Origin: a virus
Virus record (IMG/VR): IMGVR_UViG_3300046459_000427
Coordinates: 40,854-104,853 of that record
Reading direction: 5' to 3' (one strand)
DNA: 64,000 nt
Shown: piece by piece, positions 1 through 64,000 of the stretch
Layout of the letters: each line of letters starts with the position of its first letter
How positions within the stretch are numbered: the first letter of the stretch is position 1
Position numbers and translations under genes: made by a program
The notes under the pieces: generated by a model
What the model was told of the DNA's origin: nothing
Databases searched by the model: none
Seen by the model: only the letters and a program-made list of their open reading frames with translations

Positions 1-713
1 TGAGAGTCCATGGCGTTCTTCCAGGCCGGACTGTTCTCGACTGTCTGGGCGGCCTGGGAGCGCAGGAGGCCGTAGCGCTTGACGAGGAGTTCAGCCTGCT
101 TCTGCTCGTCCTCGACGGCGGTCTTCCACTCGGCCGGGTAGAGGCTGCGGGGGTCGTCCGGCAGCTCGGGCGGGGTGATTTCCCAGCGGTCGGTGGTGAG
201 GTTGTACGCCGCGTAGGGGTGAATTGCCGCGATGCTGTGGGAGGTCGTGCCAGGGTTCAGGTAGTAGGTGACCTCGTACGTCTGGCCGTGGAAGTCGGTA
301 TTGGCGGTGGACGGCCACAGATTCTGCTTGAGGTCGTTGTTCAGGAGGTCGGCGAATTCCGATTCGGAGATCCCCTGGAAGGTCGGGTTGGTCTCGTAGA
401 ACTTCGGGAAGTCGACGCCGAAGAGGACATCGAGGTCGCCGTTTCCACGGTCTCCGGCCCACTGGTAGGAGATGCCGGATCCAGCGAGCCAGGCCGCTGA
501 CCAGGTACGGGAGCCCTTGTAGCGGGCGTCGAGGAAGTTGTTCAGGATGCCGAGGATGTGGTCGCGCACGTCGGGCTTGATGTGCTTGCCGTCGAAGATG
601 TGCGGGTCCAGTCCGCGCTGCGGCGTGCTGAAATAGCCGGATGCCCCCGAGTGAATGTCGGGCTGCGCTCCCTGGCTTACTGCTCGATTGAGGTAGAACT
701 CGTATCCGGCCAT
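1..713 (-). CDS. Pol-beta superfamily nucleotidyltransferase-like protein (partial, runs off window start)
   Basis: Own translation from ATG 713: MAGYEFYLNR...AWLAGSGISYQWAGDRGNGDLDVLFGVDF; GS...DxD catalytic signature; missing from ORF track because no stop lies in the window. Confidence 0.7.
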   Translation of the reverse strand, partial: MAGYEFYLNRAVSQGAQPDIHSGASGYFSTPQRGLDPHIFDGKHIKPDVRDHILGILNNFLDARYKGSRTWSAAWLAGSGISYQWAGDRGNGDLDVLFGVDFPKFYETNPTFQGISESEFADLLNNDLKQNLWPSTANTDFHGQTYEVTYYLNPGTTSHSIAAIHPYAAYNLTTDRWEITPPELPDDPRSLYPAEWKTAVEDEQKQAELLVKRYGLLRSQAAQTVENSPAWKNAMDS

Positions 714-738
714 GGTTTCGATTCTAGCTGGAATAGGG

Positions 739-773
739 AAAGCCCCCGATTCTGCAATTGAATCGGGGGCTTT
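739..773 (-). terminator. Rho-independent terminator-like hairpin
   Basis: AAAGCCCCCGATTC-N7-GAATCGGGGGCTTT inverted repeat just downstream of the 791..1177 gene. Confidence 0.7.
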
Positions 774-790
774 AGTAGTTGCTATTTCTC

Positions 791-1177
791 TCAGATCTTG
801 AGAGAAGCGCGGAGTTGTGCCTCCTGCGCCTGCCGCTGCATCGCCTGGCCGACCGCCATCATCTGCTGCTGGGTACGCTGGGCCGTCTCCATGACGGTCA
901 GGTCCTTCTGCACCACGGCGACGGCGCCGAAGATGTCGTCCGGGGTGGCTCCTCGCCGGGGGACGAACTTCTGGGTCAGGTCGCTGGTGGCGACGACTGC
1001 GCCGTCCAGGCCGACGGCGACGAGGAACGCGGTGGTGACCGGGGTGCCGATCTCGTCCTCGGCGGGCGGGTTCTCCTCCGCCATCTTGGCCAGGGCTGCC
1101 CGCTGCTCGTCGGTGAGATCGGTATGAAGCGCGTCGTCGTTCTTCGTGGGGGTCTGGCCGAGGATCGGGATGCTCAT
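791..1177 (-). CDS. Hypothetical protein
   Basis: Start trimmed to MSIPILGQ (ATG 1177, GGAG upstream); GC3-biased codons. Confidence 0.7.
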   Translation of the reverse strand: MSIPILGQTPTKNDDALHTDLTDEQRAALAKMAEENPPAEDEIGTPVTTAFLVAVGLDGAVVATSDLTQKFVPRRGATPDDIFGAVAVVQKDLTVMETAQRTQQQMMAVGQAMQRQAQEAQLRASLKI

Positions 1178-1205
1178 GAGTGCTCCAGGTGTGTGTCGGG
1201 TGGGG

Positions 1206-1691
1206 TTACTTGTAGAGTCCGGCCTTTTCGCGGGCGCTCTGTACGACCAGCGAGTGGACCGGGCAGAACTCGCAGAGGTAGCGGTCCTGGGCGGACTTGT
1301 ACCTCGGCAGGCCTGCCGCCTTGCGCTCGGCTGCGGTGTCCGGCGTGAGGCGCTTGGAGCCGGTCTTGTAGTCCGAGCAGCCGGGGTTGCGTGCGTGGGC
1401 CTTCCAGCAGGCGTGTGCGTCTTCCTGGAAGGTGTTCTTCGCCTCGTAGAAGGAGGTGTCGAAGCCGGTGTGGCCGGTCTTGTCGCGGATCTGGGAGATG
1501 ATCGCGTCGCGGGTGCTGGGGCTGTCCCAGTGCTTCTTCTCCACACGCAGCATCGGGTGCGCGATGTGGTTGGGGTGCTTCTGTACGAGCGCTTCCAGGA
1601 GGAAGTCGGCGCGGGGGTCGCCCTCGTAGTCGGGCAGTTCCTCCATAGACCCGCAGGTCTTGCAGAGAAGAAGCCGTATGTGCTCGGCCAT
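1206..1691 (-). CDS. Hypothetical Zn-binding protein
   Basis: CKTC, C..H...C, CEFC motifs; AAGGGA RBS. Confidence 0.75.
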   Translation of the reverse strand: MAEHIRLLLCKTCGSMEELPDYEGDPRADFLLEALVQKHPNHIAHPMLRVEKKHWDSPSTRDAIISQIRDKTGHTGFDTSFYEAKNTFQEDAHACWKAHARNPGCSDYKTGSKRLTPDTAAERKAAGLPRYKSAQDRYLCEFCPVHSLVVQSAREKAGLYK

Positions 1692-1705
1692 GGTGTCCCT
1701 TCGAA

Positions 1706-2311
1706 TCAGTACCAGTTAGTGGCCTGGGAGTGTGCCCAGGCGGTGCAGGGTGTCCCGTATACCGCCTTGATGTATCCGAGTCCCCATCGTATCTGGGTTA
1801 TTGCATTTGTTTGCCAATCCGAACCGGCGGAAGCCATCTTCGAACCGGGCAATGCCTGCGGGATTCCGTAGGCGCCGGAGGAGGGGTTTGTGGCGGTGAC
1901 TCGCCAGTTCGACTCCTTCTCCCAGAGCAGTTCCAGGCAGGAGAACTGTGCGGGGCCGACCTGTGCGAGGGCGTAGGCCTTCGGGGAGGTCGTGGCGACG
2001 ACGGCGCGTGTCGGGGTTGGTGACGCCCGGGGGGTCTTTGTGGGTTTTGGCTGGTGGGTCGGGGTGCTGCTCGGCTTCGGCTTGACGGTCTTGGTGACCT
2101 TGGGCGTAGGCGCCGGGGTGGTTGGGGGCGCCAGCTTGGGGCGGGTCATGGACCGGTTGGCGGTGTCCGGAGCTGATCGGGTGACGGCGGGTGCGGCGGC
2201 GATGCCGTTGTAGTCGACGGGCTGGTCCTGGCCGGTGATGGAGATGGCCGAGACGGCAGAAGCCGTAACAAGGATGGCGGACGCTGCTGCTGCGGCTACG
2301 CGGTAGCGCAT
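1706..2311 (-). CDS. Secreted lytic transglycosylase (SLT/lysozyme-like) with Pro/Thr linker
   Basis: N-terminal signal peptide; C-terminal LWEKESNW...SSGAYGIPQALPGSKM...QIRWGLGYI...YG typical of actinobacterial transglycosylases. Confidence 0.85.
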   Translation of the reverse strand: MRYRVAAAAASAILVTASAVSAISITGQDQPVDYNGIAAAPAVTRSAPDTANRSMTRPKLAPPTTPAPTPKVTKTVKPKPSSTPTHQPKPTKTPRASPTPTRAVVATTSPKAYALAQVGPAQFSCLELLWEKESNWRVTATNPSSGAYGIPQALPGSKMASAGSDWQTNAITQIRWGLGYIKAVYGTPCTAWAHSQATNWY

Positions 2312-2404
2312 GCGGTTGCCTCACGTTCGGGGACGTTCTTGCTCCTAGAACGTAACATCCCCACTACGGCATTGGAAGCCGTAATGAGGATGACGTTATT
2401 CAGA

Positions 2405-3295
2405 TCACGCCTTGACGGTGAACAGGCCGCTGGCCGTGGCCAGCTTCGTCAGGGACTGAAGGCCCGGGGCGCCCTTGGCGTCGTTGCCCTGGTAGCCCTT
2501 CTTCCGGCGGAAGAGGTCGTAGGCGTCCTGCGTCTTGGTGCCCCAGGAGCCGTCCACCCACCTCGCGTCCAGGTAGCCCAGCGCCGACAGCGCCTTCTCG
2601 ACGAGCAGGACATCGGCCTTGTGGGTCGTGTGGCCCGTGGCCGCCGGGAGATCGGCCTTGCGGGCCGCCACGACGTTGGAGACGTCCACGACCGGCTTGG
2701 CCGCAGGCTTCGGAGCGGGCTTGGCCGCAGGCTTCGGAGCGGGCTTCGGGGCGGCCGGAGTGGCCGAGGTATGAAGCGAAGGGTTCTGCGACTTCCACGC
2801 CGGGTCGGCCGACTCGATACCGCCCGGGTATTCCGGGTAGCCGTAGCCGTAGACGTGCGCATCGGTCCGGATATGGGTCTTCGAATAGACCCCGTCGCCT
2901 TCGGCTGAACCATTCACGTTCGTATTGCCTTCGACGGAATACACGTGAGTCGCGTCGAATCCGATGACGACCCCGGTGTGCTCACCGCCGCCCGGACCGT
3001 AGAAGACCTGCGCACCGATGGCGGGGTACTCGGACCAGCGCTTGCGGGCCTTGTACCAGGAAACGCCGGTAGCGCACGAGGCGGTAACCGGGTAGGAGCC
3101 CTTCGGCAGGCCCGCCGTCTGGAAAGCCCACGCCGCGAATACGGCGCACCAGGCACCCTCGACGTTGTCGACCCATTCCAGGCCGGGGACCTTGTCGGCG
3201 TACTTCTCGTGGTTGTTCCAGTGGCCGTTGGAATAGCCCTCGTGGTACCCCACCTCGGCCTTTACGACCTTGCTGAGAGTGTCGGTCAAAGACAT
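2405..3295 (-). CDS. Endolysin: CHAP peptidase plus C-terminal peptidoglycan-binding domain
   Basis: WCAVFAAW...EHTGVV...VEGN CHAP motifs; PAPK linker; VDGSWGTKTQDAY PG-binding motif. Confidence 0.85.
   Translation of the reverse strand: MSLTDTLSKVVKAEVGYHEGYSNGHWNNHEKYADKVPGLEWVDNVEGAWCAVFAAWAFQTAGLPKGSYPVTASCATGVSWYKARKRWSEYPAIGAQVFYGPGGGEHTGVVIGFDATHVYSVEGNTNVNGSAEGDGVYSKTHIRTDAHVYGYGYPEYPGGIESADPAWKSQNPSLHTSATPAAPKPAPKPAAKPAPKPAAKPVVDVSNVVAARKADLPAATGHTTHKADVLLVEKALSALGYLDARWVDGSWGTKTQDAYDLFRRKKGYQGNDAKGAPGLQSLTKLATASGLFTVKA
2694..2746. repeat. 24-bp tandem repeat (about 2.2 copies) encoding the endolysin PAPKPAAK linker
   Basis: GGCTTGGCCGCAGGCTTCGGAGCG repeated at 2694 and 2718. Confidence 0.85.
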
Positions 3296-3297
3296 GT

Positions 3298-3546
3298 TCA
3301 GAATCCTGCCTGCGATGGTGAGGTCTCGACGTAGTTGGGGGTGTGCACCGGCTGGCCGTCGGGACGGATCTTGACCTCGTCCTCATGGCGCCCGTACCAC
3401 ACGTCACTGAGGTCCAGGCGGGCCCGGGTCGTTGCGGAGGTCGTCACGCCGATACCGCCACGGTCGACGATGATCTTCTTGTACTTGCCGTCCGTCGCGC
3501 CCTCGTTGAGTTCCGCGTTCATGGACCGGGACTGGGCGTAAGCCAT
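3298..3546 (-). CDS. Hypothetical protein
   Basis: 82 aa ORF tightly packed in operon. Confidence 0.7.
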   Translation of the reverse strand: MAYAQSRSMNAELNEGATDGKYKKIIVDRGGIGVTTSATTRARLDLSDVWYGRHEDEVKIRPDGQPVHTPNYVETSPSQAGF

Positions 3547-3711
3547 TTACTTCGCTCGCTTTCCGTTACCGTTCGCGCCCCGGCGATCGTTGAAGATGGC
3601 CAGTGGCTTAGCGGCACCGGTCGAACCTTCTTGGACCGTGCGCTTGCTGTTGTCAGACATTCCAGGGCGCCGCTTGTCGTCGGCGCGGTGCGGCTTTCTG
3701 TGCTTGGCCAT
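3547..3711 (-). CDS. Small basic hypothetical protein (54 aa)
   Basis: Own translation MAKHRKPHRADDKRR...FNDRRGANGNGKRAK; start overlaps upstream stop (TGATG), fills gap exactly; below ORF-track cutoff. Confidence 0.65.
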   Translation of the reverse strand: MAKHRKPHRADDKRRPGMSDNSKRTVQEGSTGAAKPLAIFNDRRGANGNGKRAK

Positions 3712-4001
3712 CAAAAGCCCCCAAGGGTCGGCCTTGAACTTCCAGAATAGCCACCTATGCTGCCCACTCCGTTAGTCGGAGCCGGGAACTGGCTATTCAC
3801 TGAGAGCACGTCCTCTATTCCGAGGGCCGTGGTCCGGTATCCGTACTTCGGAGGAAACAAAGGACGGACGACAGGGGCGGGCGCTGCCTGCATGGCGAGC
3901 ACGTCGCCCGGGATATCGGCGACGCCGAGCGCGTCCGTGAGAATCCGCTCAGGAAGAGAGGCCCACGGACGCGTCCGGTCGTATATGGAATCCGCTTGCA
4001 T
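3711..4001 (-). CDS. Hypothetical protein
   Basis: 96 aa; stop/start overlaps on both sides. Confidence 0.7.
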   Translation of the reverse strand: MQADSIYDRTRPWASLPERILTDALGVADIPGDVLAMQAAPAPVVRPLFPPKYGYRTTALGIEDVLSVNSQFPAPTNGVGSIGGYSGSSRPTLGGF

Positions 4002-5257
4002 CAGAACAACTTCTGCTGGCCCGGGTGGACCTCGGTATGAAGCCCGTTCTTGCCGTAGGTGTTCAGCGAGGAGTCGTGGTTGTCACCACGGCGCCGCTTC
4101 TCCTCCGACCACTGCGCGGACTGCATGTTGGTCAGGGAGTTCAGTCCGCGCTCCTGCATGACGTTGCGGGCGACGTGGTCGTGGAAGGCGTGGATGCCCT
4201 TGATACCCATGTACGCCTGCTGGCTGCCGGAGCCCTTCTTGTCCTCCAGGTGCGGCGCGAAGGCACCACCACCGGAGTGCGTGTCCGACACCCAGAACTG
4301 TGAGGAGCCGTGCGGGTCCACCCACGAGTTGTGATAGGCGCCGACCTTCTCACCGGCCGTCGGCTTCCATGCGTTCGACAACTGCTTGCCGTTGAGGACC
4401 TGGTGCGTCACGTCGATCGCCAGGGCGTGGTTACGGGGGTACCCGTTGGCCGGGTAGGCGCGGGTGTCGCCTTCCTTCTTCACCAGTTGCGTGAACTGCT
4501 TGCCCGACTTCGAGGTGACGGTCTTCTCCACCTTGTCCTCGCGCGGGACGTAGTAGTCCTTGTGGTAGTGGTAGTCCTCGCCGGTCTTGCCGGATTTGGC
4601 CCACTGGATCGCGTGGCTGGCCGCCTGGTCGTTGGGGTAGACCGCCTTGCCCGTCTCCTTGTCCGGCCGCACGAACACGTTCTGCGGGGACGTGATGGCG
4701 TTCGCAGCGGCCTGAACGCCGAAGGGGACACCGTTCTCCTTGGCCGAGGTCTTCAGACGCGCACGCGGGCTCAGGGAACCGTCCCGGGTGTGGTCGTCGG
4801 CCGGGCTGTAGAACGAGTCGTGGTGCCCGCCCTCGTGCGCGTACGCACGGTCGACCTGAGAGGCCAGGGCGCGGTGAGCGGAGTCGGGGGTAACACCGAA
4901 CTTGGCGGCCGAGCGCAGCACGCGGGACTGCTCGGCAGGTGTGTGGTCCTCCCACCGACGGTTGACCGGCATCATGTCCCTGACCGGGTTCATGGTGTGC
5001 TGGCCGTGCCAGACATCAGACCCCTTCGGGCCCTCCAACTCCATCTGCCCGTGCAGGTTCGGAGCCTTGTCGGTGTTGCCCATCAGCCGGTACGACTGGC
5101 GGGGACTGGCTCCGGCTCCGGGCTTGTCCTGGATGGTCGTAAAGCGCTGCGGGTTGGCGGCCTCGTAGGACTGCCGCTTGGCCGAGGCGTCCTTGACGGT
5201 CTTGTTGTAGGCGCGGGTATCCGCAGCCTTCTGTGCTGGGGTCTTGCTCGCAGCCAT
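4001..5257 (-). CDS. Hypothetical phage protein (418 aa)
   Basis: GGAGG RBS, phage-like codon bias; C-terminal VSDTH...MQSAQW pattern; function unknown. Confidence 0.8.
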   Translation of the reverse strand: MAASKTPAQKAADTRAYNKTVKDASAKRQSYEAANPQRFTTIQDKPGAGASPRQSYRLMGNTDKAPNLHGQMELEGPKGSDVWHGQHTMNPVRDMMPVNRRWEDHTPAEQSRVLRSAAKFGVTPDSAHRALASQVDRAYAHEGGHHDSFYSPADDHTRDGSLSPRARLKTSAKENGVPFGVQAAANAITSPQNVFVRPDKETGKAVYPNDQAASHAIQWAKSGKTGEDYHYHKDYYVPREDKVEKTVTSKSGKQFTQLVKKEGDTRAYPANGYPRNHALAIDVTHQVLNGKQLSNAWKPTAGEKVGAYHNSWVDPHGSSQFWVSDTHSGGGAFAPHLEDKKGSGSQQAYMGIKGIHAFHDHVARNVMQERGLNSLTNMQSAQWSEEKRRRGDNHDSSLNTYGKNGLHTEVHPGQQKLF

Positions 5258-5261
5258 CGGG

Positions 5262-5816
5262 CTACCTCCACTGGTCTGGGGAGTTGTGGGGAGACGCCGA
5301 CGGCAGCAGCTTCCGCAGCCGTTCGGAGCGCACGGGGTCGATGTCGGCCATGACCTCGGCGATGCCGTACTTCTGCTGGAGAGCGGCCATCTCGGACGGG
5401 GACAGGGCGTTGACCTTGCCGCCGTGGGCGAGGCGTTCGGTGACGTCGCCCTTCTGTGTCCACTTCAGGCCCCGGGCCTGGTAGACCAGACCGGCCTGCG
5501 GGTTGACGGAGCCGACGTCAGGCCACGAGTAGTCGCCGGAGTCGATCTTGTCGCCCTTGTGGACGCCCCTTTGATAGGAGCGGTCGGTAAGGCGCTTCTG
5601 GACGCCCTTGAGCAGCCTGTCCTGGCGCCGGTCATTGATGGTGCCGAGATACCCGTCGGGATATTCGGCGGAAGGAACGCGACCACCCATGGCAGCGCGC
5701 CGGGCGTCCAGGGAATCGCGGAAGGAAAGAGCGTCTGCGCCTGCTCCGCCATTCGCACGAACCGGGGCGCCCGGCTGACCTATGCCCATAGGTGGCATGT
5801 ATTGCCAGTTAGACAT
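5262..5816 (-). CDS. Hypothetical protein
   Basis: 184 aa, operon packing. Confidence 0.75.
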   Translation of the reverse strand: MSNWQYMPPMGIGQPGAPVRANGGAGADALSFRDSLDARRAAMGGRVPSAEYPDGYLGTINDRRQDRLLKGVQKRLTDRSYQRGVHKGDKIDSGDYSWPDVGSVNPQAGLVYQARGLKWTQKGDVTERLAHGGKVNALSPSEMAALQQKYGIAEVMADIDPVRSERLRKLLPSASPHNSPDQWR

Positions 5817-5829
5817 GGCTGCCTACGAC

Positions 5830-6171
5830 CTACATTCCCTGTCGGTACTGACGCCGGAGGTAGAAGTCGCGGTTTCCGATAGCGGAGGGGACCACCACGG
5901 TGTTGCGCTGGACGAGTCCAGCCTCGGCAGCATTCGCCTGGTAGAGAACTGCGGTCGGGCGCAGGGAGGCGCCGTTCCGCTCCAGGATGTTCGGGCGGTG
6001 GGAAGCGGTAGCCGCCTCCAGGAATCCACCCTTGGACTGGTTCTTCTTCGGGACGGACCGGCCCTTGATGGGCTTGGCCACATTCCCGACCCGGGACGCT
6101 GCGGTACCCATGGTCGGACGCAACGACGGGTCATTCGTCGTCACGAGGTTGTCGCTCTTCTTCTTCGCCAC
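5830..6171 (-). CDS. Basic hypothetical protein
   Basis: Start trimmed to GTG 6171 (AAGGAG RBS upstream). Confidence 0.7.
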   Translation of the reverse strand: MAKKKSDNLVTTNDPSLRPTMGTAASRVGNVAKPIKGRSVPKKNQSKGGFLEAATASHRPNILERNGASLRPTAVLYQANAAEAGLVQRNTVVVPSAIGNRDFYLRRQYRQGM

Positions 6172-6181
6172 TTCTGGCTCC

Positions 6182-6460
6182 TTAGCCGCCGAGGGTTCGG
6201 TACGGGTTCTTGTCGATCCACAGCCGCTTGTCGTACGTCTGGGAGGAGGCACCATTCGCTGATGGCATTGATCCCCCGCCTATACGCCTTCGGTCGTAGT
6301 CCTGAGAGCCCAGACCGTTGGCGGAACCACGTACCTGGGTCTCGTCAAAGACTGAGGTCGGTGTGAATCGCTGGGTATGGACCGGCTGGGCCGACGGGTA
6401 CTTTGTTTCCATGGCACCAGTCGAAAAGGACCCATTTCGTCCGTCCGATACACCATTCAT
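6182..6460 (-). CDS. Hypothetical protein
   Basis: GGAGG RBS, 92 aa. Confidence 0.7.
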   Translation of the reverse strand: MNGVSDGRNGSFSTGAMETKYPSAQPVHTQRFTPTSVFDETQVRGSANGLGSQDYDRRRIGGGSMPSANGASSQTYDKRLWIDKNPYRTLGG

Positions 6461-6518
6461 TTCGCCTCCGTGGGATCCTTCCCAGTGTAAAGACGGAATG
6501 GCGGCGGTTTAGAACTCG

Positions 6519-6821
6519 TCAGTGGACGAGGATCCGCAGAAGGATCGCGCTGATTTCTCCGGCGTCGGGGGTGTTCACCGTGGTGAATCCGGGCCGGGTG
6601 TCGAGGACGATTCCCCGGGGTGCGACGAAACTGTTGGCGATAGCGATTGCCTTGACGCCCTGATTCACCGCTCCGGCACCGATGGCTCGCAGGGTCACAC
6701 GCTTACCGTCATAGACGGCGTGCGAGATGGCGCTGGCCACACTGGCGGCGGACGACGAACTCTTGACGCGGAGGATGACCTCGTTACCGGCCCCCTCGTC
6801 GGCGTCGAACTGAACTCCCAT
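6519..6821 (-). CDS. spoVS: Stage V sporulation protein S (SpoVS) family protein
   Basis: ILRVKSSS..SVASAI...RAIGAGAVNQGVKAIAIANSFVAPRG...PGF...SAI closely matches the SpoVS signature (AIGAGALNQAVKAVAIARGFVAPSG). Confidence 0.9.
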   Translation of the reverse strand: MGVQFDADEGAGNEVILRVKSSSSAASVASAISHAVYDGKRVTLRAIGAGAVNQGVKAIAIANSFVAPRGIVLDTRPGFTTVNTPDAGEISAILLRILVH

Positions 6822-6895
6822 TTGTGTCTCCTGTTGCTCCGATTTGCATCACATTTTGAGAATACGGAGCAGCAGGAATCTTGTGTTAATGACAA

Positions 6896-6929
6896 CAGGC
6901 CCCGAGGTGTCGTCTTCACCCGGGGCCTG
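6896..6929 (-). terminator. Terminator-like hairpin
   Basis: CAGGCCCCG...CGGGGCCTG inverted repeat after the Endo VII gene. Confidence 0.6.
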
Positions 6930-6944
6930 CTGCGCTTCTAGTTG

Positions 6945-7352
6945 TTACTTCTGGGAGATCCAGCGACCGATTTCCTGCGCCGGGGGGTTTTCGAGGTAGA
7001 CCTTGGCGCGGGTGAAGAACTCCGGGTCGTCGCGTGCGTGGCCCAGCAGGTCATTGCACGGCCGACACAAAAGGCCCCGTACGAGCAGCGTTTTGTGGTC
7101 GTGGTCGACGGACAGCCGTCGGGTGGCGCCGGTTGCTCTGCGGCAGATGGCGCACCGTCCGCCCTGGGCCTCGTACAAGGCGGTGTAGTCGCCCTCGCCG
7201 AGCCCGTAGGTGGTCTGTACGCGCTTCTCGTGGGCGGCCTTGCTGCGGCGCTTCTTCTCCTCGCGCCAGTGCGTGGCGCACCGTGGGCCGGGGTTGGGCG
7301 CTGGGCGCTTGCTCCCCGGCTCGCAGTCCTTGCAGACCTTGGTGTCGGTCAC
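6945..7352 (-). CDS. Recombination endonuclease VII family (HNH-like) protein
   Basis: YEAQGGRCAIC...LSVDHDHKT..VRGLLCRPCNDLLG; start GTG 7352 overlapping upstream stop. Confidence 0.9.
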   Translation of the reverse strand: MTDTKVCKDCEPGSKRPAPNPGPRCATHWREEKKRRSKAAHEKRVQTTYGLGEGDYTALYEAQGGRCAICRRATGATRRLSVDHDHKTLLVRGLLCRPCNDLLGHARDDPEFFTRAKVYLENPPAQEIGRWISQK

Positions 7353-7957
7353 GCGAAGGCCAGGATCTCCCTGACCTTGGTATGAAGGTCTTCGAGGGTG
7401 CCGTCGTTGACCAGGCGGACGTCGAACCACTTGTCCGGGAGGGGCTTCTCCGACTTGTGGTCGTTGACGGCGCCGATGCCGGGCCGGTCGATCTTGATGA
7501 GCAGGCCGAGGCGGGAGTCGATGGCGTGGTGCTCGTTCTCGAACCGCAGGTCGGTGAAGACGTACTTCTTGTTCTCGTCGAGGTTCTTGAAGGCGGCCTT
7601 GACCCACACGTTCTGGTCGATCATCTCGCGGCCGACCTCGGTGCCCAGGACCTGGAGCATCCGGCGGATCTCCTCGTACTGGCGCTTGGCGTCATCCCAG
7701 CCGAGGTTGTCCACGAGGTCCTGGACGCGGAGGTGGTAGCCGTACTCGTCGGTGATGATGATCGGGTTGAGGACGTACAGGGCCTCGCGGAGGTTGTCGG
7801 CGAAGGCGACGGCGGTGTAGCCGTAGTCGGCGAGGATCTTGGCGACGGTGTCCTTGCCTGCGCTCGGGTAGCCGTGGAGGCCGACGAACTGCGGGAGCCA
7901 GGACTCGATGATGTCGTGGCCGTCGGTGGCGGTGGCGGTGGCGGTGGCGGTGGTCAC
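7349..7957 (-). CDS. Deoxynucleoside monophosphate kinase
   Basis: GLHGYPSAGKDTVA P-loop; FADNLRE; RMLQVLGTEVGR; TDLRFENE. Confidence 0.9.
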   Translation of the reverse strand: MTTATATATATDGHDIIESWLPQFVGLHGYPSAGKDTVAKILADYGYTAVAFADNLREALYVLNPIIITDEYGYHLRVQDLVDNLGWDDAKRQYEEIRRMLQVLGTEVGREMIDQNVWVKAAFKNLDENKKYVFTDLRFENEHHAIDSRLGLLIKIDRPGIGAVNDHKSEKPLPDKWFDVRLVNDGTLEDLHTKVREILAFA

Positions 7958-8012
7958 TGGTTTTCTCCGTTGTTCGTGCTGCGTTCGACGGGGAGGGCGG
8001 TACGCGGGTTCA

Positions 8013-8168
8013 TCAGGGCATCAGGCACCGGGCGGGTACTTCCTTGACGGGCGCCCATCCGAACCAGGAGCAGGGTGCCTCGGCCCTGAATACGAGGCTG
8101 CCTGCCACGAGGACGGCGACGGCGATGCCGAAGAGGAGGCCGATGACGGAGTCGGTCTTTCTGCTCAT
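8013..8168 (-). CDS. Small membrane protein
   Basis: MSRKTDSVIGLLFGIAVAVLVAGSLVF: one TM helix; start overlaps thyX stop. Confidence 0.65.
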   Translation of the reverse strand: MSRKTDSVIGLLFGIAVAVLVAGSLVFRAEAPCSWFGWAPVKEVPARCLMP

Positions 8169-8875
8169 CAGGGGGCCACTCTTCCGTTGTTGGTGTAGGC
8201 GATGTAGGTGAGCGGGAAGTGCTCGGCGAACGCCTCCTCCATGTCCTGCGCGACCTTCTCGATCTCCTGCTGGGGGAAGGAGGGGAACGTGGCGGAGGGG
8301 ACGCGGGTGCGCAGGCCGAGGAAGTGCATCAGCGAGCGCGGGTTGCAGGTGGCGTAGAAGGAGGTGAACAGGCCGACCGGGAGGACGTCGCGGGCGATCT
8401 CCTTGGCGACTCCGGCCTTGAGCATCCGCTGGTACGAGGACCATGCGGTGCGGTAGGCCTGCTCGTGCTCCGCGCGGGTGATGCCGTACTGCTCGTCTGT
8501 GCCGTCCACGAAGGTGTAGGCGCCGGGCTTGCCCTCCTGCACGAGGGGGCGCGTGCGGTCGGGGACGTAGAAGACCGGCTCCAACTCCCTGTACCTTCCG
8601 CTGGTTTCGTTGTAACTCCAGCCGGAGCGGTGGCGCATGAACTCTCTGGCCACGAAGATCGGTGCCTCCACGAGGAAGGACAGTTGTCCGTGCTCGAAGG
8701 GGCTGCCGTGCCGGTCCCGCATCAGGTAGTTGATCAGGCCGGAGGCCTCCCCCGACTCCGCCGCAGCAGAGCCGAGGGTGGACACGCGGGCCGCCTGGCA
8801 GATCTTCGCGTCGGACCCGGCGAGGTTGTCCAGGTCGAGTGTCGCGGTGATCTCGGAGCGCTGGGAGATCGTCAC
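8168..8875 (-). CDS. thyX: FAD-dependent thymidylate synthase
   Basis: RHGSPFEH, REFMRHRSGWSYNETSGRY, EIARDVLP, QQEI motifs; start GTG 8875. Confidence 0.95.
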   Translation of the reverse strand: MTISQRSEITATLDLDNLAGSDAKICQAARVSTLGSAAAESGEASGLINYLMRDRHGSPFEHGQLSFLVEAPIFVAREFMRHRSGWSYNETSGRYRELEPVFYVPDRTRPLVQEGKPGAYTFVDGTDEQYGITRAEHEQAYRTAWSSYQRMLKAGVAKEIARDVLPVGLFTSFYATCNPRSLMHFLGLRTRVPSATFPSFPQQEIEKVAQDMEEAFAEHFPLTYIAYTNNGRVAP

Positions 8876-9552
8876 TTGGCGGACACCTTGCTCTTCGGCG
8901 CCTCGTCGTTCTTGATCGTGGCCTTGAAGAAGGCCCCGGCCGCGTCGTGCCAGACGACGACACCTTCGGGGTCCTGGAAGCCTGGGGCGATGAAGGAGCC
9001 GTCCGACTCCAAGGTATGAAGCGCGATGTTGACGGCGTAGTTCAGGTCGTTGCCGTTGGCGACCAGGATGACCGGGACGACGGTGACCTCCGGCGGGGCC
9101 GGTACGGCCTTGGGGAAGGTCGTCAGGTACTGGTCGGTGACCTCGGGGTCGCGGATGTCGTACCAGCGGTTGACGTTGAAGAGCGCGAATCGCTTCTCGT
9201 CGAGGCCGTAGCCGGACTGGATGCCCTTGCCGAACCACTCGCCGTAGTGGCGGCCGGGGCCGAGCGCGGTCAGCGCCACGGAGTTGTCGAAGACCCAGTT
9301 GGCGAAGCCGAAGTTGTCGTTGTTCCGGTCCAGCCAGCGGTTGCGGCTGCCTGCTCGGACGATGAAGGGTTCGTTGTCGCGGTAGGCGAGGACTCCCTGG
9401 GAGACGTCCTGGGTGTCGGCGTCGAAGTCCGCGAGCGGGGTGATCTCGATCAGGCCGTTCGTGCCGTCGACCTTCTCGGTAAGCACGACCTTGCGGTGCA
9501 GGCGGGGGATGGGGCGGAACTTCGGGTAATCGCTGGCCTTGAGGATGGTCAT
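8872..9552 (-). CDS. RNA ligase (Rnl2-like adenylation domain)
   Basis: TEKVDGTNG (motif I KxDG), YGEWFG, FALFNV, PEGVVV, FFK; start ATG 9552. Confidence 0.8.
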   Translation of the reverse strand: MTILKASDYPKFRPIPRLHRKVVLTEKVDGTNGLIEITPLADFDADTQDVSQGVLAYRDNEPFIVRAGSRNRWLDRNNDNFGFANWVFDNSVALTALGPGRHYGEWFGKGIQSGYGLDEKRFALFNVNRWYDIRDPEVTDQYLTTFPKAVPAPPEVTVVPVILVANGNDLNYAVNIALHTLESDGSFIAPGFQDPEGVVVWHDAAGAFFKATIKNDEAPKSKVSAK

Positions 9553-9559
9553 GTGGTGG

Positions 9560-9985
9560 TCAGTCCCCTTCGTAGGACGAGTAAGCGCTGAGTGGGATTC
9601 CGAAGCGGGGGCCGTAGGGGGTCTCAACCGTTCCTCCGGCCGCGAGCGCTTCCTTCTTGGAGATACGAAACACCATCTCGTGGTGATTGTCAACGTACTC
9701 GATCCAATCCGTTGACAAGCGTATTCCAGGCATCTCGGTGTCCAGGTCGTACAGGACGTAGCCCTCCCACCGGACGGACTGAACCGAGACGCCGACGTGC
9801 TGGTACAGCCGCAGCATCCAGTCGAACTGACCGACCTTGTAGACGTGCTCGCCCTGACGCACATAGACCGGATCGCGGTAGTTGGACAGGCACGTGCGGG
9901 GCGCCCCGGTGTGGAAGGAGTTACGCCACTCCCACGGCGGCCGGGGCTGCTCCACGCGTGTCGCCCTGCGGAGTACGTACCTCAT
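9560..9985 (-). CDS. Hypothetical protein
   Basis: 141 aa, ATGA overlap with upstream gene. Confidence 0.65.
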   Translation of the reverse strand: MRYVLRRATRVEQPRPPWEWRNSFHTGAPRTCLSNYRDPVYVRQGEHVYKVGQFDWMLRLYQHVGVSVQSVRWEGYVLYDLDTEMPGIRLSTDWIEYVDNHHEMVFRISKKEALAAGGTVETPYGPRFGIPLSAYSSYEGD

Positions 9986-10491
9986 GCGTTCATCCGTCCG
10001 GCGCGGTTCTCCCGGTCGCCACGGCCGACCCTGCGGGTCAGTTCACGGCTCAGGAGGGTGTTCTTGCGGTCGGCGCTGTCGTAGACGGCCTGGAGCATCT
10101 TCCGGTAGGCGTAGGCGGCTGTCTTGGCCTCCTGGGCCGCCACGTACTCCGGGTCCTCGTAGGCCATGGCCTTGGCGGCCGTCACGGTCTTCTGGTTGGA
10201 GTTGCGGACGGCCGACAGGGCCTTATGCGCTTCGAGTGTGTCGACGGACGACTTTTCGTCCACCTCCGCCGCTGCCAGGCGCGCTCCCGTGTACTCCACC
10301 CACGACGTCGTCCTGGCGAACAGGCTCATCAGTTCGCCGTCGCTTAGAGCGGTGGGATCCTCCGGCAGTTCGGGCACGTCGCCGTCCGGCTTCGGGGGCA
10401 GGTACAGATCCTCGCGCTCCAGTTTCCTGGTCGCCTTCTGGCTGGGCGTCTGTACCGCTTCCCAGCCCTTCCTCGCTACCGCTCGCGTCAT
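9982..10491 (-). CDS. Helical protein, possible UvsY-like recombination mediator
   Basis: GGAG RBS; helical C-terminus (AKAMAYEDPEY...AYRKML...LSRELTRR); sits in the recA/nuclease cluster; function is inference. Confidence 0.6.
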   Translation of the reverse strand: MTRAVARKGWEAVQTPSQKATRKLEREDLYLPPKPDGDVPELPEDPTALSDGELMSLFARTTSWVEYTGARLAAAEVDEKSSVDTLEAHKALSAVRNSNQKTVTAAKAMAYEDPEYVAAQEAKTAAYAYRKMLQAVYDSADRKNTLLSRELTRRVGRGDRENRAGRMNA

Positions 10492-11440
10492 CGGTGGTGG
10501 TCTCCCAGCAGGTGTTGAAGAACGGACAGTCCTTGCAGGTCTTCTTGTCCTGGCCGCAGAAGTCCGGCCGTGGTGGTGGCTTGCCCTTCTTCAGGGCGTA
10601 TTTGATGTCCAGAGCGGACTCGAACAGCGGCTCGGCGATCTCCGGGTTGTACTTGACGACGAATTCCTTGTGGGCCTGCGTCGCCTTGTACTCGTAGAGG
10701 AAGATCACCTTGTCGAAGGGAAGGCCCATCTCCTTGCACAGGCGCAGGTAGATCTGGGTCTGGCGTATGTGGCTGCCGAACGGGCGCCGCAGGGACTTCC
10801 ACAGGCCGTCTGTGTCGATGACGGTCTTGCCGTCCTCGGTCTTCACGGTGAACTGCCGCAGCAGCTCGGGCTGGTCGAAGCGGACGGTGCCGTTACCGAT
10901 GGACTTGACCTCGACGAGCGCGTTCAGGTCCTCAATGGCGCCGTCCTCGTGCCCGGCGATCAGGAACTCGCTCTCCGCCTGGAGGGGCACCTCGCAGTAC
11001 TCTAGGTAGACCGGGAGGGCGGCGAGGTCAGTGCGGTTACGGCAGGAGGGGCAGGCGATGCGTCCGGCCGTGCCCGTCTCCCAGTAGTCGCAGACAGGGC
11101 ACTTCCACTTCCCCCACAGGCGGCCCATCTGCTGGAGCCACGTCTGCCACTTCGCGTGGATCGCGTGACCCTCCATGAAGACGGTCTCCAGTTGCGCGGA
11201 GAAGTTCCGGCTCTTCTCGGGGGAAGCCCCCGCCAGCCTGTAGTAGGTCTGACGGGGGCACCAGTCGCTCTTGGCCATCTCCGACGGATGGATGATGTCC
11301 TGCCGACGGTCGGTCGGCTTGTCGTGCTCTTCCAGGAGGTGCTTGTGGATGTCGCCGAGGAGGACGGAATTACTCTTCTTCGTCTCCGCCAGCGACGCGA
11401 TCCGGCCAGATGGCTTCAAGGGTTTCTTTGCTCGGGGCAC
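10223..11440 (-). CDS. Cas4-like / PD-(D/E)XK exonuclease
   Basis: IHPSE..WCPR, GHAIH, GHEDG..VEVKS, QTQIY, C-x6-CKDCPFFNTCW Fe-S-type cysteines; start GTG 11440. Confidence 0.85.
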   Translation of the reverse strand: MPRAKKPLKPSGRIASLAETKKSNSVLLGDIHKHLLEEHDKPTDRRQDIIHPSEMAKSDWCPRQTYYRLAGASPEKSRNFSAQLETVFMEGHAIHAKWQTWLQQMGRLWGKWKCPVCDYWETGTAGRIACPSCRNRTDLAALPVYLEYCEVPLQAESEFLIAGHEDGAIEDLNALVEVKSIGNGTVRFDQPELLRQFTVKTEDGKTVIDTDGLWKSLRRPFGSHIRQTQIYLRLCKEMGLPFDKVIFLYEYKATQAHKEFVVKYNPEIAEPLFESALDIKYALKKGKPPPRPDFCGQDKKTCKDCPFFNTCWETTTDDASGSEEGLGSGTDAQPEGDQETGARGSVPAPEAGRRRARTAGGSHRSKRRRTDEPVRQDDVVGGVHGSAPGSGGGGRKVVRRHTRSA

Positions 11441-11750
11441 GGTCGAAACTCCACTCGTTCTTGGGCACGAACCTCCTGATGTAGGCCCGCTCCAGGACGG
11501 TGAGTCCGCCCCAGATTCCGTAGTGCTCGTTGTTGACGAGCGCGAATTCCAGACACTGTTCCCGGAGGGGGCAAACCCTTTCGGTATAGGTGCCATTGCA
11601 GATGTGCTTGGCCTGGGCCTCGCTGCCGCTGCCGTCCCCGAAGAAGTCGTCGTGTTCCCGCGTCGGCCGGAACTTGCGGCACGAGGCTTCCTTTTCAGGA
11701 TTACCTCCGCCGTCCCACTCCGGGGCATTCAGTCGGAGGTGCATTACCAC
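11370..11750 (-). CDS. whiB: WhiB family transcriptional regulator
   Basis: C...FF...AKHIC...CPLREQCLEFAL...YGIWGGLTVLER. Confidence 0.92.
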   Translation of the reverse strand: MVMHLRLNAPEWDGGGNPEKEASCRKFRPTREHDDFFGDGSGSEAQAKHICNGTYTERVCPLREQCLEFALVNNEHYGIWGGLTVLERAYIRRFVPKNEWSFDRAPSKETLEAIWPDRVAGGDEEE

Positions 11751-12088
11751 GGCAGTATCTCCTCGGCGTCCATTTCCGGATGCGCCAGGGCATGAAGCGC
11801 CAGGAAAGTCTCTTCGGACATCGTGATCCAGTTCCTTCCACCGGACATCTGAGTCCCGAAGAGCATTTCCCTGCCATCGATCAGGGCTTGCTTCTCTGCG
11901 GTGATCAGTTCTTTTTCTTTGAGCGAGTACGAGCCCTTACTGGTGACCTTGTACTCGATCGAGTAATCCGGAGTGCGGACGTCGTTCTTTCGCACCCAAC
12001 CGTTGCCGCTACCCGCGTTCACCGTCCCGCCGAGGAGTTCCGCTCCCCGCCGCTCCTGCCTCTGGCTCTTCTTGAGCATGTCCGCCAT
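11744..12088 (-). CDS. PD-(D/E)XK nuclease, probable Holliday junction resolvase
   Basis: QERR..GSGNGW..KNDV...IEYKVT; start ATG 12088 with GGAGG RBS. Confidence 0.7.
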   Translation of the reverse strand: MADMLKKSQRQERRGAELLGGTVNAGSGNGWVRKNDVRTPDYSIEYKVTSKGSYSLKEKELITAEKQALIDGREMLFGTQMSGGRNWITMSEETFLALHALAHPEMDAEEILPW

Positions 12089-12221
12089 ATGAGGCCTCCA
12101 GGAGTGTGGCGAGGAGATTGAACTTCTCGTGGGACCGGCCCTGGCGCCGGGAGTACCGGACGCCAAGGGCCAGGATGTAAACGGCTGCTATGACCAGCAG
12201 CGCGGAGAGGATGGCCACCAT
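12009..12221 (-). CDS. Small membrane protein
   Basis: N-terminal TM helix; start overlaps recA stop. Confidence 0.5.
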   Translation of the reverse strand: MVAILSALLVIAAVYILALGVRYSRRQGRSHEKFNLLATLLEASYGGHAQEEPEAGAAGSGTPRRDGERG

Positions 12222-13405
12222 CAGGCGGCCTGGGTATGAAGCCCGTCGGCCTCTTCCGGCTTCGGCCGTCGGCTGACCTTCTTGGTGCCCGAGTTCTCGG
12301 CGGCCGTCAGGTCGTCCTCGGAGATGGAACGCTCATCCGCGTGCTGCGAGGCGGCGAGGACCTTTTCGTAGAGGAATTCCTGGAGGTCCAGGTCCTCTCG
12401 AATTGCGGCGAGGGTGTTCTCCTTGCTGTGCCAGCGAAGGACGGGCTTTCCCCTGTCGTCGTATTCGCCGTTGTCGACCTCGTAGTAAGCGCCCGCGCGC
12501 TTGATGACGTCGAAGAGGATCCCCATGATCATGATTTCCTTTGTGGTGTCGAAATCACCACGGGTGAAATTCAGATAGGGAGCGGAGCGGAAGTAGGCGT
12601 CGATCGTGGCGATCTGCTGCGGGGCCGCCGACTTGTTCTTGATGGTCTTCACCTTGATGACCTGGCCGACGTTCACCTTGCCCTTTCCGGGCCGAGGCTC
12701 CTGAATCCACTCGTCGCGTCGGACTTCCACCCTGGTGTAGAACGCATAATTCTTCGCGTTTCCGCCGGGGGTTGTGGTCGGCGTGCCGTGCGGGGAGAAC
12801 TTGCCGATGGCGTCGCGGTACTGGTTGATGACGATGCCGAGCAGCGGGCGGTCCTCGGGGTCGGTCATGCTGCGCTTCGTCGCGGCGCCGGACTTCCGGA
12901 AGAACTTGCCGGTGAGACGGGCGCCCAGCGCCATGGTCGCCTCGTCCATGTCCTTCTCGGACTCCTCGTCCGGTATGAGCGCCGGGTAGGAGTCGAGGAC
13001 GATCATGTCGACCGAGCGGGACGTCGCGAAGTCGAGCATGGTCTGGTAGGCGAATTCCATGGCCTGGGTGGGGACGACGATCACGCGGTCGTTGTCGACG
13101 CCCAGCGCTTCGGCCTGGTCGGTGTCGTAGTGCTCTGCGGCGATCCACAGGCACGTGAAGTCGGGGTCCTTCTTCTGGTTGGCGGCCAGCGTCTTGTAGA
13201 CGATGAAGGTCTTGCCGTGGGACTCACGGCCGATGACCTCGACCCACTGGTTGCCCGGCCAGCCACCGCCGAGGGCGATGTCCAGGGAGAGGGAGCCGGA
13301 GGTGAAGCGCTTGGCCACGCGCATGTCCGAGGCGAAACACACGGCACCCGGATGGGTCTTGTTGATCTTGGCGAGAAGTGCGAGGGCGTCCTTGTTCACG
13401 CTCAA
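12221..13405 (-). CDS. recA: RecA/UvsX-like recombinase
   Basis: SGSLSLDIALGGGWP, EVIGRESHGKT Walker A, IVLDS, INQYRDAIG, TPGGNAKNY, IKNK; start likely TTG 13405 or GTG 13399. Confidence 0.93.
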   Translation of the reverse strand: MSVNKDALALLAKINKTHPGAVCFASDMRVAKRFTSGSLSLDIALGGGWPGNQWVEVIGRESHGKTFIVYKTLAANQKKDPDFTCLWIAAEHYDTDQAEALGVDNDRVIVVPTQAMEFAYQTMLDFATSRSVDMIVLDSYPALIPDEESEKDMDEATMALGARLTGKFFRKSGAATKRSMTDPEDRPLLGIVINQYRDAIGKFSPHGTPTTTPGGNAKNYAFYTRVEVRRDEWIQEPRPGKGKVNVGQVIKVKTIKNKSAAPQQIATIDAYFRSAPYLNFTRGDFDTTKEIMIMGILFDVIKRAGAYYEVDNGEYDDRGKPVLRWHSKENTLAAIREDLDLQEFLYEKVLAASQHADERSISEDDLTAAENSGTKKVSRRPKPEEADGLHTQAA

Positions 13406-13434
13406 CAGGGGCCCCCGTAGGTATGAAGTCGCAT
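13402..13434 (-). CDS. Putative leader mini-ORF MRLHTYGGPC coupled to recA
   Basis: AGGAG RBS upstream of ATG 13434; TGA stop overlaps recA TTG (TTGA); contains the CTTCATACC motif. Confidence 0.5.
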   Translation of the reverse strand: MRLHTYGGPC

Positions 13435-13480
13435 GTGTGGTGTTACTCCTGATCCGATAGCGCGGAAGCGATAACGAAGA

Positions 13481-13521
13481 ACCGGTAGTCCCCATACCAT
13501 AACGGTGAAGGGACTACCGGT
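13481..13521 (-). terminator. Terminator-like hairpin after nrdJ
   Basis: ACCGGTAGTCCC...GGGACTACCGGT inverted repeat. Confidence 0.65.
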
Positions 13522-13564
13522 CCACTCATGTATCAACTAGTCCAGCGAAGAACTTTGAGAACTT

Positions 13565-15526
13565 TCAGGCAGTCACGAGGTCGACGTCCTCGCAGCCACC
13601 GGCCGCCGAGCAAGCCAGCGCCTGGGAGCCCACGGTCTGGTCGTAGGTCTCGTAAAAGGCCAGGTCCGACCACTCGACGCGGTGCTCCTGGGTGATCAGA
13701 GCCTCGTACTCGGCCTCCGTGATCTCCTCGTACGGCGCCTGCACGTAGGTGTGATCGCTGTACGGAAGGAAGGAGACTCCCGAGATCTCGCCCAGGTGCT
13801 CCCAGACCCACTCGCCGACCTCGTCCCACTCGTGCTCGCGCACGCTGATGGTCACCGACGGCTTGTGCTCGCACCAGAAGCGCTGATAGGCGAGCCAGAT
13901 CTTCAGGTGCTCGATCGCGGAGACGTCTTCACGCACCAGCGCGGTGTTGCTGGCACGCTGGGCGAAGGTGAACACCCACGCCGAGGAGTTGTAGGCGTCC
14001 TCCTCGTGCGGAATCCCCCCGTCGATCATCACGAACGAGATGGGGTCCTTCTTGTCCACCCGCACGCGCCGCTTGTAGAAGCGGGCGTGCTTGGTATGAA
14101 GCCCGCTCTCGCAGTCGACCAACTGGGAGACGGTCCCGGAGGGCTTCACGCAGGTGATCGCGTCCGAGGACGGGATGCCGATGCGCCGGGCCTCCTTCTC
14201 GTTGGCGATGCGGGCCGTCAGGCGAAGGTCGGTCAGCGTGAGGGACGTGAGGCCGTCACCCTTGCTGCCGTCGGTGTTCTGGTTGCCGAAGACCCCGGTG
14301 AGGGAGACGCCCAGCAGCCGCTCCTCCTCCGCGTTCTTGCGCCACTCCTCACGCAGGTACGGGTAGTCCGTCAGCGTGCTCTGCCAGGTGCCCAGGGTGG
14401 CCGCCAGGCTCACCTTGCGCTCCAGGTCCTCGACGGTGTCCTCCGGCCGCACGACGACCTCGGACAGGTTGCAGAACGAGAACGGCCGAAGAATGATCTC
14501 CGAGCACGGGTTGGTCCCGTAGTCGGTGTCGGCCGAGCGGTGCCCGTACTTCGCAGCCTGACGCTGGGCCGCACCACGGTGGAAGATGCCACGCTCACCC
14601 GAGCCGCTGGCTACCAGGGAGCCCCACTCGGCGCGGAAGTCCTCGTGACGCATGCCGTCGTAGTAGACGGCCGAGTTGTTGGCCAGCGCACGGTAGCCGT
14701 GATCCTTCCACCACTCCCCAGCCTTCGCCTGCGCCATCTCCTGGTCGTCCAGATCGGACAGGGAGATCATCGCGGACCGCCGGACACCACCGACCACGAC
14801 GACGCTGGCTATCTTGCAGGCGATGTCGTGGACCTCGATCGGCCGGAACTTCCGACCGGCGGCCTGGTGGAACTTCTCCACGGTGAACGCGAACAGTTCG
14901 TCCAGCGGACCCGGGCCGGAGGCACGCCCACCGAAGGTACGAAGGCGGGCACCGGCAGGCCGGATCCCGGACAGGTCCCACTGGTGTACCTCGCCCTGCC
15001 ACAGGCCTTCCAGCAGGGCCCGGAACGCATAGCCCCAGCCCTCCTTGGAGTCCTCGACGACGATCACGTCGGCAGACGCCCGAAGGGTGTCCGGGACGGC
15101 AGGCAACTGGTCGGTGTACTGGCGCTCGACCGAGTAGCCGACGCCCGTGCCGTTCATGAGGATGTAGAGGAGTTCGTCCAGGGCGCGCGGGTCCTGGAGC
15201 GGCAGGTACGAACAGTTGAAGCCCGCGATGTTCGAGCGGTCCAGGGCGGCACCGGCCGTCATCACCGCGCGCATCGACGGCATGACCTCGTGGTTGAGGA
15301 CCGCCTGGCGGACGGCCGCGACGACCCCCTGCTCGGGGATGTAGTCGTGCTTGTCCTTCAACTGGCCGAGCATGAAGTCGACGTAGCGGTCGACGGTCTC
15401 GGTCCAGGTCTCGCGGCGGTTGCGCTCCTCGTCCCAGCGGGCGTACCGGGACTTGGCGATGAAGGAGCGGTAGGGGTCGGCGATGTCGCCGGTCGGAGTG
15501 AGCAGGGAGGTCACCAGGAGGTCCAT
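13565..15526 (-). CDS. nrdJ: Class II (adenosylcobalamin-dependent) ribonucleotide reductase
   Basis: MPSMR, FNCSY, GTGVG, VVVGGVRRSA, TNPCSEI, CNLSE, TCVKPSGTVSQL, C-terminal CSAAGGC. Confidence 0.93.
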   Translation of the reverse strand: MDLLVTSLLTPTGDIADPYRSFIAKSRYARWDEERNRRETWTETVDRYVDFMLGQLKDKHDYIPEQGVVAAVRQAVLNHEVMPSMRAVMTAGAALDRSNIAGFNCSYLPLQDPRALDELLYILMNGTGVGYSVERQYTDQLPAVPDTLRASADVIVVEDSKEGWGYAFRALLEGLWQGEVHQWDLSGIRPAGARLRTFGGRASGPGPLDELFAFTVEKFHQAAGRKFRPIEVHDIACKIASVVVVGGVRRSAMISLSDLDDQEMAQAKAGEWWKDHGYRALANNSAVYYDGMRHEDFRAEWGSLVASGSGERGIFHRGAAQRQAAKYGHRSADTDYGTNPCSEIILRPFSFCNLSEVVVRPEDTVEDLERKVSLAATLGTWQSTLTDYPYLREEWRKNAEEERLLGVSLTGVFGNQNTDGSKGDGLTSLTLTDLRLTARIANEKEARRIGIPSSDAITCVKPSGTVSQLVDCESGLHTKHARFYKRRVRVDKKDPISFVMIDGGIPHEEDAYNSSAWVFTFAQRASNTALVREDVSAIEHLKIWLAYQRFWCEHKPSVTISVREHEWDEVGEWVWEHLGEISGVSFLPYSDHTYVQAPYEEITEAEYEALITQEHRVEWSDLAFYETYDQTVGSQALACSAAGGCEDVDLVTA

Positions 15527-15549
15527 TCAGTAGGTAAGGAGGGGGGCGC

Positions 15550-16005
15550 TCAGACGGAGCCGTCAGACCGGATGAACGCGCCGGGGTTGTAGTTGCTCTG
15601 TCCGCCTCGGCCGCCAGCGGCGGTCTGCTTGGCGGGGGTGGCCGGTCCGTCTCCGGTGCTGCCGGACGGAAGGCCTGCGGTGCTCTGCGTGAAGCGCGGG
15701 TTGTATCCGCACGTGTAGCACTGAGCCATGGCATTGGGCTGGCCGATGGGTTTGAAGTAGTCGTTGCCACCACAGTCGGGGCAGTGGGTGTCCTGCTTGG
15801 CGACCATCGCACGGGCCGGAGCCTTGCCCTGGGGCTGCTCTGGCACTGTCTGCGGGGCCTGCGCCGGGGTGGGGTAGGGCTGCTGTCCGGAGGCCCACCA
15901 GGGGCTGCCGGACTGCTGCTGTGGTTGCTGCTGCGGCACCGGGGCCGGGGCCGGGGCGGCCGGTCGAGCAGCCGCCCCCAACTTGTTAGCCCAGAAGTTG
16001 CTCAC
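15550..16005 (-). CDS. Hypothetical protein with Zn ribbon
   Basis: Pro/Gln-rich N-terminus; CPDC...CYTC. Confidence 0.75.
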   Translation of the reverse strand: MSNFWANKLGAAARPAAPAPAPVPQQQPQQQSGSPWWASGQQPYPTPAQAPQTVPEQPQGKAPARAMVAKQDTHCPDCGGNDYFKPIGQPNAMAQCYTCGYNPRFTQSTAGLPSGSTGDGPATPAKQTAAGGRGGQSNYNPGAFIRSDGSV

Positions 16006-16456
16006 CGAACTGCACTCCTTCTGCGTACGTGATGATTCCCATGTCGAAGAGGTTGGCGAGAATTGCCACGACCCCAGCGCGCAGAACAGAGGAGTGATGC
16101 CGCTGGAGAGCGACAGCCGTTTCCTCGTCCGCTGAAATACCCGAGTTAACCAGCATAGCCGAGGCAGTAATGCCGGAAACTAGTGGAACGAGGAGGTCCA
16201 ACATTTCCTTGACGTCCTGGACCTCGTTGAGCCTTTCGTGGCTGGCCCGGTGTTCCATTGCGGCGACGTCCGGGCTGTCCGGGGTCAGTTTCATGAGCGG
16301 GATCATGGCCGGGACGTCGGGGCACGGAATGATGTCCCAGAGCAGCCGCTTGACGAGCATCTGAGGGGTGAAGATATCGATCCGGGGGGTCTCCTCTTCC
16401 TCCTACTCGAAATCCGCCTCGTCGCTATTGCCCTTGTTTCGGTTGAAGAATCCCAT
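15986..16456 (-). pseudogene. Hypothetical gene interrupted by an in-frame TAG at 16403-16405 (or shorter CDS 15986..16360)
   Basis: ATG 16456 coupled to the polA stop gives MGFFNRNKGNSDEADFE*EEEETPRIDIFTPQ, in frame with MLVKRLLW... Confidence 0.55.
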
Positions 16457-18435
16457 TACTTTGCCTCCGACCAGCGGTCCACGATCTTCACGTCGGAAGA
16501 CAGCGGAACCTTGAGCAGTTTCTGAATGTCGTCGCCGAGCATGGCTTCCTTCACCAGAGCGGCGGCTTCCTCGGCGCGGTCCTCCGGAGCGAGCACCACG
16601 AGTTCGTCGTGCACGGAGAGGATCAGCCGGATCTCGTCCGGCAGGATGTTGTTCAGCCGGATCATCGCCAACTTGATCAGGTCGGCAGCCGAGCCCTGGA
16701 TGAGGCTGTTGACTGCCTGGCGCTCGGCACCCATGCGCAGGCCGTTGTTCTGCGACAGGATGAGCGGCAGGCGCCGCTTGCGGCCGAGCAGCGTGCGGAT
16801 GTACGGGGGTCGGCGCGACCGGCAGACCCGGACGACTTCTTCCTTGAAGCGGTAGATCTCGGGGAACAACTTCTGGTGCATCTCCATGAAGCGCTTGGCT
16901 TCCTTGACGGAGATCTTCGCCATCGATGCGACCTTGTCCGGGCCTGCACCGTAGACGACTGCGAAGTTGATTCCCTTGGCGACCTGGCGGAAGTCGATGC
17001 ACTCCCGGTCGCCCGCCTTTACCCGCCGGATGAATTCCTGCGGGTCCACTCCCATAAGAGCGGCAGCGGTGGCCGAGTGAGGGTCGACGCCGTTGTGGAA
17101 GCCCTTGTACAGATCGCCTCGGCCGATGAAGTGCGCGAGCACGACCAGTTCGATCTGTCCGTAGTCCGCGACGACCAGTTTGTATCCGGCCGGTGCCACG
17201 AACAGTCCACGGATTCGCTTGCCGAGTTCCGTGTCCGGGCGCGGGATGTTCTGGAGGTTGGGTTCCCGGCAGGAGAATCGTCCGGTCACCGTTCCGTACT
17301 GGACGAAGTCGGCGTGGATCCGGCCGCCGAATATCCGGCAGGGCTTCTTCGGGTCATCTTCGACCCCGAGGTAGGACACCGGGTAGTCGATCAGCTTGCT
17401 GACTTCGGAGTACTCCAGCAGCTTCTTGACGACGGCGTTGTTCTCGTGCTTTTCCAGGCTGGCGGCGTCGGTGGAGTAGTCCTTCCACTCCAGCTCCTGC
17501 CCGGCCTCGCGCTTCTTCTTGCCGCCGTCGGTCGGCTTGGTGGGGCGCAGGCCCTGGCCGCCGTCCTTCTTGGGTGCGTACAGCACCTCGGCCTTCTGGG
17601 CCGGGGCGTTGAGATTGAACTGCTTGCCCGCAGCGCGGTAGATGTCCGCCTCGATGTCCACCAGGCGCTCGGACATGTCGCGGACCAGCTCGCGCATGGC
17701 CTGCTCGTCGACCGGTGCCCCGGTGATGCCCATGTCGAGCAGTACGCCGAGGACGTCCTCTTCCAGTCGCCGGACGTTGATCAGGTGCTGGTCGTCGATC
17801 CGCTTCTGGAACTTCTTCCAGAGCAGGTAGGTGTACTTCGCGTCCATGTAGGCGTAGTGGCCCACCTTGGAGAAGGGGTGTGCCTCGACGCACTTGCCGA
17901 CGTTCTCAGTGTCGTAGTCGACCTTGTAGTAGCGCTTGACGAGTTCCTTGAGGCCCTTCTGTTTCATGTTCTCGTCGAGGAGCCACTGAAGGACGATGGT
18001 GTCCGAGTACTTCGGGGGTGCGATCTCGCCCCAGTACTTCGCCGTGGAGATGAGGTCGAAGGTCGCGTTGTGCGCGATCTTGATCTTGTCCTCGGCGAAG
18101 AACAGCGGCTTGAGGATGGAGAACACCTCGGAGGGGAGCATCTGCTCCGGCGGGGCGTCGTAGACGGCCGGGATGTTGTCGAACTTCCCGGTGATCTTGT
18201 TCTTCTTCTTCGTGGCCTTGCTCAGCAGGACGTCGCCGTTGGGGTGGCCGAACGGAATGGCGTAGGCCTCACCGTCGGTGGCCAGGCTCATCCAGTTGGC
18301 GACGTTCTGTGTCGGGACTCCTCGGTTGGCGCCGAAGGTCTCGATGTCGAAAGCGAAGGCCGGGCGCTCCATGAAGCGCTCGACCAAAGTATGAAGTCGG
18401 TCGGGGGTGAGGATGACGCTGTTCCGGATGGTCAC
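16456..18435 (-). CDS. polA: Family A DNA polymerase (3'-5' exonuclease + polymerase)
   Basis: FDIET, AHNATFD, YAYMDA exonuclease motifs; TGRFS, NLQNIP, ADYGQIEL, RQVAKGINFAVVYG, VHDEL. Confidence 0.95.
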   Translation of the reverse strand: MTIRNSVILTPDRLHTLVERFMERPAFAFDIETFGANRGVPTQNVANWMSLATDGEAYAIPFGHPNGDVLLSKATKKKNKITGKFDNIPAVYDAPPEQMLPSEVFSILKPLFFAEDKIKIAHNATFDLISTAKYWGEIAPPKYSDTIVLQWLLDENMKQKGLKELVKRYYKVDYDTENVGKCVEAHPFSKVGHYAYMDAKYTYLLWKKFQKRIDDQHLINVRRLEEDVLGVLLDMGITGAPVDEQAMRELVRDMSERLVDIEADIYRAAGKQFNLNAPAQKAEVLYAPKKDGGQGLRPTKPTDGGKKKREAGQELEWKDYSTDAASLEKHENNAVVKKLLEYSEVSKLIDYPVSYLGVEDDPKKPCRIFGGRIHADFVQYGTVTGRFSCREPNLQNIPRPDTELGKRIRGLFVAPAGYKLVVADYGQIELVVLAHFIGRGDLYKGFHNGVDPHSATAAALMGVDPQEFIRRVKAGDRECIDFRQVAKGINFAVVYGAGPDKVASMAKISVKEAKRFMEMHQKLFPEIYRFKEEVVRVCRSRRPPYIRTLLGRKRRLPLILSQNNGLRMGAERQAVNSLIQGSAADLIKLAMIRLNNILPDEIRLILSVHDELVVLAPEDRAEEAAALVKEAMLGDDIQKLLKVPLSSDVKIVDRWSEAK

Positions 18436-18471
18436 GGGCGGTACCTCCAGGTGGTGTGGTGGGGAAGCTGA

Positions 18472-18506
18472 GGGGGAGGTCCCGGCGCGGTGCCAGAACC
18501 TCCCCC
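18472..18506 (-). terminator. Hairpin between the SSB and polA genes
   Basis: GGGGGAGGT...ACCTCCCCC inverted repeat. Confidence 0.5.
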
Positions 18507-18515
18507 GGAGGCTGA

Positions 18516-19325
18516 TCAGTCGTTCAGGATCTCGCGGGCGATCTGCTTGAGTTCGTTGCGCGTGTTCACCTGGAGGACGTCCTCGTCGTACGCCTTGTCG
18601 TCGAACTCCTCCAGGTCCTCCTCGGTCAGGGGCTCGACGTCCCAGTCATCGAGGAGGTCCCGCTCCTTCACGGGGGTGATGTAGTAGGTCGTCTTGTTGT
18701 TCTTGGACTGCTTGGAGACGGAGAAGTACAGGTCGTCCCGGTTGATCGGCGCCGTCTTCTTGTCCTTGGAGTAGTTCTTGAGGATGTCCGCGACCATCGG
18801 GCCGAACTGCCAGATCTTGACCTGCGGGTCCTCGGGGTCGGTGAAGTCGACGACGTTGAAGCAGACCTGCTGGGAGGGCTTGTCGCCTGCGTCGTCGCAC
18901 AGGGGGCAGCGGGACTCCAGGCACGTCCAGGACCGCTTGCCCTTGCGCTCGATCCAGTGCTGGAGGAAGACCAGGAACGGCTCCTCGTCGAGGATCTTCA
19001 CGACCACGGCCTCGCCGGTCACCTTGAAGTTCTCGGGGAAGCCGGACGTGGCGCTCTTGGTCTTCTCGTACGAGCCCCATCCCTTGCCGCCGACCTTCGG
19101 GGTGGGCTCGTCGTCCTCGTCGTCCTCCTGGGAGCGACGCGAGCGACGGGAGGAGGTGTCGGCCTCCTCGGTATGAAGCGACTGGCGGCGCGAGCCACGG
19201 CGGGAGCCCCGGGCCGGACGCTCGTCCTCGTCGTCCTCCGGGAGGTTGTTGTCCTCCGGCTCGTCGGCGGGGGTGTAGGCCTCGGTGGACGCGGCGGTGC
19301 GGCGGCGGGTGAGGGTGCGGGGCAT
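18516..19325 (-). CDS. Probable single-stranded DNA-binding protein (T4 gp32-like)
   Basis: Disordered N-terminus then QHW...CLESRCPLC...FNVVD...KIWQFG...TTYYI; next to polA; start ATG 19325 with AGGAG. Confidence 0.65.
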   Translation of the reverse strand: MPRTLTRRRTAASTEAYTPADEPEDNNLPEDDEDERPARGSRRGSRRQSLHTEEADTSSRRSRRSQEDDEDDEPTPKVGGKGWGSYEKTKSATSGFPENFKVTGEAVVVKILDEEPFLVFLQHWIERKGKRSWTCLESRCPLCDDAGDKPSQQVCFNVVDFTDPEDPQVKIWQFGPMVADILKNYSKDKKTAPINRDDLYFSVSKQSKNNKTTYYITPVKERDLLDDWDVEPLTEEDLEEFDDKAYDEDVLQVNTRNELKQIAREILND

Positions 19326-19564
19326 CAGGTGTTCTCCTGCTGGTAGAGGTGTACGTACGACTTGTTCTCGGCGGTGTTCAGCCGGGCCTCTTCGATGTCG
19401 GCCGCCAGTGAGGTGACCAGGTACTCGGAGGCGATCGTGTCCAGGTCCCCGAGCGTCTTGGCTGCGGGGAACTCCTCGGAGTCGACGGTGATCTCGGCAC
19501 CGAATTCGACCCACTCGAAGTTGCCCATGGACACGTGGTGCTTGGCACTGCGGGTGATCTTCAC
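19325..19564 (-). CDS. Hypothetical protein
   Basis: 79 aa, overlapping stop/start coupling. Confidence 0.75.
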   Translation of the reverse strand: MKITRSAKHHVSMGNFEWVEFGAEITVDSEEFPAAKTLGDLDTIASEYLVTSLAADIEEARLNTAENKSYVHLYQQENT

Positions 19565-20022
19565 TGCTCGGCCAGCCGCTTGAAGAGGTCGATGACGCGG
19601 AGGGTGAAGTTGGTGCCCTTGATCGGCTTCTGGTGGGAGACCAGGACGCCTTCCTCGTACGCGATGCGGACGATGCCCTCGACCTGCTCACGGGTGTAGA
19701 GGCGGCGTCGCCCGCGTACGTCGTCGTCCCGGCCGGGCGACTGGAAGGTGGACTTGGGGATAATCCCCTCGCGCTCCCACTTGCGGATGGTGACCGGCTG
19801 GCGGCCCAGGGCGCGGCCGAGCTGGCCGACGGTGAAGAACTCGGTCTCGACGCCGCCCACGTTGTACTTGCGGGGCTTGGCGTCCCAGTCGGCCGCCGAG
19901 GTGGCGGCCTGGGTATGAAGCCCGTTGCGGTTCTGGTGGCGGACGATCGGCTTGGTGGATCCGGGGTAGAACTGCTCCCCGATCTCGGCGAAGTCCTGCT
20001 CGATGCTGGCGAGGGTGCTCAT
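19561..20022 (-). CDS. MerR-like helix-turn-helix DNA-binding protein
   Basis: FTVGQLGRALGRQPVTIRKWEREGIIP...RRLYTREQV. Confidence 0.85.
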   Translation of the reverse strand: MSTLASIEQDFAEIGEQFYPGSTKPIVRHQNRNGLHTQAATSAADWDAKPRKYNVGGVETEFFTVGQLGRALGRQPVTIRKWEREGIIPKSTFQSPGRDDDVRGRRRLYTREQVEGIVRIAYEEGVLVSHQKPIKGTNFTLRVIDLFKRLAEQ

Positions 20023-20034
20023 GTGGTGGTTCTC

Positions 20035-20511
20035 CTAGCCCTGGAGCGGCTTGAACGCGTACGAGATGTTCTCGGTGAACAGGGCGTCGAGTTCCTCATC
20101 CGAGATGAGGCCCTCCTGGTTGAGGACGTACAACTCGTCCTGGTCCAGGACCGTGGTGGTGACTTCCTTGTAGACGCGGTCGCGGATGCCCTTCTCGTTG
20201 ACCAGGGTCTCGACGGCGTCCTCATCCAGGCCGACGGAGGTGCGCTTCTCGCGCTTGACCTCGGTGAAGCGCTGGCCGTTGACCTCGATGGGGGCCGGGA
20301 GTTTCCAGAACTTGGAGCCCTTCTCGTCGGTCTCCCCGGTGGCGTCCACGTAGGCGCTGATCTCGTCGCGCAGGTGGTTCTTGCGGGTGACTACCTGGGT
20401 CTCCTGGAACTTCAGGATCAGGAACTGTCGGACCTTCTCGATGGGGTTCTCGGGGTCGAGGTTGATGGGCTTCTCGACCCGGCGGGTGGTGCGTCTCTGG
20501 ACGGTAGCCAT
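20035..20511 (-). CDS. Hypothetical phage protein
   Basis: 158 aa, first gene after a promoter. Confidence 0.75.
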   Translation of the reverse strand: MATVQRRTTRRVEKPINLDPENPIEKVRQFLILKFQETQVVTRKNHLRDEISAYVDATGETDEKGSKFWKLPAPIEVNGQRFTEVKREKRTSVGLDEDAVETLVNEKGIRDRVYKEVTTTVLDQDELYVLNQEGLISDEELDALFTENISYAFKPLQG

Positions 20512-20559
20512 AGAGCGTGGGCTCTCTTTCTTCCGGAGTAGTTGGTCGATCGAGTAGTG

Positions 20560-20588
20560 ACTCTACACTACCGATTCGAAGTTGTCGA
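20560..20588 (-). promoter_or_regulatory. Putative sigma70/HrdB-type promoter
   Basis: Minus strand TCGACA-N17-TAGAGT upstream of 20511. Confidence 0.55.
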
Positions 20589-20595
20589 TTCTTGA

Positions 20596-20949
20596 TTACG
20601 CCTTCTTGAAGGCATCCCGGAACGCCTGGCGGGCAGCGTAGCGGCGGGCCGCTTCGTCCTTCTGGTCACGGCGGAGGACCGTCTCGGCCACGTCCTGGTA
20701 GACGGTGACGACGCGCTTCTCTTCCGGGTCGACGACGGCCACGAGGTCCCCCCGGATGTGCCGAACCTGTCCAGGAACGCGGCCCGAGGGGTAGGTATGA
20801 AGCGGCTCGTTTGCCGCGAGGAGAACGTCCGCGCTGCTCCAGCCCTTGGCGGCGGCCTGCTGCTGCGCGTGGTGGGTCAGCCGGTAGGTCGGTGCGTCAG
20901 TGACGGCTGCGGACCAGGTGATGCCAAGGGTCTCTGCGATGGTGGCCAT
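20596..20949 (-). CDS. DUF4258-like (RelE/BrnT-fold-like) small protein
   Basis: YRLTHHAQQQAAAKGWSSADV...VAVVDPEEKRVVTVY pattern. Confidence 0.6.
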   Translation of the reverse strand: MATIAETLGITWSAAVTDAPTYRLTHHAQQQAAAKGWSSADVLLAANEPLHTYPSGRVPGQVRHIRGDLVAVVDPEEKRVVTVYQDVAETVLRRDQKDEAARRYAARQAFRDAFKKA

Positions 20950-20994
20950 CTCGGTCTCCTCTGTTCGATGTCTTGTTCGAACCTTGTGAGGAAG

Positions 20995-21023
20995 ACACTA
21001 CGTAGCCTCCTGGCATATGTCAA
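20995..21023 (-). promoter_or_regulatory. Putative sigma70/HrdB-type promoter
   Basis: Minus strand TTGACA-N17-TAGTGT upstream of 20949. Confidence 0.65.
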
Positions 21024-21050
21024 CGACTTTGCGTCATCCGATTGACAAGT

Positions 21051-21185
21051 TCACCAGCGGTCGGCGACGGCACCACGACGAGCGAGCCGGACGGGGGTCA
21101 GATCCCAGTCGTCCTGCTCCTCGGGAGGGCGTATGACGTCCTCCAGCCCCTCACGGAGCAGGACGTCGAGCGGTTCTTCTCGCAT
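21051..21185 (-). CDS. Small hypothetical protein (44 aa)
   Basis: Own translation MREEPLDVLLREGLEDVIRPPEEQDDWDLTPVRLARRGAVADRW. Confidence 0.4.
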   Translation of the reverse strand: MREEPLDVLLREGLEDVIRPPEEQDDWDLTPVRLARRGAVADRW

Positions 21186-21250
21186 AGCTTGATATTGCCA
21201 TGGAGTTACGGCTTTAGAACCACTCGACGTCCCTCATGAGATCCTGGAAG

Positions 21251-22894
21251 TTACGCCGCTTCCAGGCACTGCGTCAGCGTCACCAGGTCGTTCTCGATGC
21301 GCCCCTTGCCATCCGCACCACGGCCGTCGGTGATGGCCGAACCCACCCGCCTCTTGTGCGCGAGCATGGCGTACTTCCTGGGCTCGGTGGTGCCCTGCGT
21401 GATCGCGTTCAGCACGTAGATGTTCTTGAACCCGCTGCTCGCCCGGTTGTGCCTGGCGTTGATCTGGTCCTGTTTGCCGGACGACCAGGCGAGGTCGTAG
21501 TTGATCAGGTAGTTCGCCATCCACAGGTCCGTCCCGAAGGCTCCGGCGTGGCTGGACAGGAACACCCGGCAGCCCTCCTCCGTCTCGAACCGGCTCGCCG
21601 CGTAGGCCTTCGCTCCGGCGCTCATCCGGCCCGTGTACGTGACGGCCACACCCTCCGGCAGACGCTCGGCGATCAGGTCGAGCATGTCCGGGTTGACCGA
21701 GAAGACGATCACCTTGTTCTTCGGCGTGGCCAGGATGTCCGTCACTGTCTCCACGACCGCGTCCAGTTTAGGGGTAGAGGTGACCTCGTCGAGCACGCCG
21801 TCCTGCCACACCTCGTAGGCGTACTTCGAGCCGGGCCAGGTCTTCTTCTCGGCCCCTCCCTGCCTCGCCGTCTCGCTCTCCTCATACCGCTGCCCGGACA
21901 TCACAATGAGGTCCGGGTGGTTCAGCAGCATGTCGAGCGCCTGCATGCGGGACATGATCTTGCCCTGCTGGCTGTTCTCGTTCGGGGTGTCCCCTCCGTG
22001 GTAGTGGGCGAACAAGTCGAAGTCCGTCGTGTTGGGTCCGAGCGCGTGCAGCTCGGCCAGCAGGTCGGCGGAGATCCGCTTGTAGGCCTTCTTCGTCTTG
22101 GCGTCCAGCGTCACCGGGATGGCGCTCTCCTGGACCTGCGGCAGGTACGGCTTGACGTCCTCGTCCATGCGGGTCTTACGCACCATGGCGTCGGCCAGTT
22201 TCGCGTGCAGGACAGGCAGGTTCTTGTAGTGCTGCACTCCCCCGAACTTGTTGCGGACGATGTAGGTCTTGTCGTACAGGTCGAACCGGCCCAGCACCGT
22301 CTCGTCGACCCACTGCATGATGCTGAACAACTCCTCCGGCCGCCCGTTCTCCACCGGGGTGCCGGTCAGCGCGTACCGGTACGGCGCGGTCAGCCTCTTG
22401 ATCTTCCGGGTGCGCTGCGCCTTGAACGTCTTGATCGCGGTCGCCTCGTCCAGGACGATGCACTCCGGCTTGATCCGGCGGACGTAGTTCCAGTCATTGA
22501 CGACGTTCTCGTAGCCCATGATCACGAAGTCCGGCCGGTACGTCTTCACCTTGACGTACTGACCGGCCCGCTTCTTGGTGTCGCCGTCGATGAGGATGCA
22601 GTAGTCCTCCGTCGGCACGGTGATCTCCTGGGTCTGGCCGTCCTCGCGCACCTTGATGACCCGGGTGGGCACGTCGGTGAGTTTGGCGATCTGCTTGGCC
22701 CACTGGTACTTCAGCGAGGCCGGGACCACGATGACGGCGGTCTCGACCTCGCCCTCGGCCAGCAGCTCCTCGATGGCGGCCAGGGCGATGGGTGTCTTGC
22801 CCAGGCCCATCTCGTAGGCGATGAGGAGCGACCCGCGCTCGACGGCGCGGGCCACAGCATCCTCTTGGTACGGGTGCAGGTCGATGTTCAGCAC
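21251..22894 (-). CDS. SNF2-family (DEAD/H-like) helicase
   Basis: LHPYQ, EMGLGKT, VLDEAT, LTGTPVEN, HelicC region (AGAFGTDL, QINARHNR); start GTG 22894. Confidence 0.9.
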   Translation of the reverse strand: MLNIDLHPYQEDAVARAVERGSLLIAYEMGLGKTPIALAAIEELLAEGEVETAVIVVPASLKYQWAKQIAKLTDVPTRVIKVREDGQTQEITVPTEDYCILIDGDTKKRAGQYVKVKTYRPDFVIMGYENVVNDWNYVRRIKPECIVLDEATAIKTFKAQRTRKIKRLTAPYRYALTGTPVENGRPEELFSIMQWVDETVLGRFDLYDKTYIVRNKFGGVQHYKNLPVLHAKLADAMVRKTRMDEDVKPYLPQVQESAIPVTLDAKTKKAYKRISADLLAELHALGPNTTDFDLFAHYHGGDTPNENSQQGKIMSRMQALDMLLNHPDLIVMSGQRYEESETARQGGAEKKTWPGSKYAYEVWQDGVLDEVTSTPKLDAVVETVTDILATPKNKVIVFSVNPDMLDLIAERLPEGVAVTYTGRMSAGAKAYAASRFETEEGCRVFLSSHAGAFGTDLWMANYLINYDLAWSSGKQDQINARHNRASSGFKNIYVLNAITQGTTEPRKYAMLAHKRRVGSAITDGRGADGKGRIENDLVTLTQCLEAA

Positions 22895-23181
22895 TGGCTG
22901 TACTGCCGGTCGAACTGGCCCCGGGTGCGCGGGCGCCTCGCGAAGGGGACGCCCGGGGTGTAGTGACCCTCCTGGATGTGGTCCGGGTTGGCGCACATCC
23001 GGCGGGTGCACGCGCGGTGCTTCTGCCCGGCCCCTCCGGTGATGAACGACAGCAGGCTCTGGCCCCGGTAGGTGGGCCGTGTCGCGGTCGACTGGAAGAT
23101 CAGGCAGGTGGAGTCCGGGTCGGCCTCGACGCGGTCCCAGAAGGCCTGTCCCAGGTGCTCGTAGCCGTCAGGCGCCAGCAT
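22888..23181 (-). CDS. Small HNH-like protein
   Basis: FWDRV...CLIF...HRACTRRMCANPDHI resembles HNH_3 endonucleases, degenerate. Confidence 0.55.
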   Translation of the reverse strand: MLAPDGYEHLGQAFWDRVEADPDSTCLIFQSTATRPTYRGQSLLSFITGGAGQKHRACTRRMCANPDHIQEGHYTPGVPFARRPRTRGQFDRQYSQC

Positions 23182-23365
23182 TCGCGGCCTCCTGGTGCGT
23201 CATGTGGAAGCCGTGGCACTTGGGGCACTCGTAGACGCGCACCGGCAGGAACTCCCGGGTGCTGTCCTTCTTGCGCTGGATCCGCTGCATGTCAAGCAGC
23301 GCGGAGACGCGGTCGGGGAAGCGGCGCTTGCCGCAGGTATGAAGTCGTCGCTTGTTGTAGGGCAT
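23168..23365 (-). CDS. Small Zn-binding hypothetical protein
   Basis: CGKRRF...RVYECPKCHGFHMT, a common actinophage family. Confidence 0.75.
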   Translation of the reverse strand: MPYNKRRLHTCGKRRFPDRVSALLDMQRIQRKKDSTREFLPVRVYECPKCHGFHMTHQEAANAGA

Positions 23366-23375
23366 GACGGGCTCC

Positions 23376-24332
23376 TTAGAACCGTGCGAGCACGGATGAG
23401 TAGGCGTTGTCGACGGCGTAGGTGATCTCGCTGTCGGTCATGTCTCCGGGGTCCTTGGCGGACGTCTTGGAGTAGTCGAGGAAGCGCAGGGTCAGGCCTC
23501 GGCCGGTCCACTCCTTGCGCAGCCGGGCGCAGGCCTCGGTCCCGGCCTTGTCGTTGTCAAGGGCGATGACGACGGTGTCGAAGTGGTCGCGGATCAGGGA
23601 CATCTGGGCGTCGGAGACTCCGGCGCCGAAGGAGGCCAGCCCGGCCTTGTATCCCGCCGCGTGCAGCCGGGCCACGTCGAGAGGCGACTCGACCAGGATG
23701 GCGAGGTCGTCCTCGTAGGTATGAAGCCCGAAGAGGGTCTTCGACTTCGTCATGGAGTTGGGCCGGTTGCGGAAGTAGCGGGAGTTCTTCTCCTGCCAGC
23801 CCCAGAGCATGCCCGTCTCCGGGCAGCGGACCGGGACGATCCACATCTCGCGCTTGGCGTCCCACAGGACCTCGCAGGCGTCCGCGCTGGCGGGCCAGAA
23901 CTTCCGCTCTACGCACTCCTCGTAGGGCGGGGAGACGAACAGGGCCAGGGAGGCCTCATTGATGTGCTTGGTCGTGTCGACCTGGCTGGGCTGCTTCTTC
24001 GCCAGGAACCGCTTCACCCGCTCGATGCCGCCACGGGAGCGGACCCAGGCGACTGCGTCGGCGTGCGGGATGTCCAGGACGTCGCGGACGAGGACGACGA
24101 ACGGTCCTCGGTATCCGCAGGAGAAGCAGTTGAAATATCCTTCGTCGGATCGAATAGAAAATGATGGGTGCTTGTCTTTCTTTCCGGTGCGCGCCTCATG
24201 CATGGGGCACGGCATGTGAATCTCGTACTCCTGGACCTTGTAGTCCAGGCCGATCTCGTCCAGGCAGGCGATTACGTTGCCGGGAATGGGGGTGCCTACG
24301 GCATCCCATCCCTTGGCCTTCGCTCGAACCAT
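23376..24332 (-). CDS. dnaG: DNA primase (CHC2 zinc finger + TOPRIM)
   Basis: CPMH...PSFS...FNCFSCG; LVESPLD; ALDNDKAG; KDPGD. Confidence 0.9.
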   Translation of the reverse strand: MVRAKAKGWDAVGTPIPGNVIACLDEIGLDYKVQEYEIHMPCPMHEARTGKKDKHPSFSIRSDEGYFNCFSCGYRGPFVVLVRDVLDIPHADAVAWVRSRGGIERVKRFLAKKQPSQVDTTKHINEASLALFVSPPYEECVERKFWPASADACEVLWDAKREMWIVPVRCPETGMLWGWQEKNSRYFRNRPNSMTKSKTLFGLHTYEDDLAILVESPLDVARLHAAGYKAGLASFGAGVSDAQMSLIRDHFDTVVIALDNDKAGTEACARLRKEWTGRGLTLRFLDYSKTSAKDPGDMTDSEITYAVDNAYSSVLARF

Positions 24333-24337
24333 TACTG

Positions 24338-24580
24338 CTACCTCATTCCCAGTCGGGCACGCATTGCCCAGTAGATATCCTGCGAATCCCGGCGATCCCA
24401 GAAGGTGCCATAGATGGTGTAGTCGAAGCCGTGCATTCCCCGGAGTTTGTACGCCTGTTCCACGTACGTGAGATTCCAGTCACGGGGATTTCGGTCGTTC
24501 TCGCGGCACCAGAAGAGGAATTCCCGGTAGTTCCCGGCGAGGACCACCAGCCGGGGCTCAGAAGGCGCCGACGTATCCAT
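24338..24580 (-). CDS. Hypothetical protein
   Basis: 80 aa between dnaB and primase. Confidence 0.6.
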   Translation of the reverse strand: MDTSAPSEPRLVVLAGNYREFLFWCRENDRNPRDWNLTYVEQAYKLRGMHGFDYTIYGTFWDRRDSQDIYWAMRARLGMR

Positions 24581-25823
24581 CGGTGTTCTCCTCGTCCATG
24601 GCGAACGGGTCCTCGTTCAGTTCCTCGAACTTGCCGGTCTCCCAGTCCCACTGGCAGTAGGTCTCCAGGGGCGGGCAGTTTCGGGCCAGGACGACCTTGA
24701 TCTTGTTGATGTTCGCGTCCTCGGTGGACTCGACACCGAGGATCACGTCGGAGTCCTGGGCGAAGGAGGACGAATACCCGATGGAGTCGGATGTGATGCC
24801 CTTCTTCTTGTTCATCTTCCATTCCAGGACCTGCGTGGAAATGACGATCGGGAGTTGCAGGTTCTTCGCCATGCGCTTGAATCCCCGGGTGAGGTTAGTG
24901 AGCGCCTGACTGGATCCCTGAGCCTCGCCGAGTTCGTCCTGCATCATGTAGATGCCGTCCACGAATACGATCGTCGGCCGGATGTTGTCGATCTTCGACT
25001 GGACACCGGTAAGTGTCGTCGCACTCATGGAGTCCGAGGAAAGGAAGAACGAGGGCATGGCCTCGATTTCCCGAAGAGCCCTTTCGAGTTTGTCCCACTC
25101 GGCTTTCTTTAGCGTGCCGTTCCGCAGCCGGGCGTGAGAAATCCCCGCGCGGATGGCGTCGAAGCGCTCCTCCTGCTCCTCGTTGCTCATCTCGAAGCCG
25201 ATGAACAGCGGGCGCTCGCCGTGCAGGTGCGCAGCCATGGCGGCCAGCAGCAGCAGGGTCGACTTACCGGCCTTCGGCGGGCCGACGAAGGTGACCAACT
25301 GTTCCTTCTGGAGGCCCTGGGTGGCCCTGTCGATCGTGTTGAAGCCGGTGGGGATGCCCCGGAGCCCGTCGGGCAGGTCCTTGAGCGTGAGGTAGCGCGC
25401 AAGGCGTGCCTGGCCGGTCTCGGTCAGGTCGGTGTCGCGGGCGTTGGGTACTGCCGAGGCGATGGAGGCCAGCGTGCGCGCGAGCGCTTCCATGGCGCCG
25501 TTGGCGTTGCCCTCTTCGTGTGCGTCGACCGAGTCGGCCAGGCCCTGCTCCAGCAGGGCCAAAGTATGAAGTTCCCGCAGCCGGTCAGTCAGCACGTTCA
25601 TGCTGTCCTCGACCTTGACGAACCGGTAGGTCGGGAAGTCCGTCTTGATCGTGGCCAGGGACGGGACCTCGCCGTAGGTGCCCTTGTGCCGCAGGATCGC
25701 CTTGAAGACGGCCTTGTTGTCGGGGTCGCCGAAGAAGTCGGGGGTGATGCCCGCGTCCGCTACGTCGGCCAGGTCCTTGTCCTGGATGACGCGGGAGACG
25801 AGCAACCGCTCGAAGTCCGCCAC
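24558..25823 (-). CDS. dnaB: Replicative DNA helicase (DnaB-like)
   Basis: GIPTGF, GPPKAGKS, FEMS, FVDGIYMM, ISTQ, QDSDV; start GTG 25823. Confidence 0.92.
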   Translation of the reverse strand: MADFERLLVSRVIQDKDLADVADAGITPDFFGDPDNKAVFKAILRHKGTYGEVPSLATIKTDFPTYRFVKVEDSMNVLTDRLRELHTLALLEQGLADSVDAHEEGNANGAMEALARTLASIASAVPNARDTDLTETGQARLARYLTLKDLPDGLRGIPTGFNTIDRATQGLQKEQLVTFVGPPKAGKSTLLLLAAMAAHLHGERPLFIGFEMSNEEQEERFDAIRAGISHARLRNGTLKKAEWDKLERALREIEAMPSFFLSSDSMSATTLTGVQSKIDNIRPTIVFVDGIYMMQDELGEAQGSSQALTNLTRGFKRMAKNLQLPIVISTQVLEWKMNKKKGITSDSIGYSSSFAQDSDVILGVESTEDANINKIKVVLARNCPPLETYCQWDWETGKFEELNEDPFAMDEENTDGYVGAF

Positions 25824-26266
25824 TACATTGCTCCGATCAGGGTGGTGGGTACGGCCGGGAGCATGCGTCCCTTGCTGCCGTAGATCAGGTGGTTTTCGTT
25901 GTCGAAGATCGCGGCGACGTCCGGCATGTGCGCCAGGCGGCGGGCCAGCTTCTTCGGTTCGTCGGCCCAGATGCGGCCGATGGGCAGGCCCTCGATGTCC
26001 AGGCGCCATTCCAGGGCCTCGGCGAACTCGTCGCCCAGGTAGGTGATGACGTCGACCGAGTACCGGTGGCGCCAGACCGTGTCCCAGATGACGTGGGCCA
26101 GCGGCTCGTTGATCTCGTAGGCCTTCACCGCGCGCTTCCACTGGTGTGCCCGCCGCGCCACGGCTTCGCCAGCTCGGGTGCGGGAGGTGGGCAGGTTGCC
26201 CAGGAGGCCTTCGAAGACGACGACCAGGCGCGGGGAGACCTCGTTGCTTATGTCCCCGCCCTGCAT
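25823..26266 (-). CDS. Hypothetical protein (possibly degenerate HAD-like fold)
   Basis: 147 aa, coupled to dnaB. Confidence 0.7.
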   Translation of the reverse strand: MQGGDISNEVSPRLVVVFEGLLGNLPTSRTRAGEAVARRAHQWKRAVKAYEINEPLAHVIWDTVWRHRYSVDVITYLGDEFAEALEWRLDIEGLPIGRIWADEPKKLARRLAHMPDVAAIFDNENHLIYGSKGRMLPAVPTTLIGAM

Positions 26267-26511
26267 CAGGTTCGCTCCGCGTCCGCGCGGAGCCAGATAT
26301 GAAGCCGGTTGCCCCGGACCTCGCGCCGGTCGCTGTAGCGGAAGGGCCGGAAGCCGAGGCTCTTGGCGCGGGCCCAGGCCAGTCGCTTCAGCAGGCTGAC
26401 GGTGTGCTGCTGTTCGGGGAACCGTCCGGTCGCCGTACCCGGGATCTCGTCTTTGTAGACAACTGACAAAACCTCGTCCTCGAAGGGGAGGACCATCTGC
26501 TCATGCTGCAC
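26266..26511 (-). CDS. Hypothetical protein
   Basis: 81 aa, operon packing. Confidence 0.65.
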   Translation of the reverse strand: MQHEQMVLPFEDEVLSVVYKDEIPGTATGRFPEQQHTVSLLKRLAWARAKSLGFRPFRYSDRREVRGNRLHIWLRADAERT

Positions 26512-27160
26512 GGCGGTCTCCTCCGACGATCGTGAGGTGGGTGAAGGCCTCCTGGATGAAGGAGCCCATCGTGGGGTTGTAGACGGCGCCCCACTCCCGG
26601 GGCGGGAGGTTCGAGGTCACCAGGGTGGGCAGGGCCTCGCGGTGGCGCTGGCGCAGGAGGGTGTCGAGCAGGCCCTCGGCGTAGCCGGTCTTGGTGCGGT
26701 GCTCCTTGCCGACGTCGTCCAGGAGGAGGACGGGGGCCTTCTCGGCCGCGACGATCTTGTCCTGGATCTCCCACCAGCGGGCGACGGCTTCGGGCTCGTG
26801 CCGGTCCTGGAGGCCCATCTTCTCGATGGAGTCCTTCACGAAGTCGGCGTAGGCCAGCCAGTGGACCGGCAGGCGCTTCTCGAAGTAGACGTCCAGCAGC
26901 GTGGCGGTGGCCAGGGAGGTCTTGCCGGTGCCGGGCGGGCCGACGAACAGCAGCCCCTTGCCGATGGCGCTCCAGTCCTCGGGGTACTGGTCGAGCGGGC
27001 GCTTGTCGGTGACGTAGTGGTCGCGCAGGTCGTCGAGCCAGGTCTGGCAGACGGCGCGCTGCGGGGCGTCTCCCAGGGCCTTGAGCCGCAGGTGGCGGTA
27101 GTGCGCCGGGATGCCGTACTCCTTCAGCCGCAAGGCGTGGACGCGGGGGTCTGTCGCCAT
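26501..27160 (-). CDS. DnaC/IstB-like AAA+ helicase loader
   Basis: GLLFVGPPGTGKT, LLLDDVGKE, RQR, TLVTSNL; start ATG 27160 with GGAGG. Confidence 0.9.
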   Translation of the reverse strand: MATDPRVHALRLKEYGIPAHYRHLRLKALGDAPQRAVCQTWLDDLRDHYVTDKRPLDQYPEDWSAIGKGLLFVGPPGTGKTSLATATLLDVYFEKRLPVHWLAYADFVKDSIEKMGLQDRHEPEAVARWWEIQDKIVAAEKAPVLLLDDVGKEHRTKTGYAEGLLDTLLRQRHREALPTLVTSNLPPREWGAVYNPTMGSFIQEAFTHLTIVGGDRRAA

Positions 27161-27243
27161 GGTGGGTACCTCCTGTGGTGGTGGGTCAACGCTCAGCAGG
27201 CTACCACAGTTATTGCTTCTTGAATACGGCTTCGGAACGAGTA

Positions 27244-27273
27244 AGGGGCGGACCGCCGTAGCAGCCCGCCCCT
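27244..27273 (-). terminator. Hairpin downstream of initiator gene
   Basis: AGGGGCGG...CCGCCCCT inverted repeat. Confidence 0.5.
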
Positions 27274-27282
27274 GTAGGTCGG

Positions 27283-28290
27283 TCAGGACCAGTAGTCCTC
27301 GTTGAACCGGTTGTCTTCCATCGCGCTGGCGGCCTTGCCCAGCCTCTGGGCCAGCAGCCCACGGGCGGCCAGGAAGTCCTTCCAGGCGACCACGTTGTCC
27401 GAGCGCTGCCAGGACGACGACCAGTAGGTGATGATCATCTGCCGGATCTCGTCCCGCTCCATGCCCTGCGCCATCCACCGGCCGAAGTTGCCGGTGAGCG
27501 CCGAGAGGTTGGTCGTTCCGGGTACCGGATGGCCGACCTCCTGGGCTCTCTTGTCGAAGAACAGCGCCAGTTCCTCTGAAGGCCTCTGGGAGCGCTTCTT
27601 GGGAGGCCGCCGGACCGGAGGGGCCGGGGAGTCCTCCGAGGCCGGGAGATCGCCGTAGAGAGTGAACGACGGGGTGTTCTCTTCCAGAGCCTGCGAGACC
27701 ACGTAGGCCGGGTCGAGTTCCATCTCCGCCTGAGCCTGCTCCTCGGCCACCTGCTTCCGGGACTTCTTCCGGCCGCCACGCTTAGGTGCCGCGACCGCTC
27801 CCCAGCCCTTGGCTCCCGGCCTGGTCACAGGTTCCTCTTCCAGGGCGTCGCCCTGGAGATACGAAGTATCTCTATTACTTCTAGTAGGGATATTGGGGTT
27901 GGATGAAAGATCTGCACCCTGCAAATTTTGCAGGGGGGTCTTGTCCTGATTTGGACCATGCAAATTCTGCATGTCAACTACTCCCGCAACCGGCGCTTCG
28001 AGCCACTCCTCCACGGGGCGAATCCTGCGGACCACGGACGCGTACAGCGCGGCCTCGGGCGGCGCTTCTGCCTTCGGCACGGCCTCGATGATGCTCCGCT
28101 TCTCCAGGTTCCGCAGACAGTTGTAGACGCTGCGTTCGGACATGCGGGTGCGCTTGGCCAGGGTCTTGACGGACTCCCACATCATGCGGTGGTCGTCTCC
28201 TGCCGCGTCTGCGATACGCAGCAGCACCAGCAGGTCTCCATTGCCGACGGGGGCGTACTGCCACACCTCGGACATGATCAGGATGCTCAC
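27283..28290 (-). CDS. Replication initiator with N-terminal winged HTH
   Basis: LLVLLRIADAA...SVKTLAKRTRMSERSVYNCLRNLEK (HTH_36-like); lies upstream of the DnaC-like and DnaB genes as in lambdoid O-P modules. Confidence 0.8.
   Translation of the reverse strand: MSILIMSEVWQYAPVGNGDLLVLLRIADAAGDDHRMMWESVKTLAKRTRMSERSVYNCLRNLEKRSIIEAVPKAEAPPEAALYASVVRRIRPVEEWLEAPVAGVVDMQNLHGPNQDKTPLQNLQGADLSSNPNIPTRSNRDTSYLQGDALEEEPVTRPGAKGWGAVAAPKRGGRKKSRKQVAEEQAQAEMELDPAYVVSQALEENTPSFTLYGDLPASEDSPAPPVRRPPKKRSQRPSEELALFFDKRAQEVGHPVPGTTNLSALTGNFGRWMAQGMERDEIRQMIITYWSSSWQRSDNVVAWKDFLAARGLLAQRLGKAASAMEDNRFNEDYWS
27850..27975. other. Putative replication origin inside the initiator gene
   Basis: AT-rich patch plus two near-palindromes CTGCAAATTTTGCAG (27919) and ATGCAAATTCTGCAT (27958). 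Confidence 0.55.
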
Positions 28291-28334
28291 TCGGCGGCTC
28301 CGAGCAAGCGATAAGTATGAAGCGATATCCCCAT
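28287..28334 (-). CDS. Putative leader mini-ORF MGISLHTYRLLGAAE coupled to the initiator
   Basis: ATG 28334; TGA overlaps initiator GTG (GTGA); contains the CTTCATACT motif. Confidence 0.45.
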   Translation of the reverse strand: MGISLHTYRLLGAAE

Positions 28335-28385
28335 GCTAGGGTCTCTCTCATCTCGGGGTTTGTGGTGGGCCTCGGGGTGTGGTGG

Positions 28386-28445
28386 GCAAAGGCCCCCGGC
28401 AGTGGCTTGAAGGTCTTGAACCTCGCCAGCGCCGGGGGCCTTTGC
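28386..28445 (-). terminator. Long hairpin / terminator
   Basis: GCAAAGGCCCCCGGC-N30-GCCGGGGGCCTTTGC perfect 15-bp arms directly after the 28451 stop. Confidence 0.65.
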
Positions 28446-28450
28446 GTTAC

Positions 28451-29680
28451 TCACTCCGTGTCGAAGTCGAGGCCCTTCTCCTCGATCTCCGCCCGGGTCA
28501 GGTGGACGACCTTCTGTCCGGCCGGTATCCGGCCACGGCCGCGACGGCTGTAGTTGCCCTTGTCGTCGACCAGGAATGCGAACGTCTTGGACTCGTCGCG
28601 CGGACGGCCACGGCGGCGCGGCTTGTCCCCGGACTCCTGCTCCTCGGACTGCTCGGGCTTCTTCGCTTCCTCGTCGTGGACCTTGTCGGCCACGATATGA
28701 AGCGCCTTGGCGAGCAGTTCCGTCAGCGGGCGCTCACGCACCTCGTCGGACTGGTTGGCCAGCGCGTTGCGCTCGTCCTCCAGGCGGAGGTACTTGTAGG
28801 CACCCTCCAAAGCGGAGCCGATGAGCAGCAGGTCGATCTCCGGTTCGGCGACCGGCTTGGTCTCCCGCTGGGCCTTCTGTGCGGCCTGGTTGACCTGACG
28901 CTCCAGGTCCTCGTCCTTCTCCTGCTCCGCGATGTCCTGCTCGACCGGGTCCGCCTCGGGCTCCGGCTCGGGCTGGGTCTTGCGGCGCGAGCGGCCACGC
29001 TTCGGCTCTTCGGGCTCCGGCTGCGGTTCCGGCTTCGGTTCGGGCTTGACCTCGTCGTCCTCGGTCAGCGGCTCCTCTTCCACCTCGACCGGCTCGGGCT
29101 CGGCGCGGCGACCGCGACGGCGGCCACGCTTCGGCGCCTCCGGCTCGGGCTCCGGCTCCGGCTCGGGAGCGGGGGCAGCCTCGGGCTCGCTGGCGAAGGA
29201 GATGTCGTCGAGTCCGGCGGTGAGGTCCTTGGCCTTGATCCCGGCGGCCTCGGCCGCGTCGAGGAGGAGTTCGGCTTCCTCGCTGCCCTCGTCGCCCCAC
29301 AGGAGGATGACGTGGGCGTCGCCCTGGGTGTCGGCGTTCTTCAGCAGGTCGACGATCCCGGCGGTGACGTTGGCCGTGCGTACGACTTCTTCGGCGTCCT
29401 TGAGGATGCTGTCCACGGCACGGCTCTTCTCGCCGTCGGTGACCGCGATGAACGGGATGTCCGCGTACTCCGACCACTCCAGCACGGCCTCCAGGCCGTC
29501 GGACAGGTGCTTCTTGGTGATCGGGAGGATGAGGGTGACTTCGCGCTCGGTGGGCTCGGGGAAGCCGTCGGCGTCGTCCTCGCCGAGGCCCACGAAGTCG
29601 TTCAGCAGGCCCTTGATGTTGTCGATGTCGGTGTCGGCGGAGCCAGCGAAGGCAAGGGCGATGGGGTCGATGCTGCTCAA
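28451..29680 (-). CDS. Acidic Pro/Glu-rich protein with AT-hook-like RGRPR/RGRGR motifs
   Basis: Start TTG 29680 with AGGAG; EPEPEP and KRGRRR repeats; RRRGRPR. Confidence 0.75.
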   Translation of the reverse strand: MSSIDPIALAFAGSADTDIDNIKGLLNDFVGLGEDDADGFPEPTEREVTLILPITKKHLSDGLEAVLEWSEYADIPFIAVTDGEKSRAVDSILKDAEEVVRTANVTAGIVDLLKNADTQGDAHVILLWGDEGSEEAELLLDAAEAAGIKAKDLTAGLDDISFASEPEAAPAPEPEPEPEPEAPKRGRRRGRRAEPEPVEVEEEPLTEDDEVKPEPKPEPQPEPEEPKRGRSRRKTQPEPEPEADPVEQDIAEQEKDEDLERQVNQAAQKAQRETKPVAEPEIDLLLIGSALEGAYKYLRLEDERNALANQSDEVRERPLTELLAKALHIVADKVHDEEAKKPEQSEEQESGDKPRRRGRPRDESKTFAFLVDDKGNYSRRGRGRIPAGQKVVHLTRAEIEEKGLDFDTE

Positions 29681-29801
29681 GTCTGCTCCTGGTGTGGTGT
29701 GTTTGCCGCCTCGATCGGCGACGAGGAAGACGTTACCGGTTACGGCTTCTAAAAGCAAGAAATCCCCGCTTGTCTAGCGAGGATTTCAAGTGGCTTGACA
29801 A

Positions 29802-30086
29802 TCAGGGCAGGTCAGGAACCCGCCTGCCGGTGGCCGGGTGCCGTCGGGGAAGCCGCAGCGGTGGGGCCTCCGTCCCCCCGCGCACCTGGAGATGCAGCCA
29901 CGCCACCGCTCCGGCAGCCGCCACGGCCGCGAGCCACGGCACGGGAAGCCGCTGGGCCTCGTAGGCCAGGCCGACCACCGCGAGCGGCTGGAGACCGGCA
30001 GGCAGGGAGAAGGGCAGGACCACCAGCAGCCACTCCCACGCGGTGAACGTGGCGAGGGCGATCAGCACGAAACGCAGCCAGTCCAT
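29802..30086 (-). CDS. Membrane protein (possible lysis accessory)
   Basis: 2-3 hydrophobic segments; follows holin. Confidence 0.65.
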   Translation of the reverse strand: MDWLRFVLIALATFTAWEWLLVVLPFSLPAGLQPLAVVGLAYEAQRLPVPWLAAVAAAGAVAWLHLQVRGGTEAPPLRLPRRHPATGRRVPDLP

Positions 30087-30089
30087 GAC

Positions 30090-30587
30090 TCAGACCGTCC
30101 TCGTGCCGAGTCCGCCGACCTTCGGCAGCACCGTGGTCGGTGGCGCCGGGTGCGCGGTGCGCAGCAGGACACCCTCCAGGGCCGTGACGATCTGCTGGAC
30201 GGCTTCGGGGCTCAAGGTGCTGGTAGGGGCGGTGACAGCCTCTTCGGTGTACTCCTCGACCGTCCCCGCCGGGATATGAAGCCGGGCCTCCGCCTCGGCG
30301 ACCAGCGTGTTCTGGAGCCGGGCGAACCAGGAGTACTTCTTCAGCAACGAGTGGTAGAAGGTCGTGCCCGACACCCAGGCCAGGAACGCCGCGACGACCG
30401 CTGGCGCCCAGTAGAAGTGCTCGGGGTGGGCCTGGTAGACGGCCCAGAAACCCGTGGCGACCGCGAGGACGGCATGTGCCGCGCCCTTGACCGTGCTGTT
30501 GGTGGACGGCTTGGAGAACAGGGCGACCACGGCCGGTAGGCCAAGGCCGACGACGAGGGATGACACGTCGGCGTAGTTGGTGAACAT
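30090..30587 (-). CDS. Putative holin
   Basis: Three TM segments in the first 80 aa (GLGLPAVVAL...KGAAHAVLAV...), actinophage holin-like; at end of tail operon. Confidence 0.7.
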   Translation of the reverse strand: MFTNYADVSSLVVGLGLPAVVALFSKPSTNSTVKGAAHAVLAVATGFWAVYQAHPEHFYWAPAVVAAFLAWVSGTTFYHSLLKKYSWFARLQNTLVAEAEARLHIPAGTVEEYTEEAVTAPTSTLSPEAVQQIVTALEGVLLRTAHPAPPTTVLPKVGGLGTRTV

Positions 30588-30610
30588 GCTTGTCCTTTAC
30601 GGGTTCGCGG

Positions 30611-31834
30611 TTACTGGGTGGGAAGTACGGCAAATTGGGGAAGCGCGGCACTGATTCCCAAAGGCGTATTCTCGTCGAGCAGCGTGCGGATGAGGTAACT
30701 CCGCTCGACCCGGTTCTCGTAGTAGTAGGAGCGGGACAGGTTCGTCGTACCGCCGGTCTCCCACAGGTAGTCCGCGCCCATCGAGCCGTCGAAGTACGGG
30801 CGGACGGTGTCACCTTCCTCGACGAGGACGCCGTCGATCCAGTAGACGCTGGGCTGGTTGGGCGTCATCTTGTCGTAGGGGACGCTGAAGCCCATCCACA
30901 CCGTGTCGATGTTGGCGGTGAAGGTGACCCACAGGCGCCGCCAGCGCTTGTTGCGCGGGTCCGGCGTGGCGGTGTCGAAGGTGTTGCGGTCCACCAGCGT
31001 GGAGCTGGACCCGGACGTCCACGCGTAGGTACGCCCGCAGTACTGCGCCTGGTAGGCGTACGCGCTCATGGTGTAGCGGCGGCCGGGGATCAGGCCGGTG
31101 ACCTTGAAGTTGAATCCCCCGTTGACACCTTGCAGGTTTGCCGGGACGGTCACCTTGCAGGACTGTGTACCGCCCCAGTGGACAGAGTCGGCCGCTACGG
31201 TCGCGGTGTTGAGGACGCTCATCCCCGAGACGCCGCTCTCGAAGTTCGGGTTGGGGGCGTAGTTGAGCCGGGTCGGTTTGATGATGACGTTGATCGTGCG
31301 CGCGTTCTGGTAGGCGCTCGGTCCCGTCGCGGCCAGCGGCAGCGGCTCGAACTGCACCGCGTCGAGGATCTGGTGCTTGTTCGCCGACATGTTGTTGAAC
31401 TTGAACCCTACAGCCGCGTAGGCGGCCCTCTTCCAGGCGTAGCCGCCCCCGGAGACCAGGTAGCTCCCCGGGCCGGTGAACGCGGCGTACGGGCGCGTGT
31501 AGGTGCCCGTAGCGCCCGAGGTGAGGGCGCCGCTGGTGATGCCGATGCGGGCCATGGCCGGGTCGACACCGAGGTAGGGGTAGTGCGCGAAGTCCTTGAA
31601 CGCTGCGGCCGGTGACTTGACGCCCGCCTTGAGGTGGCCCTGTACCACCATCTGCCCGGCCTGCGGCTGGAGCGGACCGGAGCGCGGGATCTTGATGACC
31701 ATGCTGCCCTGGATGCTGGCGTCGCCGGTCAGGGTTGGCGCGTACGTCCTGAACTGCTTGATGACGACGCTGCCGGAGACCCCGAAGACGGGTGCGAAGT
31801 CGTCATCGTTCACGAAGATGATGTTGTTCGGCAT
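30611..31834 (-). CDS. Minor tail protein with carbohydrate-binding (CBM4/9-like) domain
   Basis: NYAPNPNFE...YTMSAY...IDGVLVEEG..PYFDGS. Confidence 0.75.
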   Translation of the reverse strand: MPNNIIFVNDDDFAPVFGVSGSVVIKQFRTYAPTLTGDASIQGSMVIKIPRSGPLQPQAGQMVVQGHLKAGVKSPAAAFKDFAHYPYLGVDPAMARIGITSGALTSGATGTYTRPYAAFTGPGSYLVSGGGYAWKRAAYAAVGFKFNNMSANKHQILDAVQFEPLPLAATGPSAYQNARTINVIIKPTRLNYAPNPNFESGVSGMSVLNTATVAADSVHWGGTQSCKVTVPANLQGVNGGFNFKVTGLIPGRRYTMSAYAYQAQYCGRTYAWTSGSSSTLVDRNTFDTATPDPRNKRWRRLWVTFTANIDTVWMGFSVPYDKMTPNQPSVYWIDGVLVEEGDTVRPYFDGSMGADYLWETGGTTNLSRSYYYENRVERSYLIRTLLDENTPLGISAALPQFAVLPTQ

Positions 31835-33816
31835 CAGGTGACCGCCATTCCGACCTTGGTGGCGGTGCTGAGGTTCGAGTCAGTGATCGAGAGCACCTGG
31901 GTTCCGTTCCTTTTCACGATGATGTTCGCGCCGGAGTACGCGGCGGTGATCCGGTCACCGTCGGCGAAGGTCTGCGAGTAGGGGAAGGTCGACGCAACCG
32001 CGCCGGAGGCCACGCGGTACAGCGCGGTGCGCCCGGCCCGCCAGTAGTTGGAGGCGTCCTGGAGCCGGAAGACGACACCCTGCTTGAGGGTGTTGCCGGG
32101 GTTGGTCAGGAACGTCGCCGACACAGTGCCGTCCGCATGGCCGGGGATGGTCGCGATGGAGGCCGTGGCTCCCACTGGGTAGGCGGAGCCGCCCCCATAG
32201 CCGCCGGAGGTCCACTGCCCCAGCGTCTCGGTCCACGAGGCCGCACCGTAGTCCGTGGTGCGGGTGGTCCAGTCGGCCCAGCCCTGGGTGAAGGAGTCGA
32301 AGACGTTGTAGGCGGGGAGCGCGTCGGAGTACAGAGCGGTGATCAGCGCGCCGTGGTCGTCGTAGTACTCGACGAACGGGTACACCGCGACCTGCTCGCC
32401 GGAGTAGGCCTGTGCGTAGCCGGACAGGCACATCTGGACACGCTCGTCATACGCGAGCGGCTGCCACTGTGTGTTCGCGGTTGCCGTGGCTGGCGGGGAG
32501 ACGTTGATGCTCGTCGTGAGGGCCCGATAGGTGCGGCCGTGGAACAGCACCAGGTCACCGGGCTGGTAGTAGACGTCGTTGTCCCAGTCCTGGTAGGCGT
32601 ACGGGAGCGGGATGCCCCACAGCACGGGCTGCTGGGGGTCCATCGAGGACTGGCCGGAGACGCGTCCCACCGAACGCACGGCCATCGTGGCGACCGAGCT
32701 GCCGGAGTTGGTGTTGCGGACCCACAGGGCGTTCCCGGCCTTGTCGTCGGGGTTGGTCGGGTTCTGCACGCCGATGCCCACCAGGACGCCGTTACTGCCC
32801 GGGGAGACGCCCGTGGTGAAGGAGATCTCCTCCCACCCCGCCACGTGCCCGTTGCTGTCTACGAGGGTCGTGTCGGTGCCGTAGGTGACGGCGTTCCAGT
32901 AGGTGTTGTTCGTGGCCGTGCCGGAGGGCTTCTGCGCCGTGCCGTAGGCGCCGCTGCTGTTGGCCTTGTAGAGGTAGGTACCGAACGCGACGATCTCGCC
33001 GGAGGCGTAGTTCACGCCGGAGTCCCACTGCGGGAACGTGGGGTGGTCGAAGTCTGCCTGGTCGTCGGACAGCATGAGGTTGCTGCCCAGACTCAGGTCG
33101 GCGTCGTAGCCGGTGGTCTCGGAGATGATCGAGCGGATCTGCTCCAGGGTGCCCTTCTGCCGCCCGAGGGTGGCCGCGTCCCGCACGCGCTGGCGGAAAA
33201 GGTACGCGGGTGTGGATGCTTCGTACTGGATACCGAACTGCTCAGCGATCTGCGCGACGTTCTCGTAGCGCGTGTGCATGGCGTCGTTGGTGTACCGGTT
33301 GGAGTCGTAGTAGCTCTTCACCATGTCGAAGCCGAAGCCGAAGATGGCGAGGAACGGCGCGAGGTAGGGGTTGAGCGTGTTGGAGTCGTCGGTGACGTTG
33401 TTGCCGGGGGCGACGTCGACCTTGTAGTAGTCGGGGACCAGCGAGTAGAGCAGGTCGGTGTAGCCGTTGTCCTTCGGCATGAGGGTGGAAACGGTGCCTG
33501 CACGGCTCCACAGGCCGGAAGCCTTGATGAAGATGGTGTAGTACAGCCAGTGTCCCCCGACAACTCCCTTGTCGATGAAGGAAGTTGCGGTGTGCGTCTG
33601 GTCGAGGAGGATCTCACCGTCGTTCTCGTTCACCGCCCAGCCGTAGCGGTTGCGGATCAGCCGCAGGGTGTCCCAGGACCCGGCCGGTGCCTTCCAGTCC
33701 AGGAGCACGGTGGAGTAGTCCACGGGCATGGCTGTGAACGGGCTGACGTCGAACTCGGGATGGACGTCCGTCCCGTACTTCGAAAGCCCGTAGAAGTTGA
33801 TTCCGTAGGTCGCCAC
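31834..33816 (-). CDS. Baseplate wedge / tail protein I-like with two CBM5/12-like repeats
   Basis: LYSLVPDYY...KGTLEQI; WDSGVNYASGEIVAFGTYLYKA and WDNDVYYQPGDLVLFHGRTYRA. Confidence 0.75.
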   Translation of the reverse strand: MATYGINFYGLSKYGTDVHPEFDVSPFTAMPVDYSTVLLDWKAPAGSWDTLRLIRNRYGWAVNENDGEILLDQTHTATSFIDKGVVGGHWLYYTIFIKASGLWSRAGTVSTLMPKDNGYTDLLYSLVPDYYKVDVAPGNNVTDDSNTLNPYLAPFLAIFGFGFDMVKSYYDSNRYTNDAMHTRYENVAQIAEQFGIQYEASTPAYLFRQRVRDAATLGRQKGTLEQIRSIISETTGYDADLSLGSNLMLSDDQADFDHPTFPQWDSGVNYASGEIVAFGTYLYKANSSGAYGTAQKPSGTATNNTYWNAVTYGTDTTLVDSNGHVAGWEEISFTTGVSPGSNGVLVGIGVQNPTNPDDKAGNALWVRNTNSGSSVATMAVRSVGRVSGQSSMDPQQPVLWGIPLPYAYQDWDNDVYYQPGDLVLFHGRTYRALTTSINVSPPATATANTQWQPLAYDERVQMCLSGYAQAYSGEQVAVYPFVEYYDDHGALITALYSDALPAYNVFDSFTQGWADWTTRTTDYGAASWTETLGQWTSGGYGGGSAYPVGATASIATIPGHADGTVSATFLTNPGNTLKQGVVFRLQDASNYWRAGRTALYRVASGAVASTFPYSQTFADGDRITAAYSGANIIVKRNGTQVLSITDSNLSTATKVGMAVT

Positions 33817-33820
33817 GGGA

Positions 33821-34456
33821 TCAGGCCTCCCGCAGCATCGCTGCGCTCAGTTGCAGACTCTGGAGCGAGAGCGTCTTGCCCTTGAGCGGGTGGAAGACAG
33901 ACAGGTCGATGGTCTTGCCTGCGGAGACCCACCCCTGCCAGCCGATGTGCATGTGGCTGTTGCCATCGGAGATCGGCGGGAGGTCCTGGGACATGATCGT
34001 CGACTTGTTGACCGCGATGTTGATCTGCCGGTCGGCGCCGGTCGCGAGGGAGCCCTTGGCGTTGAACCACATCACGCGGCCGAAGACGATCCACCAGCCG
34101 GTGCGGTTGGCAGTGATCGAGTGCCCGTTGAACAGCCCCTCGGGGTCGGACGCGGCGGCAGGCTTCGCGAAGGTGATGTACTTCGTCGCGTCGCCCTTGA
34201 CGGAGTCGGCCGACTTGGAGAGATAGCAGGCTGGCAGGCCCTTGCCCCGCTGGATCGAGTCGAGCCGGGAGGCGACGGAGGCCCAGGAGTTGGTCTTCAT
34301 CTTCAGCGCCGTGTCCTGGTGCGGGTTGATGCCCAGGGTCTGCTGAATGGCCACGACCTCGTCCTGGAGGTTGTTCACGTGGCTGGCGTCGATGTCCTCG
34401 ACGAGGTTCTTGTGGACGGTGAACGACTTGTACTGGTGTGGGTAGACGGCGGCCAT
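33821..34456 (-). CDS. Minor tail/fibre protein
   Basis: Start ATG 34456; DASHVNNLQDEVVAIQQTLG coiled segment plus beta-rich C-terminus. Confidence 0.7.
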   Translation of the reverse strand: MAAVYPHQYKSFTVHKNLVEDIDASHVNNLQDEVVAIQQTLGINPHQDTALKMKTNSWASVASRLDSIQRGKGLPACYLSKSADSVKGDATKYITFAKPAAASDPEGLFNGHSITANRTGWWIVFGRVMWFNAKGSLATGADRQINIAVNKSTIMSQDLPPISDGNSHMHIGWQGWVSAGKTIDLSVFHPLKGKTLSLQSLQLSAAMLREA

Positions 34457-35934
34457 CAGCCGATCCCTCCGGTCATTGTGATGTTGGAGATGTTTCCGAC
34501 CTTGGGGATCTCCCAGGCGCGGAAAACAACGTCGGCGGTGCCGGTCTGTGCGGCGTCGGCTCGGGCGATCATCGGGATGCTGGCGTAGCGCACGCCGTCG
34601 ACCGCGAGCAGGGCCTTGTAGAAGTCGGAGAGGGTCAGGCGCATACCGAAGTCGACGTTGGCGAACGACAGCATGTTCTTGAGCGCCTGCTGCGCGTCGT
34701 AGAGGACGGAGGCCCGGGAGTAGCGGGGCCAGCACTCGATGACGATGGGCGCGGAGGAGGTGCCGATGTTCACGCCGACCACGGTGGGGCCCGCAACGGT
34801 GACGTTGGCTCCGGCCAGCGCCTTGGACTGGAGTGTGCTCTGGACGTTCTGAAGGTTGGTCGTGCTGGGCTGTCCGCCGTCGGAGCCGATGACGTAGACA
34901 GAGACGCTGGTGTAGGTCGAGGCGACCGCGTTGGCGCGCACGATGCCGGGGATGGTCAGTGCCAGGTCGGAGAAGTCCTGGAGGGTGACACAGCGGTCCT
35001 GGGTGCGGAAGATGCGCGGGGCGTTGGCTCGGATCTGATCGTTGGTCTCGGGGTCGGCACCGCCGGTCATGACCGAGGAGATCGCACTACCGTCCGTGTC
35101 CTGGGCGATGGTGACGCCCGGCAGGTTGGAGGCAGACAGGGCGTTGACCACGCCTGCATTGACGTTGCCGATCGCTCCTCCGCCCACGCGGTAGGTCGCG
35201 TAGACGGTCAACTGGTTCGTCGGGATGGCACCGTTGAGGTTGTCGCCGAAGCGGACCCACGTGGCGCCGGAGTCGTCCAGGAACGTCGTGAAGACACGGT
35301 CGGAGGGGTCGGCGTCGACCAGGTACGTGATGTACGTCCACTCGGTCAGGGTGCCGACGTCATCCACGAAGACCTGCACGGTGCCGTTGATGACGGGCAC
35401 GTCGGGCAACCGGAACTCCTGCACGGGCAGGCCCGAGCTGGTGCCGATGTTGACCTGGGTGCGGGTGACGCCCTGGGTGACCGGGACCGTGGCCTTGCCA
35501 CCGTTGACGGGCACGAGGATGTCCGAGTCGGTCTCGTACGTGATCGGGGCGTCGATGGACTCGATGTAGTCCGTGACGACCTGGGTGCCCGCAGGCACGA
35601 GGACGGCCGGGCCCGGGTTGGACGTCTGGAGGGTGACCGTGCCGGTGGCCGGGACGCCGTTGCTCGGGGTGTAGCCGAGCAGGTCGGCTATCTGGAGCAG
35701 CGAGAGGCGCTGCGTAGCGGTCGGCAGGAACGCTTCCTGCTGGAGCCGGTCGCCGTAGTAGGACAGGCTGTCTCCGAGGTAGGAGAACAGCTCGATGAGG
35801 AGCACACCGAAGTCGCCTTCGGAGCTGGGCACCCACTGCGGGAACTTGCGGGCGGCGTAGTCCAGCAGGGAGGCCTTGAAGCCTTCGTAGTCCCTGCTGG
35901 TGTAGTCGATCGCCGGGACGTCTGGGCTAGCCAC
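34456..35934 (-). CDS. Baseplate J / T4 gp6-like wedge protein
   Basis: IDYTSRDYEGF, DFGVLLIELFSY, EAFLPTA, FGD..G.IP, GGADPET, RCVTLQDF. Confidence 0.9.
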   Translation of the reverse strand: MASPDVPAIDYTSRDYEGFKASLLDYAARKFPQWVPSSEGDFGVLLIELFSYLGDSLSYYGDRLQQEAFLPTATQRLSLLQIADLLGYTPSNGVPATGTVTLQTSNPGPAVLVPAGTQVVTDYIESIDAPITYETDSDILVPVNGGKATVPVTQGVTRTQVNIGTSSGLPVQEFRLPDVPVINGTVQVFVDDVGTLTEWTYITYLVDADPSDRVFTTFLDDSGATWVRFGDNLNGAIPTNQLTVYATYRVGGGAIGNVNAGVVNALSASNLPGVTIAQDTDGSAISSVMTGGADPETNDQIRANAPRIFRTQDRCVTLQDFSDLALTIPGIVRANAVASTYTSVSVYVIGSDGGQPSTTNLQNVQSTLQSKALAGANVTVAGPTVVGVNIGTSSAPIVIECWPRYSRASVLYDAQQALKNMLSFANVDFGMRLTLSDFYKALLAVDGVRYASIPMIARADAAQTGTADVVFRAWEIPKVGNISNITMTGGIG

Positions 35935-36346
35935 TGATGACCTCGCTTACGGTGCCGCCCACACGCACTACAGCGGTGTTGGTCTGGAGCGACAGGCTGG
36001 ATGGGGACGACCCGGACTCGCGGCGCATGTAGTCGACCTCGATACGTGCGAGGGACAACTGGGAGGCGTCCGGAATCGGAGTCGCCTTCTGGAGCACCAC
36101 GCCGGGCTCATACGTATTGAACGCGCCCGTCACGGCGCGGCTGATTTCCTGAGCGACAAAGGACGCATCAGGGTCGAAAAGCAGATCAGCCACGGGAACC
36201 CCGTAATCCGGGAGCATGACCCGCTCCCCCGGCTGAGTGCCGACGAGTGCGTGTACATGCTGGGCGATCTGCCTGTCCGGACTCGTCTCGACGGCGATAG
36301 TCCCGTCGGACGCTAGGCGAAATGGAACTGCAATCTCGGTAGGCAT
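35927..36346 (-). CDS. GPW/gp25 family baseplate protein
   Basis: TQPGERVMLPDYG..DLLFDP..YEP. Confidence 0.9.
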   Translation of the reverse strand: MPTEIAVPFRLASDGTIAVETSPDRQIAQHVHALVGTQPGERVMLPDYGVPVADLLFDPDASFVAQEISRAVTGAFNTYEPGVVLQKATPIPDASQLSLARIEVDYMRRESGSSPSSLSLQTNTAVVRVGGTVSEVISG

Positions 36347-36396
36347 GCTTGCATTCTCCCAGGAATGCCTACCGAGATTGCAGTTCCGGTTTCAGG

Positions 36397-36696
36397 TCAG
36401 AAACCGGGGAACGCTACAGCGGCGTCCGCGAGCACCTGGTCGTTCTCCGCCGCGATGTCGGCGTCGACCTGCTGCCGGGCTGCGTTGTAGTCCTGTGCGG
36501 CCTCGTTGTATCGAGGAGCAGCCGCGTTCTGGTTGACGTTCTGCTCCCACGAGATCCAGTTGTCTCGCACGTATGCCGTGAAGGCGTGCGCCACCAGTTC
36601 TGCGTCGCCCAACTGGCTGTCCGGGTAGGTGCCGTGGAAAGCGGCGGCGATACGCAGCCAGTACTCGTCGGGGACGGTGATCGTGATGTCTGCCAT
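36397..36696 (-). CDS. Hypothetical tail-associated protein
   Basis: 99 aa downstream of spike/fibre. Confidence 0.65.
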   Translation of the reverse strand: MADITITVPDEYWLRIAAAFHGTYPDSQLGDAELVAHAFTAYVRDNWISWEQNVNQNAAAPRYNEAAQDYNAARQQVDADIAAENDQVLADAAVAFPGF

Positions 36697-36708
36697 GAAG
36701 GAAGGTCC

Positions 36709-39700
36709 TCACTTGCTGTATGTGATGCGCAACTGCGGCGGGTGGGCGCCTCCGAAACCGTCGAAGCCTCCGTAATAGGTTTTGTTCGTACTAGTACCGA
36801 GGTCGCCACCCAGAGTAATTCCACGATACGGGGTTGCCGCGTTCCAAGATGAATTCCAGGACGAAGGCAGCGTGACCCACTTACCCGCGCCTACCGGCCA
36901 CGAGGCGACTGTGAGGTTGCCGCTGTATGTGGACGACGTCTGGGCGGATGTCTGCGAGTGCGCGCCGATATGCGCGGTACCGCCAGCGTTGTAGTACCAG
37001 TGGTTGGCGTAGAGGTACACCTCGACCTTGGACACTTTCGCCGTGGATCCCATATCGGTGTACGGCTGAGTACCGAATCCCACCATCGACTTCTGTGTGC
37101 CCCAGGTGTCGGAGTAGTAGCCCTGGTACATTGCGCCGTCGGTGTATCCGGCGTTTCCGTACCTGCGGGACCAGAGCGCCTTGTATGTCTTGGTGTACGT
37201 CTTGACCGCCGTGACTGCCGCTCCGCCTGTGTTGTAGATGCCGCCCTCGTGCTGGGCTGGGCCGACGTCCTCGACGTAGAAGTCCGAGGATTGCGCGATG
37301 CTGTAGTTGCGCAGTCCCCAGCCCGTGGCGTTGCCCGAGTGCTTGGCGCCGACCCACAGGAGTCGGTGATCGCCGGGTGCCAGAGCCGAGGTCGCTCCGT
37401 AAAGGGCACCTGCGTCGGATGAGCACACGATGATGCCTTCGACCGCACAGGTGTTGTCCGTGCCAGCGCCGTCGTAGAACGTGTAGATGTGTCGGGCAAT
37501 GGTCGGGTCGGTGACCTTCGGGCTTGCCCCGTTCGGTGTGACGGTCGTGCAGCCGTTCACAGACAGCGTCGTGCCGGAGGCGTTGATGTAGTTCTCCATC
37601 GTCTGCAAGCCAGTTCCGCCGTTCATGTCGAACTGCGAGCGGGCGACGATGCGGTACATCCGCCCCTCGACGGCCGTGAAGGCCAGCTCGATGATGCCGG
37701 TGTCGGTCGTGTAGTAGGTCGTCGAGGTCGGCTTGTTCGTCCAGCCGCGCTCGTAGGTGACGATGCCCCACGGCATGTTCCACAGCAGGTCGGACAGTTC
37801 CTTGCCCTGGTACCAGATCTGTCCGGTGGGGTCGTCGGACACCGCCGTTTCGGGTCGGGGAGGTGTCCAGATGGAAGTGAAGGTGCCCACACCGTTGGGG
37901 TCGATGGCGGCTGCTCCGGCCGCGAACGTGGCGTAGGAGTTGGCCGTGGACAACTCGGTAGTCAGGTTGCCGTCGGGGCCGTACAGGCGAAGACCACCCG
38001 GGGAGATGTCCGTGGCGCCGTAGCCCTCCCGCATGACGAGGATGTCGTCCACGGTCAGCCAGGACCAGAGCGTCGTCGACCCTCCGAACGATCCGGGGTT
38101 GATCTGGGTGAAGGAGACCCTTCCCCACAACGCGCCGGTCGGGATGATGACCTCGGCCTGGTCCTCGGTGTACGGGACGGCGGAGATGGAGACATCGTTG
38201 GCTCCGGCGATCTGGTCGGTCCAGGTGACCTTGTCCACGCTCGTCTCGAAGTTCACCTTGAGACGGCCGGAGCCGGAATACCAGTAGCGGCACATGTAGG
38301 TGTCGCCCGCGACGACCGGGAAGGGGTCGCTGGTGACTGTCGCGGTGCCGGTGTTCATCACGCCGAGCGATGCCTTGCCCTGGCCGGTACGCGCTGCCGC
38401 CGAGCCTTCCCCGACCTCGATCTTGGCGGACGTTGCGGCTCCGCTGGAGTCGCTCTGGGTGAGCGTCCAGCCCTTCTTGGAGGTGTCCTCGAAGCCGGGG
38501 TTGGTGACCAGGTTGCCGGACACCGTGCCCAGGGTCAGGTGCGAGGCGTTGACGTTGCCCAGGCTGATGTTGCTGGAGTTGACCTGCCCGGTCTCGACTA
38601 CCTCGATGGTGAACATGTCCATCTCCGCCGTGCCGGTACCCCCGCTGTAGTTCAGGTACAGGCAGGGGCTGATGTACTTCACGTTCTGGTGCAGTGTGCC
38701 CGGGGCGGTCGGGTTGGGGTACGGGCGGTTGCTGGTCACGGTACTGGAGGTGCCCTTGATGTAGCCGGTGTACAACGCCCACCCGGAGCCCGTCGTGAGA
38801 GTGGTACCTTGCGCGGCGACGTAGAACTGGCTGGATACGGTGTTCAGCCCGGTGGCGTTGACCAGGGTCACGCCGTCGGCTGCGATGCCCGTGACACCTG
38901 CGTAGAAGCCCTGAGCGCTGCCGGGTGTGGCGTTGTTGACGGTCTGCCTCACACGGCAGGTGACGCGGTAGGTGACGCTCGGGTCGAAGGGCACGAGCAG
39001 GTCCGGGCGGTAGGCACCCTGGATGTATCCGGTTGCGCGCATGACGGCGCCACCGGAGGCCGCGTCGGTGACGCTGACCGAGGTCAGGGTGCCGGTGCTG
39101 TTGCTGTTCTTCCACTTGCTGGCGTTGGCGCCGAAGTCGTAGAACTTCTGGCCGACCATGCCCTGAAGCCCAGCCGACAGCTTGTCGACGGTGAGTGTGC
39201 CGACCTTGATGGATCCGGCGTCCAGGTTGGTGACGTTGACGAGGCTGGCGTCGAGCGTGCCGGTCTTCATCTTGGACGCGTCCAGGGAGGCGATGATGCC
39301 GGACTCGGCCGTGAGCGTCCCGACGGCCATTTGGTTGGCGGTGACCGAGTTCGCGGCAATGTCGGCGGTGCCAGCCTGCTTGGCCGTACCGGAGTTCGCT
39401 GCGGACGGCGCCGAAGCGATGGCGACCTTGGAGTAGGAGACCAGCCGGTAGTTGTAGGCGGAGGCGTAGTTCTGGACGGAGTCGTAGAGGAAGTCCGGTC
39501 CGGGCAGGGTGCCGACGACGACCGGGTTGGAGAATGCCGGGTCGGTGTCGCGCTGCACCTGTACGTGGGAGAAGATCGCGGGCATCGCGAACCCGGAGGC
39601 GTCCTTGCCATCCCAGGTGACCCGCAGGCCGCCGAGCACACCGGTAACCCCCGGCGCAGAGGGCACTGGGGGCGGCGTCGAGGAGGAGGCGCTGGTGATG

Positions 39701-40290
39701 TTGCCCGAGGCCCACAGGGAGGCGTTGCTGGAGTTGTCGACTGCCTGCACGCGGACCGTGACGTCCACGCCGGTATGAAGCCCGTCGAGGACGACGAGGG
39801 TGTCCTGGGTGACCTGTCCCCCGGACCAGTTCGTGCCGTCGTAGGACACCTGGAGGACGTAGTGGGAGAGGTCGGTGAGGTTGGTACCGTCCTGGTTCTC
39901 CGTCGGCGCGGTCCAGCTCGCCTGTATGCGTGCCAGGGTCGAGCCCTCGGTGGTGACGTACTGCACCGTGGTAAGGGTCAGCGCGGTCGGTTCCTTGGGC
40001 GGCAGACCGTCCAGGGTGTCGCCGGTCGGCAGGCCGTCGACTGCGTCCTGAACGTCCTTGATGCCCAGCGGGGAGTAGACCGGCTTGGTGAGGTCACCGC
40101 CGGAGAACTGAACCCACAGGGTCTGCCCGACCGGGGGCACCGTGTTCGTCGGGGATGCCGGGACGGCCCAGGCGCTTTCCGCGCTTCCCAGGACCTGGGG
40201 AATCAGCAGGGTAACCCGTGCCTCATTCAGCGGGTCCTGGTTATTGGAAACACTTCCCCGGTACATGCCCAGTATCGGCTCAGCCGACAT
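36709..40290 (-). CDS. Baseplate spike (gp5/VgrG OB-fold) fused to a long central fibre
   Basis: N-terminal YRGSVSNNQDP...WAVP..PPVGQTLWVQFSGGD..PVY OB-fold; then FN3-like, low-complexity beta repeats and CBM-like NPGFE domain. Confidence 0.8.
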   Translation of the reverse strand: MSAEPILGMYRGSVSNNQDPLNEARVTLLIPQVLGSAESAWAVPASPTNTVPPVGQTLWVQFSGGDLTKPVYSPLGIKDVQDAVDGLPTGDTLDGLPPKEPTALTLTTVQYVTTEGSTLARIQASWTAPTENQDGTNLTDLSHYVLQVSYDGTNWSGGQVTQDTLVVLDGLHTGVDVTVRVQAVDNSSNASLWASGNITSASSSTPPPVPSAPGVTGVLGGLRVTWDGKDASGFAMPAIFSHVQVQRDTDPAFSNPVVVGTLPGPDFLYDSVQNYASAYNYRLVSYSKVAIASAPSAANSGTAKQAGTADIAANSVTANQMAVGTLTAESGIIASLDASKMKTGTLDASLVNVTNLDAGSIKVGTLTVDKLSAGLQGMVGQKFYDFGANASKWKNSNSTGTLTSVSVTDAASGGAVMRATGYIQGAYRPDLLVPFDPSVTYRVTCRVRQTVNNATPGSAQGFYAGVTGIAADGVTLVNATGLNTVSSQFYVAAQGTTLTTGSGWALYTGYIKGTSSTVTSNRPYPNPTAPGTLHQNVKYISPCLYLNYSGGTGTAEMDMFTIEVVETGQVNSSNISLGNVNASHLTLGTVSGNLVTNPGFEDTSKKGWTLTQSDSSGAATSAKIEVGEGSAAARTGQGKASLGVMNTGTATVTSDPFPVVAGDTYMCRYWYSGSGRLKVNFETSVDKVTWTDQIAGANDVSISAVPYTEDQAEVIIPTGALWGRVSFTQINPGSFGGSTTLWSWLTVDDILVMREGYGATDISPGGLRLYGPDGNLTTELSTANSYATFAAGAAAIDPNGVGTFTSIWTPPRPETAVSDDPTGQIWYQGKELSDLLWNMPWGIVTYERGWTNKPTSTTYYTTDTGIIELAFTAVEGRMYRIVARSQFDMNGGTGLQTMENYINASGTTLSVNGCTTVTPNGASPKVTDPTIARHIYTFYDGAGTDNTCAVEGIIVCSSDAGALYGATSALAPGDHRLLWVGAKHSGNATGWGLRNYSIAQSSDFYVEDVGPAQHEGGIYNTGGAAVTAVKTYTKTYKALWSRRYGNAGYTDGAMYQGYYSDTWGTQKSMVGFGTQPYTDMGSTAKVSKVEVYLYANHWYYNAGGTAHIGAHSQTSAQTSSTYSGNLTVASWPVGAGKWVTLPSSWNSSWNAATPYRGITLGGDLGTSTNKTYYGGFDGFGGAHPPQLRITYSK

Positions 40291-41428
40291 TGATATCCTC
40301 CAGAAGGCTCGACTCCCAGAACTGCTTGTTTCTCAGAACAGCCGGGACGCTGTCGAACTTGAATCGCTTGTTCGCATCGCTTCGGAATGTTACCGCGTAG
40401 GGCTGGTCCCTTTCCGCATCCACCGTGGTGGTGAACATCAATCCGGAGTTGCTCTTGTCCCGGTTGATGAGGTGCTTCGTACCAGTCACCATCCAACGGC
40501 CCGCACGGTCCGAAGACAGCGCACTTCCGGTGACGGTCACCAGCGTTCCCGGCGCAACCTTCGCTGTGCCGTACAGCGTGGCCTCCATGGTGATCCAGCC
40601 TCGTGAAGCAAGCGTGCGGGCTTCCATCAGCGCCTGCGCGTCCGCGTAGTTGTCGACCGCTCTGGCGGTGGTTATGGAGTTGAGGAACGCAGCCGTTCCC
40701 GTATTCGCCGCAGACGACGCCTTGACGACCCGCCCCGTCTTCGCGTCGAGGCCGGAAATGCTGCTCGTTCCCGCTGTCCCGTTCTCGCGGGGAATCATGG
40801 TGCCGGTAAGGATCGACAAATCCCGGAGGGTGTCCAGCACTCCCGGCTTCTGGTTCTTGTAGAACACGGGAATGTTCTGCGTGCGCTGGCCCAGCAGAAG
40901 AATGCGCGGGTCGAGGAAGTACAGCGTCGTCCCTTCGACCCAGAACCGGAAACCTACTTCGTTCGCCAGATCCTGGAGGAGTTTGAAATCACTCTGCCCG
41001 CTCTGCGCCCAGTAGGTGAGCCTGCGGGTGGACGGAGAGATGACGGTGCGCAGTCCGTTCTGGCGACCGACCTGGCGGGCGATGGAGGTGGGGCTTACGT
41101 TCTTCCACGACCGTGTGCGCTGGATGTTCAGCGGCAGGCTGGTGCCGATGCACACGTACCGCGTAGTGACCGACGTGGTGCCATGACTGGCCACGACGCT
41201 GGAGTGGTGCACGTAGCCGTACCAGCGGACGATGTCGTTGGGGCTGCGGCCGTAGTCGAGCACGACGGGAGCCAGCTCGGGGTAGGCGGTGCTGGCCGCG
41301 CCGGTCGTCACGTCCACGATCGCCATGGAGTGCGTGCCGTAACTCTCGCGGACTTCGACTCGGTTGATGAAGTTGTTGATCCGGGTGCCGGAGATGGTCA
41401 GGGCTGTGAAGGGGGTCGGCTCAGGCAT
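40280..41428 (-). CDS. Baseplate hub protein (gpD/gp27-like)
   Basis: AQSGQSDFKLLQDLANEVGFRFWVEGTTLYF; position between LysM-like gene and spike. Confidence 0.8.
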   Translation of the reverse strand: MPEPTPFTALTISGTRINNFINRVEVRESYGTHSMAIVDVTTGAASTAYPELAPVVLDYGRSPNDIVRWYGYVHHSSVVASHGTTSVTTRYVCIGTSLPLNIQRTRSWKNVSPTSIARQVGRQNGLRTVISPSTRRLTYWAQSGQSDFKLLQDLANEVGFRFWVEGTTLYFLDPRILLLGQRTQNIPVFYKNQKPGVLDTLRDLSILTGTMIPRENGTAGTSSISGLDAKTGRVVKASSAANTGTAAFLNSITTARAVDNYADAQALMEARTLASRGWITMEATLYGTAKVAPGTLVTVTGSALSSDRAGRWMVTGTKHLINRDKSNSGLMFTTTVDAERDQPYAVTFRSDANKRFKFDSVPAVLRNKQFWESSLLEDINVG

Positions 41429-41693
41429 TCGGGATCCTTATGACCTGCCCCGGGATCAGGACGGACCAGTCGAGCACCTCGGGGTTGGCGTCCGCGATGC
41501 TCCACCACAGCCGGGCGTCGCCGAAATACTGCACGGCCAGCAGGTCGATGCGGTCGGAGCCGGTCAACTGGTGGTAGGTGAACTTGAACGACCACTCCCG
41601 CTGCTGCGACGGCACGACGGTGAGGTTCGTGCCCCGCCCGGAGGCGATCAGAGCGAGAGCGGAGTCCGCGTACCGGGAGTTGGCGGAGATCAT
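41421..41693 (-). CDS. LysM/tail X-like baseplate protein
   Basis: DRIDLLAVQYFGDARLWWSIADANP...PGQVIRIP. Confidence 0.85.
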   Translation of the reverse strand: MISANSRYADSALALIASGRGTNLTVVPSQQREWSFKFTYHQLTGSDRIDLLAVQYFGDARLWWSIADANPEVLDWSVLIPGQVIRIPNA

Positions 41694-42448
41694 CGGCCAG
41701 CCTTTCCGTTTGCCCCACTGGCGAAGTCGTCCGGGGTCATCCCGGCGGGAAGCCTTCCGAAGGCCACGAATTCCCCGCCACCCTTCGGCTTCGGAAGGAG
41801 TTGCATGGTGATGCCTACCTGGCAGCGGGAGGGGATCATCTGCTGGTTCCAGTGGGTGTACTGGATATCGAGTTCCTGGATGACGCCGTAGTAGTTCAGG
41901 GTGTCGCCGACGACCAGGTAGACCGGGACGTACAGCATGGGCCCGGACGCATCGAAACTGAACTGCCCCTTGCGGAACGAATCGGTGGAGTCACCCTTGG
42001 CGTCCGTGCCGTCCCCGCTTACCTTTACGGACGCGGAGATTCCCGTGATCTTGTAGAGCATGGAAATATCCCAGCCCACACCGAGAGCAGGCACGAATAC
42101 ATTCTCCGCTCCGTACACCCGGGAGGAATCCCACATCTCGTAGGTACGGTCGAAGAGCAAGTTGAACTGAACCGTCTGCTGCAACGGCATGAGGAATTCC
42201 CCCGCCGTCACGTCGTTAGGGTTGACGGCGTTCTCGTCCGCCAGCAGCCCCGGATTAACGGAGTGCGACACATTGAGGACGCTCGGGTTGTAGAGGAAGT
42301 TGCACCGGTAACGAATTCCGTCAACCGGCTTTTCCTGGATGATGAATCCCCGGCTCAACTTCTTCCCGCCGCCAACAAGTGACTGAAGGCCAGGGAGTTT
42401 CGTTATCCGGGGGTCGAAGGAACCGTTGTCCTGGATCCTGGTAGCCAT
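41690..42448 (-). CDS. Tail tube initiator-like protein
   Basis: FLYNPS...FNLLFDRT...GVIQELDIQYTHW...P.RC; position after tape measure. Confidence 0.7.
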   Translation of the reverse strand: MATRIQDNGSFDPRITKLPGLQSLVGGGKKLSRGFIIQEKPVDGIRYRCNFLYNPSVLNVSHSVNPGLLADENAVNPNDVTAGEFLMPLQQTVQFNLLFDRTYEMWDSSRVYGAENVFVPALGVGWDISMLYKITGISASVKVSGDGTDAKGDSTDSFRKGQFSFDASGPMLYVPVYLVVGDTLNYYGVIQELDIQYTHWNQQMIPSRCQVGITMQLLPKPKGGGEFVAFGRLPAGMTPDDFASGANGKAGR

Positions 42449-45400
42449 TAGTTACCTGCCGCGATGAGATTGATTCGATTGTCCTCGGCGATAGCGGTGA
42501 TGATCTGCTGCGCAGCATCACGGGCCGACTGGGAATTCATAGCGCCCTGCACCTGCACGGTGATCGCACCGGCATTGAAATGCAGGGAGGCCGGACCGCT
42601 CTTGGAACCGAGGCCACCGACCCCATTGGTCAGCGGCGTGTTACCCGACAGCGCGGCACGCACAGCCTCGGCCTGGTAGGCCGGAATGATCATCTCGCCC
42701 TTGTGGACGCGGGCCGTCTGGTCGACGTCGATGTTGGCCGAGCCGACCGCGTACCCCCTGTAAGCACCACCGTTCGCCATGGCCTTGATGCCCGGCACGT
42801 TGTCCAGGGTCTTGTAGCGGGACTCCGCGTAGCGCACACCCGCGATGATGTTGTCGACAGGGTTCCAGATGTCCTTGTGGCCCTTGAGCGAGTACGCGTT
42901 GAACGTCGAATCGATGGTCTGCATGATGCCCTTGGACGGGTGGCCCGCCTTGGCGTTGGAGTCCGTCTTGTTGATCGCGCGAGGGTTGCCGCCGGACTCG
43001 TACTTGATCATCGTGTTGACGATGGACTCGTTGTGCTTGGAGTCCTGCTTCAGGATCCCCAGCGCGCTCTTGATCCACTTGGCGACGTTGCCCTTGGGCA
43101 TCGCACCCGTAGGCACACCACCGCTGGAGTCGTCGTCCGAGGACTCCTTCGACGTGGTCGATGCACCCGCTGTCTGGGCCGAGGAGATGCCCGACGCGAT
43201 GGCATCGGCTTCCTCGACGGATCCGTACGAGCCGGTGTCCCCGCCGAAGCCCATGGTGGACAGCCGGTTGGAGCCGGACCCGGCGGTGTCCTCGGTGTCG
43301 CTGCCCACGTCGCTCATGCTGCCGACAGAGCCAAGGATCCGCACCGCGTTGGTGAACTCGCTCGGCCTGAAGGAGCGGACACGCACCACCGCGCCCGTGT
43401 GCGGGGCCTCGATGACCTTGCCACCACCTATGCACATCACGACGTGGTGCGCAGGGTCACCGTTGAACAGCAGGTCACCAGCGCGCACGTCGCTCAACTT
43501 GACCCTCTTACCCGCCCGCTGCTGCTGCGCGGCCGTGCGGGGCAGGCTCACACCGATCTGCTTGAACGAGTACATGAGCAGGCCGGAGCAGTCGAAGCCC
43601 TTCGGCGTCGAGCCACCCCAGACGTACTTCACACCCAAGTACTTCATGGCGACCTTGATGACGGCGGAAGCCGTCTTTCCTGCGCCCGACGTACCCGTGG
43701 CCTTCGCACCGGACGTCTTGCTACCGGTCTTCGCAGCGGCGCCACCAGCCGTAGCACCACCGAAGAAGTTGCTGACGATGCCAGTGCCCGCGCCGATCAC
43801 TCCGCCGACCGCAGCACCCACACCGGTACCGATGACGGGAACGATGGAACCGATGGCGGCACCAGCGAGCGCACCAGTACCCGCGTCCACGGCTACATGG
43901 CCCCACTTGTTGCCGGTCGAGTCCTTCTTGCTGACCTTGTCGACTACCTTCGAGCCGAAGTGGTGGGTGAGGTACGCGCCAATACCGAAGCCACCAGCAG
44001 CACCCAGCGCGGCACCGGACAGGTCCAGTGCACCCATCGCCGCGCCACCCATGCCACCCAGGCGGCCCAGCATGCCGCCAGCACCCGCTGCACCGCCTGC
44101 GCCACCACCTCCGCCCAGCAGTCCGCTGCCGAGCCTCGCAGCCCCCGTGAGGCCGCGTACAGCGCCCCAGGCACCGACACCGGCACCGAGGCTGGAACCG
44201 AGCACCGAACTGGCACCACCGAGCATCCCCATGCCGGTTGACGCCCCGGTCGCCTTGAGGACTCCCTGGAGCGCGGTGGAGAACATGTCCAGGTACTTCG
44301 TCGCCGTCTGAAGGCCTTCAGTGAAGCCGTCATTCTCGTTGACGTCCTGGTTGCGCAAGGTGCCAGCGCGGGTCATCAGGGTGTTGGCCGTGGACCCGCC
44401 GATGCCCATCTTCCCGAGCGCCGACTGCGCGGAGTTCTTCTCCTCCTGCGTCTTGCCGTTGTCACGCTTGTTGGCCAGGCTGACGTAGGTCTGAGCGGAA
44501 CCGCCGGAGACCTGCGCCAGCATCATGCCCTTCAGTTCACCCCGGACAAGTTCGAGGGTGTTGGGGTCAAGACTCTGCGCCAGCGACTGCATGATGCCGG
44601 ACTGGTTGTTGTCGAGCGTCCCGGCGATCTGGGCCTTGGTCTTCAGTTTCTTCAGGTCAGGCCACCGCGCCAGCGCCTGCTGGGCGATCTGTCGCGGGGA
44701 CTGCTTCTGCCCGTTCTTGATCGTCGAGATGCCGATGGCCTGCATGCCGTAGTACGAGCCTGCCGACCATGCGGCGGCCGTTCCCTGGGCGCGCTGCGTC
44801 TCGGTCATGCCCGGGTTCATGTAGCCCGAGGTGCCCTTGACGTAGTTCCACTGCTGGTTGAACGAGGTCGAGCCAGCCGACAGACCGCTACGGGTCATCA
44901 AGCCATAGGCCGTCGAAGCATCCTGCGTCGACTGGGCGGTGAAGTTGTTCTTGAAGGCCTGGTCCCGCAACGTGTGCCAGGACGAGGAAGAGCCCTGCGC
45001 GGCCTGGTAGGCGGTCGTCTGCATGACCACCTGGTCAGGCAGCTTCTTCTGACCCCACGCGACAACGCTGGACAGCGTGCTCTTGAGGCCGCCATTGTTC
45101 GAGCGCGTGCCACCGTTGTTGGCCGAACCACCGCCCAGACGCGGGGAGTTGGAGCCAGAACCGCCGTTGCTACCGCCCTGGTTACCGCCTTGGCCACCGT
45201 TGTTGGCTGCGCCACCACCCTGGGATCCGGACGTCGAGAAGCGGGCTCCACCTCCGTTGCCGGTAGGCGAGCCCAGACGACCCTGACCCGGCCCCTGACC
45301 ACCGTTGGTGCGGCCGAAGGAGTAGTTGCTGGTTCCGTTCCAGATATCGCCCAGCGCAAGGCCGAGACCCCGGGAGCGGGACATCTGCCCGACCCCGGTG

Positions 45401-45519
45401 TTGACGCCCTTGAGACCCTTATTCAGGTCATTGATGGTGCGCGTAAGGGCAGAGATCGCATCCTGGGCATTGTTCCAACCCAAGAGCGGTCCCTGCCCCG
45501 CCACGTTGTTGCTAGCCAT
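42448..45519 (-). CDS. Tape measure protein with NlpC/P60 peptidase and SLT transglycosylase domains
   Basis: Gly/Ala-rich body; YVWGG..FDCSGL..LPRTA..HHV; YESGGNPRAIN..SKGIMQ; VHKGEMIIP tail; start ATG 45519. Confidence 0.9.
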   Translation of the reverse strand: MASNNVAGQGPLLGWNNAQDAISALTRTINDLNKGLKGVNTGVGQMSRSRGLGLALGDIWNGTSNYSFGRTNGGQGPGQGRLGSPTGNGGGARFSTSGSQGGGAANNGGQGGNQGGSNGGSGSNSPRLGGGSANNGGTRSNNGGLKSTLSSVVAWGQKKLPDQVVMQTTAYQAAQGSSSSWHTLRDQAFKNNFTAQSTQDASTAYGLMTRSGLSAGSTSFNQQWNYVKGTSGYMNPGMTETQRAQGTAAAWSAGSYYGMQAIGISTIKNGQKQSPRQIAQQALARWPDLKKLKTKAQIAGTLDNNQSGIMQSLAQSLDPNTLELVRGELKGMMLAQVSGGSAQTYVSLANKRDNGKTQEEKNSAQSALGKMGIGGSTANTLMTRAGTLRNQDVNENDGFTEGLQTATKYLDMFSTALQGVLKATGASTGMGMLGGASSVLGSSLGAGVGAWGAVRGLTGAARLGSGLLGGGGGAGGAAGAGGMLGRLGGMGGAAMGALDLSGAALGAAGGFGIGAYLTHHFGSKVVDKVSKKDSTGNKWGHVAVDAGTGALAGAAIGSIVPVIGTGVGAAVGGVIGAGTGIVSNFFGGATAGGAAAKTGSKTSGAKATGTSGAGKTASAVIKVAMKYLGVKYVWGGSTPKGFDCSGLLMYSFKQIGVSLPRTAAQQQRAGKRVKLSDVRAGDLLFNGDPAHHVVMCIGGGKVIEAPHTGAVVRVRSFRPSEFTNAVRILGSVGSMSDVGSDTEDTAGSGSNRLSTMGFGGDTGSYGSVEEADAIASGISSAQTAGASTTSKESSDDDSSGGVPTGAMPKGNVAKWIKSALGILKQDSKHNESIVNTMIKYESGGNPRAINKTDSNAKAGHPSKGIMQTIDSTFNAYSLKGHKDIWNPVDNIIAGVRYAESRYKTLDNVPGIKAMANGGAYRGYAVGSANIDVDQTARVHKGEMIIPAYQAEAVRAALSGNTPLTNGVGGLGSKSGPASLHFNAGAITVQVQGAMNSQSARDAAQQIITAIAEDNRINLIAAGN

Positions 45520-45700
45520 TTTCCGCCTCAGCACTTCGCCTATGTCGCTGCGCCCTGAACCACTTCACCCAGTGAAGACGCTCGCGCACGGTCAACCGGC
45601 GAATCTCGCTGAGGCTCCACGCCGGACTTAGTTCGACTAGTTGCTCGTATTCGAAGTACGTGTCGTGGTAGTTACAGGCCCTGAAACAGGTCCCCCGCAC
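45512..45700 (-). CDS. Tail assembly chaperone, second ORF (possibly frameshift-expressed)
   Basis: YEQLVELSPAWSLSEIRRLTVRERLHW typical of the small pre-TMP ORF; only an overlapping GTG is available as start. Confidence 0.6.
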   Translation of the reverse strand: MRGTCFRACNYHDTYFEYEQLVELSPAWSLSEIRRLTVRERLHWVKWFRAQRHRRSAEAENG

Positions 45701-46535
45701 TGATGAAGAGGGGGACCTCCTTTCCGCACGTATCGTGCGTGAACTTGACATCATTGTACTGAGGGCCCGGCTGCTTTTCCTCAATGGCATCGAGGATGCG
45801 CTTTCGGTCCACGATGCCCAGGGAACGCGCGAAGTCCGGGTTTCCACTGACGGCGTTTTCGCTACCATCGGCCTCGACCACGGAAATGAGGCAGCGGGAA
45901 ATCAGGAGCGTGTTCTGCTCGGATTCCGTGGTGCGCTCGACGATGGCGAGGATTGCGTCCTGGTCGGCGCCGATGGGAAGTCGGGCGTATGCCTTGCGGC
46001 CCTTTCGGAGTTCGACTTCGAAGACGCGGTCGGACGGGTTTGCCAGTCGGCGGACGGGGATCTCGTCGAGGGTGACGGACAGGCGGAACTCATCACCGCA
46101 GTGCGGGCAGGAGTAGCGGTCCCAGACGATCTCCTCGCCGTAGGTCGCGCGCCGGATCTCCAGCAGCAGCGTGTCGCGGTCGCCGAGCAGGAGGTTGCTG
46201 AGCAGCGCGGGGCTGGACTTCTGGTCGCCCACGGAGACGGTGCCGCTGTCGAGCAGGGTGGAGATGAACTTGCCGATGCCGCCGTTGCGGGCCTTGGTGA
46301 TGGCCTCTTCATCGGCGCCGGTCAGTTCCCGGACCTCGGCGTCGTAGCGGGCATTGGTGAAGTCGTTGTCCGAAACGAAACCGCCCGGCAGGCGGAACTG
46401 GCCACCTGCCGGGACGGCTATCTCGGGCTTGGCGACCTCGGCCCCCTGGGAAAGCAATGCCGCGATGGCAGCATTTGCCTGACCAGGGTTGGAGAGAGGG
46501 CTGGAGAACCCCTCGGTATGAAGGTCGTTTGCCAC
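45672..46535 (-). CDS. Tail assembly chaperone / T4 gp26-like hub assembly protein
   Basis: EVRELTGADEE, LLLGDRDTLLLEIRRATYG, CPHC; between tube and TMP. Confidence 0.75.
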   Translation of the reverse strand: MANDLHTEGFSSPLSNPGQANAAIAALLSQGAEVAKPEIAVPAGGQFRLPGGFVSDNDFTNARYDAEVRELTGADEEAITKARNGGIGKFISTLLDSGTVSVGDQKSSPALLSNLLLGDRDTLLLEIRRATYGEEIVWDRYSCPHCGDEFRLSVTLDEIPVRRLANPSDRVFEVELRKGRKAYARLPIGADQDAILAIVERTTESEQNTLLISRCLISVVEADGSENAVSGNPDFARSLGIVDRKRILDAIEEKQPGPQYNDVKFTHDTCGKEVPLFISAGDLFQGL

Positions 46536-46571
46536 TGGTTTTGCTCCTAGTCGAGTCGGTCGATTCCGCTA

Positions 46572-47123
46572 TTAGAAACTAACGGAAGACGAGCCGACAC
46601 TGTTAGCCAACTTGAACTCGAAACCCTCATGGGCGAGGGTCATCTGCTGGACGATGATCGCATTGGCGCCAGCGTCCAGGTCCGAGAAGGCGACCGCCGT
46701 GGGCCACGCGTTGTAGACGCGGAATGCGGCCTTGGCGGGAGTGGTGCCGGAAGTGACCGGGTGGTCGAGCACCTTGATGTCGATCATGTGCCGGAATTCC
46801 GCACCGGCCTTTCCGTTTCCGGTTCCCTGGAGCACGGTGAACAACTGCCGCATCCAGTCCATCATCTGGGAGTCGCCGACGGCGAGGCCCTTGGAAAGGG
46901 TGATCGGTGCGAAGTCGCTCTGCCCCGGCATCTTCTGGGTCGTTGTGTTCATTCCGCCCTCGCGGTACGGAATCACCTCGGTCGTGACGTTCAGACCCGA
47001 AACGGACATGAAGCCCATGCGGGCGAAGCCCTTGATGTCCGGGTGCTGGATCTGGACCTGGAACTTGAAGTTCCGCAAGGGATCCGTGGCGATGTGTCCG
47101 ACGGTGGACGTAGTCGTAGCCAT
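46572..47123 (-). CDS. Tail tube protein (T4 gp19 family)
   Basis: DPLRNFKFQV, FMSVSGL, YREGG, KMPG, ITLSKG, NAWP, LAHEG. Confidence 0.93.
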   Translation of the reverse strand: MATTTSTVGHIATDPLRNFKFQVQIQHPDIKGFARMGFMSVSGLNVTTEVIPYREGGMNTTTQKMPGQSDFAPITLSKGLAVGDSQMMDWMRQLFTVLQGTGNGKAGAEFRHMIDIKVLDHPVTSGTTPAKAAFRVYNAWPTAVAFSDLDAGANAIIVQQMTLAHEGFEFKLANSVGSSSVSF

Positions 47124-47137
47124 CAGTGGGTTACCTC

Positions 47138-48682
47138 TCAGGAAGTGGTCGTCGAGTCAGAGGCGGAGGAACCGCCGCTGAACTGGCCGATCTCGATGAC
47201 GATGAACTCGGCCGGGGTCTGGAGAGCGACGCCGACGGAGATGTTCACGACGCCGTTCGCCACCGACGCGGCGGTGTTGTTCGTCGAGTCGCAGACCACG
47301 AAGAACGACTGGTCCGGGGTGGTTCCGGCCAGCACACCCGTCTGCATCAGGGTGAGCAGGTACTGCGAGATGACGGCGTTGACCTGGTCCCACAGGATCT
47401 GGTCGTTGGGCTCGAACACCGCGAAGCGGGTGGCGTCGAGAAGGCCCTTCTTGACCAGCATCAGCGACCGGCGCACGGAGACGTACCGGTCAGGCATGCC
47501 CTGCGACAGGGTGCGGGCGCCGTAGATGACGAAGCCGGTGCCCGGCAGGGACTTGATGACGTTGATGCCCGCGACGTTCAGCGCATCCTGGTCCGCGTTG
47601 GAGAACCGGAACTGCACGTCGAGTACGCCCTTGAGGACGGTGTCGATACCGGCCGGAGGCTTTTGCACACCGCGCGAGGCGTCGGTGCGGCTGTACTGGC
47701 CGAGGACCGCGCCACCCGGGGGCAGCAGACGGGCCGAGCCGGAGGCGGAGGTCGCCGGGTCGTTGACGATCAGCCACGGGCCGTAGACGGCCGCGTAGGA
47801 CGACGTGCTGATCGCGGAACCACCCGTGGACATGCCCTGGAGGCTCAGCGCGTAGGAGTGCGCGTTGTCGGCGCTGGTGGCCTTCTCGCCGTCCACGACG
47901 ACGAAGACGGTGCCCTGCCCCTCGGCCCACTCGATGATCGGGTTGAGCACGATGGAGTCGTTGACGCCCGGCAGGTTCAGCACCAGGTTGTCCTCGACGA
48001 TCTCCAGGCGCTGGGTGGCCGTGGCCAGGTCGACCGGAGCCACACCGTCGGAACCACCGGCCAGCGGGACGCCGGACTGGATCTCCGGAGCGTGGGTGGC
48101 GTCCCAGGCGGTGGAGAGCAGGCCCTCGACCTGGATGAAGGCAGAGCCGGTGACCGGGGAGTTGATCAGCGCCTGCGCGTTGCGGGAGTCGGACGGGTCC
48201 AGGGAGACGTCGGTGAAACGCTCCTTGAGGTAGGCGGCCGTCTCTCCGCCGACGTAGACGTACAGGTCGAACCGGCCGGAGCCGGAGGAGCCCGCCGTGA
48301 TATCGATGAAGACGTTGTTGCCCCAGGTGCCCGGGGAGATCGCCTTGACCTTGAGGGTGGGCTGCGGGGACGCCTCGGTGTCGTCCAGGGTGACGGAGGC
48401 CGCGACCGCGTCAGCGGCAGCCGCACGCACGATGTAGGCGCTGTTGCCACCGTTGTTGAAGAAGGAGTAGACAGCGAACGGGAGCAGGTCGGAGGTGTCC
48501 CCGAAGCCGCCGTAGGTGGCCACGTACTGAGACCAGGACGACACCAGCGTGGGGGCGAGTGGGCCGCCCTGCTTCGAGGTGCCGACGAAGGCCCCGACCG
48601 AGTCGCCTGGGGTCGTCGCCGTCTGAGCCAGCGGCGTCAACGTCTCGCCGATGTACACACCGGGACGCTTGTAGACAGTCAT
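47138..48682 (-). CDS. Tail sheath protein
   Basis: YKRPGVYI, AAVYGPW, RGVQKPPAG, GINVI, YGARTL, YVSVRR, FEPND, PAEFI. Confidence 0.95.
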   Translation of the reverse strand: MTVYKRPGVYIGETLTPLAQTATTPGDSVGAFVGTSKQGGPLAPTLVSSWSQYVATYGGFGDTSDLLPFAVYSFFNNGGNSAYIVRAAAADAVAASVTLDDTEASPQPTLKVKAISPGTWGNNVFIDITAGSSGSGRFDLYVYVGGETAAYLKERFTDVSLDPSDSRNAQALINSPVTGSAFIQVEGLLSTAWDATHAPEIQSGVPLAGGSDGVAPVDLATATQRLEIVEDNLVLNLPGVNDSIVLNPIIEWAEGQGTVFVVVDGEKATSADNAHSYALSLQGMSTGGSAISTSSYAAVYGPWLIVNDPATSASGSARLLPPGGAVLGQYSRTDASRGVQKPPAGIDTVLKGVLDVQFRFSNADQDALNVAGINVIKSLPGTGFVIYGARTLSQGMPDRYVSVRRSLMLVKKGLLDATRFAVFEPNDQILWDQVNAVISQYLLTLMQTGVLAGTTPDQSFFVVCDSTNNTAASVANGVVNISVGVALQTPAEFIVIEIGQFSGGSSASDSTTTS

Positions 48683-48723
48683 CTGTTATCTCCTGTAAGG
48701 GGGTGAATTCCTGGGGCTACGAT

Positions 48724-49374
48724 TCAATGTCCCGGTGTCTGTGGTTCGGTTACGTCTTCCAGGTAGTACTCGAAGTCCAGCGCCACGGACTGGGCCTGCG
48801 CATACTGCGTGGCCGTATCCGGAAGCATTTCGCTGGAAACAGAAATCAGGTACTCGCGACGGAACAGTCGCTTTCCGTCCTCGTCGCGGGTGTCGACCAG
48901 CTCGGGGCCGCCGAGCAAGTCCAGACGTCGTACCGTCCCGTCTTCGGGAATCGTGAGGAATCCGAAGCGGGAGGGAATCCGGTCGTGCTGTGCGAGAGCC
49001 GCAGCGAGCGCCATGTCGTGCCAGTAGGTGCGGGTGAAGACGACGATCCGGTACCGCAGGTCGTAAGGGATGGGGTACTCGACGATGTACGGCGACTTGG
49101 TGACGTCGTAGGACGGTGCGTCGGGGTTCCACCACTTCTCGGCGCCTTCTGGCGCGTAGGGAAGTCGTACGTGGCCTCGGTGTTCACGCTCGTCGGCCTT
49201 GTCGATCCCCGCGTGCTCGATGACGATCAGAGGGAACGTCTGCTTGGCCAGCTCGCTCTCCGGCACGCGATAGCGCACCGCGACAGCACGGCCGTCGGGT
49301 GCGTTCACGTCGGTGACGGTGAGGCCCTGGAGTTTCGCCTTTACGGCGCGGTCCTCATTGATGAGCCATGGCAT
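48724..49374 (-). CDS. Neck / tail terminator protein
   Basis: Synteny immediately before sheath; FPLIVIE, PYDLRYRI. Confidence 0.65.
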   Translation of the reverse strand: MPWLINEDRAVKAKLQGLTVTDVNAPDGRAVAVRYRVPESELAKQTFPLIVIEHAGIDKADEREHRGHVRLPYAPEGAEKWWNPDAPSYDVTKSPYIVEYPIPYDLRYRIVVFTRTYWHDMALAAALAQHDRIPSRFGFLTIPEDGTVRRLDLLGGPELVDTRDEDGKRLFRREYLISVSSEMLPDTATQYAQAQSVALDFEYYLEDVTEPQTPGH

Positions 49375-49452
49375 GCAGCAGGCCTCGCGGGATCTCGGAA
49401 TGCGGAAGTCTTCCGCAATTCAGGATCTCAAGAAGGATGCCGAAGTTTGTAG

Positions 49453-49971
49453 TCAGGACTTCTGGGACCATCGAACGAACTGGGCATCGTTGACCAGCTC
49501 GTCCGGTTTCATCTGGACGCATTCCAGGCTGACGATGATGTCCCGGTTCTGGATCTGACCGAGGACGGAAATCGACGTGACCCGAAATACCTCGTCGTCG
49601 TAGACGATCCGGTCGGTCAGGTACTTCTCGTGGTCGATGTCCTGGTCGGAGAATCCCATCTTCCGCAGCGCGTCGAAGGACGCGGTGACGGAGAGGTTGT
49701 CCACCGTGTACAGGCCCTGGGTCGTGTCGTGCGCCGGGCCCTGGTTGTGGATCACGTGCAGGGCGGGGATCCGGTACGGGCCGACGAAGATCCGCCCCTG
49801 GCCGGTGCCCTCGTCGTAGAGGTCGTCGCCGTTGGGGTCGGAGTGGGAGAAGCGGTAGTAATCCACCCGCTCGCCGATCTCGCTCTGGCGCCCGCGCAGG
49901 GTCGCCATGATGTCCGTGGTCTCGTAGTTGGCGTTGAACCTGCCGTGCGTCTTCCAGTCAAGGCGTCCCAC
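49453..49971 (-). CDS. Head-to-tail stopper-like protein
   Basis: Synteny; DRIVYDDEVFRV motif. Confidence 0.6.
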   Translation of the reverse strand: MGRLDWKTHGRFNANYETTDIMATLRGRQSEIGERVDYYRFSHSDPNGDDLYDEGTGQGRIFVGPYRIPALHVIHNQGPAHDTTQGLYTVDNLSVTASFDALRKMGFSDQDIDHEKYLTDRIVYDDEVFRVTSISVLGQIQNRDIIVSLECVQMKPDELVNDAQFVRWSQKS

Positions 49972-49973
49972 GA

Positions 49974-50789
49974 TCAGTACCCCCAGGATCCGAAGACGCT
50001 GGAGGGGATCCCGGACTCGTCGTCGTTCTGGTGGCCGGGTCCGATGGGCGGCAGGATCCGCTGCGGCAGGGTGTGCTCGTCGTACTCACGCTCACGGAAC
50101 AGCGGCACGAGACGGCCGGTCGTACGAGAGACGCGACGCAGGTTGGTGACCTCGATCGAGTACAGGCCGACGCCCAACTTCTCGCAGAGGGTCTTGTACC
50201 GCTCGGTGAGCATGCCGATCTGTGTCTGGATCTGGGCGAAGCGCTGGCCCCGGTCGACAGAGGTGCCGTCCGAGGTCTGGACGTTGATGTCGGTGGCCGC
50301 ATCGGTGGACAGCGCCCACATGGCCTCGGTGCACGCGAGGAGAACCACGAGGGCGTCCTCCTCGGCCGGGAGGTTGTCGACGCTCACAGGCACCTGGTCG
50401 TACTGGAGGAAGCCGTTGGCGTCCTTGTAGCGGGTGGAGACGGTACGGCCCCGGGTGTGCTGGGCCACAGCGTCGTCCAGGTAGATGTCCAGCTCGTCGT
50501 CGGAGAACAGCCCGTACGAGGATCCCGACACCAGCAGCAGTGCGTCGAGCGCGAGAGGCTGGGTCAGGTCGAGGATGCCGCTCAGGTCGTCGATGACGTA
50601 GTCGGTGGGGGTGCTCAGCGTGGTCTGCTGGCCCCCCGAGATATGAAGTACTTCGAGGCCGGTCACGTTGTTCGCGCTCAGTTCGTACTGTGCGACGTCC
50701 CCTGTGCCACGGATGGTGTCGCGGAACGGCTGGAGCCGGTCGCCCAGCTCGCTGCGTACCCGCGTGCGCAGTTCTTGGAGAGTTGCCAT
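49974..50789 (-). CDS. Head-to-tail adaptor-like protein
   Basis: LRTRVRSELGD...FSDDELDIYL; synteny. Confidence 0.65.
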   Translation of the reverse strand: MATLQELRTRVRSELGDRLQPFRDTIRGTGDVAQYELSANNVTGLEVLHISGGQQTTLSTPTDYVIDDLSGILDLTQPLALDALLLVSGSSYGLFSDDELDIYLDDAVAQHTRGRTVSTRYKDANGFLQYDQVPVSVDNLPAEEDALVVLLACTEAMWALSTDAATDINVQTSDGTSVDRGQRFAQIQTQIGMLTERYKTLCEKLGVGLYSIEVTNLRRVSRTTGRLVPLFREREYDEHTLPQRILPPIGPGHQNDDESGIPSSVFGSWGY

Positions 50790-50802
50790 CCCGCGACTCC
50801 TA

Positions 50803-51222
50803 TCAGGCGTTCAGGGTGAGTGCGCCAGCAGCGATCTGGAGCGATTCGTTGGTGGCGGCTTGCAGCGGGTCGTCGATGGGCCACACGTAGATGACCTCTC
50901 CGGTCGTGCCGGACGCCGTGGTGACCAGGGCTGCGAACTGCGCGGCGTCGACCATGTCTGCGGTGAACGGGCCGAAGAACAGCAGCGCGTTGTTAGCCGT
51001 GGTCATCGGGGAGCCGTCCGGGACGGTCCACACCACCTGCTGGCGCGCGTAACCGGCCGTCGTGATCTCCGGCAGCGTGGTCATGTCGATCGTGTCGGTG
51101 TCACCTCCCGGGTCTGCGATGAGCAGCGCGAGGTAGGTGCTGCGAGGAGCGGTGTAGGACACCGCCCGGCCGGTGAGGAAGTCGAGGGCCCTACCGGCGT
51201 AGATCGCGGTCGTACCGGCCAT
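50803..51222 (-). CDS. Virion structural protein (fibre/decoration-like)
   Basis: YLALLIADPG...EITTAGYARQ...IAAGAL, a widespread phage structural family. Confidence 0.65.
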   Translation of the reverse strand: MAGTTAIYAGRALDFLTGRAVSYTAPRSTYLALLIADPGGDTDTIDMTTLPEITTAGYARQQVVWTVPDGSPMTTANNALLFFGPFTADMVDAAQFAALVTTASGTTGEVIYVWPIDDPLQAATNESLQIAAGALTLNA

Positions 51223-51521
51223 CAGGCATCAACCTTCTTGAACATGCGTGTGAAGTCGGACAGGTGGAGGGAGAAGTGCCGAACGGCCTTGCCGGGCGCG
51301 TGCGTGCCGCCTTCGGCGAGGACGTGGGTGTCGTGCTCGTAGGAGAGCAGGACGGAGTCCTCACCAGCGTGGCCAACACCAGCGGTACCAGCCGGGTGTA
51401 CGTCGACCACGGAGACCACGGAGCCGGTGGGAACGTGCCCCAGCCCGGCCCCGTGGCCCTCGGCGTTCTCCAGCACGTACGACTCGCCCGAGGTCGGGCT
51501 GAGCAGGGCGGGAGTAGTCAT
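51222..51521 (-). CDS. Hypothetical protein
   Basis: 99 aa, AAGGAG RBS. Confidence 0.7.
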   Translation of the reverse strand: MTTPALLSPTSGESYVLENAEGHGAGLGHVPTGSVVSVVDVHPAGTAGVGHAGEDSVLLSYEHDTHVLAEGGTHAPGKAVRHFSLHLSDFTRMFKKVDA

Positions 51522-51542
51522 GGGATAGGTCTCCTTGGACCG

Positions 51543-51920
51543 TCAGTGCCAGATGTAGCCGAGGCCGTCGAGGTGGTCGTAGAGAGCCTTCGGCGCCTTG
51601 TAGCGCACGCCCTCCTCGAAGTCGAAGTGGTTGCCGTGGCCGAAGGTCATGTTCTCCAGCGAGGTGTTCACGCGGAACTCTCGCATGGGGGTCTCGACCT
51701 CGACGGCGTCGGACACCGCGATGGGCGCCGGAGCGGGGGCGGGGCGCATGTCCTTGGGGACGACCTCGTGGACGGTGTCGTCGCGCTCGGCTGCGGCCTG
51801 GGCGTTGATGAGGGAGATCTCGTTCTCGCGCGCCTTCAGTTCCTCGGCGTGCTCCTTGGCGAGGGAGGCCTTGTTGCGTCCGGTCAGGTCACCGGGACGA
51901 GCGACATTGCGTGCAGGCAT
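51543..51920 (-). CDS. Hypothetical virion-associated protein
   Basis: 125 aa after MCP. Confidence 0.75.
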   Translation of the reverse strand: MPARNVARPGDLTGRNKASLAKEHAEELKARENEISLINAQAAAERDDTVHEVVPKDMRPAPAPAPIAVSDAVEVETPMREFRVNTSLENMTFGHGNHFDFEEGVRYKAPKALYDHLDGLGYIWH

Positions 51921-51977
51921 TATGAATTCTCCGGGTTCGGGACTCGTTTACGTGAAGCGGTACTACTCTAACGAGGA

Positions 51978-52015
51978 AGGGGAGCGGTTCTGGTAATCCA
52001 GAAAACCGCTCCCCT
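51978..52015 (-). terminator. Terminator after major capsid gene
   Basis: AGGGGAGCGGTT...AACCGCTCCCCT inverted repeat. Confidence 0.75.
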
Positions 52016-52081
52016 AACCACGTGGACTAGCCGGTTGCCGCGACTACCAACTCAACTTGCATTCCTTTCGGAATGGCAGGC

Positions 52082-53074
52082 TCAGTTGGTCTCCGCGATC
52101 AGGACGGCCTGGTCGGTGATGAGGCCGAGGCCCCAAATCGCGTACCACGCCAGGGCGTGCTCTCGGCCGAAGTCGAGAATTCCGCCGTCACGCAGTTCGA
52201 CCGGAAGCGAGATCGCGTGGCCGAATGCGTTGTCGCCCAGGAAGATGGACTGGTAGACCGTCTTGCCGGTGGCGTTGGTGACCTGCTTGACCTGGGTCGT
52301 CTCGATGAAGACGACGTCGTTCAGGCGGCCGATCTCGCCCAACATGAAGTTCCCCGGCGCGGCGTACTTGGTGACCTCGATGAACTCAGGGTCATCGCGC
52401 AACTTGCGGGACTGGTGCGGGTGGACGAAGCAGACGTAGGTCTCGCCCAAGCGCGGGACGTTCTTCGTCGCCAGGGTCTCGACGGCGTCCTTGACCAGCG
52501 CGGCGGTGAAGTCGAACTGACCGGTCAGGCCGTCGGTGGAGGTGGCAGCGGTGCCGTGGTCGTACGGCGACAAGATGGTACGGGTCGCGTTCGCCGTGGT
52601 GTCGAACTTGTTGTAGCCCCAGATCTTCGAGGAGGCCTGGAGCAGGGTGTCCCTCGCGGAGGCATCCAGGTAGAGAGCCATGTTGCGGCCCAGCAGGCGG
52701 GAGGCCGACGCCATGACGTCGTCGAAGGAGGCGTTGAGCAGGAGTTCGGAGACGGCGACGGCGTAGCCGTGCTCGGCGACCGTGATGGAGAACTGAGAGG
52801 CCGACAGGGCGTTGGTCTGCATGCGGACGCCTTCGACCAACTGCGAGGCAGCGCCGAGGTTGTTGTAACGCATGAAGTTGATCGTCAGACCGGGCTGAAC
52901 GCCCAATTCGGTCTTCTTCACCGCGAACTGCTCGAAGCGGAGAATCGGCATGGACTGGAACAAGATCTCCTTGCTCCAGATGGTCTGGATGGCCGCACCG
53001 AGAGTGCTGTTGGCGCCCGAGTAGTTCGTCGGGGAAGCCGACAGGTTCGGGGTACCAGTGATCGCGCTTGGCAT
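52082..53074 (-). CDS. Major capsid protein (N4-gp56-like family)
   Basis: LRFEQFA, GLTINFMRY, EHG..V.VSE, FVHP, GEIGRLNDVVFIET; follows scaffold; strong RBS and terminator. Confidence 0.9.
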   Translation of the reverse strand: MPSAITGTPNLSASPTNYSGANSTLGAAIQTIWSKEILFQSMPILRFEQFAVKKTELGVQPGLTINFMRYNNLGAASQLVEGVRMQTNALSASQFSITVAEHGYAVAVSELLLNASFDDVMASASRLLGRNMALYLDASARDTLLQASSKIWGYNKFDTTANATRTILSPYDHGTAATSTDGLTGQFDFTAALVKDAVETLATKNVPRLGETYVCFVHPHQSRKLRDDPEFIEVTKYAAPGNFMLGEIGRLNDVVFIETTQVKQVTNATGKTVYQSIFLGDNAFGHAISLPVELRDGGILDFGREHALAWYAIWGLGLITDQAVLIAETN

Positions 53075-53109
53075 ACTGTGAATTCCTTAGTTACGGGTAC
53101 TCGACCGAA

Positions 53110-53976
53110 TTACGAGTACAGTCCACGCTGGTTCTGGGCTGCCTGACCGACGCCCAACTGGCCCCGAATCTTGGCGTACTCCGACATCGGCATGTTCTGA
53201 AGGTCAGAAAGGGAGTACGACTTGTGCCCCGGATCAGTGTCCATAGGTCCGGTGGTGGAATAGCCGGTGGGGCTCACACCACGCATGGAGGCTCGCTGCT
53301 GAATAGCGGCCTGCTGGACCGACTCCAGGATAGCCTGGGTCTTCGCCTTGACTGTATTGAGCGAGTTCTCGACTTCCTCCGGCGTATTACCGCCGACGAA
53401 ATCGAGGAGTTCCGGAGCGATATTCTCGCTCTCCTCGCCGACACGTCGCTGGATGTACGTCTGGAGGTTGTTGAACTCCTGCTCCTTCTGGAACAGAAGA
53501 CGCTCCTGCTCGCGCTCCGTCTCGAACTGCTGGAGACGGGAGTTCCACTCCTGCTCCTTGACCGCGAGGAGTTCCTTGGCCGACAGGTCTTCCTCGGCCT
53601 TGGCCTTGGCGACCTCCTGGGCCTGGCGCTGACGCTCGGCCTCCTGAGCCTGCGCGGCCTCACGGGCCTTGCGCTGCTCTTCGATCTCGGCGAGGAACGT
53701 CTTGTTCTGCTCCTCCACGTTCTGGAGGCGCTTGTACAACTTGTCCTTCTCCTCCTGCCGCGCCTTCTGGATGTCCTCGGCAGTGAAGCGAGGCTCGGCG
53801 GGCGGGGTCGCAGGCGGCTCGACGACAGCGGCCGGGACGACGATGACGGGGTCGCCACCCTCACCGGGCTGCGGAGCACCACCTGCGATGGAGTAGATCG
53901 GGCGGCCGTCCTTGCGGTGGCCGAGGATCTCGTGGTTACGGGCCTGCTCGGAGAGGCCGGAAGTATGAAGCGTCAT
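53110..53976 (-). CDS. Capsid scaffolding protein
   Basis: Coiled-coil Glu/Gln-rich; C-terminal MPMSEYAKIR; between portal and MCP. Confidence 0.8.
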   Translation of the reverse strand: MTLHTSGLSEQARNHEILGHRKDGRPIYSIAGGAPQPGEGGDPVIVVPAAVVEPPATPPAEPRFTAEDIQKARQEEKDKLYKRLQNVEEQNKTFLAEIEEQRKAREAAQAQEAERQRQAQEVAKAKAEEDLSAKELLAVKEQEWNSRLQQFETEREQERLLFQKEQEFNNLQTYIQRRVGEESENIAPELLDFVGGNTPEEVENSLNTVKAKTQAILESVQQAAIQQRASMRGVSPTGYSTTGPMDTDPGHKSYSLSDLQNMPMSEYAKIRGQLGVGQAAQNQRGLYS

Positions 53977-53989
53977 GAAAGACGAACTC

Positions 53990-55708
53990 CTAGTCGGTAC
54001 TTTTGTCCGGGTCGCGGCGAAGTCCAGCCCGTGGGCCGTACGCCTGTGTCACGATTTCGTTAGTCATCTTCTGAATCTCGGGGGCTGTGATGTTGCCGAA
54101 GTCGACACCACCGGGAAGCGTCACCGGATTCGGACCCGCAGCCTGATTGACGGGGTTTCCCTCCGCATCAGATTGCGGTGCAGGCGCATCCACCCCTTCA
54201 GGCGGCATTCCCGTCAGTTGCAGAATAGTCGAGTCGATCTGCGTCTTTAGCATTCGCAGAGCGCCCTGCTGTTTGGCATCCTCGATCTGCTCTTCGAAGA
54301 TCTCTCGGACCTTCTCGTCCGGGAACTCCTCGCCCAAGTCGTGGAGGGCTCCGCGCATGGACTCAAGGCCCATGGACATCTTTGCCTGGATCTCGTTCAA
54401 CTTGATAAGGGTGTCGACCGGCAGAGGGGCAGGCCATTCGCACTCGGTGAAGTAGGCCATGGGGTCGAGAACGTCGATCATCGGCGGCTGATCGTCCTTC
54501 ATGATGCCCTCGGTGCTGGGGTCATACAGCCGGGTTTCCGGCTCGAAGGTGAACAGCGTCTTGAGGATCAGTTCGTTGACCTTCTGGAGGCCGACGGAGT
54601 ACTGCATCTTCTTCTGGTCGTACCGGGACATCATCGGCCGGTACATGATGGCCAGGGCCACGCCGGACGTATTGGAGGCGGGCTGCATCTGACCGAGCGC
54701 CGTTTCCGGAACACCCGTGAGTTCGTGCATGGAGCGCTTGATCATCTCCAGGTACTGGAGCGGTCCCGCGAGGTCGACGCCGTTTTCCAGGTTGAACACT
54801 TGCGCGTCTTTGGGAAGTCCGCCCCACACCTTGCGTGGGCCCTTCTCAAGGTTGCTCGCTTTCGCGCCCGTGATGATCGTTACGGGTGCTGCGTGGTAAT
54901 TGATGATGTCGCTGATGTCGGTGGCCTTCTCGTTGTATTCACGATTCAGGCTGATGATGTCGGCGATATCGGAAAGACCCCACGGTGAGCCGCTGACCTG
55001 CGAGTTTGCGATGTGGACCACGGGTATGAGGCCCAGCGGGTTCGGGCGGGAGTCGATCAGTTCGTCATTGAGATATTCCTCAATGGTGGAATCCGTGAGG
55101 ACCTCGACGTAGGTGTAGACGGAGCGTGTGCCGTCTTCGCCGGTGGCCCAGAAGCGGTACTTCAACTTGAAGCGGATCAGGCGGTCCCGGTCGTGCGGGT
55201 GCCATTCCGGGAAGCAGAAGGAACTGTTGAGCGGAAGAATGCGTACCTTGCCTGGCTGTGTTTGTCCCAGGTCATCTTCGAATGCAGGCTGATACGCGAC
55301 CTTCACAAAGACGTCGCCGGAGACGCCGCCTTGCTGGCCCATCTCCCAGAGCAACTGCTCCTTGCGGTTGTCGATCTCCCAGGCCCTCTTCAGAAGGGAC
55401 GGGAGAATGTGCTCGTACTGCTTCACGCTCTTGAAGTGGACTCCGCGTCCGAACGTGAAGTTGTTGATGTAGTCGGCGAATGCCTTCACGTAGTTGAACG
55501 TGATCTGGCTTTCTCCAGCCTCGCGGCGGTATCCCCAGTGGTGACCCAAGTAGTATGCGAAGTTCTGGGAATAGCGGTTGAGGCGCGGGCCGTGTACTTC
55601 AAACTCCTCGTCGGCCAATTCGACCAGGCCGAGAGGCGAGATCGACACAGTGAGGTCAGATCCCGAAGCCCGCATGCTGGGGCTAGCGAATGAAATGGCA
55701 CCGCTCAT
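53990..55708 (-). CDS. Portal protein (SPP1 gp6-like)
   Basis: 572 aa; NPLGLIPVVHI, GLSDIADIISL, SGVAL; position downstream of terminase. Confidence 0.88.
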   Translation of the reverse strand: MSGAISFASPSMRASGSDLTVSISPLGLVELADEEFEVHGPRLNRYSQNFAYYLGHHWGYRREAGESQITFNYVKAFADYINNFTFGRGVHFKSVKQYEHILPSLLKRAWEIDNRKEQLLWEMGQQGGVSGDVFVKVAYQPAFEDDLGQTQPGKVRILPLNSSFCFPEWHPHDRDRLIRFKLKYRFWATGEDGTRSVYTYVEVLTDSTIEEYLNDELIDSRPNPLGLIPVVHIANSQVSGSPWGLSDIADIISLNREYNEKATDISDIINYHAAPVTIITGAKASNLEKGPRKVWGGLPKDAQVFNLENGVDLAGPLQYLEMIKRSMHELTGVPETALGQMQPASNTSGVALAIMYRPMMSRYDQKKMQYSVGLQKVNELILKTLFTFEPETRLYDPSTEGIMKDDQPPMIDVLDPMAYFTECEWPAPLPVDTLIKLNEIQAKMSMGLESMRGALHDLGEEFPDEKVREIFEEQIEDAKQQGALRMLKTQIDSTILQLTGMPPEGVDAPAPQSDAEGNPVNQAAGPNPVTLPGGVDFGNITAPEIQKMTNEIVTQAYGPRAGLRRDPDKSTD

Positions 55709-55725
55709 GGAAAAGGTTCTCCGAC

Positions 55726-56016
55726 TCAGATCTCGATGACGCGAGTGGGCTTGATCTGCCGCGTCTCACGCTTGGCCTTTGCGCGGCTCTCGAAAGCCTC
55801 TCCGCGCTGGACGACGTTCCCGCTGGGCAGGACCTCATGAAGGACGTACTGTCGTGTGCGGTCGCCTTCCTCGGTCTCCACGGGGATTCCGCGAACGAGG
55901 TAGCGCCCGTCGATGAGGCTCTTCCCGACCGTGTCGCCCTTTTCGAGCGGAAGGCGAGGAAGAACCTCATCGATAGAGGTGCGAGGGGACCTGCGACGGT
56001 CGTTGAAGGCGACCAC
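55726..56016 (-). CDS. Hypothetical protein
   Basis: 96 aa between terminase and portal. Confidence 0.7.
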   Translation of the reverse strand: MVAFNDRRRSPRTSIDEVLPRLPLEKGDTVGKSLIDGRYLVRGIPVETEEGDRTRQYVLHEVLPSGNVVQRGEAFESRAKAKRETRQIKPTRVIEI

Positions 56017-56021
56017 AGGAA

Positions 56022-56423
56022 TCAGTCCTCGACGACAGCCGGGGACAGTCGCTCGTACCGGCCGCCGTTGCGGACGACCTCTTCGTAGCGAACCGCCGCG
56101 TAGTCGGTGAACGAGCCCTGAGCGAACTCCCCGAGATAGGTCGGCGCCTCGACCCAGGAAGCGGAGCCGACGTGGGCCCGCTCCGCCATGGTCTCCTGCG
56201 GCGACTTCTCGTAGACGTTGGCGTTGTGGTTGGGGCGGCCCGGCGCGGTGATGTAGCCCTGGAGCGCACCCTTGGTGAACTCGTTGGGGACATCGGTGTC
56301 CGTTGCCACGCCCTCCTCGAACCGCAGAGGACCACGCCGCACAGCGTTGTCGGCGATCTTTCGCTCGTAGACCGTGCCGACGCGCTCCTGGAACTGCGGG
56401 TCGGGTGCGAGATTTCCAGCCAT
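56022..56423 (-). CDS. Hypothetical protein
   Basis: 133 aa, AGAGGA RBS. Confidence 0.75.
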   Translation of the reverse strand: MAGNLAPDPQFQERVGTVYERKIADNAVRRGPLRFEEGVATDTDVPNEFTKGALQGYITAPGRPNHNANVYEKSPQETMAERAHVGSASWVEAPTYLGEFAQGSFTDYAAVRYEEVVRNGGRYERLSPAVVED

Positions 56424-56486
56424 TCCGTAATCCTCTTCTGATAGCGAGGTTGCGATACCAGCGTATGAGGAATGCGGAATCGATTG

Positions 56487-56912
56487 TTAACTAGCGATAG
56501 TCCGAAGAGAGAACAGGCTCACCGGGGAAGTCGTAGCGGCCGGGACGCTGATGTCGTACTCCTCGCCCCCGGGGAAGCACTCCTTCACGCGCCAGATAAA
56601 CGCGGGAGTTACTTCGGGGACATCAGTCGCCAGCAGGCTGATGGTGAGCACGCCCTTGTCGATGCGCTCGTGAACCTCGTGCAGCCACACCACGGTGTCC
56701 CCGTCAGTTACCCGGCGTACCGACGGCGTGAATCGCACCATGGAGCCATTGAGCGCATTGCCCTGGTCGTCCACGTATTTGGCCGTGACGGTGACGGCGG
56801 TGAAGTTGGGGGGAAGCGTAGGGGGCGGCGTAGTGGGGCCTGCCACGGTGGAGGGCTGCTGAGCAGTCCAACCCGGGGCATTCCATTCGTCGCCGTACCA
56901 GTCGTCAGCCAT
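56487..56912 (-). CDS. Beta-sandwich protein resembling the N-terminus of actinophage fibre proteins
   Basis: VTVTAKYVD..G...VRFTPS...G.LTISLLATD...WRVKE. Confidence 0.6.
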   Translation of the reverse strand: MADDWYGDEWNAPGWTAQQPSTVAGPTTPPPTLPPNFTAVTVTAKYVDDQGNALNGSMVRFTPSVRRVTDGDTVVWLHEVHERIDKGVLTISLLATDVPEVTPAFIWRVKECFPGGEEYDISVPAATTSPVSLFSLRTIAS

Positions 56913-56920
56913 GCCGGTCC

Positions 56921-58492
56921 TTAGTGGAAGGGAGAATTGCTCTGCTCGATCTCGGGCATTGTGTAGTCCTTGGTCAGCACGCAGGCGAGCGCCAGGGAAT
57001 CCGCGTAGTCGTCGTGCGCATCGGCAGCGCGGGGAGCGGCTGCGAGTACGTACGGGCCCTCGAAATGCTTCTCCAGGTCTTCCATCTGCTGCCGGAAGCG
57101 CTTGTACGACTTGAGGCGGCGGGTGTAGGCGTGTGCGGGCCAGGAGATCAGCCCACGGTTCATGAGTTCCATGAGGTGCTTCCAGCGCTTGGACTGCTCC
57201 GGGCGCTGGGAAGAAAGAGGCACGATGTCGATGTCAGGCATGAGGACCTTGAGCCGGGATATGACGACGTCGCCCACACCGCCCTCGTCGACCGCGATGG
57301 CCATGACGTTGTAGTTCCGGACGAATTCGACGATGCGGAAGTACTGGGCTTCCCAGTCCATGCCGCCGAGGTCCATCCAGTTCAAGACGCGGTGCTCGTA
57401 ATTGCCGAACTCGTCGGGCTGGTCCCAGCGGACCCACACGGCCGTGACGATGGTGGAGTCCTGCTTGCGCGCGGGGTCGATGCCGATGACGATGGGGCTC
57501 TTGTGGTAGGCCGGGACGACCTGCATGGACACGTCGCCGAGTTCGTCAAGGCGCTCGGTGGTGGTGAACATACCCTTGTCGAGCAGCCACATGAGGCGGT
57601 ACGAGAGTTTGAATTCGTCGGAGTCCTCACCGATACGGAGGAGTTCCTTCTTGACGAACTTGGCGTAGTTCTCGTTCCACTTCGAGACTTCTTTCCAGTC
57701 CGCGTCGAAGTGGTTCTGCCGGGCGCCCCGCTTTGTCGCGGTCCGCCGGTTGATCTGGATCTGGTTGTAGAAGACGCCCTTTTCGTATGTGGGCGTTCCG
57801 GTGAACACCATCGTCGCGTTGGTCGAGGCGCCCATCGGGCCGATCGACTTGTTGACCATCTTCTCGTCGGCGCCCTGGCACTCGTCGATGAGGATCAGGT
57901 GGTAGGTGCGGCCTTCGATGGTGGCGCGAGGGTGGCAGGTCTGCTTGCGGACGAGGGATCCGGAGCGCTTGAGGGAAATGGAGCGGCCCTTGCCCTGTAC
58001 GGTGTCGTCGATTTCCGGGTCCGCCATGATTTCCAGGGCGTGGTCACTGGTGAGGCGGGCCACGATTCGGCCGTAGAGGTTGTCGGCCTGCTCCTCGACC
58101 GGCGCGAATGCTCCGACCCACAGACCCTCTTTGAACTTGTCCATCAGGTCGGGGAAGATCCTCGCCAGCCTGGGGAACATGATCATGCAGGCGGCGACCA
58201 CGTTGGCCACGGTCTCGCTCTTGCCGGACTGGCGGGAGAACAGGGCGGTAAGGGTGGCGCCGTCGTTGATGATCAGCGACTCGATCAGACGGGCCGCGAA
58301 GGGGCGCTGGTACCCGTACAGGGGGTGGCCGGATACCTCGTCAACGATGACGAGCATCTTCGCGACGATCTGGTCAACGAATGCCTGCGAGGTCTGGTCC
58401 AGGACCACCTCGGTGTCAATCCGCGCCTGACGTTCTTCATCGGTCTCGTCGCTGATGAACTCGTCGTACTCGACGTCCTCCGTAACAGACAC
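56921..58492 (-). CDS. terL: Terminase large subunit
   Basis: LYGYQ, SRQSGKSET Walker A, LILIDECQ Walker B, TGTP, IGIDPA nuclease, HDDYADS; start GTG 58492 or TTG 58504. Confidence 0.92.
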   Translation of the reverse strand: MSVTEDVEYDEFISDETDEERQARIDTEVVLDQTSQAFVDQIVAKMLVIVDEVSGHPLYGYQRPFAARLIESLIINDGATLTALFSRQSGKSETVANVVAACMIMFPRLARIFPDLMDKFKEGLWVGAFAPVEEQADNLYGRIVARLTSDHALEIMADPEIDDTVQGKGRSISLKRSGSLVRKQTCHPRATIEGRTYHLILIDECQGADEKMVNKSIGPMGASTNATMVFTGTPTYEKGVFYNQIQINRRTATKRGARQNHFDADWKEVSKWNENYAKFVKKELLRIGEDSDEFKLSYRLMWLLDKGMFTTTERLDELGDVSMQVVPAYHKSPIVIGIDPARKQDSTIVTAVWVRWDQPDEFGNYEHRVLNWMDLGGMDWEAQYFRIVEFVRNYNVMAIAVDEGGVGDVVISRLKVLMPDIDIVPLSSQRPEQSKRWKHLMELMNRGLISWPAHAYTRRLKSYKRFRQQMEDLEKHFEGPYVLAAAPRAADAHDDYADSLALACVLTKDYTMPEIEQSNSPFH

Positions 58493-58576
58493 GCCTAACC
58501 CCAATCCCGTTTTCTCTACGGAATTGAGGTTAGGCGTTTTTAGCTACCGCTTTGTAATTATCGCTTCTGAAGCCGT

Positions 58577-58837
58577 TCAGCGGTTACGGCGAATGTCCCT
58601 GCCGGAGATGATCTGCTGCGCCCGCTGTCGGCTGAAGCCGAACATCCTGCCCAGCACGTCGTAGGTGTACCGGCCCTTCGCGTAGACCGCTGCCACCAGA
58701 GCGTCACGGGCCTCCGTCGTCACCGCCGGGTAGTCCTCGTAGCACGCCGTGTCGCAGTACACCGGGGCGTCCTTCTTGGCCACACCCAGCAGTCTTCGGC
58801 AGCCCCGGCAGCGGACCTCAGCCAGCAGATCGCTCAT
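58577..58837 (-). CDS. Zn-ribbon + HTH DNA-binding protein
   Basis: CRGC...CDTAC; YTYDVLGRMFGFSRQRAQQII HTH; start ATG 58837. Confidence 0.75.
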   Translation of the reverse strand: MSDLLAEVRCRGCRRLLGVAKKDAPVYCDTACYEDYPAVTTEARDALVAAVYAKGRYTYDVLGRMFGFSRQRAQQIISGRDIRRNR

Positions 58838-59126
58838 TGACCTGCGCCTTTCCCGACAGCCGGTCCTCGGTCTCGTCGTTGTCGCTTCCGGATCCGTTTT
58901 CGTGCCAAGCGCTCTCGACACCCTGGAGGAACTCGTCCATCAGCCCGACCGGAATGGTCAGACCGCGCCCGTAGGCCTCCAGCGACGGGATGAACTCCCG
59001 AAGGTCAAGGAACAGACCATCCTGGGGGCTCTGAACTGTGGAGACGTGGATCTCCTTGTCGTGCACGTACGCAACCCGGGCGTGGATCTTCCTGCCGTCT
59101 TCGAGGTCATCCATGGTTTCCTCCAT
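58818..59126 (-). CDS. PC4/YdbC-like ssDNA-binding protein
   Basis: IHVST...FLDLREF...RGLTIP resembles the PC4 signature. Confidence 0.6.
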   Translation of the reverse strand: MEETMDDLEDGRKIHARVAYVHDKEIHVSTVQSPQDGLFLDLREFIPSLEAYGRGLTIPVGLMDEFLQGVESAWHENGSGSDNDETEDRLSGKAQVNERSAG

Positions 59127-59227
59127 CGCTCTATGTGAAGCAGCCTACACCCGCGCAAGCGGTATCGACAACCCGCTTGACGTGGGAGTAGAGTAGGCAT
59201 CCTTGACAGGCAGACGAGGAGCACACC

Positions 59228-59446
59228 ATGGGCATGTACCCGATGCAGGACCCGGAGAAGTGCCCAAAGTGCGGACGGGACCTTAAAGAAGATCCCAAGC
59301 CGGAGAGGGTGCAGGTCAAAGACTTTCCGGCCGAGGTAACGTACGCAATGGATCCGGTCTGTGGGGGGCGCTGGCACGTATGGGACAAAACCTCTCCGCT
59401 GCGGAAGCAGGCACAACCCTTCGTGGATGGAGACCCTGATGACTGA
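59228..59446 (+). CDS. Small Zn-binding hypothetical protein
   Basis: GAGGAG RBS; CPKC. Confidence 0.65.
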   Translation: MGMYPMQDPEKCPKCGRDLKEDPKPERVQVKDFPAEVTYAMDPVCGGRWHVWDKTSPLRKQAQPFVDGDPDD

Positions 59447-59696
59447 CAACTTTCACATCACCAGCGCAATACACCAGACTGCCAACGCGCTCAACCCGCC
59501 CGAGGGCTACGACCCGACGATGGACGCCATGCAGCACCAGTTGATGCGCGAGCAGCACGACTTCTACACCAACCAGCAGTCCACCCAGTCCTTCGAGGGC
59601 TTCGGCGGCTTGCAGGGCCTCAAGGAGGCCGCGACGGGCTTTGCGATCCTCATCATCATCGGGCTGTTCATCAAGTTCGTCCTCGGCTGGAGCTGA
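59439..59696 (+). CDS. Small protein with C-terminal TM helix
   Basis: ATG 59439 with GGAG; FAILIIIGLFIKFVLGW. Confidence 0.65.
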   Translation: MTDNFHITSAIHQTANALNPPEGYDPTMDAMQHQLMREQHDFYTNQQSTQSFEGFGGLQGLKEAATGFAILIIIGLFIKFVLGWS

Positions 59697-59702
59697 TCAG
59701 CC

Positions 59703-59749
59703 CAGCACAAAGCCCCACCTGCTCAGTGAGCAGGTGGGGCTTTGTGCTG
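59703..59749. terminator. Perfect 47-bp palindrome between convergent genes (bidirectional terminator or recombination site)
   Basis: CAGCACAAAGCCCCACCTGCTCA-G-TGAGCAGGTGGGGCTTTGTGCTG. Confidence 0.8.
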
Positions 59750-59751
59750 TC

Positions 59752-60828
59752 CTACTGCGCCCGGCGCAGCGGGACGACGTTCTCCTGGCTGACCATCGCG
59801 GTCAGGAAGGCCCTGCCCTTCATCGTCTCGTCACGGCGCTTGCGCTCCGAGGACAGTCCCAGGTAGCGCTCGGTGGTGGCCATGTTCGAGTGGTGCAGCA
59901 GGGCCGAGACCGTACGCAGCCCTGCGTCGTAGCCCAGCTCTGTGGACAGCGAGTCGAAGTACGCCCTCGCCACCGCACGCCGGATGGTGTGGGTGCCCTC
60001 GTACCGTGTCGGCAGGCCCACCGATCCCAGCGCGTGCTTGACGATCTTCTCAGTGCGCTGCACCGGCCGGTCCGGGTGCCACACGAACGGTGTGCGGACG
60101 TAGACCCTCTGGCCGGTCGCCTCGTCGAGGTAGTGGGTGGAGATGGTGTTCCCCGTCCGGGCCGGGAACAGGTAGTCGTCTGCGCGCAGCGGTCGGCCCA
60201 GCAGCTCGGCGTACTCGACCAGCCACAGGCGCAGCTCGCGCTCCAGGTCGGCCGTCAGCGGCATCTCGTCCTCCTCCCGCGTCTTGACCACGGTCACGAA
60301 GACCTCCGACCGCGCGAAGTCGACGTCCCCGACCCGCATGCCCGTGATTTCTGAGGCGCGGCAGGCGGTGTTGATCGCGGTCGCGAGGTAGGCCCGGTGC
60401 ATCGCGCACTCTGCCTGGTCCAGGAGCTGGAGCAGGATCGAGGGTGGGGGCTGCTGGCGGCTCTTCTTCGGTTCCGGCAGGGGTTCGATGCCGGTCAGGT
60501 AGTTGTCCAGGGCGGTGAAGCCGCTGTTCTTGCAGTAGGTGAAGAACACCTTCAGCCGGGCGCGGTAGTTGTTGTGGGTGCTGGGGCCGACGGCCTCGCG
60601 GATCGGCTGGCCCTTGATGCGGGTGGAGTGGGTGTCCATGATCCCGCCCGGCCCGTAGAAGAAGTCGCGGACCTGCTTGGCGGAGAGCTGGGAGAAGTCG
60701 GGGTTGCCCAGGTGCTCGGCGAAGCGGGGCAGCAGGGTGGTGTCGACGCGCATGGTGTTGTCGGCCTTGCCGGAGCGTTCCCTGGTCTCCAGGTACTCCT
60801 CGACGGCGCTGCGCAGTGCGATGGTCAC
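59752..60828 (-). CDS. Tyrosine recombinase/integrase
   Basis: TACRASEI (R), VKTR (K), HTIRR (HxxR), LLHHSNMATTERY (H, Y). Confidence 0.92.
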   Translation of the reverse strand: MTIALRSAVEEYLETRERSGKADNTMRVDTTLLPRFAEHLGNPDFSQLSAKQVRDFFYGPGGIMDTHSTRIKGQPIREAVGPSTHNNYRARLKVFFTYCKNSGFTALDNYLTGIEPLPEPKKSRQQPPPSILLQLLDQAECAMHRAYLATAINTACRASEITGMRVGDVDFARSEVFVTVVKTREEDEMPLTADLERELRLWLVEYAELLGRPLRADDYLFPARTGNTISTHYLDEATGQRVYVRTPFVWHPDRPVQRTEKIVKHALGSVGLPTRYEGTHTIRRAVARAYFDSLSTELGYDAGLRTVSALLHHSNMATTERYLGLSSERKRRDETMKGRAFLTAMVSQENVVPLRRAQ

Positions 60829-60909
60829 GCTTCCTCCTTGTGCGGGGTGTCTGCGTGCTCGAATGTACCCACGTCAAGGACTTTCCGCAAGCCTCTTCAC
60901 AAGGCCCGA

Positions 60910-60938
60910 TAGACGTAACTAAGAAGCCGTAGTATGGT
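60910..60938 (+). promoter_or_regulatory. Putative promoter for a leaderless transcript
   Basis: TAGACG-N17-TATGGT ending 7 nt before ATG 60946. Confidence 0.55.
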
Positions 60939-60945
60939 TCGCGTT

Positions 60946-61110
60946 ATGGACAACGCAGAGATCATCGACATCACGTCGCTTCATACCGACTCCCATGCGG
61001 AGCGCCCCAAGTCGACCCTGACCATCACCCGTCGCTCCTGGAGCACCGAGGACCGTCGGCGCCTCGCCACCCTCCTCTTCGGCCCCCGCCCGGGGGAGGA
61101 TGCCGCCTAG
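60946..61110 (+). CDS. Small protein upstream of serine recombinase (54 aa; RDF candidate)
   Basis: Own translation MDNAEIIDITSLHTDSHAERPKSTLTITRRSWSTEDRRRLATLLFGPRPGEDAA; promoter upstream; carries the motif in sense orientation. Confidence 0.6.
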   Translation: MDNAEIIDITSLHTDSHAERPKSTLTITRRSWSTEDRRRLATLLFGPRPGEDAA

Positions 61111-61160
61111 AGAAACAAGCTGCACAAACAACTTGACATCCGATAGTCTCCAGGGCAGTA

Positions 61161-61199
61161 AGAAACCCCAGCAGGGATTGGGCCCTGCTGGGGCTTTCT
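61161..61199. terminator. Hairpin upstream of serine recombinase
   Basis: AGAAACCCCAGCAGGG...CCCTGCTGGGGCTTTCT. Confidence 0.6.
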
Positions 61200-61223
61200 C
61201 AGTACAGTCTCGGGAGACTGACC

Positions 61224-63254
61224 ATGCGTAAGTCAACACTGCCCAGGCAGCGCCGTGCAACTCTCCGCATCGCGATCTACCTGCGGGTATCCACCGTCAA
61301 GCAGCTCGAAGGCTACGGGCTCTCCACGCAGGACGCTCTGTGCCGGGCCACGGTCGGCCTGAAGTTCGCGAGCCAGCCCTACGAGATCGTCGAGGTCTTC
61401 ACCGACGGGGGCGTCTCCGGCAAGCTGGCCTCCCGCCCCGAGTTCGACCGCATGAACGCGATGATCGCCGCCAAGCTGATCGACGTCGTCGTGATGGCCA
61501 AGCTGGACCGCGTCGGCCGCACGATGGAGGACATCCACCAGTGGGTGTTCGACACCACGAAGACGCACAAGGTCCGCGTCATCACCGCAGACAGCCGACT
61601 CGACAGCCACGACGACATGTTCAAGCTGATGCTGTCCATCCTGTCCTGGATGGCCGACATGGAGCACATCCTGATCAAGGAGCGCACCATGTCCGGCCGC
61701 GAGGCGAAGCTGTCCGAAGGTAAGTGGGCACTCGGCGTCCCGCCGTTCGGCTTCTCCCTGAAGGGCAAGGGCCGCGACGCGGAGCCGGTCAAGAACGACG
61801 AGGAAGCCCGCACCCTGGAACTCGCCGTCGAGTACCTGGTCGACATGGGCAAGAACCTCGCCGAGACCTGCGACGAGCTGAACAAGACGGGCAGGCCCAC
61901 GCGTATGGGGCGCCCCTGGAACAGCACCTCTCTCCGCAAGATCATCATGGGCAACGCCATTCAGGGCTTCGTGCGCTTCCGTGACCCCGACAGCGGCCTG
62001 TCCGAGGCGGAGCGGGACGAGGAAGGCAACTTCGTCCACGGGGATACCCACGAAGTCAAGATGCCGCAGATCCTGCCCCCGGAGCGCGTCAACGCCGCCC
62101 GTGCGGCCGTCAAGCGGATGTCGTGGCACAAGGCGAATGCGACCAGCCGGGATTACCTCCTGACCAAGCGGATCATCTCTCGCTGCGGGTCCACATACAC
62201 CGGGGCCCAGAACACCTTGGCTGAAAGGGCAGCCGCTTACCGCTGCAACGGCTCCGTCGGCCACGACACCCGGGGCAAGGCGAAGTGCGGCTGCACACAG
62301 ATCCAGGCAGAAGCTATCGAGAAGTTCGTGTGGGACGCCGTCGTAATCGGCTTGAAGGACCGCGAGAACCTGCGGGGGCTCGCCGACCAGTGGCTCGGTG
62401 CTATTCCCGAGCGCTCGGAGTCCTACCGAAAGAAGATCGACGAGCTGGAACGCCTGATCGATAAGAAGCGAAAGTCCCGCAAGTCGAAGCTGCTGGCCAT
62501 GCTCGCTTCCGACGCCTTCACCGACGACGCTGGGAACGTCGACCAGGAGATGCTGAACGAGATCAAGGAGACCCTGACCAAGCAGGAGCAGGACCTCGAA
62601 AAGGAACTCAAGTCAGTGCGGAGCTGGCTGGCCGAGGCGGAATCCGAGGAGCAGCGCGTGGCAGACGTTCTCTCCCTGGCCGACCAGATTTCCCCGCGCC
62701 TGGAAGAGCTGACTTCGAGGCAGCGCCGGGATGTGGTCGAGCTGTTCGATGTGCAGGTGTACGTCAAGGAGTCGGCGCATACCGGAGTCCTGCGCCCGAG
62801 CGTCGTGGAGAAGTTCTTCACCGAGAAAGGGAAGCTGGTGCCGGACAAGCTGACGGACGAGCAGTGGGAGCGGATCGCTCACGTCATGCCGCAGCCGAAG
62901 GACGCGCGGGACGAGAAGCGGTGGCTGTCGCGGAGGCTGGTGCTCGACGCGATGTTCTACAAGGCACGGCACGCGCTGCGGTGGCCCGAGCTGCCGAAGG
63001 AGGTCCTGCCGACAACGGTGGCGAACCTGAAGCTGATGGCCGCGAAGCTGGTCGAGGAGGGCTACCTGGAGAAGGCCGTGGACCTGCTCGGGGACTACCC
63101 CGGTACCCCCGTGGGAGACCCTGTGCGGCTGCCCTCCCTGGACATCCGGCTGGCCCTGGCGGAGCAACTTACTTTGGATGAGTTGACCGTACCGACTTCT
63201 TGGATCCGGTATGGCTGCGAAGCTGAAAGTAAGTCTCAGCTTCTGGCCGCTTGA
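61224..63254 (+). CDS. Large serine recombinase (integrase) with extra C-terminal IS5-transposase-like HTH domain
   Basis: IYLRVST (catalytic S), DGGVSG..RPEF, KLDRVGR, recombinase domain, CG..Y...YRC...C Zn ribbon, coiled coil; LTDEQWERI...RLVLDAMFY..R....WPELP tail. Confidence 0.92.
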   Translation: MRKSTLPRQRRATLRIAIYLRVSTVKQLEGYGLSTQDALCRATVGLKFASQPYEIVEVFTDGGVSGKLASRPEFDRMNAMIAAKLIDVVVMAKLDRVGRTMEDIHQWVFDTTKTHKVRVITADSRLDSHDDMFKLMLSILSWMADMEHILIKERTMSGREAKLSEGKWALGVPPFGFSLKGKGRDAEPVKNDEEARTLELAVEYLVDMGKNLAETCDELNKTGRPTRMGRPWNSTSLRKIIMGNAIQGFVRFRDPDSGLSEAERDEEGNFVHGDTHEVKMPQILPPERVNAARAAVKRMSWHKANATSRDYLLTKRIISRCGSTYTGAQNTLAERAAAYRCNGSVGHDTRGKAKCGCTQIQAEAIEKFVWDAVVIGLKDRENLRGLADQWLGAIPERSESYRKKIDELERLIDKKRKSRKSKLLAMLASDAFTDDAGNVDQEMLNEIKETLTKQEQDLEKELKSVRSWLAEAESEEQRVADVLSLADQISPRLEELTSRQRRDVVELFDVQVYVKESAHTGVLRPSVVEKFFTEKGKLVPDKLTDEQWERIAHVMPQPKDARDEKRWLSRRLVLDAMFYKARHALRWPELPKEVLPTTVANLKLMAAKLVEEGYLEKAVDLLGDYPGTPVGDPVRLPSLDIRLALAEQLTLDELTVPTSWIRYGCEAESKSQLLAA

Positions 63255-63268
63255 CCTGCGGAAACACC

Positions 63269-63308
63269 GAAGGCCCCTCTCCCGACACCAGGGACTGAGG
63301 GGCCTTTC
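63269..63308. terminator. Hairpin between convergent genes
   Basis: GAAGGCCCCTC...GAGGGGCCTTTC. Confidence 0.65.
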
Positions 63309-63569
63309 TCATGCCTCGCGCTTGCTCAGGACGTCCAGGACCCCGAGGAGGCTCTGTGCCCCCTGGTGGGCCTCCAGCAGGCTCTCGGGGGTCGACTGCT
63401 TGCGGTAGTCGTCCAGGGCCTTGGCGAGGCCGCTACCGACCGCGTCGGCCCAGTTGAGCACGTCGACCGTGGGGAGCCTGTCCAGCCGCTTGGCGGCCTT
63501 CGCGCGGACCGGGTCGATCTTCTCCTCGCCGCCACGGAGAAGTGCCCTCACATCAGTCCAAGAGCGCAT
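63309..63569 (-). CDS. Hypothetical protein
   Basis: 86 aa, GAGGAG RBS. Confidence 0.7.
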   Translation of the reverse strand: MRSWTDVRALLRGGEEKIDPVRAKAAKRLDRLPTVDVLNWADAVGSGLAKALDDYRKQSTPESLLEAHQGAQSLLGVLDVLSKREA

Positions 63570-63650
63570 AGTGCGTCGTACTCCTCGTCCATGTCGTCGG
63601 TCTTCTGGGCCACCATCCGGCGGGCCGCTGCCTTCTCTTCGTCGGTGTTC

Positions 63651-63956
63651 TCAGATGGCGAGTTCATCGAGTTCCTCCGCGTCGAAGCGGTGGGCGTGGT
63701 CGCGGATGTCGTCGGTCGAGAGGGCATTGCCATATCCCTGGAGGGCGGTGTAGAGAGCGTCGTTCTCATTCCGGTAGGTATTGCGCCATCGACCGAAGAC
63801 GATTCCCTTTCCGGCCCACACCTTGAGGATGAGGGACTTCGAGCGCCGGTATGGCGGTTCGATTTCGTCGGTCGGCGCGGTATGAAGAAGCGGCGTATGG
63901 GGGCGCAGGTTCACCGCGTGAACGAAGAAGGGCCCCACCCCATGTGTATTCGGCAT
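63651..63956 (-). CDS. Hypothetical protein
   Basis: 101 aa; carries the genome-wide motif in LHT frame. Confidence 0.65.
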   Translation of the reverse strand: MPNTHGVGPFFVHAVNLRPHTPLLHTAPTDEIEPPYRRSKSLILKVWAGKGIVFGRWRNTYRNENDALYTALQGYGNALSTDDIRDHAHRFDAEELDELAI

Positions 63957-64000
63957 GGGATGGAGCCTATTCTCCGGGCGGCCGGAAATGGTAAATCAGT

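What the first reader, a model, noticed from the sequence alone, without database searches (positions are those of the whole stretch)
1121..63887. Genome-wide, transcription-oriented 9-mer (CTTCATACC) in 25 copies: a stoperator-like or new regulatory system
Seen: 24 copies of (GG/AG/GA)TATGAAG on the + strand, all within minus-strand ORFs, and one inverted copy (60979) inside a plus-strand ORF, so orientation tracks transcription. A rough hand estimate for the AT-rich core TATGAAG at about 68% GC is under 1 copy per strand per 64 kb. Usually there is one copy per gene, often at gene ends or in linkers. 19 of 25 lie in the 1-30 kb replication/lysis arm and only 4 in the 28-kb virion operon. Known analogy: the asymmetric, transcription-oriented stoperators of mycobacteriophages L5 and Bxb1, where bound repressor blocks elongation. 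Inference: this phage uses a distributed cis-element. Candidate readers are the HTH proteins at 58577..58837 and 19561..20022, or WhiB. My count is by eye and may miss copies.
Basis: partly seen in the sequence, partly recalled or inferred. Interest (0 to 1): 0.92.

Follow-up and report, generated by a model that had tools for sequence, protein, structure and literature searches.

The report
Frame-locked 9-base word in phage genes
A temperate Streptomyces phage writes the same nine bases (CTT-CAT-ACC, always read as Leu-His-Thr on the sense strand) into about forty of its genes, and a sister lineage has changed one base at the same sites genome-wide, which points to a co-evolving reader of a kind not yet described.

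Summary
CTTCATA occurs 25 times in the window (expected 1.5) and 41 times in the 104.9-kb genome, 40 of them on the gene strand. It is by far the most over-represented k-mer. Other windows of this genome had already flagged the motif in this scan.

New findings:
- Every true copy is in reading frame 0 (CTT CAT AYY). Codon usage predicts only 26% in that frame, and the host chromosome's chance copies mostly sit in other frames.
- A sister lineage carries CTTAATACC (Leu-Asn-Thr) at the same positions, and each genome is almost purely one type.
- Native Leu-His-Thr tripeptides were synonymously recoded to make new copies.
- Apparently intergenic copies lie in conserved leader mini-ORFs coupled to recA and the replication initiator.
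- Reversed copies occur only in reversed ORFs.
- The motif is excluded from the promoter-rich early region.
- It has no -10 partner and no RNA structure, and it is not enriched in the Streptomyces host, which carries a related prophage.

Best reading (about 0.4): a three-codon word read during translation by an unidentified phage-specific factor. Main rival (about 0.25): strong initiation sites for the phage DnaG-like primase, whose zinc-binding domain is the best-sampled locus that separates the two motif types. A stoperator-like DNA site fails two defining features.

The parts
1121..1129 (-). CTTCATACC, codons 17-19 of a small ORF (MSIPILGQTPTKNDDA-LHT)
2768..2776 (-). CTTCATACC, frame 0, codon 174 of the 296-aa ORF 2405-3295
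4034..4042 (-). CTTCATACC, frame 0, about 11 codons before the stop of the 418-aa ORF 4001-5257
7379..7387 (-). CTTCATACC near the C-terminus of the dNMP kinase (LHTKVREILAFA*). The sister lineage has CTTAATACC at the same place
9013..9021 (-). CTTCATACC, codon 282 of the RNA ligase-like ORF 8872-9864
12233..12241 (-). CTTCATACC, four codons before the RecA stop (GLHTQAA*, with TGATG overlap to the next gene). CTTAATACC in type B
13420..13428 (-). CTTCATACC in the 10-codon leader ORF MRLHTYGGPC*, whose TGA overlaps the TTG start of recA. In type B the same ATG is fused in frame to RecA
14093..14101 (-). CTTCATACC in the ribonucleotide reductase (codon 476). Type B has CTG CAC CAG here
18388..18396 (-). 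CTTCATACT, codon 14 of the family A DNA polymerase. CTTAATACC in type B and CTG GAG GAG in a 67%-identical relative
19170..19178 (-). CTTCATACC in the 391-aa ORF 18516-19691
19912..19920 (-). CTTCATACC, codon 35 of the MerR/excisionase-like protein
20794..20802 (-). CTTCATACC in the 117-aa ORF. Type B has CAG CAC ACC (Gln-His-Thr)
23336..23344 (-). CTTCATACC, codon 8 of a 65-aa ORF. In type B the counterpart is a 14-codon mini-ORF, MTRLNTCPRKGDHR*
23718..23726 (-). CTTCATACC in the primase. Type B keeps Leu-His-Thr with the common codons CTG CAC ACC, so this copy was made by synonymous recoding
25563..25571 (-). CTTCATACT in the DnaB-like helicase. Type B has CAG CAC ACC
26296..26304 (-). CTTCATATC (Leu-His-Ile), 9-10 codons before the stop of the 81-aa ORF
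28314..28322 (-). Relatives have MALPLHTYRIRL* or MSSRLNINGGVAE*
28694..28702 (-). CTTCATATC in the 435-aa ORF 28451-29758
30273..30281 (-). CTTCATATC in the 165-aa ORF 30090-30587
39772..39780 (-). CTTCATACC, codon 171 of the 1193-aa virion protein
46515..46523 (-). CTTCATACC, codons 5-7 of the 287-aa virion ORF (MANDLHT)
50640..50648 (-). CTTCATATC in the 271-aa virion ORF
53962..53970 (-). CTTCATACT, codons 3-5 of the 288-aa ORF after the portal gene (MTLHT)
60979..60987 (+). The only reversed copy, in frame at codon 16 of a 58-aa + strand ORF ahead of the serine integrase. Relatives hold one such copy in a small reversed ORF with a TAGTAC-like -10 just upstream
63879..63887 (-). CTTCATACC in the 101-aa ORF, inside the 127-bp terminal repeat (equals genome position 6-14)
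23376..24332 (-). DnaG-like primase (CHC2 zinc ribbon plus Toprim). It is the candidate reader in the rival explanation: 31 columns have disjoint residues between the two motif types, 20 of them in residues 1-114

Best explanation
The element is a three-codon word, (G)CTT-[C/A]AT-A[CT][CT], that works only when it is transcribed and translated in frame. I propose that the translating ribosome presents it, with CUU, CAU (or AAU) and AYY filling three adjacent tRNA sites. A phage-specific factor would then recognise it and cause a programmed pause or a frame-dependent mRNA cut. This would tune the output of the replication/recombination genes, which lack host-type promoters, and of a few virion genes. 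Immediate-early genes with their own host-type promoters would be left untouched.

In frame, the word is almost absent from host genes, so such a factor could act on phage messages alone. The two versions (His type and Asn type) would be two specificity groups of one reader-site system.

Shown: strand lock, frame lock, nucleotide-level selection, the concerted one-base switch, leader-ORF embedding, and exclusion from the early region.
For: 1. Frame lock. All 41 copies in this genome are CTT CAT AYY in frame. Across relatives, 475 of 478 distinct sequence contexts are in frame 0 inside an ORF.
2. Codon usage does not explain it. It predicts 26% in frame 0, 59% in frame +1 and 15% in frame +2. 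Of 20 chance copies examined in the 10.7-Mb host genome, at most 2 are in sense frame 0; 8 are antisense and 7 are in frame +2.
3. Selection acts on nucleotides, not on the peptide.
   - 35 of 75 Leu-His dipeptides use CTT-CAT, where about 1% is expected.
   - 32 of 35 Leu-His-Thr/Ile tripeptides use the motif codons.
   - Native CTG CAC ACC in the sister lineage is recoded to CTT CAT ACC here.
   - 21 of 26 Leu-His-Thr tripeptides are converted, yet the frame +2 candidates are not; the single frame +2 hit is the recA leader copy read inside an over-extended ORF call.
4. Turnover. There are at least 55 mappable positions, with many lineage-specific gains, all in frame 0.
5. Apparently intergenic copies lie in mini-ORFs with a Shine-Dalgarno site. 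Their peptides vary except for the word, and their stops overlap the next start. The recA word sits in a leader ORF in type A and is fused to RecA in type B.
6. Reversed copies occur only in reversed ORFs, in frame, in at least 6 different ORF versions.
7. In every lineage the motif is missing from the region rich in GCTTGACA promoters.
8. It has no -10 partner, no conserved flank except G at -1, and no selected RNA fold.
9. One sub-lineage gained an extra tRNA-His made from a tRNA-Leu body. This suggests that decoding the added CAU codons matters.
Against: - No reader has been found. Pfam and PHROG scans of about 45 proteins gave no RNase, toxin or RNA-binding family.
- No described system reads a 9-base in-frame word. 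The nearest precedents (Rae1, RelE-type nucleases) have much looser sequence needs.
- The locus that best separates the two motif types is the primase zinc-binding domain. That favours a DNA-level reader.
- About half of the copies are mid-gene, with no fixed distance to a start or a stop.
- No RNA or ribosome data exist for these phages.
Confidence: 0.4

Rival explanations
1. The word is a strong initiation site for the phage DnaG-like primase on the lagging-strand template, which is the coding strand when forks run in the direction of transcription. TT[C/A] would be the initiation trinucleotide, with the variable base as the uncopied 3' nucleotide. G-C upstream would be copied (primer pppAAGC...). 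ATACC would be a 3' flank bound by the zinc-binding domain. The C-to-A switch would have followed changes in that domain.
For: - With 45 type-A and 54 type-B sequences, most well-sampled proteins have 0-4 columns that separate the types, and many of those columns are the motif's own His/Asn.
- The primase has 31 such columns, 20 of them in residues 1-114, which cover the zinc ribbon and linker. Type A is monophyletic on a long branch.
- The zinc-binding domain sets the choice among d(CTA), d(TTA) and d(CTG) in bacterial DnaG (PMC2978363). Type B contains d(TTA).
- T7 primase uses about 26 strong sites whose 3' flank matters (PMC12839067).
- Spacing in the replication module averages 1.6 kb and is more regular than random (CV 0.65, P = 0.017).
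- Each complete genome has exactly one reversed copy, beside the divergent gene junction, where a leading-strand primer would be needed.
- The motif is not enriched in the host chromosome.
Against: - A primase has no reason to care about reading frame, yet 475 of 478 contexts are in frame 0, where 26% is expected.
- Copies outside annotated genes are in translated leader ORFs, not in free spacer DNA.
- There is a 17-kb gap over the early region and only 4 copies in 28 kb of virion genes, the same in all lineages. That does not fit a need for regular priming.
- The two beta-4 residues that set specificity in bacterial DnaG (Tyr66 and Phe67 here) do not differ between the types.
- Several poorly sampled genes are also differentiated, so the association could be linkage.
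Confidence: 0.25
2. The word is a binding site on DNA or nascent RNA for a phage regulator that acts on transcription: a stoperator-like roadblock in lysogens, or an ops/nut-like site that recruits an antiterminator for the long operons lacking promoters. The two types would be immunity or specificity groups.
For: - The site is asymmetric and present in more than 20 copies, and its orientation tracks transcription.
- Site and presumed reader co-evolve, as in Cluster A mycobacteriophages (PMC6550527, abstract only; PMC9283540).
- The phage is temperate: it has a serine integrase, and a relative is integrated in a Streptomyces genome.
- The motif is dense where host-type promoters are missing.
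Against: - The frame lock and the leader-ORF embedding are unexplained.
- No copy lies at an early promoter. Those carry a different dyad element.
- The named helix-turn-helix candidates do not co-vary with the type.
- The reversed gene ahead of the integrase, presumed to belong to the lysogeny side, carries the word too.
Confidence: 0.2
3. The function lies in the peptide Leu-His/Asn-Thr, for example as a tag for a protease or a modifying enzyme.
For: - All copies are in frame.
- Many sit at protein termini or linkers.
Against: - The rare codons are held fixed across lineages whose flanks have diverged.
- Leu-His-Thr written with common codons is left alone in type B.
- The residue changes from His to Asn genome-wide.
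Confidence: 0.03

Closest known systems
Stoperators of Cluster A mycobacteriophages (L5, Bxb1, TipsytheTRex)
   Same: Both are short asymmetric sites in more than 20 copies per genome. Orientation follows transcription, and sites co-evolve with their reader into specificity groups.
   Different: Stoperators are 13-mers at promoters and in short intergenic spaces, and they are not tied to a reading frame. Here every copy is inside an ORF in one frame, none is at an early promoter, and no L5-type repressor was identified.
DnaG/T7-type primase recognition sites
   Same: Both are strand-specific single-strand words with a YT[N] trinucleotide plus flanks. Specificity is set by a zinc-binding domain, and here that domain separates the two motif types. 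T7 uses a few dozen strong sites per genome.
   Different: Primase sites are not known to be frame-locked, to be excluded from a class of genes, or to be exact 9-mers switched in concert.
Rae1 and RelE-type ribosome-dependent mRNA cleavage
   Same: Their action depends on translation and on reading frame, and it can occur inside short leader ORFs (titles and abstracts of PMC10351889 and PMC12407103).
   Different: Those enzymes respond to stalled ribosomes or to single codons, not to a fixed 9-base word. No such nuclease gene was found in this phage.
Start-associated sequences of Cluster K mycobacteriophages
   Same: Both are a conserved short repeat found next to many genes of one phage group (from my own knowledge; PMC3203893 appeared in a search but was not read).
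   Different: By my recollection those are 13-mers that lie upstream of start codons and include the ribosome-binding site. They are not in-frame coding words.
Chi / KOPS-type polar host sequences
   Same: Both are strand-polar over-represented oligomers.
   Different: Those are features of the host chromosome. Outside the prophage, this word is at background level in the Streptomyces host (25 copies in 10.6 Mb on both strands).

Membership tests
Stoperator system (Cluster A mycobacteriophages) | Asymmetric site in more than 20 copies per genome, oriented with transcription | tested here: met
   41 copies, 40 on the gene strand. Reversed copies occur only in reversed ORFs.
Stoperator system (Cluster A mycobacteriophages) | Sites lie in short intergenic spaces | tested here: not met
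   All copies are inside ORFs in frame 0. The three that look intergenic are in leader mini-ORFs.
Stoperator system (Cluster A mycobacteriophages) | The same motif serves as the operator at the early lytic promoter | tested here: not met
The 9-mer is absent from the promoter-rich region in all lineages.
Stoperator system (Cluster A mycobacteriophages) | Monomeric repressor with a helix-turn-helix and a stoperator domain | tested here: inconclusive
   No family hit was found for the small proteins near the integrase. The two helix-turn-helix candidates do not co-vary with motif type. Not all proteins were scanned.
DnaG-type primase initiation site | Trinucleotide with a pyrimidine in the middle position, of the kind YT[N] | tested here: met
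   The word holds TTC (type A) or TTA (type B). d(TTA) is a known DnaG trinucleotide.
DnaG-type primase initiation site | Specificity follows the primase zinc-binding domain | tested here: inconclusive
   31 columns separate the types, 20 of them in residues 1-114. The beta-4 pair does not change, and linkage is not excluded.
DnaG-type primase initiation site | Lies on the lagging-strand template and primers start there | not testable with these tools
   Fork direction and primer ends are unknown. No raw reads or RNA runs were on offer.
DnaG-type primase initiation site | Placement independent of reading frame and of gene class | tested here: not met
   Frame 0 holds in 475 of 478 contexts. 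There is a 17-kb gap over the early region.
Sigma-70-type promoter | A -35-like element with a TANNNT -10 about 17 bp downstream | tested here: not met
   TANNNT is not enriched at any offset from -60 to +80 in 139 sites. The control GCTTGACA promoters show it at offset 25.
Chi/KOPS-like host polar sequence | Over-represented and polar in the host chromosome | tested here: not met
   25 copies on both strands in 10.6 Mb of host DNA, against 37 in the roughly 107-kb prophage.
Ribosome-dependent cleavage or stall site (Rae1/RelE-like) | Must be translated in a given frame | tested here: met
   The frame lock, the leader ORFs, and the recA word kept translated by two different arrangements. This is indirect evidence.
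Ribosome-dependent cleavage or stall site (Rae1/RelE-like) | A pause or a cut at the site, and a cognate factor | not testable with these tools
   No RNA holder is listed for this phage. No nuclease family was found in the roughly 45 proteins scanned.

The most novel reading that the evidence does not exclude
A phage-specific code word. Three fixed codons, almost absent in frame from host genes, would be read on the translating ribosome by a phage factor to control most delayed-early genes at once. The word and its reader would switch specificity together (CAU to AAU), giving translation-level specificity groups analogous to immunity groups.
Probability: 0.4. Interest if true: 0.95.

Novelty: categorically new. 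Interest (0 to 1): 0.86.

Why it matters
If the word is read in frame, this would be the first genome-wide cis-element in a phage whose unit is a set of codons rather than a DNA or RNA site. It would offer a new way to control many genes at the level of translation, and a ready-made signal orthogonal to Streptomyces host genes.

If it turns out to be a primase site, it would be the clearest natural case of a genome re-written to match a primase. It would also come with a natural one-base specificity switch with which to map how the zinc-binding domain reads DNA.

Either way, the pair of lineages gives a clean experiment. They have the same sites, differ by one base, occur in related samples, and have a lysogen in a sequenced Streptomyces strain.

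Tried and rejected
- The odd tRNA as reader. The 86-nt tRNA(GUG) has a Leu-like body, a long variable arm, and G-1:C73. It occurs only in the sub-lineage of this genome, G005 and the prophage. The type-A genome G006 (99% complete) lacks it.
- Antisense ORF starting at GGT ATG AAG. Type B has ATT there, and the antisense ORF at the recA leader is 9 codons long.
- Programmed frameshift. Type B has TAA in one alternative frame and TTA-ATA in the other. The slip re-pairing that works for CUU to UUC fails for UUA.
- Promoter. No -10 partner was found.
- RNA hairpin or loop presentation. The unpaired probability is 0.66, against 0.68 with codon-shuffled flanks (P = 0.76).
- A complementary guide RNA. 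The only non-coding match (GGTATGGGG, in the hairpin before the recA leader) varies G/T in both types without co-variation.
- Codon cost as the cause of the frame lock. This holds for type B (a stop and a TTA in the other frames) but not for type A, which by protein identity looks ancestral.
- A third motif type. Only C and A versions occur among related contigs.
- More distant relatives. Four 62-66%-identical genomes and Streptomyces phage BRock have no comparable word. A 67%-identical clade has 4 weaker in-frame copies, [CG]TT CAT ACN.
- Genes found only in motif-bearing genomes. Twelve candidates emerged, mostly without a family; one is a tyrosine recombinase.
- Expression data. No RNA holder is listed for this phage. 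The only holders are DNA contigs from rhizosphere and soil metagenomes, so no reads were laid.
- A megablast of 8 kb against deposited phages found nothing.
- A literature search for the 9-mer gave only unrelated primer hits.
Full report
**What is there.** The window is bases 40854-104853 of a 104,853-bp phage genome from IMG/VR with a 127-bp direct terminal repeat. Nearly all genes are on the - strand. The window holds these modules:
- A replication and recombination module: RecA, class II ribonucleotide reductase, family A DNA polymerase, SNF2 helicase, DnaG-like primase, DnaB-like helicase, a DnaC/IstB-like loader, dNMP kinase and RNA ligase.
- A virion module: capsid, portal and terminase.
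- At the right end, a tyrosine recombinase, a short + strand operon and a serine integrase.

The portal is about 60% identical to that of Streptomyces phage BRock. A relative with a 92%-identical portal is integrated in Streptomyces sp. NPDC002088 as a prophage of about 107 kb with lower G+C than its surroundings. So this is a temperate Streptomyces phage.

- CTTCATA occurs 25 times in the window, 24 on the - strand and 1 on the + strand, against 1.5 expected. The exact 9-mer occurs 17 times against 0.21 expected.
- The whole genome has 41 cores, 40 of them on the gene strand. No other k-mer comes close.
Called genes hold 34 cores. A shuffle of synonymous codons that keeps every protein gives 0.91 on average (maximum 5), and a shuffle of codon order gives 0.73.
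- The consensus is (G)CTTCATA[CT][CT]. Nothing else is conserved from -45 to +60.

**The frame lock.** Every copy is read CTT CAT AYY, that is Leu-His-Thr or Leu-His-Ile.
- Selection is on nucleotides. 35 of 75 Leu-His dipeptides use the rare pair CTT-CAT, where about 1% is expected. 32 of 35 Leu-His-Thr/Ile tripeptides use the motif codons.
- Codon usage predicts that chance copies fall 26% in this frame, 59% in frame +1 and 15% in frame +2.
- The host gives an independent control. Outside the prophage its 10.6 Mb hold 25 copies on both strands. Of 20 examined, 8 are antisense (GGT ATG AAG), 7 are in sense frame +2 and at most 2 are in sense frame 0.
- Across all related sequences, 475 of 478 distinct contexts are in frame 0 inside an ORF.
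- The few CTTCATA cores that break the AYY rule, such as CTTCATAGG in one relative, are the out-of-frame ones.

**Two types.** A search with the DNA polymerase brought in 42 related contigs.
- About half carry CTTCATACC at 0.6-0.8 per kb and only on the gene strand.
- The others, equally close in protein identity, have none. They carry CTTAATACC instead, at the same density and on the same strand.
- Alignment shows the same sites with a C-to-A change, His to Asn, at window positions 7387, 9021, 12241, 13428, 18396, 19178, 19920, 26304 and 28322.
- Type A has extra sites made from native sequence. At 23726, type B reads CTG CAC ACC (Leu-His-Thr in common codons) and type A reads CTT CAT ACC. 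Similar cases are at 20802, 25571 and 14101.
- Each genome is almost pure. Rare wrong-type copies look like recombination imports.
- No third type exists among the relatives.
- By protein identity, one type-A genome (G006) is an outgroup to this genome plus type B. A 67%-identical clade has four weaker in-frame copies of the His kind. So the His type is probably ancestral, and the frame lock cannot be inherited from the Asn type, where a stop codon and a TTA codon would enforce it.
- At least 55 mappable positions exist. Thirteen are shared by all lineages and many are lineage-specific.

**Links to expression.**
- The copies that look intergenic lie in mini-ORFs with a ribosome-binding site. 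Their peptides vary between relatives except for the word, and their stop codons overlap the next start. MRLHTYGGPC* precedes recA.
- In type B the recA word is fused in frame to RecA. In type A an 11-base difference makes it a separate leader whose TGA overlaps the TTG start. Both arrangements keep the word translated ahead of recA.
- Each genome that covers the right end has one reversed copy. It is always in a small reversed ORF, in frame, at about codon 6-17. The ORFs differ in sequence, the motif type is always the correct one, and a TAGTAC-like -10 lies just upstream.
- The motif is absent from the 17-kb early region, which carries most of the GCTTGACA promoters. The same holds in every lineage.
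- Copies favour protein ends: about half lie within 25 codons of a start or 12 codons of a stop.

**What it is not.**
- It has no -10 partner and no selected RNA fold.
- It makes no antisense ORF, because type B has ATT where type A has ATG.
- It offers no workable frameshift.
- It has no co-varying complementary RNA.
- It is not a host-wide polar sequence.

- The genome has five tRNA genes outside the window. One is an 86-nt tRNA(GUG) with a tRNA-Leu-like body, a long variable arm and the His identity pair G-1:C73. It looks like a later answer to about 40 extra CAU codons.
- An association scan over 45 type-A and 54 type-B sequences showed that recombination has erased almost all other differences. 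DNA polymerase, RecA, DnaB, capsid and portal have 0-4 separating columns, and many of those are the motif's own His/Asn.
- The clear well-sampled exception is the primase, with 31 separating columns. Twenty of them are in the first 114 residues, which hold the zinc ribbon.
- The zinc-binding domain is known to set the trinucleotide choice of DnaG, among d(CTA), d(TTA) and d(CTG) (PMC2978363). T7 primase uses about 26 strong sites with a contributing 3' flank (PMC12839067).
- The word fits such a site: TT[C/A], with the variable base in the uncopied position.

**Weighing.**
- The primase reading explains the type switch, the single reversed copy beside the divergent junction, and the roughly 1.6-kb, fairly regular spacing in the replication module.
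- It does not explain the frame lock, the translated leaders, or the exclusion from the early region. The two residues that set specificity in bacterial DnaG are also unchanged.
- A transcription-level site of the stoperator kind shares the first problems and fails two defining features.
- Only a reader that works through translation accounts for the frame lock, which is the strongest single fact.
- I therefore put the translation-coupled word first at about 0.4, the primase site at about 0.25, a transcription-level site at about 0.2, the peptide reading at 0.03, and the rest on something not yet thought of.
No RNA data could be found.

**Earlier notes.** Earlier notes of this scan on the same genome had already recorded the polar 9-mer, its frame lock and the two leader ORFs. 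I re-derived each of these here. The relatives, the two types, the host control and the association scan are new.

Noticed in passing
own genome 9573-9658 (outside the window; L053:274-359, - strand): An 86-nt tRNA with anticodon GUG. It has a tRNA-Leu-like D arm and T arm, a long variable arm, an encoded G-1 and C73, making it a class II-shaped tRNA-His. It seems derived from the neighbouring tRNA-Leu(CAA). It is present only in the closest type-A genomes and in the Streptomyces prophage.
   Followed up: partly
own genome about 10453-10586 (outside the window; L053:1154-1287, - strand): A c-di-AMP (ydaO-type) riboswitch, Rfam 68.8 bits against a gathering score of 38. It lies inside the phage tRNA operon, ahead of a 186-aa ORF that earlier notes call an NlpC/P60 hydrolase.
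   Followed up: partly
G011:C18 about 76-183 kb (L312-L318): A prophage of about 107 kb in Streptomyces sp. NPDC002088, collinear with this genome at about 80% nucleotide identity. It is type A with 37 exact 9-mers plus one CTTAATACC, and it carries the same five tRNAs. It gives a host and a lysogen for experiments.
   Followed up: partly
own genome 3-35 kb (outside the window), e.g. 35121, 33772, 31372, 30132, 27175: About ten host-type promoters, GCTTGACA-N17/18-TAGnnT, each followed by a CACCAAC-rich leader and a strong ribosome-binding site. They are confined to the early arm. The window has none except one chance match inside a gene at 23297.
   Followed up: partly
window 58577-58921 (-): A small protein next to the terminase with a four-Cys zinc ribbon and a C-terminal helix (FGFSRQRAQQI) that resembles sigma-70 region 4.2. 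It is conserved even in relatives that lack the motif. It may be a late-gene regulator or a small terminase-like DNA binder.
   Followed up: partly
window 59752-60828 (-) and 61224-63254 (+): Two recombinases lie side by side. One is a tyrosine recombinase found only in the motif-bearing clade. The other is a large serine integrase with a C-terminal DUF4096 (IS4/5 transposase-like) domain. Some close relatives lack the serine integrase.
   Followed up: no
window 18516-19691 (-): A 391-aa protein of no known family, downstream of the DNA polymerase. In all type-A genomes it has an Arg/His/Pro-rich insertion of about 38 residues (positions 82-119) that all type-B genomes lack. It is the second strongest type-linked difference.
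   Followed up: no
window 6519-6821 (-): A SpoVS homologue (Pfam PF04232, E = 2e-21) in the replication module of an actinophage.
   Followed up: no
window 13440-13520 (- strand), upstream of the recA leader: A conserved 11-bp-stem hairpin (CCGGTAGTCCC...GGGACTACCGG) followed by a T-rich run, preceded by a conserved GACTAGTTGATAC box. It is either a terminator or part of a 5' leader, and it is the same in both motif types.
   Followed up: partly

What the first reader, a model, noticed from the sequence alone, without database searches (positions are those of the whole stretch)
1121..63887. The 9-mer is frame-locked: always read as Leu(CTT)-His(CAT)-Thr/Ile
Seen: all 25 copies fall in the same reading frame (ALHT, SLHT, GLHT, DLHT, RLHT, PLHT, ELHT, RLHI, ALHI, VLHI, TLHT, LLHT); two of these rely on mini-ORFs I defined myself. 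They use T-ending CTT and CAT codons, whereas other Leu-His pairs checked (e.g. DLHP, ELHA, VLHA in the SNF2 helicase) use CTG CAC. A pure DNA operator should occur in all three frames, and GC3 pressure would favour the xxC TTC ATA frame. Inference: the signal may act on translated mRNA, as a ribosome pause, a rare-codon-pair switch or a ribosome-dependent cleavage site (a DUF4258/RelE-fold-like gene at 20596..20949 itself carries a copy). Alternatively the antisense GGT-ATG-AAG is a start for in-register antisense ORFs. This is not a feature I know from classical stoperators.
Basis: partly seen in the sequence, partly recalled or inferred. Interest (0 to 1): 0.85.

Follow-up and report, generated by a model that had tools for sequence, protein, structure and literature searches.

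The report
Frame-locked three-codon word in phage genes
A temperate Streptomyces phage writes one exact nine-letter word about 40 times through its genes, always in the gene's direction and always read as the same three rare codons, even inside tiny leader reading frames, which points to an undescribed gene-control signal that is read during protein synthesis.

Summary
The window has 25 copies of CTTCATA(C/T)(C/T), against 0.16 expected by chance. All lie in the sense direction and all are read CTT-CAT-AYC. The whole 105-kb genome has 39 copies, and an independent gene caller puts 34 of 34 genic copies in that frame.

Codon rarity does not explain the lock. Outside the word, CAT (38), ATA (31) and TCA (38) are equally rare.

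- **Relatives:** they keep the rule, 0 full-word copies in other frames among about 240 genic copies.
- **Variant lineage:** one lineage carries CTTAATACC at the same sites, with position 4 changed at 17 of 17 orthologous sites.
- **Non-genic copies:** of 35, 30 have a start codon within 9 codons upstream in this frame. The other two frames give 2 and 0. About 15 of these mini-ORFs end on the next gene's start.
- **Antisense-ATG idea:** refuted, because the variant reads ATT.
- **DUF4258-like gene:** it does not track the variant.
- **Genes that do track it:** two small genes outside the window, a HicA-like RNA-binding or nuclease protein and a 64-aa protein.

Best reading (about 0.5): an mRNA signal that works only when translated in frame, recognised by a phage factor.

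The scan found the same signal before on other DNA, in related phages (e1-5993069, e1-5998516). No experiment exists.

The parts
1121..1129 (-). motif copy CTTCATACC, read A-L-H-T, codon 17 of 128 of gene 791-1177
2768..2776 (-). motif copy, S-L-H-T, codon 174 of 296 of gene 2405-3295
4034..4042 (-). motif copy, G-L-H-T, codon 406 of 418 of gene 4001-5257 (C-terminal)
7379..7387 (-). motif copy, D-L-H-T, codon 191 of 202 of the dNMP-kinase-like gene 7349-7957; 35 nt before the overlapping start of the next gene
9013..9021 (-). motif copy, A-L-H-T, codon 178 of 226 of the RNA-ligase-like gene 8872-9552
12233..12241 (-). motif copy, G-L-H-T, codon 387 of 392 of recA 12221-13399
13420..13428 (-). 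motif copy, R-L-H-T, codons 3-5 of the leader mini-ORF before recA
13402..13434 (-). Leader mini-ORF MRLHTYGGPC* with an AGGAG SD. Its stop lies 3 nt before the recA start. It is conserved in at least 16 distinct relatives. In CTTAATACC-type relatives the same leader is fused in frame to recA.
14093..14101 (-). motif copy, G-L-H-T, codon 476 of 653 of the ribonucleotide reductase gene 13565-15526
18388..18396 (-). motif copy CTTCATACT, R-L-H-T, codon 14 of 659 of the DNA polymerase A gene 16456-18435
19170..19178 (-). motif copy, S-L-H-T, codon 50 of 269 of gene 18516-19325
19912..19920 (-). motif copy, G-L-H-T, codon 35 of 153 of the MerR-like gene 19561-20022
20794..20802 (-). motif copy, P-L-H-T, codon 50 of 117 of the weakly DUF4258-like gene 20596-20949
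23336..23344 (-). motif copy, R-L-H-T, codon 8 of 65 of small ORF 23168-23365
23718..23726 (-). motif copy, G-L-H-T, codon 203 of 318 of the primase gene 23376-24332
25563..25571 (-). motif copy CTTCATACT, E-L-H-T, codon 85 of 421 of the DnaB-like helicase gene 24558-25823
26296..26304 (-). motif copy CTTCATATC, R-L-H-I, codon 70 of 81 of small ORF 26266-26511; 38 nt before the overlapping start of the next gene
28314..28322 (-). motif copy CTTCATACT, S-L-H-T, codons 5-7 of the leader mini-ORF before the HTH_36 (replication-initiator-like) gene
28287..28334 (-). Leader mini-ORF MGISLHTYRLLGAAE*. Its TGA overlaps the GTG start (GTGA) of gene 27283-28290. The same arrangement occurs in G004, G007, G008, G001 and G009, with different peptide sequences.
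28694..28702 (-). motif copy CTTCATATC, A-L-H-I, codon 327 of 409 of gene 28451-29680
30273..30281 (-). motif copy CTTCATATC, R-L-H-I, codon 103 of 165 of gene 30090-30587
39772..39780 (-). motif copy, G-L-H-T, codon 171 of 1193 of the tail protein gene 36709-40290
46515..46523 (-). motif copy, D-L-H-T, codon 5 of 287 of the baseplate-like gene 45672-46535
50640..50648 (-). motif copy CTTCATATC, V-L-H-I, codon 48 of 271 of gene 49974-50789
53962..53970 (-). motif copy CTTCATACT, T-L-H-T, codon 3 of 288 of gene 53110-53976 (next to the portal gene)
60979..60987 (+). The only plus-strand copy, S-L-H-T, codon 12 of the plus-strand small ORF 60946-61110 between the two integrase genes. It is sense and in frame there too. 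The equivalent copy in relatives has the relative's own variant.
63879..63887 (-). motif copy, L-L-H-T, in an in-frame ORF that extends upstream of called gene 63651-63821

Best explanation
The word (G)CUU-CAU-AYC is a cis-acting signal in phage mRNA that works only when a ribosome reads it in this frame. A phage-encoded factor specific to each lineage recognises it. The best candidate for that factor is an orphan HicA-like 81-aa RNA-binding or nuclease protein at genome 2014-2259, outside the window. A 64-aa protein at genome 7296-7490 may act with it.

Recognition probably stalls the ribosome or cuts the message. That would switch off the gene carrying the word, and any downstream gene whose translation is coupled to it. 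Genes that cannot tolerate the three residues get a short leader ORF that carries the word and ends on their start codon.

Because CTT and CAT are rare, host messages almost never contain the word. It therefore tags phage messages only. The likely use is genome-wide post-transcriptional silencing, as immunity in lysogens or as timed shut-off, with heteroimmune lineages differing by one codon (CAU or AAU).

Shown: strand lock, frame lock, nucleotide-level purifying selection, the concerted one-letter switch, the leader ORFs with coupling, and the two type-linked genes.

For: 1. Enrichment and strand. The window holds 21 CTTCATAYC against 0.16 expected. The genome holds 39 copies of the core, every one sense to its local gene.

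2. Frame. Genic copies in frames 1/2/3 are G000 34/0/0, G007 41/0/0, G008 35/0/0, G004 27/0/2 and G003 8/0/0. For the variant they are G009 36/0/0, G005 28/0/0 and G001 31/0/0. The two G004 exceptions are CTTCATAGG and CTTCATACG, not the full word.

3. Not codon rarity. Genome codon counts are CTT 163, CAT 74 (half of them inside the word), ATA 31, TCA 38.

4. Copies free of protein constraint. Among 35 non-genic copies in 7 genomes, 30 have a start within 9 codons upstream in frame 1. Frames 2 and 3 give 2 and 0. About 15 of the mini-ORF stops fall within 4 nt of the next gene's start. The recA leader is conserved in at least 16 distinct relatives while its second codon varies.

5. Selection on nucleotides. 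At orthologous sites the word is 98-99% identical while flanking third codon positions are 70-79% identical.

6. A trans factor must exist. Against the sister lineage, position 4 differs at 17 of 17 orthologous sites and the other 8 positions are 96% identical. Each genome carries only its own variant.

7. Independent gains. There are about 100 orthologous site groups. Forty-nine occur only in CAT-type genomes, and all follow the rule.

8. Candidate reader. In a screen of 87 genes for residues fixed between types, g7296-7490 (13.1%) and g2014-2259 (11.9%) stand out against a median of 1.2% and a next-best value of 6.4%. The g2014 allele matches the motif type in 24 loci, although the flanking gene is about 92% identical in both types. 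Evidence that g2014 is HicA-like:
- 14 of 16 homologues hit Pfam HicA_toxin, best E 5.9e-6.
- Sources name homologues YcfA/HicA-like.
- The AF2 model is alpha-beta-beta-beta-alpha.
- Solved HicA toxins are among the top structural matches, Z 4.7-5.2.
- Complete relatives that lack the gene also lack the word: G002 and G011-G014.

9. Precedent. Translation- and reading-frame-dependent cleavage inside short ORFs is known for Rae1 (PMC10351889, PMC12407103).
Against: - There is no RNA or protein experiment of any kind, and no RNA run was listed.
- The HicA family was defined as translation-independent mRNA interferases (Jorgensen 2009, as cited in PMC10865869). A ribosome-dependent HicA would be new.
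- Known A-site nucleases read 2-3 nt, not 9-10.
- G000's own HicA-like protein scores below the Pfam cut-off (15.5 bits against 27). No HicB partner was found.
- Type linkage rests on few independent lineages, because the AAT-type genomes look like one clade.
- One fragment, G015, has a HicA-like gene but no word in 36 kb.
- In the AAT-type the other frames are excluded by TAA and TTA, so only CAT-type genomes test the frame rule.
- About half of the copies lie deep inside genes, where a role in gating initiation or coupling is not obvious.
Confidence: 0.5

Rival explanations
1. The word is an RNA site recognised without the ribosome. The HicA-like protein, or another factor, binds or cuts single-stranded CUUCAUAYC in phage messages, as classical HicA or MazF-type nucleases do. 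On this view the frame lock and leader ORFs are side effects: coding constraints, a need for translation to keep the site unfolded, and lineage sorting because only frame-1 sites survive a switch to the AAU variant.
For: - The copies are sense-only, and an RNA-acting fold is type-linked.
- HicA is known as translation-independent (cited in PMC10865869).
- The word is predicted to be less paired than AT-rich control 9-mers: 0.56 against 0.51 in G000 and 0.71 against 0.52 in G009.
- The variant forbids frames 2 and 3, through a TAA stop and through TTA, which this genome uses 0 times.
Against: - In mini-ORFs no protein function constrains the frame, yet 30 of 35 copies are in frame 1 against 2 and 0.
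- Forty-nine site groups are confined to CAT-type genomes, where TCA and ATA are no rarer than non-motif CAT, and all are in frame 1.
- The CAT type looks ancestral. The outgroup G003 and the deep-branching G004 both carry it.
Confidence: 0.2
2. The word is a stoperator-like DNA operator. An immunity repressor binds the asymmetric DNA word throughout the genome and blocks transcription, as in Cluster A mycobacteriophages. The frame lock would come from coding constraints alone.
For: - There are 30-45 asymmetric sites per genome, all in one orientation relative to transcription.
- The word changes in concert between lineages, like heteroimmune stoperator sets (PMC3029335, PMC6550527).
- The phage is temperate. 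It has two integrases, and relatives occur as proviruses in Streptomyces.
Against: - Stoperators are 13 bp and lie mainly in intergenic DNA (PMC3029335). Here about 85% of copies are inside genes and the rest are in translated mini-ORFs.
- A DNA site needs neither a frame nor a leader ORF with an SD and a coupled stop.
- No HTH protein is type-linked. The XRE-type gene at genome 4912-5772 is not.
- An earlier first-reader note (e1-5984194), which I could not reproduce with the exact pattern, describes a separate dyad operator at promoters.
Confidence: 0.15
3. There is no trans factor. Two consecutive G:U-wobble codons (CUU-CAU) simply slow host ribosomes, giving programmed pauses for folding or for coupling.
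For: The word is in frame and made of rare codons. The phage carries its own tRNA-Asn(GUU), and some CAT-type genomes also carry an odd tRNA with a GUG anticodon.
Against: - A pause signal would not require one exact 9-10-nt word with G at -1 and AYC after it.
- It would not switch CAU to AAU at 17 of 17 sites in one lineage while excluding the other variant completely.
- CTT and CAT elsewhere are not paired.
Confidence: 0.04
4. The antisense strand GGT-ATG-AAG provides start codons for in-register antisense ORFs.
For: The in-register antisense frame of high-GC genes is usually open, and the ATG lies in that frame.
Against: The sister lineage has GGTATTAAG, with no ATG, at 17 of 17 orthologous sites and at all of its 30-40 copies. 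No promoter or SD is conserved on that strand.
Confidence: 0.01

Closest known systems
Stoperators of Cluster A mycobacteriophages (L5 gp71 / Bxb1 gp69 repressor sites; PMC3029335, PMC6550527, PMC9283540)
   Same: There are tens of copies of one asymmetric word spread over a temperate actinophage genome. All have one orientation relative to transcription. The consensus is lineage-specific and changes in concert, as expected for co-evolution with a phage-encoded reader.
   Different: Stoperators are 13-bp DNA sites, lie mainly in intergenic DNA, and are bound by an HTH repressor. No reading-frame rule is described for them. Here the word is 9-10 nt. About 85% of copies are inside genes, every copy is in one frame, and the non-genic copies sit in translated leader ORFs. 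The type-linked genes are a HicA-like protein and a 64-aa protein of unknown fold, not an HTH repressor.
Rae1 (YacP) targets in Bacillus subtilis: S1025 and bmrX short ORFs (PMC10351889, PMC12407103)
   Same: The action on mRNA depends on translation and on the reading frame. It takes place inside short, otherwise functionless ORFs that control expression of downstream genes.
   Different: Rae1 is a host NYN-domain nuclease with a handful of targets. Its frame dependence is now ascribed to ribosome stalling by the peptide. No NYN_YacP domain is encoded by this phage. Here one exact nucleotide word, including synonymous positions, recurs about 40 times, and a phage lineage can change it.
Ribosome-dependent mRNA interferases of the RelE/YoeB/HigB/YafQ type
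   Same: They read mRNA codons in frame at the ribosomal A site, which would give a strict frame rule.
   Different: Their specificity is 2-3 nt and their targets are not enriched in any genome. No ParE/RelE Pfam match exists in this phage. The weakly DUF4258-like gene is not linked to the motif variant.
HicA toxins of HicAB modules (Pfam PF07927; structures 1WHZ, 4P78, 5YRZ, 6G26)
   Same: The candidate reader g2014-2259 shares the alpha-beta-beta-beta-alpha fold, a GxxH segment with an invariant His, and the C-terminal G-L. Fourteen of 16 homologues hit the family HMM.
   Different: It is an orphan with no HicB and is phage-borne. It carries the word in its own last codons. HicA is described as translation-independent with loose sequence specificity.

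Membership tests
Cluster A-type stoperator system | Many (20-40) copies of one asymmetric site spread over the genome | tested here: met
   39 copies in 104.7 kb, with 0.4 expected per strand for the 9-mer
Cluster A-type stoperator system | [quoted passage not shown] | tested here: met
   All 39 copies are sense to the local gene, including the single plus-strand copy in a plus-strand ORF
Cluster A-type stoperator system | Sites lie primarily in intergenic DNA (PMC3029335) | tested here: not met
   34 of 40 core copies lie inside called genes. The rest lie in SD-led mini-ORFs or in-frame N-terminal extensions
Cluster A-type stoperator system | 13-bp site bound by an HTH immunity repressor whose sequence co-varies with the site | tested here: inconclusive
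   The conserved core is 9-10 nt. No HTH protein is among the type-linked genes. Binding cannot be tested here.
Ribosome-dependent (A-site) mRNA interferase target | Recognition depends on the reading frame | tested here: met
   This is statistical evidence only. There are 0 full-word copies in frames 2 or 3 among about 240 genic copies in 8 genomes. The mini-ORF control gives 30/35 against 2/35 and 0/35.
Ribosome-dependent (A-site) mRNA interferase target | A RelE/ParE-fold nuclease is encoded with it | tested here: inconclusive
   PF05016 finds nothing. DUF4258 scores 15.5 bits, below its cut-off of 25, at window 20596-20949, and the atlas gives a lead of 0.87. The gene is not type-linked.
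Ribosome-dependent (A-site) mRNA interferase target | mRNA is cleaved at the codon during translation | not testable with these tools
   No RNA sequencing run was listed
Rae1-type frame-dependent cleavage | NYN (YacP) nuclease | tested here: not met
   PF05991 finds nothing in the phage genome. The host genome was not examined.
HicA toxin family (for the candidate reader, genome 2014-2259) | Match to the family HMM PF07927 | tested here: inconclusive
   The phage's own protein gives E 0.019 and 15.5 bits against a cut-off of 27. Fourteen of 16 homologues hit, best E 5.9e-6. One homologue carries a precomputed PF07927 assignment, and JGI names others YcfA/HicA-like.
HicA toxin family (for the candidate reader, genome 2014-2259) | dsRBD-like alpha-beta-beta-beta-alpha fold | tested here: met
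   The AF2 model has pLDDT 78 with elements H20-31, E35-39, E43-47, E53-58, H64-75. VIA-align 2 gives 5YRZ_D Z 5.2 (rmsd 2.5, 55 aligned), 4P78_D Z 4.9, 1WHZ Z 4.8 and 6G26_E Z 4.7. The top Foldseek hit is 1WHZ, probability 0.89. The Z values are modest, as is usual for a 60-residue domain.
HicA toxin family (for the candidate reader, genome 2014-2259) | Paired HicB antitoxin gene | tested here: not met
   PF15919 finds nothing in the genome. The neighbouring genes are a membrane protein and unknowns.

The most novel reading that the evidence does not exclude
A phage-wide 'translated barcode'. A small HicA-like nuclease reads three specific codons on the translating ribosome and thereby silences every operon of its own phage type. 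Heteroimmune lineages differ by one codon (CAU or AAU). Leader mini-ORFs evolved solely to place genes under this control. This would be an immunity or regulatory system acting at the level of translation rather than of DNA.
Probability: 0.3. Interest if true: 0.95.

Novelty: new variant of a known kind. Interest (0 to 1): 0.8.

Why it matters
Genome-wide recognition words in temperate phages are so far known as DNA operators. Here the same logic appears to be tied to the reading frame: tens of oriented copies that co-evolve with a phage factor.

That would mean a phage can mark and control all of its messages through a three-codon word that host messages lack. It would give the widespread but poorly understood orphan HicA-like proteins of phages a concrete job. 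It would explain a class of tiny coupled leader ORFs in actinophage genomes. It would also offer a portable, orthogonal, frame-dependent switch for Streptomyces engineering.

The prediction can be tested directly with frame-shifted reporters and RNA-end mapping in a culturable host, because a related provirus sits in Streptomyces sp. NPDC002088.

Tried and rejected
**Explanations considered and rejected**
- Codon usage or GC3 as the cause of the lock. ATA 31, TCA 38 and non-motif CAT 38 are equally rare.
- Inheritance of the lock from the variant that forbids other frames. The CAT type is found in the outgroup G003 and in deep-branching G004, and 49 site groups are CAT-only.
- +1 slippage at CUU-C, as in prfB or Ty1. 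The variant CUU-A does not allow re-pairing, and the sites lie at all positions in genes.
- -1 frameshifting on GGGCCCC in the recA leader. The heptamer is not conserved among relatives.
- Antisense starts.
It is present in only 2 of 4 CAT-type genomes.
- An RNA hairpin around the word. No structure signal was found beyond mildly higher accessibility.
- A possible analogous word GGCAGTGG in fragment G015. It is an SD-plus-GTG start context and is not frame-locked.

**Searches that found nothing useful**
- INPHARED has no near-DNA relative. The closest cultured phages are BRock-like, at about 60% portal identity.
- No paper mentions the word other than as primers.
- There are no tRNAs in the window.
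- No RNA holder was listed among sequencing runs.
- A profile search of PDB sequences with the HicA-like alignment gave no significant hit.
- The 64-aa protein has no clear fold match.
- A single-protein search with the variant HicA-like allele found only itself.
- The phage has no HicB, NYN_YacP or ParE/RelE Pfam match.

- The look-up of encoding contigs
- Complex prediction


Full report
**What the window is.** The window is bases 40854-104853 of a 104,853-bp IMG/VR virus record.
- The 127-bp terminal repeat equals a common assembler k-mer, so the ends are probably arbitrary.
- GC is 64.8% and nearly all genes lie on the minus strand.
- Genes identified include terminase, portal, capsid, tail, DNA polymerase A, primase, DnaB, RecA, ribonucleotide reductase, a tyrosine integrase and a serine integrase.
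- The closest cultured phages are Streptomyces phage BRock and its relatives, at about 60% portal identity.
- Related proviruses occur in Streptomyces genomes.
- It is therefore a temperate Streptomyces phage from a large uncultured family. The portal search found 477 relatives.

**Checking the observation.**
- CTTCATAYC occurs 21 times in the window against 0.16 expected.
- The conserved core is G-CTTCATA-[C/T]-C, with weaker T and A after it.
- GC by codon phase and a self-trained gene caller that penalises CTT and CAT both put every genic copy in the sense strand with C at codon position 1.
- In the whole genome, 34 genic copies are in frame 1 and none in frames 2 or 3.
- Leu-His followed by Thr or Ile is CTTCAT in 33 of 36 cases. 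Leu-His followed by anything else is CTG/CTC-CAC in 35 of 42 cases.
- L-H-[T/I] is about six times more frequent than composition predicts, so most copies were made by changing amino acids, not only by synonymous changes.

**Is the lock a by-product of codon usage?** No. Frame 2 would need TCA and frame 3 would need ATA. The genome uses TCA 38 times and ATA 31 times. It uses CAT 38 times outside the word. Half of all CAT codons in the genome are inside the word.

**Relatives.**
- Close relatives fall into two types. One has the same word: G004, G006, G007 and G008, and also the more distant G003. The other has CTTAATAYC: G001, G005, G009 and G010.
- Each genome holds 25-48 copies of its own type and essentially none of the other.
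- All genic copies are in frame 1 in every genome. The exceptions are two 7-mer matches in G004 that are not the full word, and one antisense CTTCATACG in G008.
- At orthologous sites the word is 98-99% identical while flanking third codon positions are 70-79% identical.
- Between the two types, position 4 differs at 17 of 17 orthologous sites, so His becomes Asn in 17 unrelated proteins. Selection therefore acts on nucleotides, and a type-specific reader must exist.
- Lineage-specific copies often face CTGCACACC or CTGAACACC in the other genomes, which are native L-H-T or L-N-T with normal codons.
- The sites cluster into about 100 orthologous groups: 29 shared by both types, 49 in CAT-type genomes only and 22 in AAT-type genomes only. 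The frame rule has thus been obeyed in many independent gains.

In the AAT type the other frames read CT-TAA-TAC-C (a stop) or C-TTA-ATA-CC. TTA is never used in this genome. The lock is forced in that lineage. Only CAT-type genomes, including this window, test the rule. They look ancestral, because the outgroup G003 and deep-branching G004 carry the CAT type.

**The copies outside genes are the cleanest test.**
- In seven genomes, 35 copies lie outside called genes.
- In frame 1, 30 of them have ATG, GTG or TTG within 9 codons upstream with no stop between. In frames 2 and 3 the numbers are 2 and 0. The other five lie in longer uncalled ORFs, also in frame.
- These mini-ORFs are 6-28 codons long and usually have an SD. 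About 15 end within 4 nt of the next gene's start, as ATGA, GTGA, TTGA or TGATG overlaps.
- The window has two. MRLHTYGGPC* lies before recA (13402-13434). MGISLHTYRLLGAAE* overlaps the start of the HTH_36 initiator-like gene (28287-28334).
- The recA leader is present in at least 16 distinct relatives with a varying second codon. In AAT-type phages it is fused in frame to recA. Distant relatives without the word start recA directly.
- Three of the six C-terminal genic copies in this genome also lie 28-38 nt before an overlapping downstream start.
- Genic copies are 2.5-3 times enriched in the first 20 and the last 15 codons.

Neither a DNA site nor a ribosome-independent RNA site needs such leader ORFs in one frame.

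- I compared every G000 protein with three CAT-type and three AAT-type genomes. By identity and by the share of residues fixed between types, two small genes outside the window stand out among 87. These are g7296-7490 (64 aa, 13.1% fixed) and g2014-2259 (81 aa, 11.9%). The median is 1.2% and the next-best value is 6.4%.
- Their flanking genes are as similar to AAT-type as to CAT-type genomes.
- In 24 loci the g2014 allele matches the motif type.
- The g2014 protein is HicA-like. Fourteen of 16 homologues hit PF07927. The model is alpha-beta-beta-beta-alpha. Solved HicA toxins are among the best structural matches. It has an invariant His in a GGNH segment and ends in G-L followed by the word itself.
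- No HicB is present.
- Five complete relatives without the gene also lack the word. One 36-kb fragment, G015, has the gene but no word.
- A Streptomyces provirus has a long-insert allele together with the CAT word, so the insertion is not the determinant.
- The 64-aa protein has no recognisable fold.

**Mechanism.**
- I commit to a translated mRNA signal read in frame by a phage factor, with stalling or cleavage that blocks the gene and any coupled downstream gene. My confidence is about 0.5.
- Frame-dependent cleavage in short ORFs has a precedent in Rae1 (PMC10351889, PMC12407103), but the phage encodes no NYN or RelE domain.
- HicA is described as translation-independent (cited in PMC10865869), which counts against the simplest version of this mechanism.
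- The rivals are a ribosome-independent RNA site (0.2), a stoperator-like DNA operator (0.15; PMC3029335, PMC6550527), factor-free pausing (0.04) and antisense starts (refuted).
- What the system is for is inference. It could be immunity in lysogens or timed shut-off.

**Independence.** Earlier follow-ups of this scan on related genomes (e1-5993069, e1-5998516) reached a similar reading. I saw them only after my own analysis, and they are not independent evidence.

Noticed in passing
outside the window: genome 9573-9658 (minus strand), next to tRNA-Asn(GTT): ARAGORN calls an 86-nt tRNA with a GTG (His) anticodon. It has a long variable arm and a D-arm like the neighbouring tRNA-Leu(CAA), and discriminator C73. 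It is present in G000 and G007 but not in G004, G008 or the AAT-type genomes. Which amino acid it accepts is unclear.
   Followed up: partly
outside the window: genome 13038-17384; window 8872-9552: The phage carries a full RNA-repair set: a PNKP-type kinase-phosphatase, a T4 Rnl1-type RNA ligase, RlaP, and a second RNA ligase inside the window. It also carries 4-5 tRNAs. This suggests an arms race with host tRNA or mRNA nucleases, or resealing of RNA cut by the phage itself.
   Followed up: partly
outside the window: genome 4912-5962 (plus strand): An XRE-HTH + DUF5753 gene is followed by a DUF397 gene, a WhiJ/AbaA-like pair typical of Streptomyces chromosomes. It is not linked to the motif type.
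   Followed up: partly
window 60700-61230: Between the tyrosine and serine integrase genes lies a divergent control region with a TAGTAT -10-like box about 12 nt before the ATG of a poorly conserved 48-54-aa plus-strand ORF. The ORF is nearly leaderless. In every relative it carries that relative's own motif variant at about codon 10-13.
   Followed up: partly
outside the window: genome 18681-18790: The mini-ORF MKTIRLHT* starts on the upstream gene's stop (ATGA). It ends right after the word and is followed by a partial inverted copy of the word (CATACCTAG cc CTAGGTATG) and a strong GC hairpin. The AAT-type relatives have VRRLNT* or VVRLNT* at the same place.
   Followed up: partly
window 13402-13434 and relatives: In some CAT-type genomes the recA leader contains the canonical -1 slippery heptamer G-GGC-CCC in frame, and the -1 frame runs into recA. 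The heptamer is not conserved in other relatives, so I read it as chance.
   Followed up: yes
relatives G002 and G003 (loci L098-L107): More distant relatives carry 25-26 tRNA genes and a predicted tmRNA, whereas this lineage keeps only Pro, Phe, Leu(CAA), Asn and sometimes His.
   Followed up: no
genome-wide, e.g. TTGTCAAGC (7 copies on one strand): A second over-represented word resembles a -35 box with flanking symmetry. An earlier first-reader note describes a dyad at promoters. The exact pattern TGTCAA-N18-TTGACA occurs only twice.
   Followed up: partly

Follow-up and report, generated by a model that had tools for sequence, protein, structure and literature searches.

Translational coupling by overlapping stop and start codons is established for the E. 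coli gene pairs trpE-trpD and trpB-trpA (UGAUG) and for many phage gene junctions. In leader-peptide control, as at ermC, the cat leaders and secM-secA, expression depends on the position of a ribosome near a hairpin that masks a ribosome-binding site. Programmed -1 frameshift sites are found in dnaX, in the IS3 family and in the phage tail chaperone genes G/GT. Finally, Cluster A mycobacteriophages carry ~25-35 stoperators, asymmetric repressor sites that are oriented with transcription and have clade-specific variants; stoperators lie mostly in short intergenic gaps and do not need to be translated. Here we compare with these systems a ten-codon leader mini-ORF that ends on the start codon of a phage recA gene and carries a nine-nucleotide motif, CTTCATACC, that recurs across the genome.

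The stretch of DNA analyzed here (the window; 64,000 nucleotides) is part of a virus record of 104,853 bp with direct terminal repeats; the phage is described as Streptomyces-type. Genes in the window lie mostly on the minus strand, as do all features of the leader and of recA, which are listed here in the direction of transcription of recA:

13565..15526, minus strand: ribonucleotide reductase (RNR), class II-like, 653 aa (Pfam Ribonuc_red_lgC, RNR-II_ins_dom and RNR_Alpha)
13479..13523, minus strand: strong hairpin separating the recA leader from the RNR gene, with a stem of ~14-15 pairs followed by UUCUUCGUUAU (U-rich tail)
13446..13450, minus strand: AGGAG, Shine-Dalgarno (SD) sequence of the mini-ORF, 11 nt before its ATG
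13402..13434, minus strand: leader mini-ORF MRLHTYGGPC (ATG, nine codons and TGA), its stop overlapping the recA start
13420..13428, minus strand: the genome-wide motif CTTCATACC within the mini-ORF, read Leu-His-Thr
13412..13416, minus strand: G5 tract, SD-like for recA, located 6 nt ahead of the TTG and also part of the 5' arm of the hairpin
13381..13417, minus strand: predicted hairpin pairing CGGGGGC with GCCCUCG, starting 3 nt after the motif and enclosing the recA TTG
12221..13405, minus strand: recA-like recombinase, 394 aa, with a TTG start at 13405 (Pfam RecA, E 9.4e-42)
12219..12241, minus strand: second motif copy, in the RecA C-terminal tail GLHTQAA-stop, followed by a hairpin

The recA product matches Pfam PF00154 over residues 32-272 (E 9.4e-42), contains the Walker A loop GRESHGKT, and shares 48-50% identity with the RecA-like recombinase of Streptomyces phage LuckySocke and with its counterpart in phage BRock. 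Across 120 homologues, the family N-terminus M-x-[V/I/L]-N-x-[D/E]-A-x-A-L starts at the codon equivalent to the TTG at 13405, where many homologues have a true ATG and close relatives always have TTG or GTG. Alternative starts are not kept: a GTG at 13399 is GTC or ATC in most close relatives, and the sole upstream in-frame ATG (13495) lies inside the 13479-13523 hairpin and is ATT in relatives. Based on the position of the family N-terminus, the conserved start codon and the loss of the alternatives, we place the recA start at 13405.

The leader had been predicted from this sequence as AGGAG-N11-ATG followed by ten codons, with a TGA that overlaps the recA TTG, and this anatomy was confirmed, on the minus strand. 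The 11-nt spacer is TAACACCACAC. The ATG (13434-13432) is followed by the codons CGA CTT CAT ACC TAC GGG GGC CCC TGT, and the TGA (13404-13402) overlaps the recA TTG (13405-13403) in the junction TTGA. The distance from ATG to TTG is 29 nt, placing recA in the -1 frame of the mini-ORF, and one base added in the G5C4 run (13416-13408) would indeed fuse the two, as predicted. It had further been proposed that the clear ribosome-binding site belongs to the mini-ORF and not to recA. The first part holds: AGGAG is the SD of the mini-ORF, with a predicted anti-SD duplex of -6.9 kcal/mol, at a spacing that is long (11 nt, compared with 8-13 nt in relatives). The second part does not, as recA keeps its own SD-like tract, G5-N6, which is predicted to pair with CCUCC no less strongly (-8.6 kcal/mol) than AGGAG does. 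These energies were calculated with an anti-SD sequence that we assumed to apply here; its CCUCC core is, to our knowledge, universal.

We assembled relatives of this locus through the RecA protein, using 52 viral contigs from a related-locus search together with further metagenome and genome contigs. A blastn search of the leader against the phage collection returned no match, and a pattern scan for an extended 18-mer returned no contigs beyond those already found. Relatives whose RecA proteins are 81-98% identical yielded 11 distinct leaders of the upstream-ORF (uORF) type, all sharing the full arrangement: SD, ATG or GTG, one free codon, CTTCATACC, G5, N6, and a start codon overlapped by TGA. 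The SD, the start, a length of exactly ten codons and the NTGA overlap are kept in 11 of 11. The SD is AGGAG or GGAAG in all relatives, located 8-13 nt before the start; the start is ATG except for a single GTG (L024); and GGGGG-N6-[T/G]TG is invariant among all uORF-type relatives. Codons 9 and 10, by comparison, vary freely, giving peptides such as MRLHTYGGPR, MTLHTCGGRL, MTLHTCGGCP, MRLHTCGGTL, MRLHTYGGNL and MRLHTYGGSL, and a 6-nt deletion in two relatives (L022 and L067) restores the same stop-start overlap. Judged by this pattern of conservation, the mini-ORF is real and conserved beyond chance.

The relatives also bear on a more trivial account, raised in the original prediction, in which a homopolymer indel or assembly error in G5C4 has split a single RecA ORF. 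Inserting one base in the run would indeed merge the frames, but the same frame relation recurs in more than ten independent metagenome assemblies, including variants that lack the homopolymer. The sequence after GGGGG reads CCCCTGT, CCCCCGT, CCGCCTG, CTGCCCG, CACCCTT, CAACCTG or CTCCCTG; the run is GGGGGCAACC, GGGGGCACCC or GGGGGCTGCC in some relatives, and several have no homopolymer at this position. Logan contigs assembled from three other public runs, among them one metatranscriptome, agree, covering 13408-13416 in relatives of this phage with no indel; a further run (X3) yielded no contig here, which has no bearing either way. The metatranscriptome contig over the mini-ORF, from a close relative and at a depth of 2, may reflect DNA carry-over and is weak evidence. 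The proposed alignment of relatives' recA 5' ends, in search of G6C4 or G5C5 forms that would fuse the frames, turned up L008, which reads G5C5 through a T>C substitution of equal length that leaves the frame unchanged. We therefore consider an indel or assembly error exceedingly improbable. The annotation can thus be fixed, with the TTG as the recA start and the mini-ORF as a genuine reading frame, and the sequence needs no repair.

In two sister lineages, the same SD-ATG-NNN-motif cassette reads on into RecA as a single frame (MxL[H/N]T..GGPDKEAL). One is represented by a Streptomyces genome contig (L094; MPLHTGGGPDKEAL), and the other is a clade of viral contigs with CTTAATACC as the motif (MxLNTxAxGP[DG]KEAL). 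The viral clade has lost G5, and its leader is shorter by 8 nt between the motif and a conserved AAGGA. A simple N-terminal extension of RecA, which would have refuted a separate leader in the original prediction, therefore does exist in sister lineages, but it differs from the split form by a net 8 nt in length and not by a homopolymer change. In both fused forms the cassette SD-ATG is the nearest start before the conserved N-terminus, and its SD is RecA's own. This arrangement suggests that the SD-ATG is a working start in the fused phages, and that in the split phages it has been retained rather than left to decay. In a RecA tree, the uORF forms make up one clade (support 94/94), with the fused forms as unresolved sisters.

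The fused relatives lend some appeal to a second proposal, a programmed -1 frameshift in G5 that would join the mini-ORF to recA and give the protein the N-terminus MRLHTYGGPLLSVNK: recA occupies the -1 frame relative to the mini-ORF, a hairpin lies downstream, and the sister phages make a comparably extended RecA. The locus also resembles known -1 frameshift sites in having an in-frame signal, a short spacer and a hairpin whose base lies at about +12 with CUU in the P site. Unlike those sites, however, it has no slippery heptamer of the form X XXY YYZ: the zero frame reads TAC GGG GGC CCC, with only five G, and -1 re-pairing at C GGG GGC (CGG/GGG) would leave mismatches for both tRNAs. Nor is a trans-frame peptide conserved among the uORF-type relatives. 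The last two codons ahead of the junction are free to change in either frame, with PL, PP, LP, HP or QP encoded between G5 and the start in one frame and PC, RL, CP, TL or NL in the other. Moreover, the codon at 13405 is conserved as a start, the SD is conserved with it, and RecA family N-termini begin there. The fused relatives with CTTAATACC lack G5, which fits a role of the tract as an SD and not as a slippery site. On the sequence evidence a -1 frameshift is unlikely, and for the programmed event in G5 we put the odds very low.

A hairpin over the recA start is predicted in every relative (MFE -17 to -23 kcal/mol). Its consensus fold has seven pairs, all invariant, so covariation neither supports nor rejects it. 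Both arms are constrained in other ways, the 5' arm by the G5 tract and the 3' arm, GCCCUCG, by recA codons 7-9 (Ala-Leu-Ala). A stem is predicted at this position in the fused forms as well, built in part from different bases.

Overall, comparison among relatives favors the translational coupling put forward in the original prediction: the SD, the start, the ten-codon length and the NTGA overlap are kept while the last two codons are free. We propose, with a probability of roughly two in three, that the mini-ORF is a translated ten-codon leader ORF for recA, carrying the motif and coupled to recA by termination-reinitiation and hairpin opening. In this model, ribosomes would start at AGGAG-N11-ATG, read CUU-CAU-ACC, and meet, 3 nt on, the hairpin that holds the recA G5 tract and UUG. 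They would then terminate at the UGA that overlaps UUG, and the melting of the hairpin together with termination on the start codon would hand the ribosome, or the opened site, to recA. Mini-ORF and recA would thus probably be translated in tandem. Selection would act on in-frame translation of the motif and on the stop-start overlap, the peptide past Leu-His-Thr being irrelevant. The mini-ORF would serve as a "carrier" that places the motif and its hairpin before RecA, an end that the sister lineages may reach by fusing the SD-ATG-NNN-motif cassette to RecA itself. While the anatomy, its conservation and the fused and split sister states are shown by the sequences, it is by inference that ribosomes initiate at the ATG, that the hairpin folds, that recA translation relies on the uORF, and that the motif gates the ribosomes passing over it. 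As a working guess, the gate is codon-specific, and the RecA fusion and the coupled leader ORF would then be equivalent solutions.

The arrangement is close to trp-type coupling in that the upstream stop overlaps the downstream start (UUGA here), the SD-like tract of recA lies inside the upstream ORF, and the start sits in predicted structure that a terminating ribosome would open. It departs from trp-type coupling in three respects. First, the upstream ORF is a ten-codon leader and not a real gene; second, its sole conserved coding content is a nucleotide-specific three-codon motif common to ~30 other genes; and third, the leader is fused in frame to the downstream gene in sister phages.

Some observations weigh against the coupled leader: the 11-nt spacing from SD to ATG is long, and the invariant pairs of the hairpin carry no information from covariation. 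In addition, recA has an SD-like tract of its own at an ideal spacing and could initiate independently, with the uORF adding little; and the uORF state arose once in the tree, so its retention could be the history of one lineage. In the main rival view of the locus, recA would start alone on G5-N6-TTG, the motif and hairpin would form an RNA or DNA operator for a sequence-specific binding protein or nuclease and need no translation, and the SD-ATG would be a relic of a fused ancestor that leaves the mini-ORF without a role. The strong predicted anti-SD pairing of G5 and its constant 6-nt spacing agree with such a start. A relic, however, should decay, and all 11 leaders have kept the start and the position of the overlap, with no added stop in any of them; the one change of ATG to GTG keeps a start codon. 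Further evidence on the operator comes from the motif as it is distributed over the whole genome.

Genome-wide, CTTCATACC occurs in 28 copies on the gene-sense strand and in one on the other strand. The lone opposite-strand copy is in frame within an ORF on its own strand, with a coding-like GC3 of 0.79, and opposite-strand copies in two relatives are likewise in frame of own-strand ORFs. All 22 copies within called genes are in the frame CTT-CAT-ACC, with genes called by a simple codon-bias caller written for this analysis, and the rest occupy the same frame of ORFs or mini-ORFs. Codon usage predicts ~40% of copies in this frame, as against every copy examined, and a total of ~0.05 copies of the motif. 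Leu-His-Thr encoded by other codons is found twice, compared with 3.5 expected from composition. With the frame fixed and the tripeptide in other codons at or below background, the signal is both nucleotide-specific and frame-locked.

Genomes of the sister clade carry CTTAATACC instead, in 26-37 copies, and at least 16 orthologous sites differ inside the motif solely by C versus A (CAU to AAU). Outgroup phages, with RecA proteins 55-64% identical, contain no CTTNATACC copies except one chance match, and no comparably enriched 9-mer was found in the three outgroup phages retrieved whole. Searches of the literature turned up no relevant account of the motif strings or of phage motifs that are strand-specific and in frame. 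In CTTAATACC the other two frames hold TAA in one and TTA-ATA in the other; the frame-lock could be partly inherited, a further point against the coupled leader.

Structure accompanies the motif at most sites. Among motif copies, 55-67% are followed by a perfect stem of at least five pairs that starts at +1 to +5 nt (mode +3), compared with 12-14% for the same stems at random positions (p 1e-8 to 1e-12); the hairpin over the recA start fits this general rule. The 50 nt downstream of the motif fold ~4 kcal/mol better than controls, whereas the 50 nt upstream do not. Hairpins at orthologous motif sites are often kept, though strictly compensatory pairs are few: an ungapped comparison gave 5 compensatory, 16 one-sided and 70 broken pairs.

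Some of this evidence suits an operator. The motif with its adjacent hairpin resembles a single-stranded recognition site beside a stem, the genome-wide switch between C and A implies a trans-acting reader of nucleic acid, and in CTTAATACC the presence of TAA and TTA-ATA in the alternatives dictates the reading frame. The motif also resembles the stoperators in forming tens of short, asymmetric, gene-oriented sites whose sequence differs between sister clades at the same places. Unlike stoperators, the motif lies in coding sequence, in one frame, with a hairpin after it and with dedicated mini-ORFs where it falls outside genes. Against an operator, no frame of CTTCATACC is forbidden, yet every copy examined is in the same one.

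Mini-ORFs that carry the motif elsewhere in the genome also speak against an operator. One example in the window is:

28287..28334, minus strand: second leader mini-ORF MGISLHTYRLLGAAE, located after a hairpin, with GTGA on the start of the next gene (27283-28290)

This second leader has 13 distinct variants of 13-15 codons, whose length changes only in whole codons, so the frame is held through indels. With one exception the variants terminate in GTGA, ATGA or TTGA, although the gene that follows is not always the same; the exception (L154) forms one continuous frame with the downstream ORF, and at one further locus (L150) the motif is absent. In another case, MKTIRLHT-stop is coupled by ATGA to the preceding gene, and in other genomes its place is taken either by MRRLNT-stop or by ...ARLHT-stop at a C-terminus; MKRLHTYAASVEQGGQR-stop shares a TAGTG overlap with the start that follows. 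Copies that lie beyond gene ends thus have an SD, a start and a stop of their own, as in MKTIRLHT-stop and MRRLNT-stop, and these arise from different sequences. In total, about one quarter of motif copies have a stop within 18 codons, and this stop mostly overlaps the start that comes next, as with the C-terminal copy in RecA itself (GLHTQAA-stop, TGATG). Taking both sides together, we consider independent initiation of recA beside a translation-free operator doubtful, and we retain the coupled leader ORF as the preferred reading.

The pattern as a whole is that of a nine-letter signal that keeps one frame in ~30 genes, has its own start and stop outside genes, is fused or split between sister phages, and differs by one letter between clades. 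This combination suggests that a specific factor reads the signal while it is being translated. Extending the coupled-leader reading, we tentatively suggest, at somewhat less than even odds, that the recA mini-ORF is one of several carrier frames for a ribosome-read element, CUU-CAU-ACC with a hairpin 1-5 nt on, that marks ~30 genes, often before coupled junctions, and is read by a trans-acting factor whose specificity has switched between clades. When a ribosome has CUU in its P site and CAU in its A site, the base of the hairpin, at about +12, would lie at what we take to be the entrance of the mRNA channel. If this is correct, the leader ORF before recA would exist because the signal works only when translated, and the motif would represent a type of regulon signal, acting at the level of translation, that is not known from phages. 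The recA leader, a 50-nt cassette, offers a compact and testable model of it.

Such an element would be related to the ermC, cat and secM leaders in having a short leader ORF with a specific site just before a hairpin that contains the downstream SD and start. It would differ from them in that there is no evident inducer or arrest peptide, and the conserved feature is nine nucleotides of RNA and not a peptide. Because the masked recA SD lies in the 5' arm, beside the motif, a ribosome held at the motif would block recA instead of exposing it. The motif-hairpin unit is also found inside ordinary genes here, again unlike those leaders.

We also looked for a reader of the motif and for a cause of the clade switch. 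No convincing antisense "guide" copy of the motif was found in three genomes. A DUF4258-like gene (20596-20949) was rejected as a specific candidate for the reader: its Pfam match (E 0.026) is below the cut-off, and the gene is also present in an outgroup phage that lacks the motif. Phage tRNAs do not follow the switch, with tRNA-Asn(GUU) present in all three genomes compared and tRNA-His(GUG) in one. Among these three, the present genome is the only one that carries tRNA-His(GUG).

Upstream of the recA leader, the region of the 13479-13523 hairpin folds with a predicted energy of -70.3 kcal/mol (z -3.0), and its stem is kept in relatives by compensatory changes (GTCCC/GGGAC, GTTCC/GGAAC and GTGCG/TGCAC). 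By its predicted structure it looks like a terminator or a 5' stabilizer. A promoter and terminator scan found no promoter near the leader, and the loop limit of the scan misses this hairpin. The RNR gene on its far side has an internal, in-frame copy of the motif (SGLHTKH). At the other end of recA, the loop of the hairpin that follows the C-terminal motif copy holds the TGATG overlap with the next gene (12009-12221).

The CTTCATACC 9-mer occurs in 28+1 copies in the whole 104,853-bp genome of this virus (G000), in the window and beyond. Comparison with five relatives' genomes (G001-G005) shows that it is replaced in the sister clade by CTTAATACC, present there in 26-37 copies, with at least 16 orthologous sites carrying CTTCATACC here and CTTAATACC in the sister clade; neither 9-mer is present in more distant relatives. 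The exchange at orthologous sites implies a putative trans-acting reader of the motif, whose specificity would have changed between the clades.

Read in frame, the switch exchanges a CAU codon for AAU, and we compared it with the tRNA genes of these phages:

G000:C1:9573-10768 (outside the window): tRNA cluster, Pro(TGG), Phe(GAA), Leu(CAA), Asn(GTT) and His(GTG).

The His(GTG) gene has an unusual length of 86 nt, and relatives G001 and G004 lack a His tRNA gene. Across G000 and these two relatives, tRNA content does not track the CAU/AAU switch.

Motif copies are often closely followed by RNA structure, with a hairpin beginning 1 to 5 nt downstream at 55-67% of copies, compared with 12-14% of random positions. 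Across all copies, structure is not in excess upstream of the motif, and the adjacent hairpins differ in sequence from copy to copy. Examples of motif copies are:

Window 12219-12241: motif copy.
Window 14093-14101: motif copy.
Window 19170-19178: motif copy.

The ten-codon recA leader is one of several mini-ORFs that carry the motif:

Window 28287-28334, minus strand: second leader mini-ORF, MGISLHTYRLLGAAE, with the motif variant CTTCATACT.
G000:C1:18745-18790 and 19320-19385 (outside the window): two further motif mini-ORFs.

The stop codon of MGISLHTYRLLGAAE overlaps the GTG start of the gene at 27283-28290; across 13 variants of this mini-ORF, indels are whole codons and the junction is GTGA, ATGA or TTGA. 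Outside the window, MKTIRLHT-stop forms an ATGA junction with its upstream gene, and a large hairpin comes after it; MKRLHTYAASVEQGGQR-stop overlaps the next start through TAGTG. Their counterparts in other genomes are either fused to a neighboring gene or separate.

Between the ribonucleotide reductase gene and the recA leader lies a further hairpin (window 13479-13523, minus strand), whose stem is maintained in relatives by compensatory changes and which is directly preceded by the nearly invariant TAGTTGATACAT. This hairpin may be a terminator, a 5' stabilizer or promoter-associated. A 263-nt contig of depth 2 from a close relative, assembled from a rhizosphere metatranscriptome run, matches window 13250-13449. 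It spans the mini-ORF together with the 5' end of recA and ends within AGGAG, which hints weakly at the presence of the leader on mRNA.

In more distant Streptomyces prophage relatives (loci L097-L100 and L045), a terminator is followed by TTCATACGG and, about 10 nt later, by the recA ATG. In the TTCATACGG stretch, TACGGT is a possible TAnnnT -10 box whose position would suit a leaderless mRNA. Relatives of the phage, both close and distant (L094, L097-L100 and the proteins P0006, P0007 and P0011), lie within Streptomyces isolates, on 200-770 kb contigs or the chromosome, and IMG/VR classifies G001 as a provirus. Phages of this group are probably temperate or maintained as prophages.
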